Virus record (IMG/VR): IMGVR_UViG_3300030202_000014
Span: 1 to 57,421 of that record
Source: a virus
Taxonomy: Duplodnaviria > Caudoviricetes
Direction: 5' to 3' (one strand)
DNA: 57,421 nucleotides
Under the pieces are notes generated by a model. It made no database searches. It was not told where the DNA came from and saw only the letters and a list, made by a program, of their open reading frames with translations. Positions within the stretch are counted from its first letter, which is position 1. The number at the start of each line of letters is the position of its first letter. The position numbers were made by a program, and so were the translations under genes. Below are positions 1 to 57,421 of this stretch, one piece after another.

Positions 1-1160
1 GAATTAAATGGTCTGAACGTAAGATGCAGTGGACTGCGCCATCTGGCGCAAGATTGTGGATGTCATACCTAGATAAAGAAGATGACGTCTTGCGTTATCA
101 GGGTCTAGCATTTAGTTGGATAGGCTTTGACGAGTTGACACAATGGCCCACACCGTTTGCATGGAACTACATGCGCTCTCGTCTACGGTCCACTGCACCC
201 GATCTTCCAGTGTATATGAGGGCAACTACTAACCCCGGAGGTAGAGGCCATCACTGGGTAAAGAAAATGTTTATTGATCCTTCTGCTGCAGGTAAATCTT
301 TTAACGCAACAGATATTGACACAGGCGAAACTTTAAGGTATCCTTCTGGACATGAGAAAGCAGGTAAGCCTTTATTCAGACGTAGGTTTATTCCTGCTAG
401 ACTCAAAGACAACCCATACTTGGCAACGCAAGGTGACTATGAAGCCATGCTACTGTCATTACCAGAACAGCAACGTAGACAGTTATTGGATGGTGATTGG
501 GATATAAAAGAGGGCGCAGCCTTCACAGAGTTTGATAGGAATGTACATGTTGTTGAACCTTACCGTATTCCCAGTAACTGGGTCAAGTTTAGAGCTTGCG
601 ACTATGGCTATGGGTCTTATAGTGCCGTACTTTGGTTTGCTGTCTCACCTAGTGAACAGATAGTTGTATACAGAGAACTATACGTTAGTAAAGTATTAGC
701 TACTGATTTAGCTGACATGGTTCTTGAACTAGAAGCAGAAGATGGAAATATAAAGTATGGAGTGCTTGATAGTTCTTTGTGGCATAAGCGTGGTGATACT
801 GGTCCATCGTTGGCTGAACAGATGATACAGAAGGGATGCCGTTGGCGACCATCTGACAGATCAAAAGGATCACGTGTAGCAGGTAAAAATGAAATACACA
901 GACGTTTGCAAATAGACGAGTTTACAGAAGAACCTAGAATGGTATTTTTTAACAACTGTGTAAACACTGTAGCACAATTACCTGCTTTACCAATAGATAA
1001 AAAGAATCCAGAAGACGTTGATACAAAGTCAGAAGATCACTTGTATGATGCTTTAAGATACGGTATAATGTCAAGACCAAGATTTAGTGTATTTGATTAC
1101 GATCCGCATGGCGCACCTTCTATGGGTATGAGAGTTGCAGATAATGTATTTGGCTATTAA
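1..1160 (+). CDS. terL: Terminase large subunit, C-terminal part (continues from 57018-57421 across the contig junction)
   Basis: Walker B WIGFDE, coupling motif ATTNPGG, nuclease motifs DYGY and EDHLYDALRY; the frame is open from base 3 (IKWSERKMQW), matching the right end. Confidence 0.95.
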   Translation, partial: IKWSERKMQWTAPSGARLWMSYLDKEDDVLRYQGLAFSWIGFDELTQWPTPFAWNYMRSRLRSTAPDLPVYMRATTNPGGRGHHWVKKMFIDPSAAGKSFNATDIDTGETLRYPSGHEKAGKPLFRRRFIPARLKDNPYLATQGDYEAMLLSLPEQQRRQLLDGDWDIKEGAAFTEFDRNVHVVEPYRIPSNWVKFRACDYGYGSYSAVLWFAVSPSEQIVVYRELYVSKVLATDLADMVLELEAEDGNIKYGVLDSSLWHKRGDTGPSLAEQMIQKGCRWRPSDRSKGSRVAGKNEIHRRLQIDEFTEEPRMVFFNNCVNTVAQLPALPIDKKNPEDVDTKSEDHLYDALRYGIMSRPRFSVFDYDPHGAPSMGMRVADNVFGY

Positions 1161-1170
1161 GGAAAAGTAA

Positions 1171-3306
1171 ATGGCAGAAGAAAACGAAACATTTATAGAA
1201 GATGATTCAATTGTCTTAGACGATATTGAAGAGGATGTTACAGAGGATTCTCAAACAGAAAATATCATTCCATTTATTATGGAACGTTACAATCGTGCAG
1301 AAGACTATCGAAGACAAGACGAAGAACGTTGGTTACGATCTTACCGCAACTATCGTGGTATATATGGACCAGAGGTTCAGTTTACAGAAGCCGAAAAATC
1401 TCGTGTGTTTATTAAGGTAACTAAAACAAAAACACTTGCAGCATATGGTCAGATTGTAGATGTATTATTTGCAAACAATAAATTTCCACTAACTATTGAC
1501 CCTACTGAATTACCAGAGGGTGTAGTTGCAGATGTTAACTTTGATCCACAAGAACCAGAACAGCTACGTTCAAACGGTATGGATGAAACAGTTAGCCCAT
1601 ATGGATTTTCAGGAGATGGACGTGAGATACCTGCAGGTGCTACAGCTAAAACACTTGCAGATAGTCTAGGTCCAATGGCAGATAAGTTTGAGGGAATTGA
1701 TAATTTAAAACAGGGTGTAGGTAAAACACCGACTGCTGTTACGTTTAGTCCTGCAATGGTTGCAGCTAAAAACATGCAAAAGAAAATACATGACCAACTA
1801 GAAGAGTCAAATGCATCTAAACATTTACGTAGTACTGCGTTTGAAATGGCTTTGTTTGGTACAGGGATTATGAAAGGTCCGTTTGCTGTAGACAAAGAGT
1901 ATCCTAGTTGGAATGATGATGGAGAATATGAGCCTACATTTAAAACAGTTCCTCAAGTAAATCATGTATCTGTTTGGAACTTTTATCCAGATCCAGATGC
2001 AAACAACATGGACGAAGCTCAGTATGTAATTGAACGGCATAAACTATCACGTTCTCAGATGCGTAATCTAAAGAAGCGTCCTTACTTTCGCTCTCAGGTT
2101 ATTGACGAAGCTATTAAGTTAGGTGAAAACTACGACAAAGAATATTGGGAAGATGATTTATCTGACTATGCGCCAGAGCATGGTGTAGAACGATATGAGG
2201 TTCTTGAGTACTGGGGTATGGTAGAAACTGAAACCCTTGAAGAACAGGGAGTAGATATTCCAGAAGAGCTAATGGCAATGGATGAGTTACAGGCAAACGT
2301 TTGGATTTGTAACGGTAAACTTATTCGTATGGTTCTGAATCCATTCAAACCTGCTACTATTCCTTATGTAGCATCTCCCTATGAACTTAACCCATACTCA
2401 TTCTTTGGTGTTGGTATTGCTGAAAACATGGACGATACCCAAACGTTGATGAATGGTTTTATGCGTATGGCTGTAGACAATGCAGTTATGTCAGGAAACT
2501 TGTTAATTGAAGTCGATGAAACTAACTTGGTTCCGGGTCAAGACTTGTCAGTATACCCCGGTAAAGTATTTCGAAGACAGGGTGGTGCTCCGGGGCAAGC
2601 TATCTTTGGCACTAAGTTTCCAAACGTTTCTGGTGAGAACATGCAACTATTTGACAAGGCTCGTGTACTTGCAGATGAGTCAACAGGCTTTCCATCCTTT
2701 GCGCATGGACAGACAGGTGTGCAGGGTGTAGGACGTACAGCTAGTGGTATCAGTATGCTTATGGGTGCTGCCAGTGGTGCAATTAAAAATGTTATTAAAA
2801 ATGTAGATGATTACCTACTACGTCCACTTGGTGAACGTCTGTATCGTTTTAATATGCAATTTGATTTTGATCCAAATATTCGTGGTGATCTTGAAGTAAA
2901 AGCACGAGGAACAGAATCACTTATGGCTAATGAAGTGCGTAGCCAAAGACTAATGCAGTTTATGCAAATAGCAAGTAGCCCAACACTTGCGCCTTTCGCA
3001 AAATTCCAATATATTATTAGGGAAATTGCTAAGTCGTTAGAGCTTGACCCAGATAAAGTTACTAACAATATGAATGAAGCAGCAATACAAGCAGAGCTAA
3101 TGAAACAGTTTCAACAACCTGCTGAACCTGAAGGAGCACCTGCAGGAGCAGATGCAGCAGACCCAACAGGAGCAGGTGGTGGTAACATAGGAACTGGCAT
3201 GGCTCCACAACCTAATGAACAAGGATTTAGTGGAAATGGACAAGGAGCACCTCAACAAGCTGAAGTGGCTAGTGGCGAACAACCGCCAGTGGAACAACTT
3301 CAGTAA
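1171..3306 (+). CDS. Portal protein
   Basis: 711 aa directly after TerL; P22/podovirus portal-like motifs (FFGVGIAE, RTASGISML). Confidence 0.9.
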   Translation: MAEENETFIEDDSIVLDDIEEDVTEDSQTENIIPFIMERYNRAEDYRRQDEERWLRSYRNYRGIYGPEVQFTEAEKSRVFIKVTKTKTLAAYGQIVDVLFANNKFPLTIDPTELPEGVVADVNFDPQEPEQLRSNGMDETVSPYGFSGDGREIPAGATAKTLADSLGPMADKFEGIDNLKQGVGKTPTAVTFSPAMVAAKNMQKKIHDQLEESNASKHLRSTAFEMALFGTGIMKGPFAVDKEYPSWNDDGEYEPTFKTVPQVNHVSVWNFYPDPDANNMDEAQYVIERHKLSRSQMRNLKKRPYFRSQVIDEAIKLGENYDKEYWEDDLSDYAPEHGVERYEVLEYWGMVETETLEEQGVDIPEELMAMDELQANVWICNGKLIRMVLNPFKPATIPYVASPYELNPYSFFGVGIAENMDDTQTLMNGFMRMAVDNAVMSGNLLIEVDETNLVPGQDLSVYPGKVFRRQGGAPGQAIFGTKFPNVSGENMQLFDKARVLADESTGFPSFAHGQTGVQGVGRTASGISMLMGAASGAIKNVIKNVDDYLLRPLGERLYRFNMQFDFDPNIRGDLEVKARGTESLMANEVRSQRLMQFMQIASSPTLAPFAKFQYIIREIAKSLELDPDKVTNNMNEAAIQAELMKQFQQPAEPEGAPAGADAADPTGAGGGNIGTGMAPQPNEQGFSGNGQGAPQQAEVASGEQPPVEQLQ

Positions 3307-3448
3307 TTATATTGAATCTCTAATAGAGGCTCAACAAAGAAAAATAGAACAATCTGACAACCCAACCGAAATGTATAGATCACAAGGAGCTATACAAGAG
3401 CTACGTAAAATAAAAAATTTACGTGATGTAATTTCAAACTTAGGATAA
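3236..3448 (+). CDS. Small conserved head-module protein
   Basis: ATG at 3236 overlapping the portal 3' end; YRSQGAIQELRK motif typical of the gene following podovirus portals. Confidence 0.7.
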   Translation: MDKEHLNKLKWLVANNRQWNNFSNYIESLIEAQQRKIEQSDNPTEMYRSQGAIQELRKIKNLRDVISNLG

Positions 3449-3452
3449 TACT

Positions 3453-6400
3453 ATGATGAATAGACCCAACTTAATGTACAAACAAGGTGGCCTCAATGAT
3501 GAAGGTGGCGAAATAGATGAAGTCTCAGGCAACGAAGTTCCTGTAGGTGGCACTAAAGAGGGTGTACGAGATGACATTGAAGTTAACATGAGTGCAGGTG
3601 AATTTGTTTCAGACGAAGCAACTACACGTTATCATGGATTAAAAACATTTTTAGGTATGCGTGATGAAGCTATTATGGGTATGCAGAAAATGGAAGCAAT
3701 GGGATTGATGGGTAATTCAGATGAAGCAACATTACCCTCTGACATGCCATTTGGTATGGGCGATCTTATGGTTGTGCAAATTGATAAAGATGGAAAAGAA
3801 AAAGAATTAAACATGCAAGAAGGTGGCGTAGTTCCTAGTGGCATGGTAGATTTAAGTGATCAACAACAAGACATACCTATGCAAGAACAAATTGGTCCTG
3901 TAACATTTGACGAAGTAATGTCAGATGCAAAAATGGAATTTAAAAACTATGTAAATGCCGATGGTCAAAACCTCATGGTTCCGTTTATTGGTGGAGTACC
4001 TCTTTATCCTATACCCCCCGGATATGAATTAGATGAAGGAGAAGAAGGAGATATAACAGAAGTACCTGAACTTCCCGATCCTGCTGCACCAGTTACACCA
4101 TCAAGAGATGACGATGACGATAATGATGCTGCACTTACAGCTTATCGTGGAAGTAAAAAAGATACCAGTATTCAGTGGGATACATTATCAAATGATGAAT
4201 TTTTAATTGAAGCAAATAAACGTAATGGTTTTGGTCGGAACTTAGCTATGGGTGTAGCTTCACTTATTAGTCCTCTTGCTGCAGTCGGCATGGCAGGACT
4301 TATGAAAGTAGAAGACAATAAAGTACTTGCTATGGCAAGATCACGACTAGCTGCATTGCCACAGGGTTCTGCACAACGAGCAGAATATGAAAAGATGATT
4401 GAGTCTTACGAAGCTCGTGGTAAAGGTTTATTTGGTAGTATAATTGGTAAAATTGTAGATACTTTAGGTGGTATGTTTGGTTCCACAGATGAGCAAAAAG
4501 TAAAAGCTCAAAATGCAAACTTAGTTGCCAACAGTGGTACAGTTGTAGGAAAATACAGTGCAAATGGACAAATAACTGAAGCAGGTATTGAAGCAGTAAA
4601 CGGTGGTATCGTGGAAGGTGTTACTACTGAACAATATCAAAAAGCTCAACAAGATTTAAACTCACAAGACCCAGAAGTTAAAGCAGAAGCACAACGAATT
4701 ATGTCTAATTATATTGGGCAGGAACTCGGTAGTTATGTAAATCAAGATATACTAAATGCAGCAAAAGCAGGTATCAGTGGAAGAACACCAGAACAAACAC
4801 GTGTTGATCTTGTAAACATTGCATATCAACCTTCTACTGCACTAAAAGAACAACTAGACGGTTTAACACAGGGACAGAAAAATTTCTTAGGCTACACAGG
4901 TGAAAACTATTTAGATGTTATTGATTTTGGTAGAGAACAGGTATCTCAAATAGCACCTACAGGATTTACAACAAAAGCTCCTGATAGATCGTTTATGGGT
5001 CCAGATACTATGTCTACTCGTGCTGCATTTTCGGGTGATACAAGTGGCAATGTAATTACACAACAAGATATAACTAACCAAGAATCTAAAGTACGACAAG
5101 ATCAAGTTAATGCATTAATTAATATTGGTGTAGATAGAGCACTTGCAGAAGCATCAGTACCTTCAGTTGGTATGGGATCAGTTCAAAGTTTTACATCCAG
5201 AGATGTAGATGCGTTAGAAGGACCAGAAGCAGCAGCAAGTTTTCAAACTACACGAAAAGGACAAACACCTACAGAGTTAGGTTTTGGTGATGCACAACTT
5301 GGTGAGTTTGGTGGGTTAGGAGAACAAGTTGACGTTGGTCCTGCTTTTGATCGACAAGCCTATGGTCAAGTAGACCTATCATCTGTAGATAGAAAGAATG
5401 ACCCTGCGTATCCAGATTACTATGCAGAAAGAATGATACCTAGCCCATTTGAAGATGTTGATCCAAATACAGGAAAAGGTTTATTCGAAGGTCAAACTAC
5501 AGAAGCATTTAAAATAGGTTCTGGTCTTAGTCCAACTGAGTTAGGTTTTGGTGATGCACAGCTAGGTGAGTTTGCAGGTGTACAAAGAGCAGATACCCCT
5601 GCACCTGACTATGCTACAATGGGCATGGGAGAAAAAGGTAGAGTAACAACACCAACTACAGTAACACCTAAAGTTGATACTAAAACAGTTCAAGAAGAAA
5701 TGGCTAAACAAGAAGCTAATTACATGGAAGCTGCTTTTGGTGATCAAACAACAGATGCACTACAACTAAAAGATGTTGTACCAGATACTGCAGCCAAGAT
5801 GTCTTTTGAAGATGCCTTTGCTGCTGCACGTGCAGAAGAAAAAAGATTGGGTCTTGCTGCAGGTACTTCTCAGTTTGAGTATGATGGTAAAATGTTTTCT
5901 ACTGCCACTAAAGAACAAGCTGCAGCAAAAACAGACGAACCTGCAGAACAAAAAGGTAAGTATAGCCCAACTGCAAATAAACAATTGTCTGGTGGATATG
6001 AAACCAACACACTTAGCGATGCAGAACAAGATGCATTTGATGCTGCAGTAGATCGTGGTGATGCTAATGTAGCAAACCACTTTGCAATGGTAAATAGATC
6101 ACGTAATAAACAAGATGAATACGCTGCAAGTGGTTTTGATAAAACTGTAGGTAGGTCATTAGGTCTTTCAGATTTTGATATGCAGCAAGCAGAAGAATAC
6201 GGTGGTAGTGTACAGACAGCTATTAACGAAGGTCGTGCAGAAAAAGCTGATGGATTTTTAGGTTTTGGTAAAGTGACTGTTACTGATACAAGTAAAAGTA
6301 AGGGTGGTAGTAACGCAGGTAAAAGAGATGATGATGATAAACCTGCTACAACAACTACAACTACAAGCAGTAAAGATACTAACATTGCCTCATCAGGACG

Positions 6401-6908
6401 TAGTGAAACACAAATTCAAAATGATATTAATGCTGCGTTAAAAGCATCTGGTGGTGAATGGACATCTGAGTTGAATACGCTTGTATCTGAACGTGACAGT
6501 GCTCGTTCAAATCAAGGTAGTTCATCTTCCTCTGATGATGGTGGAGGAGGCGGTGGCGGTGGTGGCTCATCGTCAGGTGGTGGTAAGATAGTATGTACCG
6601 CTATGAACGATGCCTATGGATTTGGTTCATATCGTAATGCTATATGGCTTGCGTACTCAGCACGTCACATGACAAAAGAACATGAGGTAGGATACCATAC
6701 TATTTTCTTACCACTTATTGACTTAGCATACAAAAAGAATTACAATAGTGTAAGAGTTATTCTTGAAAATATTGCAAGACACCGTACTGCTGATCTAAGA
6801 GCAGAAATGAAAAACGGAAAACGAGATAACATAGGACGTGTTTATCGTGCAATATTAGAACCTATCTGTTATGCAGTAGGTAAAGTAAAACTTTCATTGG
6901 AGAAATAA
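3453..6908 (+). CDS. Large modular virion-associated protein
   Basis: 1151 aa; N-terminal DDIxxxxSxGEFV motif, low-complexity middle, Gly linker and C-terminal KIVCT domain. Confidence 0.6.
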   Translation: MMNRPNLMYKQGGLNDEGGEIDEVSGNEVPVGGTKEGVRDDIEVNMSAGEFVSDEATTRYHGLKTFLGMRDEAIMGMQKMEAMGLMGNSDEATLPSDMPFGMGDLMVVQIDKDGKEKELNMQEGGVVPSGMVDLSDQQQDIPMQEQIGPVTFDEVMSDAKMEFKNYVNADGQNLMVPFIGGVPLYPIPPGYELDEGEEGDITEVPELPDPAAPVTPSRDDDDDNDAALTAYRGSKKDTSIQWDTLSNDEFLIEANKRNGFGRNLAMGVASLISPLAAVGMAGLMKVEDNKVLAMARSRLAALPQGSAQRAEYEKMIESYEARGKGLFGSIIGKIVDTLGGMFGSTDEQKVKAQNANLVANSGTVVGKYSANGQITEAGIEAVNGGIVEGVTTEQYQKAQQDLNSQDPEVKAEAQRIMSNYIGQELGSYVNQDILNAAKAGISGRTPEQTRVDLVNIAYQPSTALKEQLDGLTQGQKNFLGYTGENYLDVIDFGREQVSQIAPTGFTTKAPDRSFMGPDTMSTRAAFSGDTSGNVITQQDITNQESKVRQDQVNALINIGVDRALAEASVPSVGMGSVQSFTSRDVDALEGPEAAASFQTTRKGQTPTELGFGDAQLGEFGGLGEQVDVGPAFDRQAYGQVDLSSVDRKNDPAYPDYYAERMIPSPFEDVDPNTGKGLFEGQTTEAFKIGSGLSPTELGFGDAQLGEFAGVQRADTPAPDYATMGMGEKGRVTTPTTVTPKVDTKTVQEEMAKQEANYMEAAFGDQTTDALQLKDVVPDTAAKMSFEDAFAAARAEEKRLGLAAGTSQFEYDGKMFSTATKEQAAAKTDEPAEQKGKYSPTANKQLSGGYETNTLSDAEQDAFDAAVDRGDANVANHFAMVNRSRNKQDEYAASGFDKTVGRSLGLSDFDMQQAEEYGGSVQTAINEGRAEKADGFLGFGKVTVTDTSKSKGGSNAGKRDDDDKPATTTTTTSSKDTNIASSGRSETQIQNDINAALKASGGEWTSELNTLVSERDSARSNQGSSSSSDDGGGGGGGGGSSSGGGKIVCTAMNDAYGFGSYRNAIWLAYSARHMTKEHEVGYHTIFLPLIDLAYKKNYNSVRVILENIARHRTADLRAEMKNGKRDNIGRVYRAILEPICYAVGKVKLSLEK

Positions 6909-7124
6909 ATGGCAGACAAAACCTATCAACAATATTTAGGAGAAGTATCTACACGTTATCGTGATCTTTCTGATGATGAAAAAGATGTAGTACGTGCAAT
7001 GCGTGGTACGCAACAAGGTTTGGTTCTTAGTAAAATACTAGGAAACGAATTGGCTCTTGCTGACTTAGGAGTAAAACGTACTCCAACAGCAATGCCAAAA
7101 AAACGTGGACTAGCTACACGATAA
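6909..7124 (+). CDS. Hypothetical protein
   Basis: 71 aa ORF abutting the previous stop, GGAG RBS, ends KKRGLATR. Confidence 0.7.
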   Translation: MADKTYQQYLGEVSTRYRDLSDDEKDVVRAMRGTQQGLVLSKILGNELALADLGVKRTPTAMPKKRGLATR

Positions 7125-7195
7125 ATTAGTTAGATATTCTGGCTACTCATCCCCCATCCAACATGGCTACGGTGGCCCCAGTAAAGGAAAAACAA

Positions 7196-8047
7196 ATGCA
7201 AGACGCAATGGTAGAACAAGTAGAAACTAAATCTGCTTTTATAAATAAAAAATATAGTAATGAAGATAGACTTAAAAAAGAAGAAGAAGAACTAGAACAA
7301 TTAGTAGCTGAACAAAAGGGTGAAGCTAAACAAGAAGAACCTGAACCAGAAGGTGCAGAAGAAAAATCTTTTAAGAAACGCTACGGTGATCTACGCAGAC
7401 ACATGCAGCAAAAAGAAAAAGAGTGGTCTGAAAAGTTTAATAGTATTCAAAGTCAACTATCAGAAGCCACTAAAAAAGAAATGAAACTTCCTACATCTGA
7501 AGAAGACTTAGATGCTTGGATTAAAAAATATCCAGATGTAGCAGGAATTGTAGAAACAATTGCAATTAAAAAAGCTAAAGAGCAATCTGCAGAATTAGAA
7601 GAACGTGTAAAGGCAGTAGATGAAATGCGTGAAACTGCTGCACGAGAAAAAGCTGAAGCAGAGCTAATGAAGCTACATCCTGACTTTGACGAGATTAGAG
7701 AGAGTGATGACTTTCACGATTGGGTAAACGAACAGCCTAAGTCAATTCAGGATGCATTGTATGAAAATAATACTGATGCTCGTACTGCTGCAAGGGCAAT
7801 TGATTTATATAAATCAGATAAAAATATTGGTACTAAAAAGAAAAAGAATACAGACAAAGACGCAGCTAAATCTGTAGACTCACGTAACTCACGTAGTAGA
7901 CCAGATACAAGTGATGGTTCAGGTGCAATCCTAGAATCTGAAGTCAATAAAATGTCTGCACAAGAATACGAAAAGCGGTCTGACGAAATTATGGAAGCTA
8001 TCCGTACAGGCAACTTCGTATATGATTTATCTGGTAATGCCAGATAA
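7196..8047 (+). CDS. Capsid scaffolding protein
   Basis: Acidic coiled coil with FKKRYGDLRRH, immediately upstream of the MCP; AAGGA RBS favours the ATG at 7196. Confidence 0.8.
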   Translation: MQDAMVEQVETKSAFINKKYSNEDRLKKEEEELEQLVAEQKGEAKQEEPEPEGAEEKSFKKRYGDLRRHMQQKEKEWSEKFNSIQSQLSEATKKEMKLPTSEEDLDAWIKKYPDVAGIVETIAIKKAKEQSAELEERVKAVDEMRETAAREKAEAELMKLHPDFDEIRESDDFHDWVNEQPKSIQDALYENNTDARTAARAIDLYKSDKNIGTKKKKNTDKDAAKSVDSRNSRSRPDTSDGSGAILESEVNKMSAQEYEKRSDEIMEAIRTGNFVYDLSGNAR

Positions 8048-8050
8048 CTA

Positions 8051-8080
8051 TTGACATATAGTTTTTTATCAGTATAACTA
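8051..8080 (+). promoter_or_regulatory. Sigma70-like promoter for the major capsid gene
   Basis: TTGACA-N16-TATAACTA. Confidence 0.65.
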
Positions 8081-8299
8081 TATGTAGAATCGTAAGTGGT
8101 ACAGCCCCTGTAGAGATGGATACCTGTACCTATTACTTTATTAGCAAACAACATATCCTTTCGGACAACCTAATGTCTCATGGCCCATTGTGTGTAATAT
8201 AGGCCAATATTACATGAAATGCACCCTAGTAGAGTTAGCCTCTGTATAAGTATAGTTAGTTTTGCATCTGTCGTGCTCAATGCTATAAGGAGAATTACA

Positions 8300-9364
8300 A
8301 TGGCATTTTCAACAGCATCAGGTTACGGTAACTTACCTAATGGTAACTTTTCACCAGTAATCTATTCCAAACAGGTGCAACTTGCATTCCGCAAGGCATC
8401 TGTTGTTGAAGCGATCACAAACTCAGATTACTTTGGTGAGATTGCCCAAATGGGTGACTCAGTAAAAATCATCAAAGAACCTGAGATCACTGTGAAATCG
8501 TATGCACGTGGTACAACAATCACTCCACAAGATTTGGATGACGAAGACTTTTCATTAACAATTGACAAAGCTAACTACTTTGCTTTCAAAGTTGATGATA
8601 TTGAGGAAGCTCATAGTCACGTTAACTTTTCAAGTCTTGCAAGTGATCGTGCTGCGTATAGACTATCTGACCAGTTTGACCAAGACGTTCTTGGTTACAT
8701 GTCTGGTTTTAAACAATCTGCAATTCATGGTAACGCAAACACTGCTAACACAACTGTTAACGGTTCTAAAGCGGTATCAACTGCAGGTTCAGACGAATTG
8801 CTTGCCTCAATGAAGTTAGATGGTTCTGACTTTAATGCAGGTACAGGCGGTCAGTCTATTGCACTATTGCCACGTACTGGCGGTGCAACAGCTACACCTT
8901 CTAATGCAGGTGAAGCAAACCCACTACAACTTATTGCTCGTATGGCTCGTAAGCTAGATCAGCAAAATGTTGACACAACTGGTCGTTGGCTTGTTGTCGA
9001 TCCAGTGTTCATGGAAATCCTTCGTGACGAAGACTCACGTCTTCAGAATGCAGACTTCGGTGAATCTGGTGGTATCCGTAATGGTCTTGTTGTAAACAAC
9101 CTACACGGTTTCCAAGTACACGTGTCTAACAACCTACCAACTTTTGGTACTGGTCCTGCAACAAACGCAGCGTCAAACGCAACTAACTACGGTGTTATCG
9201 TAGGTGGTCATAGTTCAGCCGTTGCAACTGCAGAGCAGATCAATAAGACAGAATCATATCGTGACCCTGACTCATTTGCAGACATTGTTCGTGGTATGCA
9301 TCTATATGGTCGCAAAATCCTACGCCCAGAGGCGTTGGTTAATGCGCTTTACAACTTACGTTAA
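8300..9364 (+). CDS. Major capsid protein
   Basis: P22 gp5-like coat motifs (FSPVIYSK, GDSVKI, DSFADIVRGMHLYGRKILRPEAL); AAGGAG RBS gives the start at 8300. Confidence 0.92.
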   Translation: MAFSTASGYGNLPNGNFSPVIYSKQVQLAFRKASVVEAITNSDYFGEIAQMGDSVKIIKEPEITVKSYARGTTITPQDLDDEDFSLTIDKANYFAFKVDDIEEAHSHVNFSSLASDRAAYRLSDQFDQDVLGYMSGFKQSAIHGNANTANTTVNGSKAVSTAGSDELLASMKLDGSDFNAGTGGQSIALLPRTGGATATPSNAGEANPLQLIARMARKLDQQNVDTTGRWLVVDPVFMEILRDEDSRLQNADFGESGGIRNGLVVNNLHGFQVHVSNNLPTFGTGPATNAASNATNYGVIVGGHSSAVATAEQINKTESYRDPDSFADIVRGMHLYGRKILRPEALVNALYNLR

Positions 9365-9379
9365 TAGGGAGGACTGAAA

Positions 9380-9868
9380 ATGGCACTTGGTGACAATACA
9401 CTTCGAGCAGTTGGTGGTAACTCCCAACGTGGTCGTAACCCATACATGGTACAAACTGTAGTTGACTTTGCAACTGCATTGTCTGACAAAGGTTCTGCAC
9501 TTGCAGCATCCGATGTTATTCCATGTATTGCTGTTTCAAAAGGAACAATGATCCTTAATGCAGGTATTGAAGTAGATACACTTCAAACTGCAGCGAGTGC
9601 ATTAACACTTGACTTAGGTACAGGTGACGATGCAGATTGTTTCGTAGATGGCTTTACAGCTACTACTGCAGCAGCAGGTACAGTTGCTCAAAACGCAGCA
9701 GCCTTTCAACCATTGATGGCTACTGCTGATGACAACATTGACCTAAAGATTGCTACTCTATCGGGTACACTTTCTACAGGTAAATATCGTGTTTGGGCTG
9801 TCCTAATGGATTGCACAGACCTAGGCAGTGACATGTCTGCTAATGAAGTAGCACGTGACAACGCTTAA
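9380..9868 (+). CDS. Putative capsid decoration/cement protein
   Basis: Beta-rich 162 aa ORF right after the MCP with a strong GGAGG RBS, followed by a terminator. Confidence 0.6.
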   Translation: MALGDNTLRAVGGNSQRGRNPYMVQTVVDFATALSDKGSALAASDVIPCIAVSKGTMILNAGIEVDTLQTAASALTLDLGTGDDADCFVDGFTATTAAAGTVAQNAAAFQPLMATADDNIDLKIATLSGTLSTGKYRVWAVLMDCTDLGSDMSANEVARDNA

Positions 9869-9878
9869 CTAAAAAATT

Positions 9879-9904
9879 GAGGGGCTGCTTTAGAGTGGCC
9901 TCTC
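9879..9904 (+). terminator. Probable intrinsic terminator hairpin
   Basis: GAGGGGCTGCT-TTAG-AGTGGCCTCTC stem with G-U pairs after the capsid genes; U-tract weak. Confidence 0.55.
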
Positions 9905-9929
9905 TAACTGTATATAAAGGGATTCAAAC

Positions 9930-10367
9930 ATGGCTATCACAACAGCAATGTGTACAAGTTTTAAATCAGAAGTTCTGGGGGGTACTCATGATTTGGATAC
10001 CCATACATTAAAACTAGCATTAATTAAAAGCGGTATGTCTGGTACATATGGCGCAGCAACAACGAATTATTCAGATGTTACAGGAAACTCTGACGAAGCA
10101 ACAGGCACTAACTATACAGCAGGTGGACAAAACCTAGACGGTGCTACTATCTCTACAGATGGTACTACAGCTATCGTAGACTTTACAGATGAAGTATTTT
10201 CCAACGTAACAACTTCAGCAGCAGGTTGTATTATCTATAACTCTTCTGCTTCTAATAAAGCAATATGCGTAATTGATTTTGGTGGTACGGTAAGTGCTAC
10301 AGCAGGTGACTTAACTATAGAATTTCCTGCAGCAGCAGCGAGTACTGCAGTCATACGTATTGCCTAA
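9930..10367 (+). CDS. Virion structural protein
   Basis: 145 aa Thr/Ala/Gly-rich protein (YTAGGQNL, IYNSS, DFGG) of a type common in phage structural modules. Confidence 0.65.
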   Translation: MAITTAMCTSFKSEVLGGTHDLDTHTLKLALIKSGMSGTYGAATTNYSDVTGNSDEATGTNYTAGGQNLDGATISTDGTTAIVDFTDEVFSNVTTSAAGCIIYNSSASNKAICVIDFGGTVSATAGDLTIEFPAAAASTAVIRIA

Positions 10368-10370
10368 CAA

Positions 10371-11210
10371 ATGTCTTTTTATGACTCCTCTGATGCCCTC
10401 TATGGCACAGGTAGGTATGGCTCTGCAAGTTACGGAAGCGTAGCTCCTAATGTAGCCTTATCGGGGGTTAGTGCAACTGGCGCAATAGAAACTGTAAGCG
10501 TTGGTGGTTTTGAAATTGACATATCTGAGAACTTACTCAGTGTATCTGCAACAGGTTCAATTGGTACTCTAGGTGTTGGTGTAAGTAAAACACTAACTGG
10601 CGTAAGTGCTACTGGTAGTATTAACACAGTCAAAGAAAATGTTGCAGAAGAAATAGGTAGCGTATCAGCTACAGGTGCAGTAGGCACAATAGAACCACAA
10701 GTAGACGAAGACTTAAACAGTGTATCAGCTACAGGTTCAATAGGAACACTTACAGTAAACGTAAGTGAAACTATAGCAAGTGTATCTGCAACTGGTGCAA
10801 TAGCCACAGTAGAAGCTAAAACTGCTGAAAACTTATTAAATGTAACAGCTACATTTACTATAGGTACAATTAAACCAAATGTATCTGAGAGCCTAGCATC
10901 TGTATCTGGAACATTTGGTTCTCCTTCAGTAACAGCTAGATCATCTTCTAAAGCTGAGATTGTAGGGTTAGAGCTAACTGGTGGTATTACAGAACCAGAA
11001 GCAACAGTAGATGAAGCATTAGAAAGTGCATCTGCAACATTAGAACTAGGTAATATTAGTGTAGGTGTTACCGAAAAACTAGCAAGTGTATCTGCTTCTG
11101 CTATAGTAAATTTACCAGTAGGAAACGTAACATCAATTCAATTTGATTACGAGGCAGTTAAACACAGATACAATAAACGTAGAACTGTTATATTACCGAG
11201 GGCAGCATAA
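10371..11210 (+). CDS. Repeat-containing structural protein
   Basis: About ten ~19-aa repeats SVSATG(S/A)IGT. Confidence 0.65.
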   Translation: MSFYDSSDALYGTGRYGSASYGSVAPNVALSGVSATGAIETVSVGGFEIDISENLLSVSATGSIGTLGVGVSKTLTGVSATGSINTVKENVAEEIGSVSATGAVGTIEPQVDEDLNSVSATGSIGTLTVNVSETIASVSATGAIATVEAKTAENLLNVTATFTIGTIKPNVSESLASVSGTFGSPSVTARSSSKAEIVGLELTGGITEPEATVDEALESASATLELGNISVGVTEKLASVSASAIVNLPVGNVTSIQFDYEAVKHRYNKRRTVILPRAA

Positions 11211-11395
11211 TGCCATCAACGCAGTTTGAAAGAACAGTTTTAGTTAGAAGTCAATCAAGGATTGTATACATTGATCCTGCAACATTGACTACAACAAAAG
11301 AACGAACAGTAATAGTAGAACAACAAGATAGAAAAGTTTTTATGGAAAGAAAACCTACATCAGCAGATCGTGTTGTTTATGCAAATGAGGATTAA
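11210..11395 (+). CDS. Hypothetical structural-module protein
   Basis: Translationally coupled (TAATG); repeated RTVxV motif. Confidence 0.6.
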   Translation: MPSTQFERTVLVRSQSRIVYIDPATLTTTKERTVIVEQQDRKVFMERKPTSADRVVYANED

Positions 11396-11398
11396 TAT

Positions 11399-11746
11399 AT
11401 GAGTTTTCGTTGGCCTAGTAAAGACCCAGATGAAACATTAGACTACAGTGTAGATTGGTCACGATTTCTTGACACAGCAACTATCAACTCTGTTATATGG
11501 TTTGTAAAGTCATCTTTATATAATACAAAAACAAGATTAAATGCAGGAGAAACATTATCGTTTGCTTCTAGTAACGCTGTAACAGATAGCATTCAAAATG
11601 TATCTCAGACAAATACTAATACTGTAGCAACAATAAATATATCTGGTGGACAGAATAATGTAGAGTATACTTTCTTTTGTCAGATGACAGACGATACAGG
11701 AAGCACAGCAGAGCGTAGTATTAAGTTAAGACTGAAGGAACGTTAA
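11399..11746 (+). CDS. Putative fibre/tail adaptor protein
   Basis: KDPDETLDYSVDW motif. Confidence 0.6.
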   Translation: MSFRWPSKDPDETLDYSVDWSRFLDTATINSVIWFVKSSLYNTKTRLNAGETLSFASSNAVTDSIQNVSQTNTNTVATINISGGQNNVEYTFFCQMTDDTGSTAERSIKLRLKER

Positions 11747-11747
11747 T

Positions 11748-12467
11748 ATGGCATATGATTATCTTGGACTTGTCAATGACGTAAACCGTAGACTTAATGA
11801 AGTTGAGCTAACATCAACTAACTTTGGTACAGCTACTGGTGAATACTCAATGATTAAAGATGCAGTAAATTCATCTATACGTTATATAAATCAACATGAA
11901 TATGAATGGCCCTTTAATCATGTAACAGCAGATGAAACTATGACTGCAGGTGTTGTACGTTATGCATTTCCTACAGATGCAAAAACAATAGACTTTGATA
12001 GTTTTAGAATCAAACGAAATGATACACTAGGAAATGATACTAGACGTATTAAAGTAATGTCATACGAAGAATATTTAGACAAACATGTAGATATAGAGTA
12101 TAATACATCTGCAAACAGATCAATGCCCGATTTTGTTTTTAGAGCACCTAACCAAGAATTTGGCTTTGTAAAAAATCCTGACAAAGCATACGAATATGTT
12201 TATGAGTATTATCGTTTACCTGTCGATCTATTAAATACTACAGATGTTCCTACTGTACCAGAACAGTTTCGCTACATTATTGTAAATGGGGCTATGCACT
12301 TTGCCTATATGTTTAGAGGTGAAACACAGGAAGCACAGGTAACACAAGCAAGGTTTATGGAAGAAATAAAAAGTATGCGTAGTCTGTATGTGAATAGATA
12401 TGACTATGTTAGGTCTACTGCTATAACACAAAGTAATACATCAGTTAGTTCTTTTAGGGTGTTTTAA
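11748..12467 (+). CDS. Head-tail adaptor (tail tubular protein A-like)
   Basis: N-terminal YLGLVNDVNRRLNE and WPF motif; precedes the nozzle gene. Confidence 0.7.
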   Translation: MAYDYLGLVNDVNRRLNEVELTSTNFGTATGEYSMIKDAVNSSIRYINQHEYEWPFNHVTADETMTAGVVRYAFPTDAKTIDFDSFRIKRNDTLGNDTRRIKVMSYEEYLDKHVDIEYNTSANRSMPDFVFRAPNQEFGFVKNPDKAYEYVYEYYRLPVDLLNTTDVPTVPEQFRYIIVNGAMHFAYMFRGETQEAQVTQARFMEEIKSMRSLYVNRYDYVRSTAITQSNTSVSSFRVF

Positions 12468-12470
12468 TGT

Positions 12471-14894
12471 ATGCCTACCAATCGTCAAACATTTCCCATT
12501 CAGTTTAGCGGTGGGCTAATAACAAACATGAGTCCGTTGCAACAGGGTATGCAAATGCCCGGTTCTGCACGAATACTCAGAAACTTTGAGCCATCTATTG
12601 AGGGTGGATATAAACGAATACTAGGTTATGATAAGTACGACTTAGATATTATACCACCCTATGGTATACCTGTAGTAAATGGTGCATCACAAACTGGTAC
12701 AACTTTAAACATTGCAAATATTAGAAAAACACCAGAACAAAATGACAAGTTTAAATTAGTACATGTTACTGCAAACATAAACGGTACATCTACTATTGCT
12801 ACTGCAAATGGTCCAACTGCTCTTGTTAATGGTGCGGTAACTGCAGATAACACAATAATAGTGGATACAGTTGCTGCAGGTACTATAGCAAAAGGACAAG
12901 CTGTAACAGGAGTAGGTATTCCAAGTAACGTTACAGTATCTAGTGTTACAGCAGGGGCAGCAGGTAATTTTACTGTAGTACTTTCTAGTAATATAACTGT
13001 AGCAGATAACCTAGCGTTACAGTTTACTTTTAAAACTACTACATTTGCAGTAGATGGTGTGGTAGGTACAATTGTAACAGGCATGGAAATTGTTGGTACT
13101 GGTATACCAAGAGGCACAACAGTACAAGCTTTTTCATCACCAAATGTTACAATAGGTAGTGCAGCAGATACATTATCATTAGTTCTTACAGATGACACTG
13201 CACTAGAGTTTAAAACTGAATATACTATTGGTGCAAGCGTTACCTTTGATGATGATGAGAATAGAGCAACAATAGGTATATCACCTGCTCTTACTGCATC
13301 ACCTGCTAATGGAGATGAGGTAGAGTTTACAAGTACAAATACTAATCACCTTACAATAGGTTGTGGTGTATTTCTTGACTCAGTTATTGTAGCTAGAAAC
13401 GAAAGTTTAATTAAAACATCTGGCACTGGGTTCTCACTTGTAAATGTACCAGTATACGGAACTGTATTAGTAGATGGTGCATCTCAAACAGGTAGTAGTT
13501 TAGTAGTAGACGGATTAGACTCTACACCACAACTAGGCGATATATTTAAAATTGCAGGTGTAGATAAAATATATACAGTAACTGCAACACCAACAGTTAC
13601 ATCAGGTGGAGCTACAATAGCAATTGATCCTGCGCTTGCTAGTTCACCTGCAGATAATGCGGCATTAACTTTTTTAAGTACATCAAGAGAAAATGGTGGT
13701 AAAACTAGATTTTCTAGGTATAACTATACAGGATCAGAAAAAATTGCAATAGTTGATAGTATCAACGTTCCTGCATTATACAATGGTTCTCAGTTTACCG
13801 CACTTAATGATGCACCCACAGATGTAAATGCAGCAGAGTTTGTAGTAAGTTTTAAGAACCACCTATTCTTTGGCAAAAATAACTTACTAACTTTTACTGC
13901 TCCCTTTACAGATACTGACTTTACAGCAGCTAACGGTTCTGGTACAATATCTGTAGGCGCAAATATCACTGGTCTAATTGTATTTAGACAACAACTTATT
14001 ATCTTTACCGAGTCATCTATATTTCAACTATTAGGAAATACGATAGGAGACTTTAACTTACAACCAGTAACCACAGACATTGGTTGTGTAGATAAAGATA
14101 CCATACAAGAAGTTGGTGGTGACGTAATGTTTCTTGGTCCAGATGGTCTAAGACTTCTAAGTGGTACAGAGAGAATTGGTGACTTTGGATTAGGTGTTGT
14201 ATCCAAAACAATACAGAAAGAAGTAACAGACTTTATTACAGCTAACACATCTTTTACAAGTGTAGTCATACGTAATAAATCACAGTACAGAATACTAGGT
14301 TACAATAATAATATAGGACAAGCAAACGCTCAAGGCATACTTGGTACACAGATGGCAGGTCAAGGTGGCGAGGGAATGTCATGGGCAGATTTAAGAGGAA
14401 TAAGAGCATACGTAGCAGACAGTAGGTTTTTCCAAAATGCAGAAACAATTGTATTTGCAAACGATGATGGATACCTATACCAAATGGAAGAAGGTAACAG
14501 CTTTGATGGAAGTAACATTCAAACAACTTTTGCTACACCGTATATGCCAATCAATGATCCAAGAATACGTAAGACATTTTACAAGATGTTTTTGTATACT
14601 GATCCACAAGGTAGTGTTTCGTTTGACGTAAGTTTGAAACTAGACTTTGACCAAAAGAATAGTGTACAGCCTACAAAGATTGACTTTAACAATGCTACAG
14701 GAACAGTTGCATTTATGGGCGCAGCTACATTTGGATCATCTGCAGTGTATAGCTCCAAACTAAAGACACTGTTTGAAACACAAATAATTGGATCAGCTTT
14801 TGTTGTATCTCTACAGTACACATCAGATAGCGTAGACCCCCCATTTTCATTAGACGCTATTACACTAGAGTACACAACCAACACACGAAGGTAA
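12471..14894 (+). CDS. Tail nozzle / stabilisation protein (tail tubular protein B-like) with inserted beta domains
   Basis: FSGGL...NFEPSIEGGYKRI N-terminus, propeller-like core (DIGC, FLGPDGLR), 807 aa. Confidence 0.75.
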   Translation: MPTNRQTFPIQFSGGLITNMSPLQQGMQMPGSARILRNFEPSIEGGYKRILGYDKYDLDIIPPYGIPVVNGASQTGTTLNIANIRKTPEQNDKFKLVHVTANINGTSTIATANGPTALVNGAVTADNTIIVDTVAAGTIAKGQAVTGVGIPSNVTVSSVTAGAAGNFTVVLSSNITVADNLALQFTFKTTTFAVDGVVGTIVTGMEIVGTGIPRGTTVQAFSSPNVTIGSAADTLSLVLTDDTALEFKTEYTIGASVTFDDDENRATIGISPALTASPANGDEVEFTSTNTNHLTIGCGVFLDSVIVARNESLIKTSGTGFSLVNVPVYGTVLVDGASQTGSSLVVDGLDSTPQLGDIFKIAGVDKIYTVTATPTVTSGGATIAIDPALASSPADNAALTFLSTSRENGGKTRFSRYNYTGSEKIAIVDSINVPALYNGSQFTALNDAPTDVNAAEFVVSFKNHLFFGKNNLLTFTAPFTDTDFTAANGSGTISVGANITGLIVFRQQLIIFTESSIFQLLGNTIGDFNLQPVTTDIGCVDKDTIQEVGGDVMFLGPDGLRLLSGTERIGDFGLGVVSKTIQKEVTDFITANTSFTSVVIRNKSQYRILGYNNNIGQANAQGILGTQMAGQGGEGMSWADLRGIRAYVADSRFFQNAETIVFANDDGYLYQMEEGNSFDGSNIQTTFATPYMPINDPRIRKTFYKMFLYTDPQGSVSFDVSLKLDFDQKNSVQPTKIDFNNATGTVAFMGAATFGSSAVYSSKLKTLFETQIIGSAFVVSLQYTSDSVDPPFSLDAITLEYTTNTRR

Positions 14895-14900
14895 AATAAT

Positions 14901-16457
14901 ATGGGTACAGGTTACACACGGAACGATACAGCAAACAACATTGCTGACGGTAACGTTATTAACGCTGCAGACTTTGACGGTGAATATGACGCAATTGAAG
15001 CTGCATTTAATTCTTCTACAGGCCACACACACGATGGTACTGCTGCAGAAGGTGGTGCTATTACAGTTATTGGTCCTGCCCAACAACTAGTAGCAACATC
15101 TACAGCTATTAATCCAAGCACCAATGCAGGGTTAGACTTGGGTACATCATCACTACAGTTTAAAGATTTGTACGTTGACGGTGTTGCTTATATAGATAGT
15201 TTTAGTGGAGACATGTCTGTTGGCACAAACAATAAGCTACAATTCCGTGATGCAGACTTGTCTATTAACTCTAGTGCAGATGGTCAACTAGATGTTGTAG
15301 CGGATACTACAGTAAAACTTACTTCACCAGAAGTTATTATGACAGATGATGTAAGGCTAAAAAGTGATGCCTCTATTCTTACATTTGGTGCAGATGACGA
15401 TGTTAAACTTACACACGTAGCTGACACAGGTCTTGGTGCTACAGCAGCCAGTGGGTTTCAACTATCATTACAAACATCAGATATATCTGTAGACAGTGGT
15501 AATACAATTGGTAAGATTAGCTTTAATGCTCCACTAGAAGACAGTGGTACAGATGCTATTCTTGTAGGTGCAGAGATTGAAGCACAAGCAGAAGCAAACT
15601 TTGGTGCTGCAGATAACTCTACTGCTCTTATCTTTAAAACAAATACAAGTGCTGCAGCTACAGAACGTATGCGTATCAAGTCAGATGGTGATATACTATT
15701 TACTGGTGCATCAGCCAACATGACATGGGATACTAGTGCTAATGCATTAGACTTTGCTGATAACGCTAGTGCTGTTTTTGGTACAGGTGATGACCTTACA
15801 ATTAAACATGATGGTACAAACACAAGTATTGTAAACACTACAGGTGAGCTTACAGTACAGGGTGATGGTATTACCGTACAAAGTAATACTGGTACTGAAA
15901 AGTATATGGATATGGATGTTAACGGTGCAGTTAATCTATACCATAACAATGTAAAGAAAATTGAAACAACAGCAGATGGTGTAGATGTTAGTGGAGACAT
16001 TAGTGTTGGTAATCTTAACGTAGATGCAAATACAATATCTTCTACAGATACAAATGGTAACATAAATCTATCACCAAATGGTACAGGTACTGTTGTAATC
16101 AATACTGATCTTGATGTAGATAACGTTAATATAAATGGTAATGCTATCACATCAACAGATACCAATGGAAACATTGACATAAATCCGAATGGCACTGGTA
16201 TCGTTAAACTAAAATATAACAATTCGGATGTATTAGTAACAAGTGCCACTGGTGCAACTTTGACAGGTGCGATTGCTGCAACTACTTTTAGTGGTCAGTT
16301 AGATGGTACTATATCGTCAGCTACAACAGCAACAACACAGAGTGCAGGTGATGATAGTGCAAAGGTAGCAACAACTGCATATGTTGATAATGCTACAGGA
16401 ACTGGAACAACAGCATCTGACGCAAACGCACTTGCATTCGCAATAGCTTTAGGGTAA
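14901..16457 (+). CDS. Tail fibre protein (proximal)
   Basis: N-terminal anchor (GHTHDG), TDTNGNI repeats, KVATTAYV motif, ends AIALG. Confidence 0.75.
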   Translation: MGTGYTRNDTANNIADGNVINAADFDGEYDAIEAAFNSSTGHTHDGTAAEGGAITVIGPAQQLVATSTAINPSTNAGLDLGTSSLQFKDLYVDGVAYIDSFSGDMSVGTNNKLQFRDADLSINSSADGQLDVVADTTVKLTSPEVIMTDDVRLKSDASILTFGADDDVKLTHVADTGLGATAASGFQLSLQTSDISVDSGNTIGKISFNAPLEDSGTDAILVGAEIEAQAEANFGAADNSTALIFKTNTSAAATERMRIKSDGDILFTGASANMTWDTSANALDFADNASAVFGTGDDLTIKHDGTNTSIVNTTGELTVQGDGITVQSNTGTEKYMDMDVNGAVNLYHNNVKKIETTADGVDVSGDISVGNLNVDANTISSTDTNGNINLSPNGTGTVVINTDLDVDNVNINGNAITSTDTNGNIDINPNGTGIVKLKYNNSDVLVTSATGATLTGAIAATTFSGQLDGTISSATTATTQSAGDDSAKVATTAYVDNATGTGTTASDANALAFAIALG

Positions 16458-16463
16458 AATAAA

Positions 16464-16775
16464 ATGGCAAACACTTTTAAAAATTATGTAAGTAGTTCGG
16501 CTGTAGGCACTTCAGAAGTAACAATCTACACCGTACCATCAAGTACTACTGCAGTTATCATTGGTTGTAACATAGCTAATGTAACAAGTAGTCAAATAAG
16601 AGTCACTGTAAAGGTTGCAGACACACATGTTGTGAAAGACGTACCTATACCTGCAAACTCTGCAATATCTGTTTTAGATGGTAAAATAATTGCAGAAACA
16701 ACAGACACTGTAAAGGTAACATCTAACACAGCATCAAGTGCTGATGTAATAGTGAGTGCATTGGAGCAAACATAA
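16464..16775 (+). CDS. Small tail-fibre-associated protein
   Basis: MANTFKN...YTVP type that typically follows fibres ending in AIALG. Confidence 0.6.
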   Translation: MANTFKNYVSSSAVGTSEVTIYTVPSSTTAVIIGCNIANVTSSQIRVTVKVADTHVVKDVPIPANSAISVLDGKIIAETTDTVKVTSNTASSADVIVSALEQT

Positions 16776-18163
16776 TGAGTAAATATATTGGAGCTACTGT
16801 AGTAAATCTCAGTGTAGACACTGTAGATGTTACAGGCGATATTACAGCTACTGATAGTACACCAGAACTTATATTACTAAACGACACACACGAAGATACT
16901 GATGGTGGTCGTGAAGGTAAGATAACGTTTAAGGGTGAGCAGTCAGGTGGTGAAGTTACAGTATTAGCACAGATACAGTCTGGACATGATGGTACATCAG
17001 ACGATGAAAAAGGCGATTTGATATTTAAGACTAATGACGGTTCTGATGGTGCTAGTCCAACTGAGAGGCTACGGATAGATAGTGATGGAGTAACTACATT
17101 TACTGGAAATATAGCTAATACCTCTGGTGATTTAACACTTGATATAGTGGGTGACCTTATCATTGATGTTGACGGTGGTGATGTAAAGTTTAAAGATGAC
17201 GGAACAGAGTTTTCTCAGTATTACAAAGATGGAAATGACCTTGCTATTTACTCTTCAATTAGTGATGGTGATATAAAATTTCAGGGTAAAGATGGTAGTT
17301 CTGTTGTTACTGCTATGACTATTGATATGTCGGAAGGTGGCAAGATTGGAATGGGTACAACTTCCCCTGTAACAAATTTAGATGTAGTTACCGAAAGTGC
17401 AGGAACTTTAGCAAGAATAAGAAGTAACACTAATAGTAGTCCTTCAGCAGGATTACAGTTGATGCGTGGTACAACAAGTACTTTTGGAGGAGATGCGTAT
17501 ACTGATTATTCTATCGAAAATATAAACGGTGGGCATCTTGTGTTTAATCTTGCTGAAAATAGTAGCACAACAGAAATTATGCGTATAGAATCGGGTGCAG
17601 GAAAATTTTTAATAGGTACAACTACTGTTCAAGGTGCAGGCCATACTTTTTCCGCTAGTCAATATAATTTAGTTGCAGGAGCAACTAGCACATTACAAGT
17701 CGTTCAATTTAGAAACCCTAATGGTAAAATAGGAACGATTGTTTTAAGTGGTTCTAGCACAGCCTACAATACATCTTCAGATTATCGTCTAAAAGAAAAC
17801 GTAGAAACACTTTCTGGCGCAATAACACGAGTCAAAGCATTAAAACCAAAGCGTTTTAGTTGGATTGCTGATGAAGAAAATAGTGCAAATGTAGATGGTT
17901 TTCTAGCACACGAAGCTGCAACGGTAGTACCAGAAGCAGTAACAGGAACAAAAGATGAGGTAGAAGTTTGGCAAGATGATGATGTTTTACCAGACGGTGT
18001 TTCTGTAGGTGACAATAAGTTAGATGCGGATGGTAACACTATCCCAGAATATCAAGGAATTGACCAAGCCAAGTTAGTACCATTATTAACTGCTGCACTG
18101 CAAGAGGCAATAGCTAAGATTGAAACGCTAGAAACAAAAGTAGCGGCACTGGAGGGAGAATAA
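16775..18163 (+). CDS. Tail fibre/spike with C-terminal intramolecular chaperone (peptidase S74-like)
   Basis: TSSDYRLKEN cleavage motif, GFLAHE, C-terminal coiled coil. Confidence 0.85.
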   Translation: MSKYIGATVVNLSVDTVDVTGDITATDSTPELILLNDTHEDTDGGREGKITFKGEQSGGEVTVLAQIQSGHDGTSDDEKGDLIFKTNDGSDGASPTERLRIDSDGVTTFTGNIANTSGDLTLDIVGDLIIDVDGGDVKFKDDGTEFSQYYKDGNDLAIYSSISDGDIKFQGKDGSSVVTAMTIDMSEGGKIGMGTTSPVTNLDVVTESAGTLARIRSNTNSSPSAGLQLMRGTTSTFGGDAYTDYSIENINGGHLVFNLAENSSTTEIMRIESGAGKFLIGTTTVQGAGHTFSASQYNLVAGATSTLQVVQFRNPNGKIGTIVLSGSSTAYNTSSDYRLKENVETLSGAITRVKALKPKRFSWIADEENSANVDGFLAHEAATVVPEAVTGTKDEVEVWQDDDVLPDGVSVGDNKLDADGNTIPEYQGIDQAKLVPLLTAALQEAIAKIETLETKVAALEGE

Positions 18164-18164
18164 C

Positions 18165-20447
18165 ATGTCAGGATATATAGGCCCAATACCAGTACCACAG
18201 GGTATACAAGAAAAAGAAACGTTTACAGCAACTGCAGGGCAGACAACCTTTGGTACAAAAGGTTATACAGACGGTGCTTTTATTAATGTGTTCCTCAACG
18301 GTGTACGCCTTGTAAATGGTACAGACTATACAGCTACAAATGGTAGTGATGTAGTATTGGCATCTGGTGCTAATGCAGGTGATGTACTTGACTTTGAAAC
18401 AGTTAATCAAGTACAGCTAGTAAGCAACACTTCAACTACACCAATCTTTAAAACTAGTGCTACGCTAAAGAATGACACCGAAGAAGATACTGACGGTGGC
18501 AGAGAAAGCACTCTTATATTTCAAGGTGAACAGTCTGGTGGTGAGATTAGTACACTGGCTCAGATACAGGCATCACACGATGGCACATCTGATGACCAGA
18601 AGGGTGACTTAATCTTCAAGACTAATGATGGTAGTGATAACAATGCACCTACTGAGAGGCTACGTATAGATAGTAATGGCTCTATTATTACAGCAACACT
18701 AGGCACAAATAACACACATCTTGGAGAAGGTGCAGGTGCAGCTATAGTTTCTGGTGGCAATAATAATGTTCTTGTTGGTAAAGATGCAGGGAATGCAATA
18801 ACTACTGGAGATAAAAATACTGCAATAGGTGTTGGGGCTTTAGATGTAAATACAACTGCAAGCTTCAATACAGGCCTTGGGTACAATAGTTTAGGAGCTA
18901 ACATTACTGGTGTTCACAACACAGCAATAGGCAGTGAAGGTCAAGACGGTAGATCTGTACTACATAGTAACACAACAGGTGGCTATAATGTTGCTGTTGG
19001 TAATCAGGCTTTATCAAGCAATACTACTGCAAGCTACAACACAGCCGTTGGATACCAATCTCTTAACTTAAATACTACAGGTAGTTTAAACGTATCTGTT
19101 GGACTTAACGCTTTATATAACAATACTACCGCAAGCAACAACACAGCAGTAGGGTATGCGGCAGGGTCTGCTGTTACAACAGGTCAATATAGTACTTTTA
19201 TAGGTTCTGTTGCAGGAACCGCTACGACTACGGCAGATTGGAACACCTTTGTTGGTTATGAGGCAGGAAATGACAACACTACAGGAACTCAAAATACATT
19301 TTTAGGAGCAAGATCAGGTGATTTAAACACAACAGGTGGTTATGGCGTTGCTGTTGGTGTAAATTCATTAGGAGCAAACACAACAGGTAATTATAATACA
19401 GCGATTGGTAATGCTGCTTTACAATCCAACACCACCGCATCTCAAAACACAGCCGTTGGTTATCAAGCTATGTATACTAATACGACTGGTGTTGAAAGTG
19501 TTGCGGTAGGTTATGAGGCTTTAAGAGCTAACACAACTGCTCATACCAATCATGCCTTTGGATATAGAGCTTTGAAGGCTAATACTACTGGTGGGTCTAA
19601 TTGTGCTGTTGGTCATAATGCCCTTACAGCTAATGCCACTGGATCTGCTCAGACTGCTGTTGGATATGGTGCGCTTTCTAGTGAAACGACATCTGGTAAT
19701 AATACAGCAGTTGGCACTGATTCTTTAAAGACTCAAAATGGTGCTGCTAACAATACTGCTATTGGGTATCATGCAGGAGAAAATATAACAAGCGGCACTC
19801 AAAATACACTTGTAGGCTCACAAGCAGGAGATGAACTAACCACAGGTAATTACAATGTTATGGTAGGGTATGTAACAGGTACATACTCAACTAATAATAC
19901 AACTGGGTCTAGAAACACACTTGTAGGTTCATATACTAGAGCTATAGTTGGTGCTACTGACGATGCAAATGGTTTTGGACATGATATAAATGCTGACGGT
20001 GGTTACACAACAATCGGAGTAAGCACTAATGATATTAGGGCTTCTCATGGTAGCACAACATGGTCAACAGTATCAGATGAAAGATATAAAAAAGACATTA
20101 CGGACAGCACCGTTGGTTTGTCTTTTGTAAATGCATTACAACCAAGAACATTCAACTATAAAAACAAAGGTGAGCTTCCAGATACTTTTCGTGCCTATGA
20201 AGAAGGTTCTACTGAAGTATTCAAATCTTCTCAAACTCAACATGGATTTATAGCGCAAGAAGTAAAAACAGCTATTGAAGCAGATAGTGGAATAAAAGAT
20301 GGTTTTAAGTTATGGGATGAAAGAGAAGACGGTTCTCAAGAAGTTGCAGAAGCAGCACTAATACCTGTTTTAGTTAAGGCTATCCAAGAACTGTCAGCAA
20401 AGAACGGTGCATTGGAAGCTAGACTAGACGCATTGGAGGCAGAATAA
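18165..20447 (+). CDS. Tail fibre with 14-aa beta-roll repeats and S74-like chaperone
   Basis: Many NTTxxxNTAVG repeats; VSDERYKKDI; GFIAQEV. Confidence 0.85.
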   Translation: MSGYIGPIPVPQGIQEKETFTATAGQTTFGTKGYTDGAFINVFLNGVRLVNGTDYTATNGSDVVLASGANAGDVLDFETVNQVQLVSNTSTTPIFKTSATLKNDTEEDTDGGRESTLIFQGEQSGGEISTLAQIQASHDGTSDDQKGDLIFKTNDGSDNNAPTERLRIDSNGSIITATLGTNNTHLGEGAGAAIVSGGNNNVLVGKDAGNAITTGDKNTAIGVGALDVNTTASFNTGLGYNSLGANITGVHNTAIGSEGQDGRSVLHSNTTGGYNVAVGNQALSSNTTASYNTAVGYQSLNLNTTGSLNVSVGLNALYNNTTASNNTAVGYAAGSAVTTGQYSTFIGSVAGTATTTADWNTFVGYEAGNDNTTGTQNTFLGARSGDLNTTGGYGVAVGVNSLGANTTGNYNTAIGNAALQSNTTASQNTAVGYQAMYTNTTGVESVAVGYEALRANTTAHTNHAFGYRALKANTTGGSNCAVGHNALTANATGSAQTAVGYGALSSETTSGNNTAVGTDSLKTQNGAANNTAIGYHAGENITSGTQNTLVGSQAGDELTTGNYNVMVGYVTGTYSTNNTTGSRNTLVGSYTRAIVGATDDANGFGHDINADGGYTTIGVSTNDIRASHGSTTWSTVSDERYKKDITDSTVGLSFVNALQPRTFNYKNKGELPDTFRAYEEGSTEVFKSSQTQHGFIAQEVKTAIEADSGIKDGFKLWDEREDGSQEVAEAALIPVLVKAIQELSAKNGALEARLDALEAE

Positions 20448-22642
20448 TGACTAACGCAAGAGAATTAGCAAACCTTGTTGGTGGTACACTAACCAACTTA
20501 ACATCTGGTACTAGCAACGTAGCGTTAGGTGATGAGGCACTTGAGGCTGTAACCTCTGGTGCTAACAATACTGGTATTGGTGTAAATGCAGGTACTGCAA
20601 TTACTACTGGTTCAGGAAACACAGCACTTGGTCATCGTGCAGGAGAGGCAATTACTACAGCCGATAACAATGTGTTTATTGGTAAAGAGGCAGGACTTGT
20701 TAATACGACAGGTGCTTCTAATGTGGCAGTAGGTAGAGATGCATTAGTCTCAAATACCACTGCAGGTAACAACACAGCAGTTGGTTATCAGTCATTATAT
20801 AGTAACACTACCGCAGATAGAAACTCTGCTATTGGGTATCAATCTCTTAATGCTAACACTACAGGTTTCAGAAATACTGCCGTTGGATATATTGCACTCC
20901 AAGACAACACAACGGGCAACAGAAATGTAGCTGTTGGTGAACAAGCTCTAGCAAATAACACTACGGCATCTGATAATACGGCTGTTGGAGAGGCAGCTAT
21001 GGCATCTAACACGACAGGTGCATATAATGTTGCTGTAGGTAAAGAGGCATTACTTGCAAACACTACAGCATCTAACAACACTGCCGTTGGTCATCAGGCT
21101 CTTGCTGCTAATACCACTGGTACAGAAGTAGTTGCCCTTGGAGCAAGTGCTGCTGCTGCTAATACTACTGCAAACTTTACAACAGCCCTTGGAGCAAATG
21201 CTCTTGCTGCAAATACTACAGGTGCTGCCAACGTAGCTATAGGTGCTGCTGCTCTTAATGCAAATACAACTGGTGCAAATAACGTAGCTATAGGGCGGCA
21301 AACTATGTTAGCTAATACAACAGGTGGTAGCAGCGTTGCTTTAGGTTATCAAGCTCTTGCCACAAATACCACCGCATCTAACAACGTGGCTGTGGGGTAT
21401 CAAGCTCTTCTTGATAACACTACTGGTGACGATATGGTTGCGGTTGGTTTTCAAGCATTAGCTAACAACACGACAGGCCAAGACAATAACGCTGTTGGTA
21501 TTCAGTCACTCCTCAATAACACAACAGGAAATTACAATGATGCCCTTGGAGTTACCGCACTTCGTCAAAATACTACTGGAAGTAATAACATAGCGGTTGG
21601 TAGGCAATCACTTTATAACAACACCACTGCAACTCACAATGTTGCGTTAGGATATCAAAGTTTATACAGCACAACATCAGGTGGTGACAATGTAGCAATA
21701 GGTAGTGGCGCACTGTATAACAATACTAACATTAGAAATACGGCTGTAGGTTATAATGCAATGTATTACAACACTACTGGAACAAGTGATGTAGCGGTAG
21801 GTTATAATGCTCTTTTAAATAATACGACAGGTAGTGAAAATACTGCTATTGGTTGGGAGACACTTAGGGCGCATACTACTGGAGCGCAAAATACTGCTCT
21901 TGGTCGTCAGTCTGGTTATAATCTCACAACAGGAACAGTAAATACATTTCTTGGAGAGGCTTCGGGTTATTACATAACCACTGGTTCTAAGAATGTTGTT
22001 ATTGGACGCTACACAGGCAACCAAGGCGGCCTAGACATCCGCACCTCAAGCAACAATGTCGTGTTGTCTGATGGGGATGGTAATATTAGGTTTTTTGCTA
22101 ATAGTTCTGATCAAGTGTTTTTTGCAGGGAAAAGGACTAGTTCAACAACAGATGATGGTGTGATGATTTCACCTGATGGAGCAGGGGGAAGAATTACTGT
22201 TGTAAGTGACAATGGATCAGGTAATGCCATGTTTCATGGTTTAAGAGAAGATACTGGTGCTGCTACTATTTTAATAAGACCAAATGGTAATGTACAAAAT
22301 GCAAATAATTCTTATGCAAGTATTTCTGATATTAATAAAAAAGAAAACATTGCAGATGCTTCTTCTCAATGGGATGATATTAAAGCATTGCGAGTAAGAA
22401 AGTACAGCTTAAAAGATGACGCTTCTCCAGTAGCAAATCAGATTGGGGTTATTGCTCAAGAAGTTCAAGCGGCAGGTATGGGTGGTTTAGTATCGACTGT
22501 GCCTGATACAGAAGACCCATCGAAAGATGACATCTCTGTAAAATATTCTGTTCTCTACATGAAAGCAGTCAAGGCACTGCAAGAGGCAATGACTAGGATT
22601 GAAACACTTGAAACCAAAGTAACGGCTCTTGAAGCCGAATAA
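20447..22642 (+). CDS. Tail fibre with 14-aa beta-roll repeats and S74-like chaperone
   Basis: Long run of ALxxNTTGxxNxAVG repeats; ISDINKKENI; GVIAQEV. Confidence 0.85.
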   Translation: MTNARELANLVGGTLTNLTSGTSNVALGDEALEAVTSGANNTGIGVNAGTAITTGSGNTALGHRAGEAITTADNNVFIGKEAGLVNTTGASNVAVGRDALVSNTTAGNNTAVGYQSLYSNTTADRNSAIGYQSLNANTTGFRNTAVGYIALQDNTTGNRNVAVGEQALANNTTASDNTAVGEAAMASNTTGAYNVAVGKEALLANTTASNNTAVGHQALAANTTGTEVVALGASAAAANTTANFTTALGANALAANTTGAANVAIGAAALNANTTGANNVAIGRQTMLANTTGGSSVALGYQALATNTTASNNVAVGYQALLDNTTGDDMVAVGFQALANNTTGQDNNAVGIQSLLNNTTGNYNDALGVTALRQNTTGSNNIAVGRQSLYNNTTATHNVALGYQSLYSTTSGGDNVAIGSGALYNNTNIRNTAVGYNAMYYNTTGTSDVAVGYNALLNNTTGSENTAIGWETLRAHTTGAQNTALGRQSGYNLTTGTVNTFLGEASGYYITTGSKNVVIGRYTGNQGGLDIRTSSNNVVLSDGDGNIRFFANSSDQVFFAGKRTSSTTDDGVMISPDGAGGRITVVSDNGSGNAMFHGLREDTGAATILIRPNGNVQNANNSYASISDINKKENIADASSQWDDIKALRVRKYSLKDDASPVANQIGVIAQEVQAAGMGGLVSTVPDTEDPSKDDISVKYSVLYMKAVKALQEAMTRIETLETKVTALEAE

Positions 22643-22666
22643 TATCAGTCAGAAAAGGAGAAAGAA

Positions 22667-22888
22667 ATGTCTGATGAAATAACAAGCGAAGAAATCGCAG
22701 CAAACTACACAGCAATGGGTCACTCTGTTGATCTGCTAAATGCAGGGAAACCAGAGGACATGGAAGACGATGAGTGGACTGACACAGTGTCACGCAATGT
22801 CGAACACTTGCAGCTTATGGTAGCAAAAGACTACTGGACTGATGAAAACATGACAGCAGTAAACGCAGCTATTGCAGCAAATACGTAA
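22667..22888 (+). CDS. Small acidic protein (possible fibre assembly factor)
   Basis: AAGGAG RBS; position after the fibre genes. Confidence 0.65.
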   Translation: MSDEITSEEIAANYTAMGHSVDLLNAGKPEDMEDDEWTDTVSRNVEHLQLMVAKDYWTDENMTAVNAAIAANT

Positions 22889-22904
22889 ACTTTAACAAAG
22901 GAGA

Positions 22905-23129
22905 ATGACAATGGGAAAAAATGAAAAAACCCCTATCGTTATAAACGACAAAGAATATTTAGTAGAAGACTTAACACAAGAGCAACAGGCTATGGTTAAT
23001 CATATCTCAGACTTAGATCGTAAACTATCAAGTGCTAGATTTAACCTAGACCAATTAAATGTTGGACGTGAGGCATTTGTTAATATGCTCACACAGTCTT
23101 TGGATACACCAGAAGAGAAAGCTGCATAA
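22905..23129 (+). CDS. Small coiled-coil protein
   Basis: AAGGAG RBS; INDKEY followed by heptad repeats. Confidence 0.65.
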   Translation: MTMGKNEKTPIVINDKEYLVEDLTQEQQAMVNHISDLDRKLSSARFNLDQLNVGREAFVNMLTQSLDTPEEKAA

Positions 23130-23311
23130 TGAAACTTGAGCAAGTCATTGGTGTAGTTGCACTGGGTCTATTAAGTTGGGGGTCACTCCAGATATACCAG
23201 ATCAATGCCAAAGTCTTGCTCATGTCCTACAAAGTAGATGAGAATCATAAGATGATCAAACCCATGTGGGAAGACTTCTTGATTCGTAACTCACAGGTAG
23301 CAAAGAAATAA
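23129..23311 (+). CDS. Small membrane protein
   Basis: One N-terminal hydrophobic helix; TAATG coupling. Confidence 0.6.
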   Translation: MKLEQVIGVVALGLLSWGSLQIYQINAKVLLMSYKVDENHKMIKPMWEDFLIRNSQVAKK

Positions 23312-23673
23312 TGGAAAACATGAAACTTCCTATAGCCCTTGTTATGGCAATGGCTGTACAACTTGCAGGTGGTGTCTGGTGGGTATCCCAACAGGCAGCT
23401 ACAATACAATCTTTAGAAGAAAATGTAGAACAGTTTGCTAGTCGCATGGCTGTAGAAGATACAGTAAATCTTAAACGTGATGTGCAAGAAAGTAAGTCTG
23501 ACATCATGGAACTGTGGGAAGATAGTGAAGAAATATGGGAAGAGATGGCAGCTATGCTTGCTTCTTTCAATTCCATTAACGAATTAAAACAAAGAATAGC
23601 TTTACTGGAAACGGAATTAAAATACATGAATCGTGAACATAATAGAATGATAATGAATGACGATGGAATGTAG
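23311..23673 (+). CDS. Membrane-anchored coiled-coil protein
   Basis: N-terminal TM segment followed by coiled coil. Confidence 0.65.
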   Translation: MENMKLPIALVMAMAVQLAGGVWWVSQQAATIQSLEENVEQFASRMAVEDTVNLKRDVQESKSDIMELWEDSEEIWEEMAAMLASFNSINELKQRIALLETELKYMNREHNRMIMNDDGM

Positions 23674-23675
23674 AT

Positions 23676-24152
23676 ATGATAGACCCTGCCAGTGCGATTG
23701 CTCTTGCAACTACGGCCTTTTCTGGAATTAAGAGAGCTGTAGCTGCAGGGAAAGAAATTAGTGAATTAGGTAAAGACATATCCTCTTTTGGTAGGGCGGT
23801 ATCTGACCTAGACTATATGGGCAACAAAGCCAAAGACCCACCTCTGTGGAAAAGGCTTGACCCTAAGTTTGATACCTCTGCAATTGAGGTATGGGCAGCG
23901 CAACAAAAAGCCAAAGAAATGCGTGAAGAATTGAGACAACACATTAGTCTCTACTACGGACCTTCAGCTTGGGATAGCATCGTTGCTATTGAAGCAGAGC
24001 AAAGAAAAATGCAAAAAGAAGCTGTATACCGTAGACAGGAAAAGATAGACAATCTAATAAACTGGGGTATTGGAATTGTCATGGTGCTTACTGGCTTTAT
24101 TATATTCGGTGCAATAATATATTTTATTGGTAAACATCGTGGTACATGGTAA
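23676..24152 (+). CDS. Hypothetical protein with C-terminal TM helix
   Basis: MIDPASAIALAT N-terminus; hydrophobic C-terminus. Confidence 0.65.
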   Translation: MIDPASAIALATTAFSGIKRAVAAGKEISELGKDISSFGRAVSDLDYMGNKAKDPPLWKRLDPKFDTSAIEVWAAQQKAKEMREELRQHISLYYGPSAWDSIVAIEAEQRKMQKEAVYRRQEKIDNLINWGIGIVMVLTGFIIFGAIIYFIGKHRGTW

Positions 24153-24164
24153 TAGGAATAAATA

Positions 24165-26051
24165 ATGATACAGTTTAAAGGATTTAAACCTGAAGCAGAA
24201 GAAAGATTAGCTCGTACTATGGGTTACTCAGGAGAGATGGAAGGGTTTGCTAATTACTTAGCTCAGAATCCTGCCAAACAAGATCAGATGAACCAGTATA
24301 AAGACATGGCTATTGGCATGTTAAAAGGTGGTATGGTTCCTCAAAAGAAACCTTCACTTGCTGCAGGTGGTACACCTAAAAAAGTACAAGACCAAGTTGC
24401 TTCACTTGCATACACCCCTGCTTTACCTGCAGGTGGTAAGGTAAGTGCTACAGGTATAGCTGTTGAACAAGATCAGTTAGCAGGTGATCAAGACTTAACT
24501 GGTGATATTAAAGCAGCTACTACTACAACTCAAGCGGCACAGGCCACAGCACCTCAAGCTACACAGGCAGCTACTGTTGCTCCTACTCAAGTAACACAAG
24601 CTATGAGAGGGCAAATGGCAGGTGTTCAAGGTGCTCAAGGACAGATGAGTGCAGGAGCAACTGCAGGTGCTCAGACTGCACAGGGTACATCTGTATCAAC
24701 ACTAAGTAGTGCACAGGGTACAGGCATTCTTATGAATAACCCTACCCAACGTTCAATACAAGCAGGTGAGCTTGTATCTGGTGCAGCAAATGCAGCTACA
24801 GCAGCTAAATTTACAGAACAAATACAGGCTGCACAGGCAACACCTACCAAACAAGCTACAGTTCAAGGTCAACTTGATGGTCTAATGCAAGACTTTGAGG
24901 GTGGTAAGACACCATCATGGGCTGCAGGAGCCATGAGAGCAGCTACCAGTGCAATGGCTGCACGTGGACTAGGTGCATCTAGTCTTGCAGGACAAGCTGT
25001 TGTACAAGCAGCTATGGAATCTGCACTACCAATTGCACAATCAGATGCCGCAACACAAGCAGCCTTTGAAGCACAGAACTTATCTAATCGTCAAGAACGA
25101 GCTATGTTGGCTGCACAGCAACGTGCAGCTTTTATGGGTCAAGAGTTTGACCAAGCATTTCAATCTCGTGTTATGAATGCATCTAAGATTGCTGATGTAG
25201 CTAATATGAACTTTACAGCAGAACAACAGGTTGCTTTGGAAAACTCTCGTATTGCTAATACAATGGAGTTGCAAAATTTAAATAATACACAAGCCTTAGT
25301 TATGGCAGAAGCTGCTGCACTATCTCAAATGGATATGGCTAACTTGTCCAACCGTCAACAGGCAGCAGTAATGAATGCTCAAAACTTTATGGCAATGGAC
25401 ATGAAAAACTTAGACAATGCTCAACAGGCTACAATGTTTAAGGCACAAGCAATGCAACAAGCTTTGTTTACAGATCAAGCAGCAGAGAACGCAGCTAAAC
25501 AATTTAATGCTACAAGCCAAATGCAGGTTGATCAGTTCTTTGCAAATTTACAGACACAGACACAACAATTTAATGCATCACAAACAAATGCTCAAGCACA
25601 ATTTAGTGCAGGTGAAACAAACGCACAAAATAGATTTAACTCAGAAATGAAAAATCAAAGAGAGCAATTTAATGCAAAAAATCGTTTAGTTATTGATCAA
25701 AATAATGTACAATGGCGTAGAGAAGTTGCAACAGCAAACACTGCTGCAGTAAACAGAGCCAATGAACTTAATGCCAAGTCTATCATGGACATGAGTGATA
25801 CTCATATGAATAACCTGTGGCAGTACTATTCTGACAGTATGGAATTTGCTTGGCAGTCTGCTGAAAATGAACGTGACCGTACTAATAAACTTGCCCAAGT
25901 AAAACTGCAAGGCGATATTAATGCAAACATTGCGGATTTAAAAAATGATTATAACTCATCATTAGCATTCGGTAATTTAATTGGTACATTCTTAACTGCA
26001 GGTTTATCAAACGTTTCAGGTTTTGATGATTTCTTTAAATTCCCAACATAA
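24165..26051 (+). CDS. Putative internal virion (ejection/pilot) protein
   Basis: Gln/Ala/Asn-rich helical protein with QFNA and NLSNRQQ repeats. Confidence 0.6.
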   Translation: MIQFKGFKPEAEERLARTMGYSGEMEGFANYLAQNPAKQDQMNQYKDMAIGMLKGGMVPQKKPSLAAGGTPKKVQDQVASLAYTPALPAGGKVSATGIAVEQDQLAGDQDLTGDIKAATTTTQAAQATAPQATQAATVAPTQVTQAMRGQMAGVQGAQGQMSAGATAGAQTAQGTSVSTLSSAQGTGILMNNPTQRSIQAGELVSGAANAATAAKFTEQIQAAQATPTKQATVQGQLDGLMQDFEGGKTPSWAAGAMRAATSAMAARGLGASSLAGQAVVQAAMESALPIAQSDAATQAAFEAQNLSNRQERAMLAAQQRAAFMGQEFDQAFQSRVMNASKIADVANMNFTAEQQVALENSRIANTMELQNLNNTQALVMAEAAALSQMDMANLSNRQQAAVMNAQNFMAMDMKNLDNAQQATMFKAQAMQQALFTDQAAENAAKQFNATSQMQVDQFFANLQTQTQQFNASQTNAQAQFSAGETNAQNRFNSEMKNQREQFNAKNRLVIDQNNVQWRREVATANTAAVNRANELNAKSIMDMSDTHMNNLWQYYSDSMEFAWQSAENERDRTNKLAQVKLQGDINANIADLKNDYNSSLAFGNLIGTFLTAGLSNVSGFDDFFKFPT

Positions 26052-26065
26052 TAAGGTGATATAAT

Positions 26066-26275
26066 ATGTACAATCAATCAGTAAAAGCATTCGCAAAAAT
26101 AAATGCACTTGTAGAAAATAATAAACCAGAAGAGGTTTCTCCGTTTAAGGGTTTGTTAGCTAGGGTATCTCCTAAAAAAGAAGAACCAAAAGAAAAAACA
26201 CCACAAGATACAGTTGTAGAGATGGTATCAGAATTACGTAAAGCAAGAATGAGTTTTAAGAATGGCAACTCCTAG
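26066..26275 (+). CDS. Hypothetical protein
   Basis: AAGGTG RBS; contains KGLLAR. Confidence 0.6.
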   Translation: MYNQSVKAFAKINALVENNKPEEVSPFKGLLARVSPKKEEPKEKTPQDTVVEMVSELRKARMSFKNGNS

Positions 26276-26810
26276 AAAACAATTGGTAGATGGACCTATA
26301 CCGGGAATGGGTCTTACACATGAAGTGGGTGGTAGACCTTGGCAAAAACCTCCTCAGTATAACACAGTAGAAGAAGCGTTAGAATATTATATCCCACGTT
26401 TTAGTGATCCAAAAGTAGTTGATCAATTACTTGATGTCATGGAGTTAGGTATACCACTAACAACAATTGCAGATGCAATGCAAAGTTCTGCTGTTATGGA
26501 AGGTATGCATAGTATTGATGTAGGGTTACTTGCTATGCCAGTGCTTATAGAAATGATGGCTTACATTGGTGATGAGTCAGGAGTTGAGTATAAGCTTGGT
26601 TTAGAAGAACGTATAGATGATGATGAAGTATCCGATACTAAAATAGCTCTTGCAATGAAAAAGGTAAGAGAGGAAATGCCTGAACGATTAGAAGAGGCAC
26701 GACTTAATGCAGTACCAAAGGAAGAACCTGCAGAAGAAATGGTAACAGAAGAAGAACCGATGGAAAAAGAAGCACCTGAACTTGGTGGATTAATGGCAAG
26801 GAGAGCATAA
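26262..26810 (+). CDS. Conserved phage protein
   Basis: PIPGMGLT...PWQKPPQY motif; ends GGLMARRA. Confidence 0.7.
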   Translation: MATPRKQLVDGPIPGMGLTHEVGGRPWQKPPQYNTVEEALEYYIPRFSDPKVVDQLLDVMELGIPLTTIADAMQSSAVMEGMHSIDVGLLAMPVLIEMMAYIGDESGVEYKLGLEERIDDDEVSDTKIALAMKKVREEMPERLEEARLNAVPKEEPAEEMVTEEEPMEKEAPELGGLMARRA

Positions 26811-27931
26811 TGGGCTTTAATTTAGGTGGATTTATGGCAGGTGTATCTGATGCGGCTGTTAACCGTATGCAGAAAGTTGAAGATGAAAGAATACGAATAG
26901 CTAGAGAAGAACGTTCTATTGGTACACAACAACGTATGGCTAGGGAAAGTGAGCGTAGAAAGAAACAAGCACTGCTTGATGAAAGTGCAGGTATGCTTGC
27001 TATGCTTGGATACGATGAAGATACAATAGGTAACATTTTAGCTAACGGAACTACTGCTGCTCAGTTTGCTGTTACTGCAGGTCAAACTGCAATGGCAAAA
27101 GGTGTAGACCCAAATACCATCTGGAACTTTAACACTGATAGCACAGGCGTTACTAATACAGACAAAGTAACTAAGACTATCGAAGCTGCAGAGCCAACTA
27201 AAGTAGGTGACATAGAAGCTACATCTACAGCAGTAAGTGATCTGCCCACACCAAGTAGTGATAGTGTAATTAACTTGGAAGTGTATAAAGATTTATTTGC
27301 TGAACCAAAAGCAATTGAAAAATCATTTGATGCTGCATTGGCTAGTATATCACAACAAATGTCTCGTACAACAGACCCTAAAAAGTTAGCTGATTTGGCA
27401 AAAGAACAGGATCAGTTACTAAAAGACTTGGCTAAAAAGAAAGAAGCAGAGCGTGAAGAAGATGGTGAAACGACACCCTCACTTACAGCAACAACAATCA
27501 ACAGTTTTGAAAGTACAATCAGACGTGGTGAATTAAAACGTTATGGATTTGAAGTAGACATAGACGGTAAGATTAAAAATATGACAGACGGTAACAGGTA
27601 TTTGTTTGATGTTGCCAACCTGTCTGTTGCAAAACAAATGAATACACGTAACACAGAAATACAAGACCCTTTGATGAATTTAGCAGTACAAGGTATACGT
27701 GACTCTGCTATGGATGGCCTAACAGATTATGGGTATAGCATTATAAATTCAGAAACACCAAAAAAGAATTATATTGTACAAACAATGGCAGAGGCTGCAG
27801 AAAGGTTAAAAGCTAAAAATTACAAAATAGGAGATGTTCTTAATGTAGATGGAGAGTTGTTTGTGTATACAGGAGTAGTAGATTATATAACAGGCGATCC
27901 CATAATTAAGATTGGTGAAATTGGAAGCTAG
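26810..27931 (+). CDS. Putative internal virion protein
   Basis: MGFNLGGFMAG amphipathic N-terminus; position before the largest structural gene. Confidence 0.55.
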   Translation: MGFNLGGFMAGVSDAAVNRMQKVEDERIRIAREERSIGTQQRMARESERRKKQALLDESAGMLAMLGYDEDTIGNILANGTTAAQFAVTAGQTAMAKGVDPNTIWNFNTDSTGVTNTDKVTKTIEAAEPTKVGDIEATSTAVSDLPTPSSDSVINLEVYKDLFAEPKAIEKSFDAALASISQQMSRTTDPKKLADLAKEQDQLLKDLAKKKEAEREEDGETTPSLTATTINSFESTIRRGELKRYGFEVDIDGKIKNMTDGNRYLFDVANLSVAKQMNTRNTEIQDPLMNLAVQGIRDSAMDGLTDYGYSIINSETPKKNYIVQTMAEAAERLKAKNYKIGDVLNVDGELFVYTGVVDYITGDPIIKIGEIGS

Positions 27932-27932
27932 T

Positions 27933-30900
27933 ATGGCTAGTGATTTTCAAAACTACTTGAAGCAACAAAGAGAAGGAGAACTAGATAATCAGGAAACTCA
28001 ATCCTTTGTGTCTCCACCAATTACTGAGCCTGTAATAAACGATGTACCTACATCTTCTAGCAGATTTCAAGATTATCTAAAGGGCAATCCAGAAACAAAA
28101 CTACCAGAAACTAAACCTCTTCCTGAGTTAGAGCCAGAGGTTGCACCACCAGAGCAAGAAGAAACAAGTGTTAGCCCAGAGTTGATGGACTTAGTTGATC
28201 AGGCTTACACACGTACTGTAGATTACTTCGGTGACTTGGTAGATGAACAAGACACAGACGAAATACTAAAACATATCAAAGAAGAAAAAGCTGACAAAGA
28301 AAGAATAATGCAGCAAATGATTGATGGTGGTAGGTTTGAGTCTCGTGAACAGGCACTTAACTATTTAAGAGAAACAAATCCAGAAAGTATTTTATTAAAG
28401 TCTGACGGTGAAGCACTGATGGGTATCATTGGTAACTTAGATGCCACACCAGAAAGTCAAAGAGATAAGATGCTAAGTTATCTGCAGAGTGAGAATGCAG
28501 TAACACGTAGAGTTGCAGAAGCTACACTGCGTAACATGAATGAGTCCACACTGGGTGCAATGAATGGCACTATCTTTGCAGATGAAATGCTTAACCCTGT
28601 AACTGCACTGGCAGATGTGCCTGTATTTGCAAAGGGTGCAAAGACTGCATTTCAAGAGGGCAGATACTTAGATGCAGCAGGTAACGTGGTAGGTGCAGCA
28701 GTATCTGTATTACCTGCAGGTGTTATCGCTACAAAGAGTGCCAAGGGTATAAAGAAACTAGGCAAAACTCCAGAAGAACAGTTAGAGTTAGCACGTAGAT
28801 ATAACTACGGTGGCGCACAACTAGCTACACTAGAGGCAGCAGAGGATGCTCGTAAACGTGCATCAGCAGCAGCAGAAGCAAATGCAGATGTCTCTGAAGA
28901 ATTAATCAGAGCATTTGAGAGAAAGACAAACAAAACTATTTCTACCACAACTGACGATGGTAGACTTGTCATAGACTTTGACAAAGCAAAAGACGCAGGA
29001 AGAGAGACTGCTTTTGAAGCAGAAGGTAAGCTGTTAGATATAGCTACCACAAGTCCTGACGAACTTATAACTTCCCCCATCCTTAACCCAGACAAGTTTG
29101 ACGGTATTGTTGCAGCAGCAGCAGAGCTAAAGAAAGCTAACCCAAAAGCATTTGACAATGACAAAACAATCATTGAGAACTTACTTGAATTGACAGTAAG
29201 CGAGGATATGATTGGTGGTCAAGAACTTATAGACATGCTACATAAGTATGGTCTTACATTTGAAGATTATGTCTTGACTGTAATTGGCAGTGGTTCTGAT
29301 GCAGGTAAAGTACTAAACTCATTATCTCAAGTAAGACGGTTAAAACCTAAGAATGTAAGAGATGCAGATGATGTAGCTAAGAAAGCACGTGAGGACTATT
29401 CTTTTCTTGGTTTAGTAGACCGTAAAGGTGTTATGCGTGTTGAAAATATTAGACGTGGTGGATTGGTATCACAAATTGCTACGGCTGCACGTAACCTTAC
29501 ATCAGGTGGCATACGTGCTCCCCTTGAGGGCTTGGGTAATGTAATGGACAATGCTCTATATGAGTATGCTAAACCTATTCGTGGTGGAATACGTGATGCT
29601 GAAGGTGGTTTTGTAGGGGCAGGTAGAGTTTTATTTTCTGGAGAAAATTGGCGTGGTAGTTTTAACCACATGAAATACATGTTTTCTCGTCCAGATGTAG
29701 CAAAAGGATACACTGATCTAATACTTAATCAACCAGAATTAGCTAAACAATTTGATGCAATGTTTAACAACATAAACGAAATACAAAAGCTAACAGGGCG
29801 TGGTTCAGGAACAAAGATGGATAAACTTTTATCTGCTCTTGAAGATGGTGTAGACGTATTAAATACACCCAACCGTTGGCAAGAATACTTGATTAGACGT
29901 GGGCAATTCTTTGGTGAATTAGAGCGTCTTACAAAACGTGAGTATGGTATTGATCTTATAGATACTCTTAATCAAGGTAAACTAAAAGATTTGATAGCTG
30001 ACTCATCTAAGGTTGTACCAGAAGGTAAGGACAGTTTTCTATCGTTAGTAGATAGGTCAGTAACAAAAGCTCTGGATGTAACGTATGCTAAACAACCAGA
30101 CATAGAATTTTTTAGAAGTACATCTAGCTTTATTACACGTAACGGTCTTACTGTAATTGCTCCGTTCCCACGTTTTATGTTTAACAGTATGGAACTTATG
30201 GGTCAGTATGCAGGTGGTTCTCTTATACCTCTTACACGTAAGGTGTCTAGCATAGTTATAAAAGGACAACGTGGGCCGTTAACAGAAAAAGATAGACAAC
30301 GTATATCAAGAAACCTGTTAGGTATAGCAACCGTAGGTGCAGCTTACATGTACCGTTCATCTGAAGGTGTACCTGCTGAATATAATCAGATACCTGTAGG
30401 CACAGAGGGTCAGATGGATACTACACCTACATATCCAATGGCTCATTTTTTATACGCAGGTGAGGCTGTTAAAAGATTAAAAGATGGAACTTTTGATAAC
30501 TGGTTTAATGCAAAAGAGTTTGCAGAGTTATTTGTAGGTATGAACTTACGTACTGGTGTAGGAAATTCTATACTAGAGGAAATGGCATCTATAGCAAGTG
30601 GAACAGACTTAACATCTGGTGAAGCTGCAGGACGTGCAGTAGGGAGAACTCTTGGCAACTATCTAGGTACATGGGCTGTGCCATTTGCACAAGTAATTGA
30701 TGCAGAACGTGCAGCAGGTATACGACAGACAGACTTTATAAATGTTGCACAAGACCCTGAGTTAAACTTTTGGGGTACAACAGGTAAAGAAATTAAACGG
30801 TCATTCCAACAACGTGGTATGTTTCTATCTCCTGAAGCTGAGTCAGAACTACCACGTAAAGAGTATCCGTTTTATCCTGACGGTAAGCAAAGACTGTATC

Positions 30901-31412
30901 CAGAGGCAAAGTTTTTAGGTGCAACCATAACTAACCGTCCATCAGATGAAGGTGAGTACTTACAAAAACTAGGATTTGATTACAGAAACTTTGGTAGTAA
31001 GAGTAAGGTTCCAAGCATACAAGCGTTTGAGCAGCAGAAGATAAATGAGTACATGACTGTTCTTGTAGACATTGCAAAGAACAGAGAAATGGAAGAGTTA
31101 AAAGAATACTACAGAGAAGATAATGCTGAACTACGTGAAGAGTTTACTGAGACTGAGTATCTTGCAAATAAGATAAGGCCACTGGTAACAGAAAAACTTA
31201 CAGAGTTTAAGGCTGAGATAGCAGATGGAAAAATAATGCAGGGAGATAAGTATGCTCGTGCCTTAACTAAGTATAGAAGAATACAACCTGACTTTAGAAA
31301 GTTAGCTACAACAGATTTTACTCAAAGGTACAATCGTTCACCCGATCCATTAGACCCAGACGATTTAAATAAGTTAATTGTTATAGCAAAAGCATACAAA
31401 GAAGGATACTAA
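27933..31412 (+). CDS. Large putative internal virion protein
   Basis: ~1160 aa, last gene of the structural arm, as for podovirus ejection proteins. Confidence 0.6.
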   Translation: MASDFQNYLKQQREGELDNQETQSFVSPPITEPVINDVPTSSSRFQDYLKGNPETKLPETKPLPELEPEVAPPEQEETSVSPELMDLVDQAYTRTVDYFGDLVDEQDTDEILKHIKEEKADKERIMQQMIDGGRFESREQALNYLRETNPESILLKSDGEALMGIIGNLDATPESQRDKMLSYLQSENAVTRRVAEATLRNMNESTLGAMNGTIFADEMLNPVTALADVPVFAKGAKTAFQEGRYLDAAGNVVGAAVSVLPAGVIATKSAKGIKKLGKTPEEQLELARRYNYGGAQLATLEAAEDARKRASAAAEANADVSEELIRAFERKTNKTISTTTDDGRLVIDFDKAKDAGRETAFEAEGKLLDIATTSPDELITSPILNPDKFDGIVAAAAELKKANPKAFDNDKTIIENLLELTVSEDMIGGQELIDMLHKYGLTFEDYVLTVIGSGSDAGKVLNSLSQVRRLKPKNVRDADDVAKKAREDYSFLGLVDRKGVMRVENIRRGGLVSQIATAARNLTSGGIRAPLEGLGNVMDNALYEYAKPIRGGIRDAEGGFVGAGRVLFSGENWRGSFNHMKYMFSRPDVAKGYTDLILNQPELAKQFDAMFNNINEIQKLTGRGSGTKMDKLLSALEDGVDVLNTPNRWQEYLIRRGQFFGELERLTKREYGIDLIDTLNQGKLKDLIADSSKVVPEGKDSFLSLVDRSVTKALDVTYAKQPDIEFFRSTSSFITRNGLTVIAPFPRFMFNSMELMGQYAGGSLIPLTRKVSSIVIKGQRGPLTEKDRQRISRNLLGIATVGAAYMYRSSEGVPAEYNQIPVGTEGQMDTTPTYPMAHFLYAGEAVKRLKDGTFDNWFNAKEFAELFVGMNLRTGVGNSILEEMASIASGTDLTSGEAAGRAVGRTLGNYLGTWAVPFAQVIDAERAAGIRQTDFINVAQDPELNFWGTTGKEIKRSFQQRGMFLSPEAESELPRKEYPFYPDGKQRLYPEAKFLGATITNRPSDEGEYLQKLGFDYRNFGSKSKVPSIQAFEQQKINEYMTVLVDIAKNREMEELKEYYREDNAELREEFTETEYLANKIRPLVTEKLTEFKAEIADGKIMQGDKYARALTKYRRIQPDFRKLATTDFTQRYNRSPDPLDPDDLNKLIVIAKAYKEGY

Positions 31413-31413
31413 G

Positions 31414-31443
31414 AAGGGGGCAATTAAGCCCCCCTTTTTTTTA
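31414..31443. terminator. Intrinsic terminator between the convergent arms
   Basis: AAGGGGGC-AATTAA-GCCCCCCTTTTTTTT. Confidence 0.85.
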
Positions 31444-31587
31444 TTCTGGTATTGTCCAAGGATAACATGGAACGATACTCTGTTTACAGTACTTTGCGTT
31501 GTCCACCAGTAGAACTGGCAATACACAGATAACAAAGAAACAAAATAAGAAAGGCCATATCAAACCTTTTGTGCTACAAAAATTCAT
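31441..31587 (-). CDS. Small membrane protein (48 aa)
   Basis: Manual translation MNFCSTKGLIWPFLFCFFVICVLPVLLVDNAKYCKQSIVPCYPWTIPE. Confidence 0.45.
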   Translation of the reverse strand: MNFCSTKGLIWPFLFCFFVICVLPVLLVDNAKYCKQSIVPCYPWTIPE

Positions 31588-31663
31588 TTATAGTTTCTCG
31601 TGAATACCCATATTGCTCCTGCAATAATACAAAACAATATGAACATTGCCATATAAATATCAC

Positions 31664-32026
31664 TCATCGTTTATCACCACTTCCTTGTATAACTCCTCTA
31701 AGCTTTCTGTCATGTAACTTTCGTAGGTTATTCTTTGCGAGGTCTTTCATGTCCACATTCAAGTCACGACACAGTGCAGCAATGTACCACAAGCAATCCC
31801 CCACCTCATCTGCTATAGCTTCACGGTTGAAGTTACCATCACGTAGTATCTTCTTTACTTTGTTTGCCACCTCACCTGCCTCTGCTGCCAAGCCCAGTGC
31901 AGGATAGATTACTGCATGTTCTGCCTTGTACACAGCAGTGTCTGATGCCATGTCTTGATATGACTTAAAGTCTACATTCTCATATTTATGCTCCATATAT
32001 TTTCTAGCCTCTTGCTCTAGCTTCAT
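31664..32026 (-). CDS. mazG: MazG-like NTP pyrophosphohydrolase
   Basis: LGLAAEAGEVANKVKK...DEVGDCLWY. Confidence 0.9.
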   Translation of the reverse strand: MKLEQEARKYMEHKYENVDFKSYQDMASDTAVYKAEHAVIYPALGLAAEAGEVANKVKKILRDGNFNREAIADEVGDCLWYIAALCRDLNVDMKDLAKNNLRKLHDRKLRGVIQGSGDKR

Positions 32027-32231
32027 GTTGTTTTACCTTTTTTAACTGCTCAAAATAGGCTTTGTTAAATCCCCTATTCCATTCACGATGTTGCATCGTG
32101 TCTTTGTGAAAAGGATTACCCACCCTTCCACGTCTAAAGTCTCCGTATCCTTGTTCGAACTGAAACTTTAATGGTGCATCATATTTTCCAAGGCCACGTT
32201 CCTTACGAGTTTTCTTTTGTGTATATGGCAT
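32004..32231 (-). CDS. Hypothetical protein
   Basis: AAGGAG RBS; EQGY...NPF...EWNRGF motif. Confidence 0.65.
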   Translation of the reverse strand: MPYTQKKTRKERGLGKYDAPLKFQFEQGYGDFRRGRVGNPFHKDTMQHREWNRGFNKAYFEQLKKVKQHEARARG

Positions 32232-32243
32232 ATGATATTCTCC

Positions 32244-32717
32244 TTACGCTAAGTTAATTAATTCTGCTTCTGTGTATGGAATGTGAAAAAAATATTCTTT
32301 ACGTCTAGCATTGGCTAACCATATCTCCTTTGCACACTCTTCTGTAAGTTGATAGTCCTTGATTCTCCATGCTTGCTTACAGTCATGACGTATCACGTAG
32401 AAGTTGCAGTACGTCTTGTCACCTTGTACTTCCTTGTACTTATTAATCAGTCTGTACTTGCGGTATGGTATGCGTATCTCTGTCCACTTAGGATTCCAAT
32501 CGCCTGTCCATTGGTTCTTCATTTCTACTTCAATGTAATACATACCGTCATTCTTCTCACTCTTTATGTCAAACGAGAAGTCTTCTTCTGTATCAAGAAT
32601 GTTGTGTCCATTGCTAACTAAATAATCTGTTATTACTGTCTTAGCTTTACTGTCATTCTCTGCGTATGACTGAGGTTGAAATCTTCTGTAATATGATCCT
32701 TTGATTGGTTGTAACAT
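32244..32717 (-). CDS. PD-(D/E)XK-like nuclease-fold protein
   Basis: FDI...YIEVEMK motif. Confidence 0.55.
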   Translation of the reverse strand: MLQPIKGSYYRRFQPQSYAENDSKAKTVITDYLVSNGHNILDTEEDFSFDIKSEKNDGMYYIEVEMKNQWTGDWNPKWTEIRIPYRKYRLINKYKEVQGDKTYCNFYVIRHDCKQAWRIKDYQLTEECAKEIWLANARRKEYFFHIPYTEAELINLA

Positions 32718-32727
32718 GATACTCTCC

Positions 32728-34626
32728 TTATGTTAAATCTACAATTTCACAGACATCGCCAGAGCAAGCCATTGTCTGCATAGCTACGGTGTTATCTTCC
32801 TGTTCGTACTCTGATAGAGCATCCCAGTTGATTTGTTTTGGCATTGATTTAAGTAATGCCTTATATTCATCTCGTGTGCAATCCTGATATGGTGCTTGCT
32901 GATAAGTATGATCAGAGTGTGGTAAGAATGACACACCTGACATCTCATCAAAATGTTCGTACACAAATGCACCAACAGTCAACCACTCATCATCTCGCAC
33001 AGAGATAGTCACTGATGGTTTGTGTTCACACCAGTAACGTTGATACGTAAGCCACATCTCTAGTTGTTCTATGGCTGTCATATCATTACGTGTTACAGCC
33101 CTGTTAGGTGACATTACAGGAAAGCTGAACACGGTAGTCGTGTCACCCTTGAACACACATGGTTCATTTGGTATTCCCTGATCTATCATAAACTGTGTGA
33201 GTGGGTCTTTATTATCACCACGTACAGTACGTATGTAGTAGGGGGAATGTCTTGCATGAATACCACTGGCTGAGTCTACAAGCTGCGACACAGTGCCTGA
33301 TGGTTTAACACAGGTGATAGATACAGAAGCATTGATCTTCAGTCTCTCTGCCCATTCTGCGTTTGTCTGTACTGCAACCTCACGTAACTGAGACAGTGTG
33401 CTTTCAAGACCTTTGTTCTTCATAGTCATCAGTGGGTTGTCCATTATTCCTGTGAGCGACACACCCAACAGTCGTTCTTCTTCGGTATTTCGTTGCCACA
33501 CTTTTCGCAGATATGGGAACTTAGTGAAGGAAGACTGAATAGTGCCAAGAATCGTTGCCAACTTGACCTTACGTGCAAGGCTATCATAAGTATCTGTAGC
33601 CCTAACCACGACTTCAGTAAGATTACAGAACTGATACGGTCTAAGAATAATCTCGCTGCAAGGATTAGTTCCAAACTCATGTTCTGGATCACGCCTACCA
33701 TACTTTGCAGCTTGTTTTTTAGATGCTTCACGGTTGAATACTCCTCTTTCACCTGACTTACTTTCCACAAGAGATAGCCACTCACGCATGAATGTTTCAA
33801 TATCAGGCTTCTCTGTGTAAGAAACTGAGTTGTTCGCCAATGCTCTGTGTGCAGCAGTCTCCCACCACTGTCCTGACTTAGCATGACGCATACGATCATC
33901 ACTTAGGTTAGACAAAGAAATCATTGCTGACCTACGTACACCACCTACAACTACTATCTGTCCAATAAAACACATCAAGTCATGGCATTCCATAGATGTT
34001 AGCCTACGGCCTTGTGCATTTTTAAATGTCTGAACTGAGAAATTAAATAGTTCAACTAATGGAGCAGGTCCACTAGCACGTCCACCGAATGTCTTGAGTC
34101 TTGCACCTGCAGGACGTACCTGAGAGACATCCCACTTGGGAATCTCACCTGCCCATAGGAGTGCTAACAATTGCCTGAACGCTTTCGCCCACCCCTCTTT
34201 ACTGTCTTTGACAACGATAGTAGTGTCGCTGACGAACAATTCAGGAACTTCAGGAAGTTTTTGGACGAACTGTCGTTCCACACTGAAGCCGACACCAGTA
34301 CCACAGAGCAAGATGAACATGGCCTCATCAAAAGATTTAGGATCGTCAACTGGTAAATAGCTACAGTTGTATCCTGCCGTATTGTCTCGCTCCAATGCAG
34401 GTCCACTGGTCATCATGGCTCTCATGCTTGGCATAATCTCCAAGTCTAGGATTGCATCACGTATCTCATTGATGTACGTGTCACTACCTGCAACCTTACG
34501 AACTACATTATCCATGTATCGTTCTACTGTTTCTCCCCAGTTTTCACGCCCTTTGCCATCAAAGTATTTTGCATAACGTGATTTATGTATAAATGACTGA
34601 TAGTCAGTCGGTAAATAATTACTCAT
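32728..34626 (-). CDS. nrdJ: Class II (adenosylcobalamin-dependent) ribonucleotide reductase
   Basis: NCSY, GTNPCSEI, VKPSGTVSQL, C-terminal ACSGDVCE; no beta subunit gene nearby. Confidence 0.9.
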   Translation of the reverse strand: MSNYLPTDYQSFIHKSRYAKYFDGKGRENWGETVERYMDNVVRKVAGSDTYINEIRDAILDLEIMPSMRAMMTSGPALERDNTAGYNCSYLPVDDPKSFDEAMFILLCGTGVGFSVERQFVQKLPEVPELFVSDTTIVVKDSKEGWAKAFRQLLALLWAGEIPKWDVSQVRPAGARLKTFGGRASGPAPLVELFNFSVQTFKNAQGRRLTSMECHDLMCFIGQIVVVGGVRRSAMISLSNLSDDRMRHAKSGQWWETAAHRALANNSVSYTEKPDIETFMREWLSLVESKSGERGVFNREASKKQAAKYGRRDPEHEFGTNPCSEIILRPYQFCNLTEVVVRATDTYDSLARKVKLATILGTIQSSFTKFPYLRKVWQRNTEEERLLGVSLTGIMDNPLMTMKNKGLESTLSQLREVAVQTNAEWAERLKINASVSITCVKPSGTVSQLVDSASGIHARHSPYYIRTVRGDNKDPLTQFMIDQGIPNEPCVFKGDTTTVFSFPVMSPNRAVTRNDMTAIEQLEMWLTYQRYWCEHKPSVTISVRDDEWLTVGAFVYEHFDEMSGVSFLPHSDHTYQQAPYQDCTRDEYKALLKSMPKQINWDALSEYEQEDNTVAMQTMACSGDVCEIVDLT

Positions 34627-34629
34627 TGT

Positions 34630-34788
34630 TTACTCCGTTAATATGTTTATTGCTTTAATCATCATTCCATCTATGTCGTAGATAAATTCTTGTAGAGTTT
34701 CATTTACCTCTTCTTTTATTTGACCATCGACAGGAACAGGATATTCATCTTCGTCTACTTGTAAAGTCAAGAACACTTTGATCTGCAT
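34630..34788 (-). CDS. Hypothetical protein (52 aa)
   Basis: Manual translation MQIKVFLTLQVDEDEYPVPVDG...; GAGGT RBS. Confidence 0.6.
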   Translation of the reverse strand: MQIKVFLTLQVDEDEYPVPVDGQIKEEVNETLQEFIYDIDGMMIKAINILTE

Positions 34789-34993
34789 CGTTTACCTCTA
34801 TTAGTTTATTCAGATACCATTGAGCTTTCTTTAAATCCTCAATGCCGTTTTTATAACGGTAACGCCACAAGTATTTTATTATGTTACCCTGTAAATAATA
34901 CTCGAACCCATCACCTGTTGCTGCTTGTATGGCATCAATGCATTCAATGCCAGATTGATTATAGTGTGGTGGTTTGTTTACATTGTCTGCCAT
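34745..34993 (-). CDS. DUF3310 protein (T7 gp1.7-like nucleotide kinase family)
   Basis: VNKPPHY...ECIDAI...GNIIKYLWRY...EDLKKAQWYL. Confidence 0.85.
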   Translation of the reverse strand: MADNVNKPPHYNQSGIECIDAIQAATGDGFEYYLQGNIIKYLWRYRYKNGIEDLKKAQWYLNKLIEVNDADQSVLDFTSRRR

Positions 34994-35001
34994 GCTCTCT
35001 C

Positions 35002-35343
35002 CTATTTAGTTGCACTAAAGTCTAGTTGAATTATGTTACTACCATCTTTAATTATTTCTGGTTTCTTTCTTTCTTTCTGTTGTTTTAACACACTTGCAGT
35101 ATAGTTGTAAAGCTGATCCCTAAACTTTAAATCATCTTCCATTAACGGAATAGATGATACAGCCATATTAGTTACAATGTCTACGTGTGTGTAGTCATCT
35201 TCTTTAAGAAAATTTTCATCCATTGTTATGTAGCCTACGTTAAGTTCTCCTGTCCAGTTATCTTCTCCATCAAGTATGGGTGATATACGTATAACAAAAT
35301 CGTTAGGCTCAAAGTCTACAAATATTCTATCAGTTCCATCCAT
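35002..35343 (-). CDS. Hypothetical protein
   Basis: 113 aa ORF with RBS inside the replication operon. Confidence 0.7.
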   Translation of the reverse strand: MDGTDRIFVDFEPNDFVIRISPILDGEDNWTGELNVGYITMDENFLKEDDYTHVDIVTNMAVSSIPLMEDDLKFRDQLYNYTASVLKQQKERKKPEIIKDGSNIIQLDFSATK

Positions 35344-35344
35344 G

Positions 35345-35797
35345 CTATTTCCTTTCTATTTTCTTCAGTGGGAAAACTATTAGGTCTGGATGTTTATCTT
35401 TTCCTTTTTCCTTTAACCACTCTAACGGTACAACTCTGTCTGCGTACATAAATTTATTGCGTTCACACCAGATGCTGTAGGTTGTCTTTGCCCCTTTGCT
35501 TAACTTACGTTTGGAGCTTTCAAATACAAATCGTATATCAAGCTTGGGGTGTTGCTTCTTAATGAGCTTATGTTTCCTACGGTCATCTGATGTGAAACGA
35601 CCCTTGGTTTCAATTATAATGCCGTTTGGCAGCACAAAGTCTGGAGTGTATGTGCGATACATCAAGTCTTCCCACTCTATCTTGAGAGCCTCATACTTGA
35701 TAGGCACATTGTGTTCTACAAGATAATCTTTTACCTTTATCTCTAGCCCACTTCTGTAGCCATACTTTAATGCTGCCTGAAACTGCTTTCGATTCAC
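35345..35797 (-). CDS. Endonuclease I-like Holliday junction resolvase (T7 gp3 family)
   Basis: YRSGLE, YTPDF, IIETKGRF, LDIRFVF. Confidence 0.9.
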   Translation of the reverse strand: MNRKQFQAALKYGYRSGLEIKVKDYLVEHNVPIKYEALKIEWEDLMYRTYTPDFVLPNGIIIETKGRFTSDDRRKHKLIKKQHPKLDIRFVFESSKRKLSKGAKTTYSIWCERNKFMYADRVVPLEWLKEKGKDKHPDLIVFPLKKIERK

Positions 35798-36027
35798 TAG
35801 AACTTCCAGTGATACGATGAAGTTAAGGGTATTCCAAATGACGTAGACGGATAGCCTAAGTCTTTTAGTTCTTGTTTAATAGCATCGTCTGCTTCCTTAC
35901 GTGCTTGTACTGCTGTACGTAGTCCTGCATACTTTGCTTCTCGCAGTGCTTTCTTTTTCTCTGCAAGGTCAGCTTCCATTGCACGAATTTCATCATGCAT
36001 TTCTTTCATTTCGTCTGTACTAATCAT
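35797..36027 (-). CDS. Small coiled-coil protein
   Basis: 76 aa ORF with AAGGAG RBS. Confidence 0.65.
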   Translation of the reverse strand: MISTDEMKEMHDEIRAMEADLAEKKKALREAKYAGLRTAVQARKEADDAIKQELKDLGYPSTSFGIPLTSSYHWKF

Positions 36028-36029
36028 TA

Positions 36030-36884
36030 TTACTCCTTTAGTTCGACATACGCCACGATCTTAGGATCACGTGCTTGTGATACCTTAGATGGTAGCTCTT
36101 GCATATTAGGCCAACATGAAAAACGATAGTCACAGAACCTGCAATTATCATTCAGTACCATGTTGCCACTGGGCTTACCTCTGTAAGTCTCAGGAACAGC
36201 TTCAAAGCAACGTTCAAACTTATTCTCGTTAACTTTTTCAACTGTCTCTTTTAATTTAGTAAGTTCTTTTCGCATGTCAATAGCAGCAGGTACATATTTA
36301 AAGTCACCATTGGCTTTATTTACTACCCACCATCCACCTGCACGTTTGTCAGATGCTTTTGCATAACCTGCAAGCTGACCTACGTATCCAAATGGATCAC
36401 TCTTTTTTAGTGCGGCATATGACTCGAACTTATTGCGGTAAGACCAATCAGAAGCAGACTTTATATCATCCACTGCACCACCCATTATAAGATCATAACT
36501 ACCAGAAACCCTAGTACCATTAGAATCTCCCACATCAAGAGTAACTTGATCAGTGTCATCAAAGTCCACTTTAGCTTCTTTAAGCAAGCCTTTAAAAATT
36601 GCTTCAACTATGTCTCCTATCATCATGTTCATTACAAACGTGGATGGTTTTGGTAATGCACTCTCAGGTTTATTCTTTTCAAACCAGAGTTGACAGGTAG
36701 GACGTCCAATGTTGGACATCCGTAACCTGAACTCCTTTCGAGATTTACCACTACCAAACTGACGTATGACTGCTTCTGCCACCTCTTCACCAATTCTCTT
36801 AGCAGTTTCTTCTGAGAAGGTAGTCTTCCCATCAATTGCATCAGACATAAACTGGTGAAGTTTCAGTTCAGCAGGATGGTTCAT
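36030..36884 (-). CDS. PD-(D/E)XK (Cas4/RecB-like) exonuclease
   Basis: RMSNIGRPTC, GSYD, DDIKS, QLAGY, CRFCDYRFSC. Confidence 0.8.
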   Translation of the reverse strand: MNHPAELKLHQFMSDAIDGKTTFSEETAKRIGEEVAEAVIRQFGSGKSRKEFRLRMSNIGRPTCQLWFEKNKPESALPKPSTFVMNMMIGDIVEAIFKGLLKEAKVDFDDTDQVTLDVGDSNGTRVSGSYDLIMGGAVDDIKSASDWSYRNKFESYAALKKSDPFGYVGQLAGYAKASDKRAGGWWVVNKANGDFKYVPAAIDMRKELTKLKETVEKVNENKFERCFEAVPETYRGKPSGNMVLNDNCRFCDYRFSCWPNMQELPSKVSQARDPKIVAYVELKE

Positions 36885-37768
36885 TATGCAAAGTCCTCTT
36901 CAGTAATGTCGATGAACTCTTCCACACCTTCCTTGTCTACGTCCTCATGCTTGTGGGCATTCTCATCCCAAGCATTCGAGATATACTCGTTGTAGTTTGT
37001 CACCCATGCTAGGAAGTTACCTAGTGTTTCCTGAGTGGCATCATCCAACTCCAACGTAGTCTGCAAGTCAAGTGCAGTCTCTGGCAAATAGAAGCTGCTA
37101 CCGTTTGGTAACGACTGCTCTGCTGTAGTAGCAGTAAACGTATGCTGTGGTGGTAGCCTACGCATCTTGCCAAGTTTGGTAAACAATGCACCAATAGACT
37201 TGAACGCATCACGGTTCTCCACTTCCCAGATGAATGGTGTAGAGGATAGATCAACAGCCTTACCTGCTGCATCTACAGGGTCAATCAATTCGACAGTGCC
37301 GAACACTACACGTACACGCTTGATCTGTTTGATCAAATCTTGCATGGACTCAGGCAGTGCCTTGAAGTCCTGTATGTACCCTGCAGGTTTACCACAGTTG
37401 AACCCACCGTCATTGTCCTTGAGGTCAATGTTCAAGTTGTCAGCCATGACAGTCTTGATGTAACGGTTTGGTGTACTGTCGTTCCCTTTCACGAAACGCT
37501 TGTACATAAACCTTTGTACGAATGGGCGAATGACCACCTTAGATGCATAGTATGTAGGTCCATCAGGTATCTCCAACCTGTATGTACCACCCTCAACGAC
37601 TTCAACCTTCTTGGTCTTGCCGTTTACTTCAGCCTCACCCATGATAGGCGCATGTGATATACGCAGTCGAGCAAGCGTGGATGCTTTCTCTGTCTGCTGA
37701 TTGTCTACCGACATACCCATGAGCTTTGCCATGTCTGAGAAGTTTGTATTTATTGCGACTTGATTCAT
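36884..37768 (-). CDS. Putative ssDNA-binding/annealing protein
   Basis: Lies between polymerase and exonuclease, has an acidic C-terminal tail and its own promoter. Confidence 0.55.
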   Translation of the reverse strand: MNQVAINTNFSDMAKLMGMSVDNQQTEKASTLARLRISHAPIMGEAEVNGKTKKVEVVEGGTYRLEIPDGPTYYASKVVIRPFVQRFMYKRFVKGNDSTPNRYIKTVMADNLNIDLKDNDGGFNCGKPAGYIQDFKALPESMQDLIKQIKRVRVVFGTVELIDPVDAAGKAVDLSSTPFIWEVENRDAFKSIGALFTKLGKMRRLPPQHTFTATTAEQSLPNGSSFYLPETALDLQTTLELDDATQETLGNFLAWVTNYNEYISNAWDENAHKHEDVDKEGVEEFIDITEEDFA

Positions 37769-37799
37769 ATATAGTCTCCTTTTCTAATTTACGAATTTA

Positions 37800-37830
37800 T
37801 AGTTATATCAGGCTACGTCTTTTGTGTCAA
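37800..37830 (-). promoter_or_regulatory. Sigma70-like promoter
   Basis: Minus strand TTGACA-N17-TATAACTA overlapping the end of the polymerase gene. Confidence 0.65.
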
Positions 37831-39859
37831 GCCAATTGTCTCCAATTTTTGCTTCTAATAATAATGGTACATTGAAATCAATATTCCACTTCTTATTCAC
37901 CAAAGATGTTAGCATTTCATTAGTTCTGTTTATTACCTTGAGCACCTTTTCTGTTTCATCTGGATGAACATCAATCACGATACTGTCATGCACTGTGTTT
38001 ACAATACAAGACCACATCTGATTTACACCCATTAGCTTGTCTATGTATATCAGAGATATAGGTACAATGTCAGCAGTGGCAAACGATTGGACAGGATAAT
38101 TTTTTATCTGTGTGAAATATGTCACACCACCAAAGCGTCTACGTTGTACATCAGGGAATGAGAACTCACGTCCAGACGGTGTACGTATCTTGCCAGTGTT
38201 CAATGCTTCCTTGGCGAGAGCTTCGTGCCACTTTCCTATGCCACTGTATTTCTTTGTGAACTGCTTGTAGTATGCAGCCTCTGCTTCTGTACGTCCAAAC
38301 CCACTAGCACCGTACAGAGGTGCAAAGGTATGTGACTTAGCATCCTGACGTGAGATAGGTTGCCCTGCATCAGAGATAACTTTAGCTGTATAACTATGTA
38401 CATCAAAGCCAGTAGTCACCTCATCAATGGCAGTCTTGTCTTGTGACAGGAATGCAGCTACACGAAACTCCAACTGTGCAAAATCAGCTTCCATGATCTG
38501 TCCACCTTCCCATCGTGACTTGAACACACGCTTCACTGGGAACGTACCACCACGTGGCATGTTCTGCATGTTCGGGTCTGCCCCTGACAGTCTGCCTGTA
38601 CCTGTGCGGTGTTGTAGTAATCGTACATGTAGCCTACCATCTAGTTTGGTGTGTGTGGATATACCTTCAACAAAGCTACTCAGGTAAGTCTCTACGGCAC
38701 TTAGTCTACGCACACGCTTGAGGAATGTCTCAGCTTCAGTCATGCCCTTACTACGTGCAATGCCTTCGAGGAACACGAGGTTGTCTTTGCTAGTAGAGAA
38801 CCCACTATGGCTTACCCACTTGGCTGTAGGTGCAGAGAACTTTAACCCTGCTACCTGATTAGTATCAGTAAAAGTGTACCCCACAGTATCACACGTAGGA
38901 CATCTGTTAGGTCTAGCATACTTTGTTCCATCTTTCTTCACCTTCCATACTTTTCCACTGCCATTACACGTATCACATTGCTTGGCCTTTTGTTTGTACA
39001 ACACATCACTGCTGTTACGTACTTGATACCGATAGTCTTGGTCATCCATACGTTCATTGAACAACTCTGACCAGAACTTTTTGTCTTTGGGCTTACGGCT
39101 GTACACAACCCATGACAACTGCTCTGTGCTTGCCAGATTGATTGGGCGATCACCCATCAGTTCACGCACCTGTTCTTCTAGCTCACGTATAAGTTCTCCA
39201 CGCTCTTGCTCAAACTCTTTATGCACATTCTCTAGTTCGTCAAGGTCAACTGCAAATCCACGTTGATATATCTTGGCTAGATGTACAGCCAGTTGGTTAG
39301 TCAGCTTGACAGTATTCTGCAATGGCATGTGCTCTTCATACATGCGTAGCTTTGTATCAATGTGGTTGTACAACTCTTGTGTGGCATGTAGGTCATCGGA
39401 TAGGTAGCTACATAAGTCAAACCAATTCATGTCACGTACAGACTTACCTGACTTGAGCCACTCTTTCATTGTGTCCTGCTTCTTTGTGTCTAGCTCATAC
39501 CGTTCTGCACATGCTTCAAGTGACAGTGGTTCTTTCTGCCCACGTTGTAAGATGTATTCACCTAGCATGGTATCAAAGATTTCACCCTCATAGGTAAAGC
39601 CCGACTCCCATAGCCACACTAGATCGTGTGCAGCATTGTGCATAATAAGAAGGGAGGCTTCATCCAGTTTCAGTTGGACGATAGTCCTCCCCTCTGTCGT
39701 GGGCGTTTGCTCTGCGTGATCGAATGTTACAAGGTCTTCGTTACCAAGATCATCTAGCATCCCCACCATGACTAATGTATTCATTGGTTCGAAAGGGTCA
39801 AGGTGTAGCTTGCCGTTTCGTTTTGTCACTGTGTTCTCTACGTCAAGGGTCAGTTTCAT
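37808..39859 (-). CDS. polA: Family A DNA polymerase with DnaJ-like zinc-finger insertion
   Basis: Exo I DVE; motif A DFAQLE; motif B KSHTFAPLYG; motif C VHDS; CDTCNGSG...CPTCDTVG insert. Confidence 0.95.
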   Translation of the reverse strand: MKLTLDVENTVTKRNGKLHLDPFEPMNTLVMVGMLDDLGNEDLVTFDHAEQTPTTEGRTIVQLKLDEASLLIMHNAAHDLVWLWESGFTYEGEIFDTMLGEYILQRGQKEPLSLEACAERYELDTKKQDTMKEWLKSGKSVRDMNWFDLCSYLSDDLHATQELYNHIDTKLRMYEEHMPLQNTVKLTNQLAVHLAKIYQRGFAVDLDELENVHKEFEQERGELIRELEEQVRELMGDRPINLASTEQLSWVVYSRKPKDKKFWSELFNERMDDQDYRYQVRNSSDVLYKQKAKQCDTCNGSGKVWKVKKDGTKYARPNRCPTCDTVGYTFTDTNQVAGLKFSAPTAKWVSHSGFSTSKDNLVFLEGIARSKGMTEAETFLKRVRRLSAVETYLSSFVEGISTHTKLDGRLHVRLLQHRTGTGRLSGADPNMQNMPRGGTFPVKRVFKSRWEGGQIMEADFAQLEFRVAAFLSQDKTAIDEVTTGFDVHSYTAKVISDAGQPISRQDAKSHTFAPLYGASGFGRTEAEAAYYKQFTKKYSGIGKWHEALAKEALNTGKIRTPSGREFSFPDVQRRRFGGVTYFTQIKNYPVQSFATADIVPISLIYIDKLMGVNQMWSCIVNTVHDSIVIDVHPDETEKVLKVINRTNEMLTSLVNKKWNIDFNVPLLLEAKIGDNWLDTKDVA

Positions 39860-39867
39860 TGTGTCTC

Positions 39868-40053
39868 CTAATAGTCGGCTGTTACGGTTGCGTGTGTTGC
39901 ATCTATTACTAACTCATTTGAGTAGTAATCGTCAAGATGTTTCTCAAATTCTTTTTGGTTAGCAAACTCAGCCATAGCTCGTTTGGCTTCTTCCAGAGTT
40001 AACTTGTGGCGGTTCATTGCTGCAAGCAACTCTACTTCTTCTATGAGTGTCAT
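39868..40053 (-). CDS. Hypothetical protein
   Basis: Short ORF in the operon; start uncertain. Confidence 0.5.
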   Translation of the reverse strand: MTLIEEVELLAAMNRHKLTLEEAKRAMAEFANQKEFEKHLDDYYSNELVIDATHATVTADY

Positions 40054-40054
40054 G

Positions 40055-40321
40055 CTAACCATTGTTCATTTCCTTTCGTTCCTTTGCTCGTTGTCTTTCA
40101 TCAAAACTAAATGGCCTGATGTCATTATAAGTACTCACCTTATCGACAGACCTGTTTGTATCGAAGTCAACTATTACTCCTGTATTCCATTTACAACGTT
40201 CTTCCTCTGCATCTTTTAAATTATCAAATAGCTTTGGTTTTGGGTAATTCACAAACCCATGTGTATTCTCTGGCACATACATGATGTCACCATCCACATC
40301 AATTACTACTGCTAGTCTCAT
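40055..40321 (-). CDS. Hypothetical protein
   Basis: AAGGAG RBS before MRLAVVID. Confidence 0.6.
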   Translation of the reverse strand: MRLAVVIDVDGDIMYVPENTHGFVNYPKPKLFDNLKDAEEERCKWNTGVIVDFDTNRSVDKVSTYNDIRPFSFDERQRAKERKEMNNG

Positions 40322-40518
40322 CCCTCTCTCCTTATTACACAACTAATATCAATTACTGGATCATTAAATCCTGCTACTGAAATAACTTCTACTGCAAGCG
40401 TACTTGCATTACTGGCGTCAGTAACATACTCAGTACAATCTTTTTTATATTCAAACGTTTTGTATGGTATAACAAATGGATCACCTGCATATAAAGTTAT
40501 AAGTATAACCCAGTTCAT
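40318..40518 (-). CDS. Small two-cysteine protein
   Basis: Hydrophobic N-terminus, FxxxxxC...C. Confidence 0.6.
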   Translation of the reverse strand: MNWVILITLYAGDPFVIPYKTFEYKKDCTEYVTDASNASTLAVEVISVAGFNDPVIDISCVIRREG

Positions 40519-41177
40519 AGGTTAGCCATCAGTGCTTGCCACGATACAGGAAAAGCATTTAACATTACGTTCTCTATTTCTACTGCAACTAACTGTGTCT
40601 CTAACTGTGTGTCATCTGCACACCGTAGGCTACACATCTTAGCAAAAGCATACAAGCTACCTGACCAGTACCACTCTGTCATCATAGACTGTGGCAATAC
40701 CATACGTGCTTGCTCTGGTGCTACTCCATGATGGAGTAAAAGTTTATAGTTTTCTAACGCTCTTTTATGTACACTTCCACTTAATATATTAGGTGGAGCA
40801 GGTGGTACTACACCTTCGCTGCCTTGCTTCTTATCTGCACTACGCCCACGCCAATGTTCTGGATCATAGAACTCAGGCTCACTGTCTACATACCTACGGC
40901 TAATCTCATTCCAAGGCATGTACTCATGCTTTACAAGTTGACGTGCAACAAACACTGGTGCTTTAACATGGAAGGTAGCAAAAGCATGGTTAAATGGTGA
41001 CTTGTGATTGTGTTCAGCAAGATACTTAATTAGCTTTACATCAGCAGGTTTTAGTTCCCACTTACCTTTGATCAAGTCAGTACACTCGTACTTAGACTTC
41101 TTACCGAATGATACACGTGCAGCGTTTACTACACTAATGTCATCTCCCATATGTGATATGTATGTTACCTCAATCAT
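40515..41177 (-). CDS. thyX: Flavin-dependent thymidylate synthase
   Basis: NAARVSF, HKSPF, RQLVKH, NEISRRY, EQARMVLP. Confidence 0.93.
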   Translation of the reverse strand: MIEVTYISHMGDDISVVNAARVSFGKKSKYECTDLIKGKWELKPADVKLIKYLAEHNHKSPFNHAFATFHVKAPVFVARQLVKHEYMPWNEISRRYVDSEPEFYDPEHWRGRSADKKQGSEGVVPPAPPNILSGSVHKRALENYKLLLHHGVAPEQARMVLPQSMMTEWYWSGSLYAFAKMCSLRCADDTQLETQLVAVEIENVMLNAFPVSWQALMANL

Positions 41178-42397
41178 GCTACGTACCTCGCAATCTTGTA
41201 CTCAAGATCAGTGTGTACGATACCATGCCAACCAGACAACTTGTTCTTTACAACGTTGATGTGGCGTTGGTTATCTTCTTCCTCTTGCCCTTCAACTGTA
41301 GGGTTCTTGGAAATCATAATCATCAGGTCAGCTTCTGCTGCCTTACCTGTACGTGACCCTTCCATCATGGCTTGGTTGAGTACCACCTTACCCTCTGCCT
41401 CTGCTGATAGCTGAGACATGTAGAAGATAGCACACTCATGCTGCTTGGCAATCTGTCTTGCATGCACAGCGTTAGCCTTGAGTGCTTCGTCAGGACGTGC
41501 AAAGCCACCCATCTTGGCGAACTTGTCACCCATGTCCAGTATCACAATGTCAGGCTTATATGACTTACACACGGACTCAACCCAGTTCATGTCACGACCT
41601 GTAGCATCCTTGAACATGACGTTCTTACGTATCTGATCGAACACTTCCATAGCTCTGTGCTTGTTCTTACTAATCTCGTACTTGTCCATGCCTGTAGCTG
41701 CTGTAATGTACCTGTGAGCCACCCTGTGATAGCCCTCTTCGTTACATAAAATGATACACTTAGCACCTTGCCATGCAAACCCTTGCGGAGAGGCAACAAG
41801 CGAAGCATGGAATGAGGTCTTACCAGTGTTCGGCCTCGCCCCTACCTCAATCAAATGTCCTGCATTGATGCCCTCTACCTTACGTGTCAGGGTAGGAATG
41901 TTGAACGTCCATTGTGACTCCAAATCTGTCATTGACAGGATGGTATCGAGGCTTATGTCTTCCCACTCTACCTGTAGGTTAGGCGTGAAGTCATCACCGT
42001 ATTGCTCCATCAAATTACGTAGTGGTTCAAGGCTAGACTTGCTGCCATTGACATAATCAAAGCCAAGGTTGGCAATGTCCTCACCCACCACTTGTTGAAA
42101 CAACTTGGATAATACTTCCTGTGCCACGTCACTACCCATTGGGCTTTCTTTCTTGATCTTGTGAAACAGGTGACTGTATGCTTGCTTCTGTGCTGTAGTC
42201 AGTGTCGGATTGTTTGCCATGAACAGTGCTTCTATCTCGTCAGGTGTAACTGTACGTGAGTACCTATCCATTGCAGTATCCACTGCTTGCTTGATCTTGC
42301 GTACATCTGAACTGAACAATCTGTCTGGGCATTTAGCACCACGATGATCGTCATAGAACTCTTTGTCCATCAAGCTTCGTACTAATGATAATTCCAT
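41174..42397 (-). CDS. DnaB-like (SF4) replicative helicase
   Basis: Walker A GARPNTGKT, ILD, SQL, KNK. Confidence 0.9.
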   Translation of the reverse strand: MELSLVRSLMDKEFYDDHRGAKCPDRLFSSDVRKIKQAVDTAMDRYSRTVTPDEIEALFMANNPTLTTAQKQAYSHLFHKIKKESPMGSDVAQEVLSKLFQQVVGEDIANLGFDYVNGSKSSLEPLRNLMEQYGDDFTPNLQVEWEDISLDTILSMTDLESQWTFNIPTLTRKVEGINAGHLIEVGARPNTGKTSFHASLVASPQGFAWQGAKCIILCNEEGYHRVAHRYITAATGMDKYEISKNKHRAMEVFDQIRKNVMFKDATGRDMNWVESVCKSYKPDIVILDMGDKFAKMGGFARPDEALKANAVHARQIAKQHECAIFYMSQLSAEAEGKVVLNQAMMEGSRTGKAAEADLMIMISKNPTVEGQEEEDNQRHINVVKNKLSGWHGIVHTDLEYKIARYVA

Positions 42398-43161
42398 TAT
42401 GTGTCTCCTAGTGTTGTTAGTTTATCTAAGTCGGTTTGGTTTCTGTATTTCAGGTCATCTTCAAGGCGTAGCACATTTACGTTTGGTACTAGCCCTCGTA
42501 ATTCTTTTGCAAACTGTAGTGTCTTGGGTAGTGCGTCAGGGTCAAGAGCTACAATTGCTGTTGAGAACTGTGACAAGTACTTCTTATGCCCATCGGATAA
42601 TGATGTACCCAACACTGCGACCCCGACAAATCCATCAGTACCTACGATGGCTGCACTCACACAGTCCTCAACAACTACAGCAGTTGTACCACGTCCACAG
42701 ACGTATGGCAAGCTGCTTTTTCCATATCTTTTCCACTTGGGTATTCGTTTACCTAGCGATCTACCAGTGGCATCTGTCATGGCAGTACCCTGCATTATAG
42801 GGAACACCACACGATGTTCTTTTACATCATACAATAGCCCCAATACCTTGGGGTCTAGCTTCCACGTATCACAGAACTCTGAGATTGCATTGTCATCTTT
42901 TACAATCCATTCAGGTTTGTCGAAAGTTATAGAGTGTGTCTCTTCTGCAACACTACCCAGTGACTTGCGTATGTCCTCTGCTGTGAGATGAACACGCTTG
43001 CCACCAGATACGTGACACCCTGCCTTGTAGCAATTCCAAATCATAGAACCCATGTTGTTCGTGATCGTGAAGGTCTTGCGCCCACCACACTCAGGACAGT
43101 CCATACGTTTAGTATCTCCATTTGTAAGTGTTATATCATTTATAATATTATATACACTCAT
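42397..43161 (-). CDS. DNA primase (zinc finger + TOPRIM)
   Basis: CPEC...CYKAGC; VVEDCVSA; LDPDA. Confidence 0.88.
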   Translation of the reverse strand: MSVYNIINDITLTNGDTKRMDCPECGGRKTFTITNNMGSMIWNCYKAGCHVSGGKRVHLTAEDIRKSLGSVAEETHSITFDKPEWIVKDDNAISEFCDTWKLDPKVLGLLYDVKEHRVVFPIMQGTAMTDATGRSLGKRIPKWKRYGKSSLPYVCGRGTTAVVVEDCVSAAIVGTDGFVGVAVLGTSLSDGHKKYLSQFSTAIVALDPDALPKTLQFAKELRGLVPNVNVLRLEDDLKYRNQTDLDKLTTLGDT

Positions 43162-44282
43162 AATGTATCACTTTCAATGTTACTCCTTACAGTCGATTGT
43201 ACACTAATGTCTCTACGTGTCAAGGCACTATTTGCACTTTCGTAAGTATGCTTGTGATATGGCTTCACAGAAGACACATGTGTATGTCCAGATACAGCCA
43301 TGATTTGTGGTAAAGGTACACCTTTGTCTATCATTTGTGTTATACCAGTTCTCCGTATGTCCATGAGCCGTAGCTCTTCAGGTAGCTTTGCTAGTCGCAT
43401 GATCTTCCGTCCAACCTTGGACAGTCTCTCCATTGCGTATGGTTTGTACACGCCCTTCACAGGCATAGGATGTGGCACTACCCAAGGCTGAAAACCAAAG
43501 TCTGCTTTCTGCTCTTTGAGCATGGCAGTCAAGTTATCTGTGATAGGAAGAAACACATCAGCCCTACGCTTACTCTGTTCTAATGTAAGCTGTTGCTTAT
43601 CCAAGTCAAGGTTCTCCCATCTTAGGTTACGCATGTCACCCAGACGCTGACACCACTCGTATGCCATGTGTATAATCAACCCGACATTCCTGTAGTCAAA
43701 GTCACTGTACGCCACGTCAAGAAACTTATTCACCTCACCATGTGACCACACCATTTTACGTTGCTTGGCAGTCTTACGCTTGATCTTACCAAACGGATTC
43801 TGCTCTGCATGTTCCATCTGTATGGCATAGTTGTACACTCTGCTTGCACAGGTAGCTGCATGGTTAGCAAAGCTAATGCCACGCTTGACCCACTCTTCAT
43901 ATGCAGCCTTGGCTATCTTGGACGTCACGTCTTTGTACTTGCGACACCCGATAGTCTGGTGTACGACTGTCAGAAAGTATCTGTAATCTACTTTAGTTGT
44001 GTCACGTAACATATTGAAATCATTGGATTGATAGTAAAAGTTGATAAGGTCAGTGACCCTGCTGCTTGGCTTCAAGCCCACAAGTTTTGCACGTTCCTCA
44101 CGCCAATCATCTATCTGTTTGTTTAACTCCTTTGCTAGTCTGCGTACCTCTTTGGTATCAGTACCCAGTTCTTCACGTTCCACCACGCCCTCATCTACAA
44201 GCATCTGTGGTGGATTAAAGCGATAAGAAGTGTCACCCGAAGATGACACTCTTAGTTGTACATAACGTGGTAGCATCTGCAT
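43158..44282 (-). CDS. Tyrosine recombinase/integrase
   Basis: Catalytic R (CQRLGD), K (QSKR), DIRRT, SGH and Tyr (VKPY). Confidence 0.88.
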   Translation of the reverse strand: MQMLPRYVQLRVSSSGDTSYRFNPPQMLVDEGVVEREELGTDTKEVRRLAKELNKQIDDWREERAKLVGLKPSSRVTDLINFYYQSNDFNMLRDTTKVDYRYFLTVVHQTIGCRKYKDVTSKIAKAAYEEWVKRGISFANHAATCASRVYNYAIQMEHAEQNPFGKIKRKTAKQRKMVWSHGEVNKFLDVAYSDFDYRNVGLIIHMAYEWCQRLGDMRNLRWENLDLDKQQLTLEQSKRRADVFLPITDNLTAMLKEQKADFGFQPWVVPHPMPVKGVYKPYAMERLSKVGRKIMRLAKLPEELRLMDIRRTGITQMIDKGVPLPQIMAVSGHTHVSSVKPYHKHTYESANSALTRRDISVQSTVRSNIESDTL

Positions 44283-45130
44283 TAAGCAGCTTCCAATTCT
44301 AGGAACTTCTTATCAGATACCCACTTGCTGACTTCCTGTTCACGACTGAACATGCTGATAGCTTGTGTGTCGTTACCAGTGTTACGTAGGCTGAACCCAT
44401 TACGCTCATCAGCATACGATGCATAGTTGGTAAAGGCAGAGTACAACGCCCACTTGTTGTGGCCTCGTTGAGATGCCTCATGGCAATACAATTCGTACAT
44501 CTTTTCAGACTTACGCTTAGATGCAATCATGTCTTCTAGCAATGACTGTACGTTTACGTATTTGAGGTCAGTCTCAGCCCACACCTGCATCTTTGCAGTC
44601 TCTTCGTAGAAGTCACGTCTTGCACGATTTAACTCGTAGATGAAACCATCCAGTGTAAAGTTAGATGTGTTCTTCTTACGAACCTTGTCGTATTCACCAC
44701 GTATCATGCCGTTAGTGCAGAAGAAATCAATCTGTCCAAAGTACACTTGGTTGCTGCATGAACCATCAACACCATGTAATGATATGATACGATTGCCAAG
44801 CGTAGTTGTGTGCTTGTCTGTAGCAATCTCTACCTGCATGTCAGGTAATGTGATGTCTAGCATAGACCATGCACCACTTCGTGCAGTGCGCCAGTTGTAT
44901 TTGGCATTGGTCATCTCAGCAGGTGAAAGGTTTTCTGTCAGTGTGTCCATGACACCACGATAGAAGTCACCATGAGATGCACAGGTAAAACCTCTACCCA
45001 CGATACCAATGTACTCACCAGTGTTACCATTAATGACGTATTTCTTGTCATCTACTTTAGTTGGTTCAAATTCCACATCAAAGTCAAGCTTTGTTGGAAT
45101 GTCGAATGTGTTGTTAATGTCGAATGGCAT
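44282..45130 (-). CDS. DUF932/DUF945-like protein
   Basis: HGVDGS...FCTNGM...NKWALYSAFTNY. Confidence 0.75.
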   Translation of the reverse strand: MPFDINNTFDIPTKLDFDVEFEPTKVDDKKYVINGNTGEYIGIVGRGFTCASHGDFYRGVMDTLTENLSPAEMTNAKYNWRTARSGAWSMLDITLPDMQVEIATDKHTTTLGNRIISLHGVDGSCSNQVYFGQIDFFCTNGMIRGEYDKVRKKNTSNFTLDGFIYELNRARRDFYEETAKMQVWAETDLKYVNVQSLLEDMIASKRKSEKMYELYCHEASQRGHNKWALYSAFTNYASYADERNGFSLRNTGNDTQAISMFSREQEVSKWVSDKKFLELEAA

Positions 45131-45213
45131 ATATAATACTCCTTTTCAGTTGGTTATGTGGCAACTTTGCCATAGTTATGTAGTCTTGTCTACCCCTATA
45201 CTAGTAACGGTAA

Positions 45214-45606
45214 CTATTTATAGAAGATGTGTGACCCATGAGCCACAGTTTTATTGAAGTGCTTGCGCCACCAAGGACTCACATACGTAGCATGGTAGTG
45301 CGTAGCACCATCTGTATTGTCTTTGTGATAGCCATACAGTGTGTTGTAGGCTACCACTTGTGCAACTATCCAAGACATATTGTCTTTGGGTTTGTCTGAC
45401 TTACCATCACAGTACCACGAGAACTGGCATCTATGCTTGCCCTTGTGGTATCCCTGCTTGACCACCTTACATGCATCGTTAGGGAATGAGTCATCAGCTA
45501 CACGATTGAGCACTACGTGGGCAACTGCATATTGCCCATTCATAGGCTCACTACGTGCTTCGTAGTACACATTGAGTGCAAGGCACGTGAGAAACATTTC
45601 AATCAT
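45214..45606 (-). CDS. Cell wall hydrolase (SleB/Hydrolase_2)
   Basis: CLALNVYYEARSE, VVLNRV, CQFSW, GATHYH, HIFY. Confidence 0.9.
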   Translation of the reverse strand: MIEMFLTCLALNVYYEARSEPMNGQYAVAHVVLNRVADDSFPNDACKVVKQGYHKGKHRCQFSWYCDGKSDKPKDNMSWIVAQVVAYNTLYGYHKDNTDGATHYHATYVSPWWRKHFNKTVAHGSHIFYK

Positions 45607-45773
45607 CTGGTATCAACCTCTAGGCAAGCCAGTGTCTCTGAGCTATGGTTCACTAGAACCACTGCTTCTTTCAAAGCCAACTGGCATTCTTCGGCTTTAC
45701 CGAATGTTCCCAATTGATAGTAATCAACTCCCTGATTTGTCACGAGTTGCATCCACACTAGTATCCACATCAT
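45603..45773 (-). CDS. Small two-cysteine protein (56 aa)
   Basis: Manual translation MMWILVWMQLVTNQGVDYYQLGTFGKAEECQLALKEAVVLVNHSSETLACLEVDTR; AAGGAG RBS. Confidence 0.6.
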   Translation of the reverse strand: MMWILVWMQLVTNQGVDYYQLGTFGKAEECQLALKEAVVLVNHSSETLACLEVDTR

Positions 45774-46012
45774 CTGTACTCTCCTTAAACTTATCTCTGG
45801 CTACGCCAGTTTCCTTAGACAGTGCATCAGCCATAGCCTTTGCAAGTTCTTTGTTTGGTGCATCAATTATAATTTCCATTAGTCAGTCTCCTTTTCTTCT
45901 GTTTGTATAATACAGGCTTCACATAAGTAGCCACACTCGTTATCCCATTCATGGTATTCGAGTTCCTCTATGTCACCACAGTTTTCACATGCGCTGACCA
46001 TTGTTATTTGCA

Positions 46013-46357
46013 TCACTGTATCTCCTTTTGAGCTTCGTGATGATAGTCTAAAGCCATACGTATCATGGTTTTACCTTCGTCATACTCCCCACTGCACAGC
46101 TTGTCATAGCCCCATCTAAAATAGGACAATGCTTTCTTGTTTATATCATCAGTATCTTTTGTCGTTGCAAACCATTCACTGATTGCCTCTTCGCCATACG
46201 GATCAGCACCTGCACCCACCTTATTGGCATTGAGAAAGCGTAACAAGCTAGGCTTGTCTACTGGCACATCGACAGTCGTGTAGCCTTTGCCACACATCTT
46301 ACGTGCATCGGCCTGTGTTCCTGCCCATACACCACTGCTGTTCCTGTATAGTTTCAT
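46013..46357 (-). CDS. Hypothetical early protein
   Basis: MKLYRNSSGVWAGTQADA; ATGA coupling with the upstream gene. Confidence 0.65.
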   Translation of the reverse strand: MKLYRNSSGVWAGTQADARKMCGKGYTTVDVPVDKPSLLRFLNANKVGAGADPYGEEAISEWFATTKDTDDINKKALSYFRWGYDKLCSGEYDEGKTMIRMALDYHHEAQKEIQ

Positions 46358-46860
46358 GCTACTTCCTCTTGTACAAACCATTCTGGCACTGGACGATTAG
46401 TCCACACCATCTTGAACCTGCGTTGCTTGGTCATGTAGAACTTGCGATAGCTTTCCATAGGCCACGCTTTACCTGACTTCAAGTCAGTGTGTTCACTGAA
46501 GCACTCAGGGTGTGGTGTAAGCAAACCATCAGGCACATACACTGCACCCTGCACAAGTGCATCCCACAATCGCCATGAGGCATGGGTCTTGCCATATCGG
46601 TGGGTGTACTCTTTGCACATCCAACGAAACATTTCAAGTGAGTACTCAAAGTTGGCACGAGTTTGCCCTGCCCATATGGTGCATGGGTGCTTCTGGTGTA
46701 CAGCACGATACAACCCTGCTTCCTCTGCATACTCTGGTGCATGTAGTCGGACAGAAGTGCATAGCATCTGTGCCTCTTCAAGTGGCATCTTGACCACGTG
46801 CTTGTCACACAAGTCACGAGCAATCAAGTCAGGACTGTAGTTGATAATAAATCTGTTCAT
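46354..46860 (-). CDS. Pyrimidine-dimer DNA glycosylase-like protein (DenV/endonuclease V superfamily)
   Basis: DKHVVKMPLEEAQML, HPCTIW, EYTHRYGKTH, YRKFY. Confidence 0.75.
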   Translation of the reverse strand: MNRFIINYSPDLIARDLCDKHVVKMPLEEAQMLCTSVRLHAPEYAEEAGLYRAVHQKHPCTIWAGQTRANFEYSLEMFRWMCKEYTHRYGKTHASWRLWDALVQGAVYVPDGLLTPHPECFSEHTDLKSGKAWPMESYRKFYMTKQRRFKMVWTNRPVPEWFVQEEVA

Positions 46861-46913
46861 GTTATTTCCTTTTCAAATTACCTGCCCAATGTGAGCAATC
46901 GTCACATGGATCA

Positions 46914-47279
46914 TCAGGCGGCATTGGTTTCTCTGGTGTTGGTGGTTTCCTCGGCATCTATTTTATACACAAGCACACGTATCTCAAAGGTCATGTCATC
47001 TGTGACAACAACCTCTGGACGTAAGCCAAGTGTGTCTCCCTCGCTTGCGAACTTACGTAGGTTCTTAACGGACAGTAACCTGTCACCTCGTGGCCTACGG
47101 TATAGACGTACCTCTGTCGGGGTATCATCCTCATACAACGCATCTATCGTCACCTTATCGCCATTGGCAATCTGGTTGTATGAATAATCTATTTCATCAG
47201 CCAGTGCTTGCACTGACTTGTTGGCGTCCATGATGGACTTGGTAAGCATACGCTTAGTCAATTTAATTCTAGCTTCCAT
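46914..47279 (-). CDS. Early protein resembling a restriction-enzyme accessory DNA-binding domain
   Basis: LTKRMLTKSIMDANKSV...RLYRRPRGDRLLSVKNLRKFASEGDTL; AAGGAG RBS; family recalled from memory, not searched. Confidence 0.4.
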   Translation of the reverse strand: MEARIKLTKRMLTKSIMDANKSVQALADEIDYSYNQIANGDKVTIDALYEDDTPTEVRLYRRPRGDRLLSVKNLRKFASEGDTLGLRPEVVVTDDMTFEIRVLVYKIDAEETTNTRETNAA

Positions 47280-47289
47280 GTCTTTCTCC

Positions 47290-47520
47290 TTACTGTACTG
47301 CATACGGTGCTTCATATATGTATGGGTATTGTTTGTATTCATCCATTTCATACTCACCGCATTCTATAAATTCAATGTTCACTGCTTCGGGGTGTGACTC
47401 ACGAGCAAGCATCATGGCAAAGTGAGTTGCACTATGCCAATCAAAGATTGATGGGTAGGTATCGTCTAGTTGTATTAGACTTTCCATACCATCAACATCT
47501 ACCTTTACGTCATAGCCCAT
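47290..47520 (-). CDS. Hypothetical acidic early protein
   Basis: ORF in the early operon. Confidence 0.6.
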   Translation of the reverse strand: MGYDVKVDVDGMESLIQLDDTYPSIFDWHSATHFAMMLARESHPEAVNIEFIECGEYEMDEYKQYPYIYEAPYAVQ

Positions 47521-47522
47521 GA

Positions 47523-47918
47523 CTAGCATGGCTCTACCCCCTCTGCACGTATGTATGGCCTATACACTGTCTCATCTGGACAGTTGAACGTAGGCTCAAG
47601 AGACAGGTATGCACGTTTGGCTTTACGCACTGGTGACTTGTCAATCCACTTCACGAAACTGTTATACTTGTATGGGTTGTACCCAACATTGTCCAACATT
47701 GGACAGTCCTTCTCACTGAAGTATGTAGCTTCGCCACGTACAAAAGCATGGACATTTTTCTTGCCCTCACGCAAGACACGTTGCCGCCCACCTTCACGCA
47801 CCACGAACTCTGGATTGCGAATGTGTACCTTGTCAGTGTGCAGTATCACCCTGCCCGACCTAGCTGATCGGACAGAGAATAGGTGCTTATGTAAATTGAA
47901 ATAGACTTCAACTCTCAT
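47523..47918 (-). CDS. Conserved phage early protein
   Basis: VYFNLHK...REGKKNVHAFVRG...YNPYK; GGAG RBS before 47918. Confidence 0.7.
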   Translation of the reverse strand: MRVEVYFNLHKHLFSVRSARSGRVILHTDKVHIRNPEFVVREGGRQRVLREGKKNVHAFVRGEATYFSEKDCPMLDNVGYNPYKYNSFVKWIDKSPVRKAKRAYLSLEPTFNCPDETVYRPYIRAEGVEPC

Positions 47919-48042
47919 CTGTTTTCTCCGTTTGAATTTGCTTTGCATAGTCTTTGCATATGCGTTTGTTGTGGCACATGATGACAACCTTACCGTCATC
48001 ATCATACACCACGTACTTACGTTTCCACAACAAGATACGCAT

Positions 48043-48273
48043 CTACCCTGCGAAGTGCCAGAACTTACGCTCTGTAACTTTGTTACGGTTGTGCTCAACA
48101 TACAAGCTGAACTTGCCCATGTGATGTGCAGTCATGCAATCACTACGGTTGAACAAAGACAAGCCACGAGACTTGACACTACGCTTACGTAGCAATCCCT
48201 TTTGTCCAAGAAAGTTGAAACGGAACCCTGATGTTCCATCATTAAGTGGTTTAGTTGCGAATAATACAAACAT
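48043..48273 (-). CDS. Hypothetical early protein
   Basis: AAGGAG RBS. Confidence 0.65.
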   Translation of the reverse strand: MFVLFATKPLNDGTSGFRFNFLGQKGLLRKRSVKSRGLSLFNRSDCMTAHHMGKFSLYVEHNRNKVTERKFWHFAG

Positions 48274-48311
48274 GTTTTTCTCCTTATGCTTGTGGTTGGT
48301 TTAAGGTTAAA

Positions 48312-48455
48312 CTATCTGGCAACTTTACGTTGCAATTGCTTTTGCTTACGTGCAATCTTACGTTCACGTTTCCAGTTGTCATTACGTTTAGACTGTCCAA
48401 CATTGGACGTTTTAGTTTTAGAAAACTTAATAAAGTTTTGCATCTCGTATCGCAT
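48312..48455 (-). CDS. Small basic early protein (47 aa)
   Basis: Manual translation MRYEMQNFIKFSKTKTSNVGQSKRNDNWKRERKIARKQKQLQRKVAR; AAGGA RBS. Confidence 0.55.
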   Translation of the reverse strand: MRYEMQNFIKFSKTKTSNVGQSKRNDNWKRERKIARKQKQLQRKVAR

Positions 48456-48520
48456 TTTGCTTTTCCTTCTTTGTAAGCTTACGCTTGTTACCTTTTTTGG
48501 GTGGCACTACTTGTGGAGAC

Positions 48521-48799
48521 TTACGCTCCTGTAGCATTGCCCTCGCTACTGGGTTGATGTATGTCGGCTTTGTCAATTTCATCTCGCACCTCTATCAATT
48601 TGTCAATCAGACTATTTAGTGAACTGCCATAGTGTTTTATGTACATAGTTTCCCACGTTTCACCCCTGTCTTTGTCAGGTATGATGGCAACCTCACGCTC
48701 ATCAGGCATCGGGTCTCTGTCTCTGTGATGTGAGATAGACACCTCTCTGCCTTTGTGAAATACGTATACGTTGTTCATGCTTACGTTGTATCTGTTCAT
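48521..48799 (-). CDS. Hypothetical early protein
   Basis: GAGGT RBS before MNRYNV. Confidence 0.6.
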   Translation of the reverse strand: MNRYNVSMNNVYVFHKGREVSISHHRDRDPMPDEREVAIIPDKDRGETWETMYIKHYGSSLNSLIDKLIEVRDEIDKADIHQPSSEGNATGA

Positions 48800-48803
48800 A
48801 GCG

Positions 48804-49388
48804 TTACCTCGCAATGTTGTGTTGTCTGCGCCAAGCTACCCATGTGATAGCTTGCATTTGAAAACCTTTGATGCCAACAGCTTTAGCTGCTTCAATATAA
48901 GCATTGGCAATGATACCATACTCTTTGACACCTACGTTGTTGTTCTTGAGAACCCTACGTAGTCCATCATGTATGTTCTTGGCGTGACCGTCTACAGTCA
49001 CTACGTCTAGTCCAACTATGTTGGCAAAGAAAGCTGTAGTCTTACGTCCATTGAGTTTAGCCATCAATGCTTTCCTACGTACCATACGTTGCTCAAGCAT
49101 ATCCCATGCCTTACGTTTGTTGGCAGGATAGGCAGAGACAGTTACCTCATCTATAGTGCAACCTTTGACAAAGGCTTCTACCAGTATGTGTGCAGCCTTG
49201 ACATTGACAGACCAACCAAGGTTGGGTGACAGTGCAGCAATGACACCAACAACAGTGTTTACACTGATACCAAATTCTTTGGCAATCTTGTTAGCATCAC
49301 GCTTGGCAAGCTTGTACCACTTGATGCCATGCGTCACTTCGTCAGGTGTGGCATTGTGGTATGTATTGAGAATGTTTTGTACAGTCAT
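48804..49388 (-). CDS. Conserved phage protein (possible helical glycosylase-like fold)
   Basis: GIKWY, VIAALSP, KTTAFF, VTVDGHA, QAITWVAWR. Confidence 0.6.
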   Translation of the reverse strand: MTVQNILNTYHNATPDEVTHGIKWYKLAKRDANKIAKEFGISVNTVVGVIAALSPNLGWSVNVKAAHILVEAFVKGCTIDEVTVSAYPANKRKAWDMLEQRMVRRKALMAKLNGRKTTAFFANIVGLDVVTVDGHAKNIHDGLRRVLKNNNVGVKEYGIIANAYIEAAKAVGIKGFQMQAITWVAWRRQHNIAR

Positions 49389-49624
49389 TATTCATCTCCC
49401 TTCGGGAATGCAGCATTCCATTCTTCTGGTGTAATACCAGAGATCAGGAACTCTCTTGCGCTATCACTCAGTTGTGGGAACGCATCTTGCACCAACGTGC
49501 CACTGGTAAGCCAGTAGTCAAGCTGCCCTGAACGCAATGGTAGCACCATGCAACTTTCCTTGCCAGTAAGCATGGATACCTTGTGTACCATTGTGAATCC
49601 TTCGGATACATGTTCATATCTCAT
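49388..49624 (-). CDS. Conserved phage early protein
   Basis: LVQDAFPQLSDSAREFLISGITPEEW; GGAG RBS before 49624. Confidence 0.7.
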   Translation of the reverse strand: MRYEHVSEGFTMVHKVSMLTGKESCMVLPLRSGQLDYWLTSGTLVQDAFPQLSDSAREFLISGITPEEWNAAFPKGDE

Positions 49625-49685
49625 TTCGGTTACTCCGTAAAAGTGTCCAACATTGGACGGTTTCAATTTTGTAATGTGTATACAT

Positions 49686-49725
49686 GTTATATAACACTTT
49701 CACAATAAATCAAGTGTTATATAAC
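49686..49725 (-). promoter_or_regulatory. Early promoter inside a perfect 14-bp inverted repeat
   Basis: GTTATATAACACTT-N12-AAGTGTTATATAAC; minus strand TTGATT-N16-TATAAC. Confidence 0.6.
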
Positions 49726-49735
49726 TGTAACACTA

Positions 49736-49897
49736 TTAATGTTCCACCTCACATACGACAGTGGAATGTTGATCCAATGTCTCATTCCATTGAATGAGCA
49801 ATGAATTGCAATCCTCACGTGTGAGGTTGTGATCAATCACAAATGTACTATCTAAACCAGTTATGTTAATAACTGACAGTATCAAAGCAAATGTCAT
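49736..49897 (-). CDS. Small two-cysteine protein (53 aa)
   Basis: Manual translation MTFALILSVINITGLDSTFVIDHNLTREDCNSLLIQWNETLDQHSTVVCEVEH; AAGGA RBS. Confidence 0.55.
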   Translation of the reverse strand: MTFALILSVINITGLDSTFVIDHNLTREDCNSLLIQWNETLDQHSTVVCEVEH

Positions 49898-50067
49898 TAT
49901 ATGTCCTTTACCCAGAATGTTAAGATTGCCAGTGTACCAAATGGTACAAGTGTAAACGGCAAGATGATAGGATCAAAGTTGTGAACAACTACAGCGTACA
50001 CAAAGAATGCTATAAGCATTGTCATGAATGTCCACAACAATGCGAATAAGATACGAAACAAAAACAT
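49897..50067 (-). CDS. Small two-TM membrane protein (56 aa)
   Basis: GGAGGT RBS; two hydrophobic helices. Confidence 0.6.
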   Translation of the reverse strand: MFLFRILFALLWTFMTMLIAFFVYAVVVHNFDPIILPFTLVPFGTLAILTFWVKDI

Positions 50068-50093
50068 GGTATTACCTCCAATGTGAAGTCAGC

Positions 50094-50699
50094 TTACACT
50101 GACTTCTTTTGTGTTGCAAGATGTGACTGTAAGTCAGCAATAATGTCTTCGACATTTAAGTTGTGTTGCTGACAATGGTGCAGAATGGTATCTACCATTT
50201 TGGTACGTGACACCATGACGTTGACGTTACGTTGGACAGTAGCACCAGATTTCTTAGCCTTCGGTTCTTTCCAACCGCTATCTGATACTACTGTATCATT
50301 CTGTCCAACATTGGACGGTTCATCTGCTTTAGCAGCATCACGCATAGCCTTCTGCAAAGCAGTGAGGGATGTAAAACCCTTTTTGCTTTTAGCAATGAAG
50401 TCACGACACTCTACTTCGTTTTCAACGAACCACAACGCTTCTGATCGTCTTCTACGATCAATCACATGAACACCATGTGTTGTGAGAGTTTGTCGGGATA
50501 TTTGACCACTATCAAGTGATGATGAAGCTTTCAATTGCTGTAGCAATTTGCCAAGCCGTGTATCAAAGCCAGAGGCTTTTGTAGAAGCTGTCAGACTGTT
50601 AGTCTGTTTCCAGATACGACCAAGGGCTTTGCCCTCTTTGATCATTGCATCAATAGTTGTTCCAACTACTTTGGTTTTTGCTTTAGCTGATTTAGCCAT
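50094..50699 (-). CDS. First early gene, basic protein of unknown function
   Basis: 201 aa, Lys/Arg-rich, AAGGA RBS, first ORF of the leftward arm. Confidence 0.75.
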   Translation of the reverse strand: MAKSAKAKTKVVGTTIDAMIKEGKALGRIWKQTNSLTASTKASGFDTRLGKLLQQLKASSSLDSGQISRQTLTTHGVHVIDRRRRSEALWFVENEVECRDFIAKSKKGFTSLTALQKAMRDAAKADEPSNVGQNDTVVSDSGWKEPKAKKSGATVQRNVNVMVSRTKMVDTILHHCQQHNLNVEDIIADLQSHLATQKKSV

Positions 50700-50710
50700 G
50701 TTACTATCCT

Positions 50711-50815
50711 TTACTATCTTCTGTTACATTAAAGAGAGTTTACTTATATCTCTCACCCTAAAGTGAGATATAATAAACTATCTATGTAACTATAGAAGAT
50801 AAGTAAGTATGTCAA
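50711..50815 (-). promoter_or_regulatory. Long imperfect inverted repeat with adjoining leftward promoter
   Basis: ~45-bp arms around loop CCTAAA (50757-50762); minus-strand TTGACA at 50810-50815. Confidence 0.55.
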
Positions 50816-51391
50816 GCCCTTCTTCATGTGATCCTCTGCGCCTGTCGTTTCATGCGCCACTGCAGCAATCTAAGATTGCGAAGTCCGTGTGTCAAACTCA
50901 CGTGTGTACACGAGGATTGCTAACGTCCAACCTTGGACAGTTGACAATGGACACCCTACCCTATGGGGTAGTATTAGTTTTATGCATCGGCTCTGCAACA
51001 CGTCTTTGTTTCAGTATTTTTGCTATTCATACAGTGTAAACACTGGCAACTGATTGCATAACAGTTGTTTATAGCTTGTAAGTCACTGTAAATGCTTGCA
51101 TTCTGTTTGTGTTGGTGGATTGTCACGCATATGTTGCCTTCACCTACGTGTGTATGTGTGTATATCTGCATGTATGTGCGTGTCAAGCGTGGGTGTGCGT
51201 GGGCCACACGGGGGTGGGGCGTTAGTATGTACACAGAAATACACAGATCAGGAAAAATGAAGTGTTAACCACATTACATATATAGTGGTTTACAGTTTCT
51301 TGTGATCACAAAACTAGGATAACACTTACCTGTGATCACATAATATATATTACACTTTGTTACAATATGTGTGCTACATTACGATTAGGGG

Positions 51392-51421
51392 TTGACATGG
51401 GTCATAGAATGTGTAAAACTA
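51392..51421 (+). promoter_or_regulatory. Rightward sigma70-like promoter
   Basis: TTGACA-N16-TAAAACTA; same pattern again at 51595-51624. Confidence 0.6.
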
Positions 51422-51600
51422 CGTTAGTAGTTAGTTAGCTGCTACACTAACAGTGATACATGTACAATGTAACACTTAATATGTTCTTACATATATACTC
51501 TTATATATACATTAACTATAAATACACTTAACTATAACATGTACAGTGTATATGCCGTTAGGCAAGAACTTTCGTACAATATATAAAATAATTGTTGACA

Positions 51601-51813
51601 ATGGCTAAGAAATCAGTAAAACTATACACAGACAATGTTCTTGAAGAGTTCTATAATCACGTACTCAATGGAACAATAAAAGATTTACATATCCCCCATA
51701 GTGATGTATTCTATGTGCGTGAAGCTGTACAGAACCATTATGGGAGGCCATTTACGTTGGCACACGTAGAATGGGCAATGCGTAAAGAAGGTTGGACAGA
51801 TGGCAACGACTAA
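51601..51813 (+). CDS. Hypothetical protein
   Basis: First ORF of the rightward arm; start uncertain. Confidence 0.6.
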   Translation: MAKKSVKLYTDNVLEEFYNHVLNGTIKDLHIPHSDVFYVREAVQNHYGRPFTLAHVEWAMRKEGWTDGND

Positions 51814-52084
51814 AGATGTAGAACGATTACCCAGTGGTAAATTGAAGTATCGTGGTGAAACATTTCCCGGCTACAACAAACCAAAGCGCACTAGTGGTGG
51901 TTCTAAGAAATCTGCTGTATTAGCAAAGAAGGGTGATCAGGTAAAACTAGTTCGTTTTGGTGATCCTAACATGAGTATCAAAAAAGATGATCCTGCTAGA
52001 CGTAGAAGCTTTCGTGCTAGACATAACTGTGATACAGCCAAAGATAAGTTTACAGCAAGATACTGGAGTTGTAGAGCATGGTAA
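51800..52084 (+). CDS. Basic conserved phage protein
   Basis: GYNKPKRT...VRFGDPNM...SFRARHNC...YWSCRAW. Confidence 0.75.
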   Translation: MATTKDVERLPSGKLKYRGETFPGYNKPKRTSGGSKKSAVLAKKGDQVKLVRFGDPNMSIKKDDPARRRSFRARHNCDTAKDKFTARYWSCRAW

Positions 52085-52788
52085 GCCCGATACAGAAACT
52101 ATTTAAAAAGAAGTTTGTGTCTACGCTAGATGAAGGTCAATCACCTTCTCGTGGTACACTTGATGTAGAGTCAGGCAAAGCAGGTAAAGTAACACAGGCT
52201 ACTGGAACTACAATGAAGGACGCAGCCTCTCTTGGGTCACGTGCTCGTGCTAGGCTTGTTGTTACTTTAGAAAGAATGGCATCAGAGGGTACAATTTCAA
52301 AGAAAGACCAAAAGTTACTTGATAGGTTAAACGAATTATCTGAGCAACAAGATAAGGCACGTACAACTGCAGCAAGTAAAACAAAAACAGATGCACAATC
52401 AAAAGCTAAAGGTGTAAGCCTCGCAGGTGAAGAAGGTGTCATTAAAGCAAAACCAAAAACAAAGTTAAAAGATAGTGACATGATGGTTGGTAATACAACA
52501 AACGGTATTACAAAAGATGGTGAGATTATTGGTAATCCTACTGACAACCAAATGAAAATAGTAATACGTAATATGGAAGCTCGTGAAGCTTTAAGTGCAG
52601 CAGCCAAGGCAAACTTAGCAAAACTAAAACGTATGTCAAAGAAAGACAAACAGGACGCTGCACTCCGTAACATGGAACGTAAACTAAAAGATACAGGGGC
52701 TGACAAATCAGGACGTCCTTTTAATCGTGGTGGCACGTTACGTAATGGACACTCTGACTTTCGTTCTAAGGGATTGTTTTACAAGTGA
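52078..52788 (+). CDS. Basic hypothetical protein
   Basis: 236 aa Lys-rich; ends FNRGG...KGLFYK. Confidence 0.7.
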   Translation: MVSPIQKLFKKKFVSTLDEGQSPSRGTLDVESGKAGKVTQATGTTMKDAASLGSRARARLVVTLERMASEGTISKKDQKLLDRLNELSEQQDKARTTAASKTKTDAQSKAKGVSLAGEEGVIKAKPKTKLKDSDMMVGNTTNGITKDGEIIGNPTDNQMKIVIRNMEAREALSAAAKANLAKLKRMSKKDKQDAALRNMERKLKDTGADKSGRPFNRGGTLRNGHSDFRSKGLFYK

Positions 52789-53312
52789 GCATAGAGGCTG
52801 ATCTTAGGGATTGGTCACAGACTGTGCTAGAAGTTCCCAATGACTCACTGAACGGATTACCTGCCTGTCCATATGCAAAAGAGGCATGGAAACAAAACAA
52901 AGTAAATGTAATCGAAACCCAGAACTTAGGTATTGAAACCATTTGCCAAGCTAGAAAGTTTGACAATACATATGATCTGGTAGTTGTAGCGTCCTATACA
53001 TTTCCATCTCCCTACGCATTTACTGAGTTTATAAATTTTTTAAACGACACTTTTACAAAACAAGATTTGCACATCATGGGGTTTCACCCTGAATACGGTG
53101 CAGAAGATGCAGACTTAGACTTCTTGTATGAAAATGAGTGGGAGTCTGCAATAGAGGATGAATACGCAATGATGTTTATTCAATCTCTATCAAAGGTGGA
53201 TGACGCAAGTCTGAAACTGGAGAAACTAGGATACTACAATGTGTATCCATCTGAAGAGTATCAGACTCTTGTGTTAGATCGAAGAAAACGGAGAACAAGA
53301 CAATGGCAATGA
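52785..53312 (+). CDS. DUF1415-like protein
   Basis: CPYAK and FHPEY motifs; GTG start overlapping the previous stop. Confidence 0.55.
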   Translation: MSIEADLRDWSQTVLEVPNDSLNGLPACPYAKEAWKQNKVNVIETQNLGIETICQARKFDNTYDLVVVASYTFPSPYAFTEFINFLNDTFTKQDLHIMGFHPEYGAEDADLDFLYENEWESAIEDEYAMMFIQSLSKVDDASLKLEKLGYYNVYPSEEYQTLVLDRRKRRTRQWQ

Positions 53313-53443
53313 AACCTCGTGCAATGAAAAAGAAAACACCAATGCGTGGTGGCGGTATGTTAAAGAAAAAGCCAATGATGCGTGGTGGAGGAATGGGCAA
53401 AAAGAAAATGATGCGTGGCGGCATGACTAAAAAGAAAAAGTAA
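53303..53443 (+). CDS. Lys/Met/Gly-rich micro-protein (46 aa)
   Basis: MAMKPRAMKKKTPMRGGGMLKKKPMMRGGGMGKKKMMRGGMTKKKK; GGAG RBS; TAATG coupling. Confidence 0.7.
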   Translation: MAMKPRAMKKKTPMRGGGMLKKKPMMRGGGMGKKKMMRGGMTKKKK

Positions 53444-53631
53444 TGTGGCTTGCTATAGTATTAGCTTGTAGTACACCTTACGCTCAATCATGCATTGTGT
53501 TTGCAAAACAAGAAGAGTTATTTGTTACAGAAGAACTATGCAAAGAAGAAACAGATAAGGTTACACTTATGATGCAGTCACAGGGCATGTTTGCTAGACC
53601 TGCCTGTTTTAAAATTGGAAAAACTTTATAG
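53443..53631 (+). CDS. Small cysteine-containing protein
   Basis: MWLAIVLAC...FVTEELC...C. Confidence 0.65.
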   Translation: MWLAIVLACSTPYAQSCIVFAKQEELFVTEELCKEETDKVTLMMQSQGMFARPACFKIGKTL

Positions 53632-53640
53632 GAAAATAAA

Positions 53641-53991
53641 ATGAAGAAACTATTATTGGCATCTGCAATTGTGGTTGCAGGAACATCAGTGGCAGCAATG
53701 GACTTAGGTTACGGTCTATCTGTTGGCGCAGAAACAGAACTAACATACACAACAGGCAAGGAAACTTGGACAATGGACGTAACACCTTCTATGGGTTTAG
53801 GTGCATACGGAGTTTCTTTTACTGCTGAAACAACTATAGATGTACTAGACCTAAATAATGGTGACATCTTTACAGGTGTAGATTGGAAAGCTGAGTATGT
53901 ATGGAAAGGTATAACAACATATACTGAAGTATCATCTGACGCAGACTTTGAGTTCGGTGATATTACAATGGGTGCAAAGTTAAAATTCTAA
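53641..53991 (+). CDS. Secreted outer-membrane beta-strand protein
   Basis: Signal peptide MKKLLLASAIVVAGTSVAA, amphipathic strands, terminal Phe (GAKLKF). Confidence 0.7.
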   Translation: MKKLLLASAIVVAGTSVAAMDLGYGLSVGAETELTYTTGKETWTMDVTPSMGLGAYGVSFTAETTIDVLDLNNGDIFTGVDWKAEYVWKGITTYTEVSSDADFEFGDITMGAKLKF

Positions 53992-54000
53992 AGGTGATTT

Positions 54001-54129
54001 ATGAAATCAGTACCAAAAGGAAATAAAGGTTTAGCTAAACTACCAAAAACTGTTCGCAATAAAATGGGATACATGAAACGTGGTGGTGTGTTAAAAACAA
54101 AAGCAGCTACACGTAAAAAGAAAAAATAA
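54001..54129 (+). CDS. Basic micro-protein (42 aa)
   Basis: MKSVPKGNKGLAKLPKTVRNKMGYMKRGGVLKTKAATRKKKK; AAGGTG RBS. Confidence 0.7.
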   Translation: MKSVPKGNKGLAKLPKTVRNKMGYMKRGGVLKTKAATRKKKK

Positions 54130-54495
54130 ATGGCAAACCCTGCTACAGCTAAATACTTCACAAAAGCAAAAGACTTATCTGCAACAGCAGGTGGTGCAAG
54201 TGGTGATGTAGTGTACACATGTCCAAACAATCATGTGGCACTCATCACTTTTTTACATGTATCAAATGGTTCTTCAAATAATAAGAAGTACAGTCTTCAA
54301 TGGTATGAAGCAGCCACAACTACCTATCACTTTATTGTAGATGAACACAGCTTATCTTCAAACAGCCTAGAAGAAGTAATACAAGGTGGTGGATACCTAG
54401 CCTTGGCTGCAGGTGATAAGATTGTAGGATTTGAAGACAGTAGTTCTGACTTTCACATTATACTATCTGGTGCGGAGTATTACCAACCGACATAA
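54130..54495 (+). CDS. Beta-rich virion-type protein
   Basis: VYTCP...LAAGDKI pattern, resembling 16464-16775. Confidence 0.6.
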   Translation: MANPATAKYFTKAKDLSATAGGASGDVVYTCPNNHVALITFLHVSNGSSNNKKYSLQWYEAATTTYHFIVDEHSLSSNSLEEVIQGGGYLALAAGDKIVGFEDSSSDFHIILSGAEYYQPT

Positions 54496-54592
54496 CGGAT
54501 ATGCAATTTTTGTGAGTACTCATAGGTCAGCAACTATGATATAACTATCTCCATACGCTGCAATGCAGCGACTAACACTAAAGGAGATAGAT

Positions 54593-54766
54593 ATGAGTGT
54601 AAGACAATTTTTTAAAGATGCTTGGAAGCGTCACGAAATCGCCCAACAAAAACGTGCAGACTTTAGAATACTGCAGATGATGAGTGATAAAGACCTGAAT
54701 GATATTGGCATTGGGCGAGGCGATATAAGGAGAGTTATATATGCCAAAGAAGAAAAGCACAGTTAA
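54593..54766 (+). CDS. DUF1127 (YjiS-like) small protein
   Basis: LQMMSDKDLNDIGIGRGDI signature; AAGGAG RBS. Confidence 0.8.
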   Translation: MSVRQFFKDAWKRHEIAQQKRADFRILQMMSDKDLNDIGIGRGDIRRVIYAKEEKHS

Positions 54767-54920
54767 CGCAGCAGGAAACTATACAAAACCTGCCATGCGT
54801 AAACGCCAGTTTGCTAGAATCAAAGCAGGAACAAAGGGTGGTAGAGCAGGACAATGGAGTGCTCGTAAAGCTCAAATGCTTGCATCTGCTTACAAAAAAG
54901 CAGGTGGTGGTTACAAGTAA
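54741..54920 (+). CDS. Basic protein, DUF5872-like N-terminal half (59 aa)
   Basis: YTKPAMRKR...GGRAGQWSARKAQMLASAYKKAGGGYK; AAGGAG RBS. Confidence 0.7.
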   Translation: MPKKKSTVNAAGNYTKPAMRKRQFARIKAGTKGGRAGQWSARKAQMLASAYKKAGGGYK

Positions 54921-55165
54921 TGGCTCTTGCTAAGTCACAAAAAAGTCTCAAGTCTTGGACGAAACAAAAGTGGAGAACCAAGAGTGGTAAGCCTAGTGCT
55001 AAAACTGGTGAACGTTATTTACCTACTGCGGCTATTAAGTCTCTTAGCAGCAGTGAGTATGCCGCTACAACCAGAGCTAAACGACAAGGCACGAAGGCAG
55101 GTAAGCAGCATGTGGCTCAACCTAAGAAAATCGCAGAAAAAACTAGACGATACAGGAGAACCTAA
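54920..55165 (+). CDS. Basic protein, DUF5872-like C-terminal half
   Basis: SQKSLKSWTKQKWRT...ERYLP. Confidence 0.7.
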   Translation: MALAKSQKSLKSWTKQKWRTKSGKPSAKTGERYLPTAAIKSLSSSEYAATTRAKRQGTKAGKQHVAQPKKIAEKTRRYRRT

Positions 55166-55467
55166 TGGTAGATGAGTATGACCTAGATAAGAATGGTAAA
55201 CTGGATGCTGAAGAGCGAGAGATTTACCTAGAGGACAGACGTAGGCGTATGGAAGATGAAGATGCCAAACGTGATGCCCAACGTAACATGACATGGTTTG
55301 CTTTATCTGGAATGGTTCTATATCCTGCAGCAATACTACTATGTTCAGTAATCGGAATGGAAACAGCAGCAATGTTAATATCTGATATAGCTAATATCTA
55401 TGTTGTATCTGTTTCTGCTCTGGTTGGTGCATACTTTGGTTTTAATGCAATAGGAGCTAAGAAATGA
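55165..55467 (+). CDS. Membrane protein with EF-hand-like N-terminus (holin candidate)
   Basis: DLDKNGKLDAEE followed by two TM helices; in the lysis cluster. Confidence 0.6.
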   Translation: MVDEYDLDKNGKLDAEEREIYLEDRRRRMEDEDAKRDAQRNMTWFALSGMVLYPAAILLCSVIGMETAAMLISDIANIYVVSVSALVGAYFGFNAIGAKK

Positions 55468-55850
55468 TAGGACAATTACTTGGACCAGTATCACAATTAG
55501 CAGGTACGTGGTTAAATGGTAAGGTAGAAGAAAAGGCTGCACAGAATAAAGTGAAGGTAGCCAAGGCAGAAGCGGAAGCTCAGATAATGCTCTCAGCCGC
55601 TACGTCAGAAGCGGAGTGGGAAAAGATAATGGCACAAGGAACCCAGAACTCGTGGAAAGACGAGTATCTGGTTTTGCTTTTTTCAATTCCACTTATCCTT
55701 GCATTTTTACCGTTTGAATGGGCTAACGCAGCAGTAGCAAATGGCTTTGCTGCATTGGAGTCTATGCCCCAATGGTATAGCTATACCTTGGGTGTAATCG
55801 TGGCAAGCAGCTTCGCTGTAAGGTCAGCCACTAAGTTTTTTGGGAAATAA
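55464..55850 (+). CDS. Holin-like membrane protein
   Basis: SWKDEY plus TM helices, directly upstream of the endolysin. Confidence 0.6.
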   Translation: MIGQLLGPVSQLAGTWLNGKVEEKAAQNKVKVAKAEAEAQIMLSAATSEAEWEKIMAQGTQNSWKDEYLVLLFSIPLILAFLPFEWANAAVANGFAALESMPQWYSYTLGVIVASSFAVRSATKFFGK

Positions 55851-55852
55851 TT

Positions 55853-56323
55853 ATGACATTTAAATTATCAAGCAGATCACTAGGTAAACTAGAAGGTGTT
55901 CACCCTGATATGGTGGAGACAGTAAAAAAAGCTATTGAAGTGACTAAAGTAGACTTCGGAGTTACATATGGTGTACGAGATTTGGCAGAGCAAGAGCGTC
56001 TGTTTAAATCTGGACGATCACAGACTATGAAGAGTAAACACCTGATACAAGATACAGGATACTCACATGCTGTAGACCTTGTAGCTTATGATGGCTCAGA
56101 TGTAGTTTGGGAAATAAATGTTTATGATGATATTGCTGATGCAATGAAAGCTGCAGCAAAAGAAGTTGGCTGTGCCATTAAGTGGGGTGCGGCTTGGTCA
56201 GTAGGTAATATAGTAGATTATGGTGGTACAATGGAAGAAGCCATGAATGAATATGTAGACCTACGTAGATCACAAGGAAGACGTCCATTTATTGATGGAC
56301 CGCATTTTGAATTGATGGTATAA
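55853..56323 (+). CDS. Endolysin, M15-family peptidase
   Basis: LEGVHPD, SKH...HAVD, WG..W, DGPHFEL. Confidence 0.9.
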   Translation: MTFKLSSRSLGKLEGVHPDMVETVKKAIEVTKVDFGVTYGVRDLAEQERLFKSGRSQTMKSKHLIQDTGYSHAVDLVAYDGSDVVWEINVYDDIADAMKAAAKEVGCAIKWGAAWSVGNIVDYGGTMEEAMNEYVDLRRSQGRRPFIDGPHFELMV

Positions 56324-56694
56324 TGGCTAGACAACTAACAGAACAGCAACAACAGTTTTTAAACGTATTATTTGAAGAAGCAGGTGGAGATGTTCTCACA
56401 GCAAAAAAGCTTGCAGGATATTCAGATACAACGTCAACGACTAGTGTTGTAAATAGTTTGAAGGAAGAGATTATAGATGCTACTCAAACGTTTTTATCAC
56501 GCAATGCTCCGAAAGCTGCAATGGCAATGGTTGGGGCGTTGTACGATCCTACTGAGCTAGGTATTCGTGATAAGATGCAAGCAGCTAAAGAACTACTTGA
56601 TCGTACTGGTCTTGTAAAGACTGAGAAGATGCAAGTTGAGGCAAAGGGTGGTGTAATGCTTATGCCACCAAAACAAATGGAAGAAGATGACTAA
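56323..56694 (+). CDS. Putative terminase small subunit
   Basis: LTEQQQQFL...AKKLAGYS HTH-like start; AAKELLDRTG. Confidence 0.65.
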   Translation: MARQLTEQQQQFLNVLFEEAGGDVLTAKKLAGYSDTTSTTSVVNSLKEEIIDATQTFLSRNAPKAAMAMVGALYDPTELGIRDKMQAAKELLDRTGLVKTEKMQVEAKGGVMLMPPKQMEEDD

Positions 56695-57112
56695 ACCATT
56701 AAAGCAATGGAAGTTACCCCAACCAACTGACATAAAAGAAGACAACGAGTGGATACCTATTCCACGTATATCACGCACCATTCCTTTTGGATATGATGTA
56801 GACCCCGATGATCCAGACGTACTATTACCGAATGAACATCAGCTAGATATGCTAGAGAAAGCACAGAAGTATTTGAAACAATACTCCTATCGTGAAGTAG
56901 CTAACTGGCTCACAAGAAATACTGGCAGAAGCATTTCGCATGTAGGTTTGAGGAAACGGTTAGACAATGAGCGAAGAAGAAAAAACAAAGTTGGAAGCCT
57001 ACGCAGATGGGCAGACTATGCGAAAAAGGCAATCGCCAAAGCGGAGGAACTCGAAGCCAAAAGGCTCGGAGCAAAAAACCAAAGCAGTCAAGAAGACTCA
57101 AGCGCAGCCTAA
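56687..57112 (+). CDS. HTH-containing protein upstream of TerL
   Basis: IPFGY...SYREVANWL...ISHVGLRKR. Confidence 0.65.
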   Translation: MTKPLKQWKLPQPTDIKEDNEWIPIPRISRTIPFGYDVDPDDPDVLLPNEHQLDMLEKAQKYLKQYSYREVANWLTRNTGRSISHVGLRKRLDNERRRKNKVGSLRRWADYAKKAIAKAEELEAKRLGAKNQSSQEDSSAA

Positions 57113-57421
57113 AGCAAATCCTGTAGTAGATGAAATATCTATTGAGGAACAACACAACGTTATATTCAAACCAAACGAAGGTCCACAGACGGACTTTCTA
57201 GCTGCAGGTGAAAGAGAAGTATTATATGGTGGCAGTGCAGGTGGAGGTAAATCCTACGCCATGTTAGCTGACCCCTTACGTTACATGGGCCATCCTGCCT
57301 TTTCTGGATTGTTACTACGGCATACAACAGAAGAACTTAGGGAACTTATATTTAAATCACAAGAAATGTACCCTAAGATTTGGAAAGGTATTAAGTGGTC
57401 TGAACGAAAGATGCAGTGGAC
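57018..57421 (+). CDS. terL: Terminase large subunit, N-terminal part
   Basis: Manual translation ...FKPNEGPQTDFL...VLYGGSAGGGKSYAML (Walker A); start codon uncertain. Confidence 0.9.
   Translation, partial: MRKRQSPKRRNSKPKGSEQKTKAVKKTQAQPKANPVVDEISIEEQHNVIFKPNEGPQTDFLAAGEREVLYGGSAGGGKSYAMLADPLRYMGHPAFSGLLLRHTTEELRELIFKSQEMYPKIWKGIKWSERKMQW

Follow-up and report, generated by a model that had tools for sequence, protein, structure and literature searches.

The 57,421-bp stretch of DNA analysed here over its full length (the window) is the complete genome of an HMO-2011-type marine podovirus, and this phage very probably evades host restriction-modification passively, by doing without the recognition words themselves, with CCAGC and CCWGG as two independent targets within a wider purge of motifs. 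Restriction-site avoidance is a known kind of phenomenon, of which the window is an unusually extreme and informative instance.

The genome plan of the window is shared with the Roseobacter phage CRP-345 and other cultured HMO-2011-type phages, and CRP-345 is 81.7% identical to it in DNA across 42% of the first 25 kb. HMO-2011-type phages infect two groups of bacteria described as abundant in the sea, SAR116 and the Roseobacter RCA lineage (PMC6918029). The closest cultured relatives of the window phage are consistent with the SAR116/Roseobacter host supposed in the earlier note. When genome contigs were scanned for prophage relatives, the only hits were phage contigs that had been misplaced in MAGs of many phyla.

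Absence of CCAGC and CCWGG from the window

CCAG occurs 135 times on the + strand, as CCAGA (78) or CCAGT (57) and never as CCAGC or CCAGG, and CTGG occurs 143 times, as ACTGG (79) or TCTGG (64) and never as CCTGG or GCTGG; the rule noticed earlier, that A or T follows CCAG and precedes CTGG, is obeyed by 278 of 278 words. On both strands, Markov models predicted 55–80 CCAGC/GCTGG and 57–61 CCAGG/CCTGG sites, and 0 were seen of each. Synonymous codon shuffling within genes (300 shuffles) gave 74.6 for the CCAGC class (minimum 57) and 28.6 for CCWGG (minimum 16), and no shuffle approached 0 for either. The strictest null, 200 third-base shuffles preserving the protein, the per-gene codon usage and the exact dinucleotide counts, gave 54.7 ± 6.1 CCAGC (minimum 39) and 22.4 ± 3.6 CCWGG (minimum 10), again with 0 observed; the Poisson probabilities of zero are 1.7e-24 and 1.8e-10, respectively. 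The genome-wide absence claimed in the earlier note was thus borne out against Markov and codon-shuffled expectations alike, with counts of 0 vs. 22–75 expected under the three nulls, and its suspicion that CGCG and CCGG are scarce was also justified, as CGCG was found 0 times and CCGG 8 times, compared with 9.1 and 18.2 (minimum 10) under the strictest null.

CCAGC and GCTGG are both at 0; the loss is reverse-complement symmetric, and all reading frames are cleared. The single-base neighbours are found at expectation (observed/expected: ACAGC 146/153, GCAGC 186/182, TCAGC 98/108, CCAGA 142/136 and CCAGT 136/128), and the depleted ones are targets themselves, namely CCAGG, CCCGC (0/9) and CCGGC, a word with CCGG inside it. 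The target appears to be precisely the 5-mer CCAGC, irrespective of its orientation.

Under the strict null, at least 16 motif classes are purged in the window, CCAGC and CCWGG among them; the purged words include CGCG, CGWCG, GGGAC, CCCGC, CAGCTG, CAGCTC, GGYRCC, RGATCY, CTTAAG and TGGCCA. CRP-345 shares the purge of CGCG, CAGCTG, CTTAAG, TGGCCA, GAATTC, CCATGG, GGTACC, RGATCY and GGGAC, but, unlike the window, retains 68 CCAGC, 18 CGWCG and 8 CCCGC sites.

Independent loss of the two words in relatives

The earlier note had left it open whether CCAGS is a single degenerate target or whether another host defence motif acts beside CCWGG. Comparison with relatives favoured the second motif over the single target, as the two words vary independently, CCAGC being purged where CCWGG is kept and also the reverse. 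CCWGG is absent with CCAGC at or above expectation in 39 of the 82 tallied sequences, while CCAGC is absent with CCWGG kept in 7. A single host enzyme directed at the asymmetric target CCAGS would account for the joint absence of both words from the window and from the complete relative G001, in which CCAGC is 0 in both orientations. However, the complete relative G002 keeps 10 CCWGG sites, all at Pro-Gly, with 5 CCAGC vs. 72 expected, and the same pattern was observed for L032, L035, L030 and L078. Similarly, in L251 and G004, contigs of the unrelated CRP-7 phage type, CCAGC is purged (observed/expected 0/15 and 3/40) and CCWGG stands at 17/14 and 28/40, respectively. Since a purge of CCAGC is pointless with CCAGG kept if one enzyme acts on both, the relatives contradict the CCAGS target, which the 39 sequences having lost CCWGG only also argue against, and we consider it very improbable.

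On a portal tree of 77 rows, 70 of them scored for CCAGC state, this state changes at least 7 times. CCAGC loss co-occurs with either Pro-Gly coding choice in the relatives, and all 8 cultured HMO-2011-type phages retain CCAGC (43–156 sites).

Codon choice at the purged words

Ala-Gly, which the earlier note had found to be typically GCA-GGN and never GCT-GGN, is encoded as GCA-GGN in 109 of 109 pairs, although GCA makes up only 53% of all Ala codons. Pro-Ala pairs use CCT in 47/47 cases, Gln codons in the C_CAR_S context are CAA in 29/29, CTG is found at none of 187 Leu codons in the S_Leu_G context and AGC at none of 33 Ser codons after NCC, and not one of the 197 Trp codons is preceded by an NGC or NCC codon. 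Four overlapping constraints leave one usable codon at Ala-Gly (GCA-GGN) and at Pro-Ala (CCT-GCN). When 48 CCAGC sites of CRP-345 were aligned to the window, 32 differed by one base, most commonly by GCTGG to GCAGG (15) and CCAGC to CCTGC (7), and the peptide was unchanged at 24. The reshaping of codon choice by selection, including that in the tail-fibre genes, was upheld, because 0 sites are found anywhere in the window.

Depletion of the Pro-Gly dipeptide

All 8 Pro-Gly pairs of the window are CCC/CCG-GGN, as noticed earlier; seven of the coordinates then given are correct, while the first, 233, was off by one (Table 1). Every CCN-GGN pair holds either CCWGG or CCGG, and therefore both words cannot be removed from a Pro-Gly. 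Each of the 8 CCGG sites in the window falls within a Pro-Gly pair read in frame and is forced because CCWGG is avoided.

Table 1. Positions in the window of the genome-wide absences and of the Pro-Gly pairs
Position	Strand	Feature	Gene or context	Basis
1..57421	both	No CCAGC/GCTGG, CCAGG/CCTGG or CGCG; at least 13 further motif classes strongly depleted	whole genome	counts and nulls
234..239	+	Pro-Gly CCC-GGA; CCGG site	terminase large subunit gene	codon analysis
2533..2538	+	Pro-Gly CCG-GGT	portal gene; residues invariant in 8 aligned portals	
2557..2562	+	Pro-Gly CCC-GGT	portal gene	codon analysis, portal alignment
2590..2595	+	Pro-Gly CCG-GGG	portal gene	codon analysis, portal alignment
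4017..4022	+	Pro-Gly CCC-GGA	1151-aa protein of unknown function	
12558..12563	+	Pro-Gly CCC-GGT	807-aa tail protein	
26301..26306	+	Pro-Gly CCG-GGA	182-aa ORF	
51866..51871	+	Pro-Gly CCC-GGC	94-aa ORF	

The 8 pairs compare with 42.6 ± 5.8 expected, an about five-fold depletion, and 0 of 200 shuffles were as low. In CRP-7, where neither CCWGG nor CCGG is avoided, the observed/expected ratio of Pro-Gly is 0.92; it is 0.61–0.76 in four genomes retaining 9–16 non-forced sites of one of the two words, and 0.16–0.28 in five genomes with no non-forced site of either. Gly-Pro, too, is about two-fold low in most genomes even though GGNCC is not avoided, so a baseline effect contributes to any deficit in Pro/Gly dipeptides. 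The single-codon positions and the Pro-Gly depletion are effects beyond those proposed in the earlier note, and no paper linking site avoidance to dipeptide loss was found in a full-text literature search.

Which of the two words is kept differs between close lineages. CRP-345 has no CCGG and its 7 Pro-Gly pairs are CCW-GGN, whereas all 8 of the window are CCS-GGN; at 6 of 7 aligned window CCGG sites, CRP-345 has CCWGG. Likewise, the coding differs (CCAGG vs. CCSGG) at 4/4 Pro-Gly sites aligned between L020 and L021, whose DNA is 93.6% identical.

Known enzymes and methylation for the purged words

CCWGG is the EcoRII/Dcm-class site and CCGG the HpaII/MspI-class site, and the words of these two systems collide at Pro-Gly when both are avoided. 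In N. meningitidis, the Type III methyltransferase ModD1 modifies CC(m6A)GC and so recognises exactly the 5-mer purged in the window, but it is described as a phase-variable regulator of a human-associated betaproteobacterium (PMC4417156), whereas the window phage is marine. GCTGG is reported as modified in a Listeria lineage (PMC10687267), and with a predicted GCTGG system of S. thermophilus (class unstated) these were the only CCAGC/GCTGG specificities found in the literature. For marine plankton bins, the supplement of PMC8919816 lists CGCG and CCWGG methylation, the latter as m4C (DCCWGGH), and homologues of CAGCTG- and CGWCG-type endonucleases; neither CCAGC/GCTGG nor CCGG was found in that supplement as a whole-word motif.

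Discussion

Type III enzymes act on pairs of sites in inverse orientation, and a phage escapes them by losing the sites of one orientation. The CCAGC pressure could come from a Type III, ModD1-like system instead of a Type II/IIS enzyme indifferent to orientation, as ModD1 is the sole experimentally defined CCAGC specificity found in the literature (PMC4417156), and the 5 sites left over 41 kb of G002 all lie in one orientation, as such a system predicts (chance about 1 in 16). This origin is nevertheless unlikely, as the window and G001 have lost CCAGC in either orientation, which is the pattern expected of an orthodox Type II/IIS target, and the partly depleted relatives L011 (6:4) and L014 (4:3) have no orientation bias; in the published survey, moreover, the avoided sites are mostly those of orthodox Type II systems and only rarely of Type III (PMC6286503). 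Alternatively, the phage itself might encode a CCAGC-cutting nuclease, for instance for host DNA degradation, and lack the site so that its own genome is spared; the several nucleases of the window include an endonuclease I and a Cas4/PD-(D/E)XK exonuclease, and the function of many other ORFs is not known. But CRP-345, with its 68 CCAGC sites, shares the named nucleases, none of the window genes has homologues in the two complete CCAGC avoiders G001 and G002 yet in none of the 8 non-avoiders compared, and a single nuclease does not explain at least 16 different purged words, making this origin extremely improbable.

Codon-pair biases are a general phenomenon and could, like mutation bias through deamination of methylated cytosine, leave gaps in word usage; base-calling could do so as well, modified GCTGG being reported to give systematic nanopore errors (PMC10687267). 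Against these, the replacements are frame-dependent and mostly synonymous with base changes differing between frames, all three frames and both strands are cleared while the single-base neighbours of CCAGC stay at expectation, the protein sequences themselves have lost Pro-Gly, and the same purge classes recur in separately deposited isolate genomes and many separate contigs; bias or artefact is scarcely credible as the cause.

Passive evasion of host restriction thus remains the preferred explanation, in which the selective agents would be host restriction endonucleases. Judging from the site distribution, the CCAGC enzyme would cut whatever the site orientation and would thus resemble a Type IIS enzyme, not a classical Type III one. 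The apparent CCAGS gap would be the sum of the palindromic 5-mer CCWGG and the exact asymmetric 5-mer CCAGC/GCTGG. Nearly all sites would have been lost synonymously, the fix depending on the reading frame, and the overlapping forbidden words leave a single codon at Ala-Gly and Pro-Ala. Most Pro-Gly pairs would have been lost from the lineage via amino-acid replacement, because CCN-GGN must contain one of the two words, and the irreducible remainder would be coded with the word that is the lesser evil for the lineage, CCSGG in the window phage.

Consistent with passive evasion, the window yielded neither a DNA methyltransferase nor any known anti-restriction gene (Pfam, 76 ORFs; PHROGs, 52/76), the sole hint being a weak partial match of a 94-aa ORF to a methyltransferase PHROG (E 5.6e-6). 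CRP-345 carries a SAM-dependent methyltransferase gene that neither the window nor any of the 80 portal loci has. The restriction-site avoidance surveyed in dsDNA phages (PMC6286503) resembles that of the window in that short words are rare or eliminated on both strands, most of the purged words are palindromic and Type II-like, and no protective methyltransferase was found; the window goes beyond the survey in the breadth of its purge (16 or more motif classes by the strict null), an asymmetric 5-mer entirely lost in both orientations, the restriction to one codon at two dipeptides and the about five-fold loss of one dipeptide.

Phages sharing a host did not share avoided words in the one case compared: CRP-345, CRP-7 and CRP-6 share the isolation host FZCC0042 but differ greatly in the words they avoid, so a profile is no simple mirror of the enzymes of the isolation host. 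The profile seems to reflect the history of the lineage and not a single strain. For RCA phages, host ranges are reported to be very narrow among strains whose 16S genes are nearly identical (PMC6918029).

Taken jointly, the data raise the possibility, which we put forward tentatively, that a CCAGC restriction activity so far undescribed, and independent of site orientation, exists in the hosts of abundant ocean podoviruses. If so, this activity would have purged CCAGC repeatedly and completely in HMO-2011-type and, separately, in CRP-7-type phages; the joint pressure on CCWGG and CCGG would have removed about four-fifths of the Pro-Gly pairs, with close lineages flipping the coding of the survivors; and the avoidance profiles of uncultured phages would be a readout of the restriction repertoire in uncultured marine bacteria. 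Restriction pressure in the host populations of HMO-2011-type phages appears strong and combinatorial, and activities against CCAGC, CCWGG, CCGG, CGCG, CGWCG, GGGAC, CCCGC, CAGCTG and other words are predicted for the host methylomes. The rapid toggling between CCWGG-free and CCGG-free states at the same Pro-Gly sites may serve as a marker of recent shifts in the defence landscape of a phage lineage, and the window would be a clear-cut case in nature where evading defence at the DNA level limits protein sequence as well as codon choice.

Absence of CCAGC and CCWGG from the genome

The earlier note had described CCWGG (CCAGG/CCTGG) and CCAGC/GCTGG (hereafter CCAGC) as missing from the whole window, and counting confirmed this: the plus strand carries 135 CCAG and 143 CTGG, and CCAGC, CCAGG, CCTGG and GCTGG all number zero. 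Markov models (order 0, order 1 and maximal order) expected 55–80 CCAGC and 57–61 CCWGG on both strands, while synonymous codon shuffles within genes (n = 300) gave means of 74.6 (minimum 57) and 28.6 (minimum 16), respectively, with similar values from genome-wide codon shuffling. In a strict null, third bases were permuted among codons sharing their first two bases, amino acid and following base, which fixes the proteins, codon usage and dinucleotide counts; its 200 shuffles expected 54.7 ± 6.1 CCAGC (minimum 39) and 22.4 ± 3.6 CCWGG (minimum 10). The counts are nowhere near expectation under any null, and the absence of both words is real and far beyond chance.

Under the strict null, 16 motif classes with an expectation of at least 7 were found at no more than 10% of it, including CGCG, whose scarcity had been suspected by eye.

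Motif classes depleted in the window (strict null)
Motif	Observed	Expected
CCAGC	0	54.7
CCWGG	0	22.4
CAGCTG	0	21.5
GGGAC	1	17.5
CAGCTC	1	17.5
CCAGTC	1	13.2
GCAGGC	1	12.0
CGWCG	0	10.6
TCTAGA	1	10.5
AGATCT	1	10.4
CCCGC	0	9.2
GGCACC	0	9.1
CGCG	0	9.1
GGTACC	0	8.9
TGGCCA	0	8.0
CTTAAG	0	7.5

Counts of the four-base palindromes GATC, ACGT, AGCT, CATG and CTAG deviate from expectation by no more than about 9%, so the purge concerns particular words, not palindromes in general. The single-base neighbours of CCAGC are also at expectation, except CCAGG and CCCGC, purged in their own right, and words containing CCGG; the target is the exact word CCAGC. GCAGC is over-represented in the window (186 vs. about 104). 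AGGAGG/CCTCCT, the Shine-Dalgarno core, is found only 2 times against 12–22 expected, a deficit that may reflect avoidance of internal ribosome-binding-like sequences and not restriction.

Site removal and codon choice

The window and CRP-345, the closest cultured isolate, align over 39.5 kb at 77.2% identity, and 32 of the 48 aligned CRP-345 CCAGC/GCTGG sites are one base different in the window, most commonly through GCTGG to GCAGG (15) and CCAGC to CCTGC (7). At these 48 sites the peptide is unchanged in 24 and different in 22, the other 2 being non-coding; much of this peptide change is background at the divergence level of the two phages.

The Ala-Gly pairs of the window are GCA-GGN in 109 of 109 cases, bearing out the by-eye observation that GCT-GGN is never used, because GCT-GG is GCTGG, GCC-GG contains CCGG, and GCG-GG is GCGGG, the complement of CCCGC. 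Overlapping bans likewise leave a single codon at Pro-Ala, CCT-GCN in all 47 pairs. Further, Gln between C and S (C or G) is always CAA (29/29), Leu between S and G is never CTG (0/187), Ser following NCC is never AGC (0/33), and none of the 197 codons before Trp ends in GC or CC. The same rule governs G001, a complete relative (Ala-Gly GCA 121/121, Pro-Ala CCT 57/57). These frame-specific single-codon outcomes at Ala-Gly and Pro-Ala support the proposal that selection has reshaped codon choice. As the solution at a site depends on its reading frame, base-calling artefacts, mutation bias and translational codon-pair effects are ruled out as the main cause of the missing words.

CCAGC and CCWGG are separate targets

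Eighty loci around portal homologues from viral contigs were scored against a first-order Markov expectation per locus and tallied with the window and CRP-345 (n = 82). CCWGG was missing with CCAGC at or above expectation in 39 sequences, CCAGC was missing with CCWGG retained in 7, and both words were missing in 5, the window included; 6 gave no score for any of the tallied three words because of their shortness, and the others fell in between or could be scored only in part. Whole records were counted for three complete relatives. G001 (57.7 kb, with terminal repeats and a portal gene 74% identical) mirrors the window, with observed/expected counts of 0/76 for CCAGC and 0/62 for CCWGG and with 8 CCGG; G002 has CCAGC 5/72, no CCGG and 10 CCWGG; and G003 has CCAGC 50/66 and no CCWGG. 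CCAGC is retained by all eight cultured HMO-2011-type phages (43–156 sites; for CRP-1, the count covers 50,000 of 54,045 bases). A survey of two further marine phage types, both unrelated, found CCAGC avoidance in none of 65 scorable CRP-6-type loci and in 2 of 69 scorable CRP-7-type loci, namely L251 (CCAGC 0/15, CCWGG 17/14) and the 39.9 kb contig G004 (CCAGC 3/40, CCWGG 28/40).

The earlier note had left a choice between one degenerate target, CCAGS, and a second motif. Since phages such as G002, L251 and G004 purge CCAGC yet retain CCAGG, and the reverse loss also occurs among the 82 sequences, a single CCAGS enzyme cannot account for these phages; the second-motif reading is supported, with CCAGC as a separate target of its own.

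A 77-row portal tree was built by a quick IQ-TREE search with support from SH-aLRT only. Among its 70 scorable rows CCAGC is missing in 11, and the CCAGC state changes at least 7 times; given phage mosaicism, this tree need not match that of the flanking DNA. No trend between CCAGC loss and the CCWGG/CCGG coding choice was seen on this tree over only 5 independent pairs.

Other words vary among these phages as well. GATC is at 0 against about 138 expected in both G003 (0/138; GCAGC is also low there, 19/88) and Puniceispirillum phage HMO-2011, and at expectation in the window (132/136); it is avoided in 9 of 46 portal loci (±10 kb, length ≥9 kb), none of which avoids CCAGC. In G004, GCAGC (2/41) is purged beside CCAGC, with CCWGG near expectation, and a degenerate SCAGC might be the target in that lineage.

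Pro-Gly as a conflict between two targets

CCWGG and CCGG cannot both be avoided at Pro-Gly, because CCN-GGN contains CCWGG when N is A or T and CCGG when N is C or G. Each of the 8 CCGG sites in the window is an in-frame Pro-Gly pair, and its 18,149 residues hold no other Pro-Gly, so the previously noted use of CCC/CCG codons extends to every pair (third base W:S 0:8). Shuffling residues within proteins gave an expectation of 42.6 ± 5.8, and 0 of 200 shuffles were as low as 8. Gly-Pro is at 22 vs. 42 expected, with GGNCC words showing no avoidance; this deficit is taken as a baseline, as Gly-Pro is similarly low in most genomes.

Across 13 genomes, two of them represented by their first 50 kb, the ratio of observed to expected Pro-Gly falls as the joint purge of CCWGG and CCGG becomes more complete. 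It is 0.92 in CRP-7, where neither word is avoided, 0.61–0.76 in HMO-2011, CRP-9, CRP-2 and CRP-603, which retain 9–16 non-forced sites of one word, 0.36–0.48 in CRP-738 and G003, and 0.16–0.28 in the window, G001, G002, CRP-345 and CRP-1, where the remaining CCWGG or CCGG all lie at Pro-Gly. The outlier is CRP-6, of an unrelated type with a broad palindrome purge, at 0.14 despite 12 CCGG outside Pro-Gly. Coding of the surviving Pro-Gly is near uniform in the five strongest cases (W:S 0:8, 0:8, 10:0, 7:0 and 11:1). Of the 7 window CCGG sites that align to CRP-345, six have CCWGG there. Two portal loci 93.6% identical over 8.3 kb (L020 and L021) differ at 4 of 4 aligned Pro-Gly sites solely in the CCWGG/CCGG choice, and the portal tree requires at least 8 switches of this choice.

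In protein alignments with 8 CCGG-tolerant relatives, which are mutually non-independent comparisons, the window has a different residue pair, mostly AG, VG, PN, PS or PF, in place of a third to two-thirds of the relatives' Pro-Gly pairs, and nearly every Pro-Gly of the window is also Pro-Gly in these relatives. From these sequence comparisons, the Pro-Gly loss can be read as amino-acid replacement, probably driven by two restriction targets without a joint synonymous escape.

Host restriction-modification as the probable selecting agent

The window (57,421 bp, GC content 40.6%) is an entire IMG/VR virus record, estimated to be 100% complete by CheckV, and its end repeat is consistent with a complete genome that is either circularly permuted or terminally redundant. 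By megablast, its first 25 kb matches HMO-2011-type podoviruses, with CRP-345 at the top (81.7% identity, 42% of the query) and Puniceispirillum phage HMO-2011 and other CRP phages ranking below it. Pfam searches of 76 ORFs identified the terminase, an SU10-type portal, an adaptor and three tail-fibre genes with the S74 chaperone domain, together with RNR, ThyX, a DnaB-like helicase, family A DNA polymerase, endonuclease I, a PD-(D/E)XK nuclease, an integrase and MazG. No DNA methyltransferase was found by Pfam in the 76 ORFs or by PHROGs in 52 of them, where the sole hint was a 94-aa ORF that weakly matches part of a methyltransferase family. The little or no similarity of the tail fibres to CRP-345 suggests that this phage differs in host specificity from its closest isolate.

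Coordinates of features in the window and its relatives
Feature	Sequence	Position	Remarks
End repeat	window	57390–57421	final 32 bases; repeats 3–34 at 94% identity
Three consecutive tail-fibre genes	window	16775–22642	each with C-terminal Peptidase_S74 intramolecular chaperone domain; in CRP-345, first 53% identity over 10% of length, other two no match
gp61	CRP-345	40158–40862	class I SAM-dependent methyltransferase gene, between large virion-module gene and scaffold/coat region
Leftover CCAGC-class sites	G002 (contig of locus L060)	7395, 17559, 23779, 28786, 48803	all GCTGG, one strand, scattered over 41 kb

The missing words were probably selected against by host restriction-modification systems. 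Pointing to this are a word-specific purge that affects both strands alike and does not depend on reading frame, the lack of a methyltransferase in the window by the Pfam and PHROGs searches, and the existence of CCAGC-specific systems: ModD1 of N. meningitidis is a CCAGC-specific Type III methyltransferase (PMC4417156), GCTGG modification is described in a Listeria lineage (PMC10687267), and a GCTGG system, not avoided by its phages, is predicted in S. thermophilus (PMC12322248). Further, CGCG and DCCWGGH m4C motifs appear in the supplement of a marine meta-epigenomic study, as do homologues of endonucleases of the CAGCTG and CGWCG types (PMC8919816). Its Data S3 places homologues of Hpy99I, a CGWCG endonuclease, in four marine viral bins and a CGWCG methyltransferase homologue in one; with CGWCG fully purged in the window (0 vs. 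11–48 expected), phage-carried endonucleases could be one source of the CGWCG pressure. RCA phages are also reported to infect a very narrow range of hosts even among nearly identical strains (PMC6918029), which would fit strain-level variation in defence.

A simple host-restriction picture is countered by the retention of CCAGC in all cultured relatives and by the differing profiles of three phages isolated on strain FZCC0042: CRP-345, CRP-7 and CRP-6 differ widely, and the idea that the same host imposes the same profile was rejected. CRP-6 has many 6-mer palindromes (CTGCAG, GTATAC, TACGTA, AACGTT, ATGCAT, CACGTG, TGATCA and others) absent or nearly so, over-represented CAGCTG (38 vs. 16), and CTTAAG and GTTAAC at or above expectation, a profile quite unlike that of CRP-345. 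The gp61 methyltransferase cannot explain why CRP-345 keeps CCAGC, since it has no homologue in the window or the 80 portal loci. A search for the host through prophage relatives, by a portal-alignment scan of genome contigs, returned 18 loci, all on phage-like contigs in MAGs whose labels span at least 7 phyla or classes, and these therefore give no host clue. They (L088–L105) are HMO-2011-type contigs, some of 55–63 kb, in bins labelled Flavobacteriales, Neomarinimicrobiota, Blastopirellula, Legionellales, Pelagibacter and others. Contaminated bins are the most likely reason for these labels, which are no evidence on hosts.

Type III enzymes need inverted site pairs, and clearing one orientation would suffice against them. 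CCAGC is at zero in both orientations in the window and G001, and leftover sites in partly depleted relatives showed no orientation bias; in the survey data of PMC6286503, phage avoidance is mostly at orthodox Type II sites and only rarely at Type III sites. On these grounds, an orientation-independent enzyme is favoured. A Type III enzyme behind the CCAGC pressure keeps a small but appreciable probability, as the five leftover G002 sites share one orientation (chance about 1 in 16), which Type III escape predicts, five sites being no proof. A CCAGC nuclease encoded by the phages themselves is unlikely, as no window gene is common to G001 and G002 and missing from eight non-avoiders; the same comparison yielded no nuclease or shared tail fibre specific to CCAGC-free phages.

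Published context and meaning

Restriction-site avoidance is a long-known phage strategy, and that of the window is a known kind of phenomenon, of moderate interest. As a restriction or methylation motif, CCAGC/GCTGG was found in the papers searched only in the three non-marine systems of N. meningitidis, Listeria and S. thermophilus; it was not found as a whole word in the marine methylome supplement (PMC8919816), and in the supplement of PMC9516812 it matched only the header row of an all-5-mer table. In PMC6918029, the sole mention of restriction is a phage methylase, not site avoidance. Among the papers searched, none was found that links site avoidance to dipeptides or amino-acid sequence, nor one that ties it to marine phages. 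The window is notable for the extremity of its avoidance, for its protein-level footprint, and for the CCAGC-specific restriction activity that it predicts, testably, among uncultured marine hosts.

Follow-up and report, generated by a model that had tools for sequence, protein, structure and literature searches.

A palindrome array in the early arm of an HMO-2011-type roseophage covaries in type with the first early protein, its probable reader

Seven identical palindromes in the early arm

The DNA analyzed here (the window) is the whole 57,421-nucleotide viral record IMGVR_UViG_3300030202_000014. Its sequence places it among the HMO-2011-type roseophages, near CRP-345 and CRP-1, with which it shares 76-80% DNA identity. 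The available portion of a main genome paper on these phages describes them as a dominant, widely distributed marine viral group and gives as their mark a family A DNA polymerase in which a partial DnaJ central domain (CXXCXGXG motifs) separates the exonuclease domain from the polymerase domain (PMC9038755). Positions 37808-39859 of the window matched DNA_pol_A (E 5e-52) and DNA_pol_A_exo1, in agreement with the polymerase mark of the group; DnaJ_CXXCXGXG aligned with residues 290-331 at E 2.4e-4, which is below Pfam's cut-off. Searches of the window for Rfam families and tRNA genes returned none of either.

The genes of the early/replication arm are read leftward. The features that concern us, in the direction of reading, are:

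31664..51234, - strand: early/replication arm, holding all seven sites
50925..50938: site 1, spacer CC on the + strand and GG on the sense strand; intergenic, 239 nt upstream of the first early gene
50867..50895, - strand: sigma-70-like promoter match TTGACA-N17-TAGATT (10/12), between site 1 and the first early gene
50094..50699, - strand: first early gene, 201 aa, homologue of HMO-2011 gp74 and proposed site-binding regulator
50325..50366, - strand: codons of predicted helix 112-125 with T113, M119 and R120, the proposed recognition helix
50303..50316: site 2, + strand spacer CA; within the first early gene, in its disordered acidic linker, read S-N-V-G
49645..49658: site 3, + strand spacer CA; intergenic, 8 nt upstream of GGAG and the ATG at 49624 of a 78-aa gene
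48395..48408: site 4, + strand spacer CA; in a conserved 47-aa basic ORF (48312-48455), read S-N-V-G
47691..47704: site 5, + strand spacer CA; in an L5-gp82-like gene (47523-47918), read C-P-M-L-D
43409..43422: site 6, + strand spacer CC; in the tyrosine integrase gene (43158-44282), read S-K-V-G
36704..36717: site 7, + strand spacer TG; in a Cas4-like PD-(D/E)XK exonuclease gene, read S-N-I-G

A pattern scan recovered seven exact matches to GTCCAA-NN-TTGGAC, a 14-bp palindrome with a variable 2-nt spacer, at the positions given by the original prediction. The accompanying estimate, that chance would supply far fewer than one copy per 57 kb, also held, as 0/100 dinucleotide shuffles of the window yielded any match. 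Scanning the window with one mismatch added 0 further sites, and allowing two mismatches added a single site (49156) against 1.9 expected. The flanks fit Y...R in 7/7 cases, and other palindromes of the 6+N+6 form reached at most 3 copies each in the window. The predicted confinement to the early/replication arm was borne out as well: positions 1-36703 and 50939-57421 contained no site, and the sites are likewise confined in the whole records of relatives.

Site 1 lies 29 nt upstream of the TTGACA-N17-TAGATT match, which reads from 50895 to 50867. For the window as a whole, promoter consensus matches did not exceed those of shuffled sequence (31 vs 24.8 ± 4.8). The dyad itself matched neither promoter nor terminator in the consensus scan; no T-run follows it on the sense strand, and 2/7 sites have a terminator-like look, on the antisense strand only. 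Separate hairpin-wrapped promoter-like modules are present at 49676-49733 and 50711-50806. Hairpin promoters of the N4 type were considered and rejected, since Pfam detected no virion or phage RNA polymerase among the large ORFs.

Two details of the initial description needed revision. Site 3, which lies downstream of a hairpin-wrapped promoter-like sequence, had been placed between a promoter and a ribosome-binding site; GGAG and the ATG at 49624 are indeed there, but the presumed promoter TTGATT-N16-TATAAC, picked out by eye, was absent from the consensus scan. Five sites do lie within ORFs, as had been noted, and their different reading frames had been offered as evidence of selection on the DNA. 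However, 4/5 (50303, 48395, 43409 and 36704) share one frame, S-N/K-V/I-G, and only 47691 differs, so that this argument is weaker than first claimed.

Conservation and concerted switching of the sites

In the same places as the window, CRP-345 carries 6 exact sites plus one with a single mismatch, and CRP-1 carries 5 exact sites plus one with a single mismatch. The whole records of four further relatives hold 5-8 sites each, clustered within 3-8 kb of their 43-56 kb. Sites in relatives lie mostly at early-gene boundaries, just upstream of ribosome-binding sites, and every genome has one upstream of the promoter-like sequences of its first gene. The distance from this site to the -35-like hexamer is 28-29 nt in the clade of the window and in relative L048, and 40 or about 76 nt in other clades.

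The copies within genes allowed a closer look at codon usage. At the integrase site, codon choice creates the palindrome within a peptide that is conserved in 48/61 relatives, and the site is exact in 22. All four third positions (4/4) are unchanged in 5 relatives with a synonymous identity of 0.61-0.69 across the gene. The exonuclease site has decayed to a 1-mismatch form in some relatives. The retention of sites in CRP-345 and CRP-1, together with the integrase third positions, supports selection on the DNA, as proposed at the outset.

Some relatives carry a different palindrome in the same places. We refer to GTCCAA-NN-TTGGAC as type A and to GTCCGA-NN-TCGGAC as type B; the type-B relatives have the latter in all or nearly all copies. 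Mixed genomes occur, one with 5 type A and 1 type B sites (L087) and another with 4 type B and 1 type A (L091), and hybrid arms were found in 0 of the 81 sites within 1 mismatch. HMO-2011 itself has 5 copies of GTCCG-ACAG-CGGAC, one of which is in reverse orientation, as would be expected for a duplex target. A further variant, TGTCAA-NNN-TTGACA, forms arrays in other relatives.

In the early arm, the stretches between conserved sites form a mosaic of small ORFs that are unrelated. L048 has repeated cassettes consisting of a site plus leader, and in the type-B relative L092 a gene for a C5 cytosine methyltransferase adjoins a site.

The first early protein and its covariation with site type

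The first early protein corresponds to gp01 of CRP-345 and of CRP-1 and to gp74 of HMO-2011, in a family of roughly 2,600 members. Structure prediction for it gives a helical N-terminal domain (residues 15-125), a disordered linker (127-162) and two C-terminal helices (165-200). Within the N-terminal domain, helix 95-104, a turn (KKGFTS) and helix 112-125 have the look of a helix-turn-helix, and the protein contains an invariant arginine run, R83-R85. Searches for known relatives gave 0 matches in Pfam (including the HTH families) and 0 in PHROGs, 0 in a PDB sequence profile search at E up to 10, and nothing at E <= 0.001 when the model was compared with the PDB using Foldseek. The best structural row was the KorB DNA-binding domain on operator DNA (1r71_A; Z 5.0, rmsd 4.0, 88 residues), a weak score that, like that of Spo0J (1vz0_A; Z 3.9), falls within the chance range for helical models. 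In BFVD a ParB/Sulfiredoxin phage protein appeared at rank 9 with E 0.21, and an Atlas feature search returned only inconsistent rows with scores <= 0.90.

The profile of this protein matched 8/80 helicase loci, and all 8 have at least 5 sites, while full-length relatives without the protein (L074 and L079) have no repeated palindrome. Relatives with TGTCAA-NNN-TTGACA arrays have no detectable homologue; their own first early protein was considered as a family member and set aside (hhalign probability 0.5%, no relation shown).

We compared protein and site type in 24 distinct contigs, 18 of type A and 6 of type B, having first removed 4 duplicates, 3 fragments without the helix and 2 truncated contigs, 1 of which had a mixed count and 1 of which was cut short at the N terminus. 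Only 3/247 columns segregated perfectly with site type, and all three (residues 113, 119 and 120) lie in helix 112-125; 3 or more perfect columns arose in only 1/2000 label shuffles. On a tree built without the helix, site type requires 5 changes and type B does not cluster. The type-B contig L092 and the type-A contig L097 are 85% identical outside the covarying residues.

A larger protein set could be assigned by the codon signature of the site in the linker. T113 accompanied the type-A signature in 101/101 proteins and S113 the type-B signature in 38/43, the other 5/43 carrying the type-A linker signature; M119 did not discriminate in this set. A tree of 145 proteins provided 7 independent pairs on supported branches; residue 113 went in one direction in about 6.5 of them and in the opposite direction in none (median p 0.03). 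What these comparisons show is that the sites are genuine and conserved, lie only in the early arm, and covary in type with the first early protein.

Conservation, concerted switching and covariation together support the central proposal of the original prediction, namely that the array consists of sites for a sequence-specific and probably dimeric binding protein. Among the candidate binders that it had named, the product of 50094-50699 is singled out by the three covarying residues of one helix. As binders, the integrase (43158-44282), the product of 56687-57112 and that of 46914-47279 found no support, the last being missing from most site-bearing relatives.

Interpretation and comparison with known systems

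The explanation that we favor, and think probable on these sequence comparisons, is that the palindromes are operators of the phage's own first early protein (the HMO-2011 gp74 family), a DNA-binding regulator exerting stoperator-like control of early transcription. The protein would bind duplex DNA as a dimer, each subunit contacting one GTCCAA half-site and reading its inner bases through helix 112-125. One site would lie upstream of the promoter region of the protein's own gene and the others at early-gene boundaries, mostly before ribosome-binding sites, or in coding stretches tolerant of them. Given this placement at the promoter region and at gene boundaries, we propose that the accumulating protein could slow or block host RNA polymerase as it crosses the early arm. 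The outcome may be a Cro-like shut-off and/or an immunity-like silencing akin to that of actinophage operator/stoperator arrays. A profile search of 185,579 species genomes found no prophage copy of the protein (0/70 pattern matches confirmed), so a role in lysogenic immunity draws no direct support from them.

More tentatively, the first early protein could represent a new kind of DNA-binding regulator whose specificity is toggled by one to three residues of a single helix, and the A, B and HMO-2011 variants could be heteroimmunity (superinfection-exclusion) classes. Phages of the HMO-2011 type, which mostly look lytic, would then run a repressor-based silencing or exclusion circuit.

The next reading places the same protein on RNA. 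On the polycistronic early mRNA, the sites would fold into short hairpins immediately 5' of the ribosome-binding site, and the protein would act there on a translational operator, an mRNA-stability element or an antitermination signal like that of N and boxB. Of the 41 site groups followed by a start, 32 have a ribosome-binding site that begins 8-12 nt beyond the site. The sense-strand spacer is TG in 38 and CA in 7 of 73 site groups; both features also fit a direction-dependent role. Hairpins of modest stability are possible (-6.4 to -13.4 kcal/mol), a G-U pair would survive on the sense strand in the two most frequent 1-mismatch variants, and the invariant run R83-R85 fits this reading. However, variation falls in the would-be loop (CG, TG, GG, CA) and the stems stay constant, the reverse of what is usual where proteins recognize RNA hairpins. 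In each genome a site also precedes the first gene's promoter-like sequences, HMO-2011 has one site inverted, the covarying residues sit in the helix-turn-helix-like element, and no Rfam family was matched. The YR steps at the dyad would suit a bent duplex, and the TG excess may stem from a central CG whose C changed to T on the coding strand. We regard recognition of RNA as having an outside chance.

That the palindromes are recombination joints or borders of mobile cassettes, persisting through early-gene shuffling with no protein reader, is unlikely. The mosaic of small ORFs and the L048 cassettes fit such a role, as does the precedent of PeSL cassettes in T4-type phages, as far as the available text describes them (PMC2839356). 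This leaves unexplained both the concerted switch from A to B and the covariation with three protein residues, and the site lacks the sense-strand T-run of a terminator, its terminator-like look being limited to the antisense strand of 2/7 copies.

A role in partitioning, condensing or globally silencing the phage genome, in which the protein would load onto dispersed palindromes as on parS or OB, for example in a plasmid-like or carrier state, we consider improbable. The multiple dispersed sites, the KorB and Spo0J structural rows and the BFVD match point this way, but the structural scores do not rise above chance for helical models. Pfam found no ParB N-terminal (CTP-binding) domain, and no ParA-type partner was present among the early and late ORFs scanned. 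The sites are tied to gene starts and are not clustered as a centromere would be, and an integrase gene is present in the phage; according to the available portion of PMC6918029, a relative inserts itself at a tRNA gene.

Recognition by a host regulator or by a restriction-modification or methylation enzyme, for which the palindrome with its central CG/TG and the methyltransferase gene of L092 might speak, is very improbable: the motif is not enriched in 300/301 genomes from one roseobacter family, which hold 0-6 copies as does the reversed-pattern control, no methyltransferase was matched in the window, and site type follows the phage protein and not the host, types A and B occurring in near-identical phages. 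A scan of genome contigs with GTCCAACGTTGGAC gave at least 122 single matches scattered over all phyla and is thus uninformative on hosts.

The HMO-2011-type group gains from these results its first candidate regulator along with candidate sites for it. They also yield a small, testable recognition code in which T or S at residue 113, together with residues 119 and 120, is set against A or G at position 5 of the half-site, and metagenomic relatives could be sorted into specificity classes by sequence alone. Cultured systems exist in CRP-345, CRP-1 and HMO-2011. We found no published account of the array or of its regulator. The original prediction had not recognized the motif as described for this group, and in keeping with this the available portions of the group's two main genome papers make no mention of promoters, repressors or inverted repeats (PMC9038755, PMC6918029).

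Several known systems resemble the proposed arrangement in part. The N protein of lambda, an arginine-rich product of the first early gene, reads the boxB hairpins of nut sites, one per operon. The first early product described here likewise has an arginine-rich stretch, its dyad stems are invariant and specificity covaries among relatives. In contrast to N, it is predicted to be a folded helical protein of 200 aa, and there are 5-8 sites with no conserved loop, one of them in each genome lying upstream of early promoter-like sequences.

KorB of plasmid RK2 is a global repressor that acts at variable promoter distances from about a dozen dispersed palindromic OB operators. Dispersed palindromes and, as proposed here, a helical DNA-binding domain are common to both, and KorB provides the best, albeit weak, structural row (1r71, Z 5.0). 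Here, however, the setting is a phage early operon and not a plasmid backbone, and the ParB-type N-terminal domain and ParA partner were not detected by Pfam. The phiC31 repressor binds conserved inverted repeats (CIRs) in the intergenic regions of early genes; these too are highly conserved inverted repeats among early genes, but length, protein and phage group all differ.

PeSL (promoter-early stem-loop) cassettes of T4-type phages are modules of a strong sigma-70-like promoter and a stem-loop terminator, as outlined in the accessible part of PMC2839356. Like them, the sites would form short regulatory modules repeated between small, fast-changing early genes, and hairpin-wrapped promoter-like modules are found here too. 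Unlike them, the 14-bp dyad is neither promoter nor terminator by consensus scan and covaries with a protein.

The operator/stoperator arrays of Cluster A mycobacteriophages (L5 gp71, TipsytheTRex repressor) are a further parallel, as far as the cited sources were available (PMC9283540, PMC6550527). In those phages the protein on its site halts transcription elongation. There are clear differences. The L5 site is an asymmetric 13-mer read by a monomer and dependent on orientation, whereas the site here is a palindrome with strand bias in its 2-nt spacer only, and L5 has more than 20 sites genome-wide against 5-8 in the early arm only. The first early protein has no sequence or clear fold relation to L5 gp71, with its HTH and Stoperator domain (Pfam, PHROGs, PDB profile, Foldseek), and its gene is the first of the early operon, in a marine alphaproteobacterial podovirus. 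What the two have in common, within the available text, is an array in which one short, highly conserved site recurs many times, both close to the early promoter and in the narrow gaps between genes, a phage-encoded reader (as proposed here), the use of host RNA polymerase, and the joint divergence of protein and sites into specificity classes.

A palindrome array in the early arm

The window is a complete virus record of 57,421 bp whose early arm is 76-80% identical to the Roseobacter phages CRP-345 and CRP-1. Its DNA polymerase contains the partial DnaJ CXXCXGXG domain described as a defining trait of HMO-2011-type phages (PMC9038755). Alongside numerous small ORFs, the early arm encodes a cell-wall hydrolase, a DUF932 protein, a tyrosine integrase, primase, helicase, ThyX, DNA polymerase, a Cas4-like exonuclease, endonuclease I, ribonucleotide reductase and MazG. 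None of the window ORFs scanned matched a transcription-factor family.

A pattern scan recovered GTCCAA-NN-TTGGAC at exactly the seven positions of the original prediction, and 100 dinucleotide-preserving shuffles of the window gave no match. All seven copies fall within the leftward early/replication arm (31664-51234); the structural arm and the rightward genes from 51592 onwards have none, in agreement with the predicted confinement.

Copies of GTCCAA-NN-TTGGAC in the window
50925: intergenic; a TTGACA-N17-TAGATT match (50895-50867) lies 29 nt downstream and the first early gene 239 nt downstream
50303: inside the predicted disordered linker of the first early gene, read S-N-V-G
49645: 8 nt upstream of the GGAG and ATG of a 78-aa gene
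48395: inside a conserved 47-aa ORF, read S-N-V-G
47691: inside an L5-gp82-like gene, read C-P-M-L-D
43409: inside the integrase gene, read S-K-V-G
36704: inside the exonuclease gene, read S-N-I-G

Allowing one mismatch added no site in the window and allowing two added one (49156) where 1.9 were expected; the family is therefore all-or-none. Every copy has a pyrimidine 5' and a purine 3', and the window holds at most three copies of any other 6+N+6 palindrome. Selection on the DNA had been argued from coding copies being read in different frames. This applies only to 47691, while the other four of five share one frame, and the argument is thus weaker than claimed. Of 61 relatives, 48 conserve the integrase peptide spanning the site and only 22 the site-making codons; five relatives with a gene-wide synonymous identity to the window of 0.61-0.69 keep all four third positions inside the site. 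The exonuclease site is less stable, with two of three positions kept in several relatives.

Several other elements lie near the sites. At 47691 a near-repeat of the inner 10 bases follows on the sense strand, CAATGTTGGA then CAATGTTGGG (47681-47704), which suggests a small tandem duplication. Two long hairpins on the minus strand lie around promoter-like sequences, one (49676-49733) just upstream of site 49645 and one (50711-50806) just upstream of the first early gene, with single-stranded DNA folding z-scores against shuffles of -3.3 and -5.2, respectively; the former holds the palindrome GTTATATAAC twice, 30 bp apart (49686, 49716). A 10-bp palindrome, TGTGATCACA, likewise occurs twice, 30 bp apart (51301-51310, 51331-51340), within the AT-rich region separating the divergent early and late gene blocks, and in the related locus L083 a copy directly adjoins the first GTCCAA site. 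A second palindrome, CAGTGT-NN-ACACTG, has three copies (16810, 49253, 51032), one in the structural arm. A block of about 36 nt (50830-50865, minus strand), just downstream of the TTGACA-N17-TAGATT match, is kept across the divergent loci L083, L034, L087, L091 and L110-L116 amid variable surroundings, and may be a conserved 5' leader. Most relatives conserve two overlapping small basic ORFs of 51 and 47 aa (48312-48582, minus strand), and the longer of the two is partly kept even in the site-free AT-rich relatives.

Sites in related phages and in roseobacter genomes

CRP-345 carries six exact copies and CRP-1 five, each with one more at one mismatch; these occupy the same places as the window sites, and a reversed-pattern control matched neither phage. 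Across 80 IMG/VR loci around helicase homologues we found 53 exact copies. Site types were defined by a palindrome census of the long loci, which placed the window-type motif (type A) in L034, L048, L049, L083 and L087 and GTCCGA-NN-TCGGAC (type B) in L090, L091 and L092. None of 81 sites within one mismatch of either type had hybrid arms. The third type in the census, TGTCAA-NNN-TTGACA, occurs in 7-10 copies just 5' of ribosome-binding sites in three loci with helicases 74-75% identical to that of the window (L060, L062, L065), and no homologue of the first early protein was detectable in them. The gene that comes first in their early arm encodes a protein laid out in a similar way, with helical N-part, acidic repeat linker and C-terminal part. 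The AT-rich, full-length loci L074 and L079 contain no repeated palindrome.

Four relatives examined as whole records (43-56 kb) each have 5-8 sites, which cluster within 3-8 kb. The relatives' sites lie mainly at gene boundaries, frequently overlapping the upstream stop codon with the next ribosome-binding site (RBS) downstream. An RBS-like motif and start occur within 60 nt for 41 of 73 site groups, and in 32 of these 41 the RBS starts 8-12 nt 3' of the site. In every genome, one site also precedes the first early gene. GTCCG-ACAG-CGGAC occurs five times in HMO-2011. One copy lies 289 nt 5' of gp74 and another 23 nt past the gp74 stop codon; the other three precede later early genes, and one of these three is in reverse orientation. 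An extra type-A site with an unusual CT spacer (L100 4073, equal to 14635 of record G001) falls within a late-direction gene, in the block transcribed opposite to the early genes, and is 1.9 kb upstream of the first of these. In the type-B locus L092, a C5 cytosine DNA methyltransferase gene (5157-6275) is located directly 3' of a site. The sites' central CG/TG could be a hotspot of methylation or deamination.

Among 301 genomes of a roseobacter family, 130 had at least one match to the degenerate pattern; 300 held 0-6 copies, comparable to the reversed control, and copies in the higher-count genomes were scattered without clustering. G047 is the exception, with GTCCGAGCTCGGAC dispersed in 165 copies, about one every 20-30 kb, against two for the reversed control. 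Their outer arms are those of the palindrome and the inner sequence differs, and they look like an unrelated, genome-specific dispersed repeat. One 14-mer scanned collection-wide gave scattered single hits among the matches listed, and a profile search of 185,579 species genomes found no prophage copy of the first early protein.

The first early protein and its covariation with site type

The candidate site-binding regulator is the 201-aa product of the first early gene (50094-50699, minus strand). Its family numbers over 2,600 metagenomic proteins when clustered at 90% (126 clusters at 50%) and has no sequence match in Pfam, PHROG or the PDB. The profile matches 8 of the 80 helicase loci, all eight with at least five type-A or type-B sites, and also HMO-2011 gp74 (205 aa, first gene in the early direction; E 1.2e-15), whose helix region is strongly unlike both types. 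The AlphaFold2 model (mean pLDDT 70; N-domain about 85-90) is all helical, with an N-domain (15-125), a disordered acidic linker (127-162) and two C-terminal helices (165-200). In this model a helix-turn-helix-like arrangement is made up of helix 95-104, helix 112-125 and the turn between them, which contains a glycine. Foldseek against the PDB returned nothing at E <= 0.001. The top row of an exhaustive aligner was the KorB DNA-binding domain on operator DNA (1r71_A; Z 5.0, rmsd 4.0, 88 residues) and Spo0J scored Z 3.9, values that are common for helical models. BFVD contained one clear relative, the unnamed 205-aa protein S4S2E1 (E 5e-5).

The sample was enlarged by two more locus sets built on type-B proteins, and 24 distinct contigs (18 type A, 6 type B) were compared. 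Excluded beforehand were duplicate contigs of other rows (L095, L099, L100, L108), loci without the helix (L090, L106, L107), the truncated L112 with one site of each type, and the N-terminally truncated L105. Of 247 alignment columns, just 3 divide the two types perfectly, all within predicted helix 112-125; where the window has T113, M119 and R120, type B has S, I or F, and A or N, respectively. On a tree built without the helix, site type requires five changes, at least three on well-supported branches, and type B clusters no more than with shuffled labels. When labels were shuffled inside the 18-row clade, 1 of 2000 shuffles reached three perfect columns. In L092 the type-B protein shares 85% identity with the type-A protein of L097 and only 64-67% with other type-B proteins; in L091 the type-B protein shares 86-87% with its type-A counterparts in L110 and L111.

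The linker-embedded site can be recognised in the protein by its codon signature, which made a protein-only test feasible without contigs. The set comprised 246 family proteins, 89 without a helix-pattern match and 12 without a linker signature. T113 was paired with the type-A signature in 101 of 101 proteins, and S113 with type B in 38 of 43 and type A in five; M119 was not discriminating in this larger set. On a quick tree of 145 distinct proteins, helix and linker left out, the signature requires 14 changes. Across seven independent pairs on supported branches residue 113 was concordant in about 6.5 and opposite in none (median p 0.03), and residue 120 gave much the same result. We conclude that the palindromes are real and conserved and that, with the candidate regulator, they probably constitute a regulator-site system.

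Target and proposed mode of action

The target is probably duplex DNA. The arms are invariant, whereas the two bases at the centre differ between sites, with pyrimidine-purine steps predominating (CG 21, TG 38, CA 7, GG 5 of 73); each genome has one site 5' of the promoter-like sequences of the first gene, HMO-2011 has an inverted site, and the covarying residues fall inside the predicted helix-turn-helix-like element. Action at the RNA level or in a direction-dependent role is appreciably less probable. It would fit the preference for TG over CA in the sense-strand spacer, the RBS spacing fixed at 8-12 nt in most cases, and the RNA hairpins of -6.4 kcal/mol or better that are possible at the sites. 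The TG excess could also reflect C-to-T changes at a central CG in the coding strand, and common ancestry of site-plus-leader cassettes might account for the spacing.

An immunity or exclusion system would be expected to show specificity that switches repeatedly and in concert among near-identical phages, as seen here (cf. PMC6550527). A relative, CRP-3, is described as integrating at a tRNA gene (PMC6918029). Term searches of the texts of the main HMO-2011-type genome papers (PMC9038755, PMC6918029) and a wider literature search found no description of such sites or of such a regulator.

With duplex DNA as the target, the first early protein would build up after infection and then bind the palindromes, restricting transcription from and through the early arm; the site near its own promoter region would act as an operator and those at gene boundaries as roadblocks. 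KorB at its OB sites and the phiC31 CIRs work in like manner. The proposed mode of action also resembles that of the operator/stoperator arrays of Cluster A mycobacteriophages (PMC9283540). The window system is a member of none of these three. Its protein is unrelated by sequence and lacks a clear fold match, and its site is symmetric.
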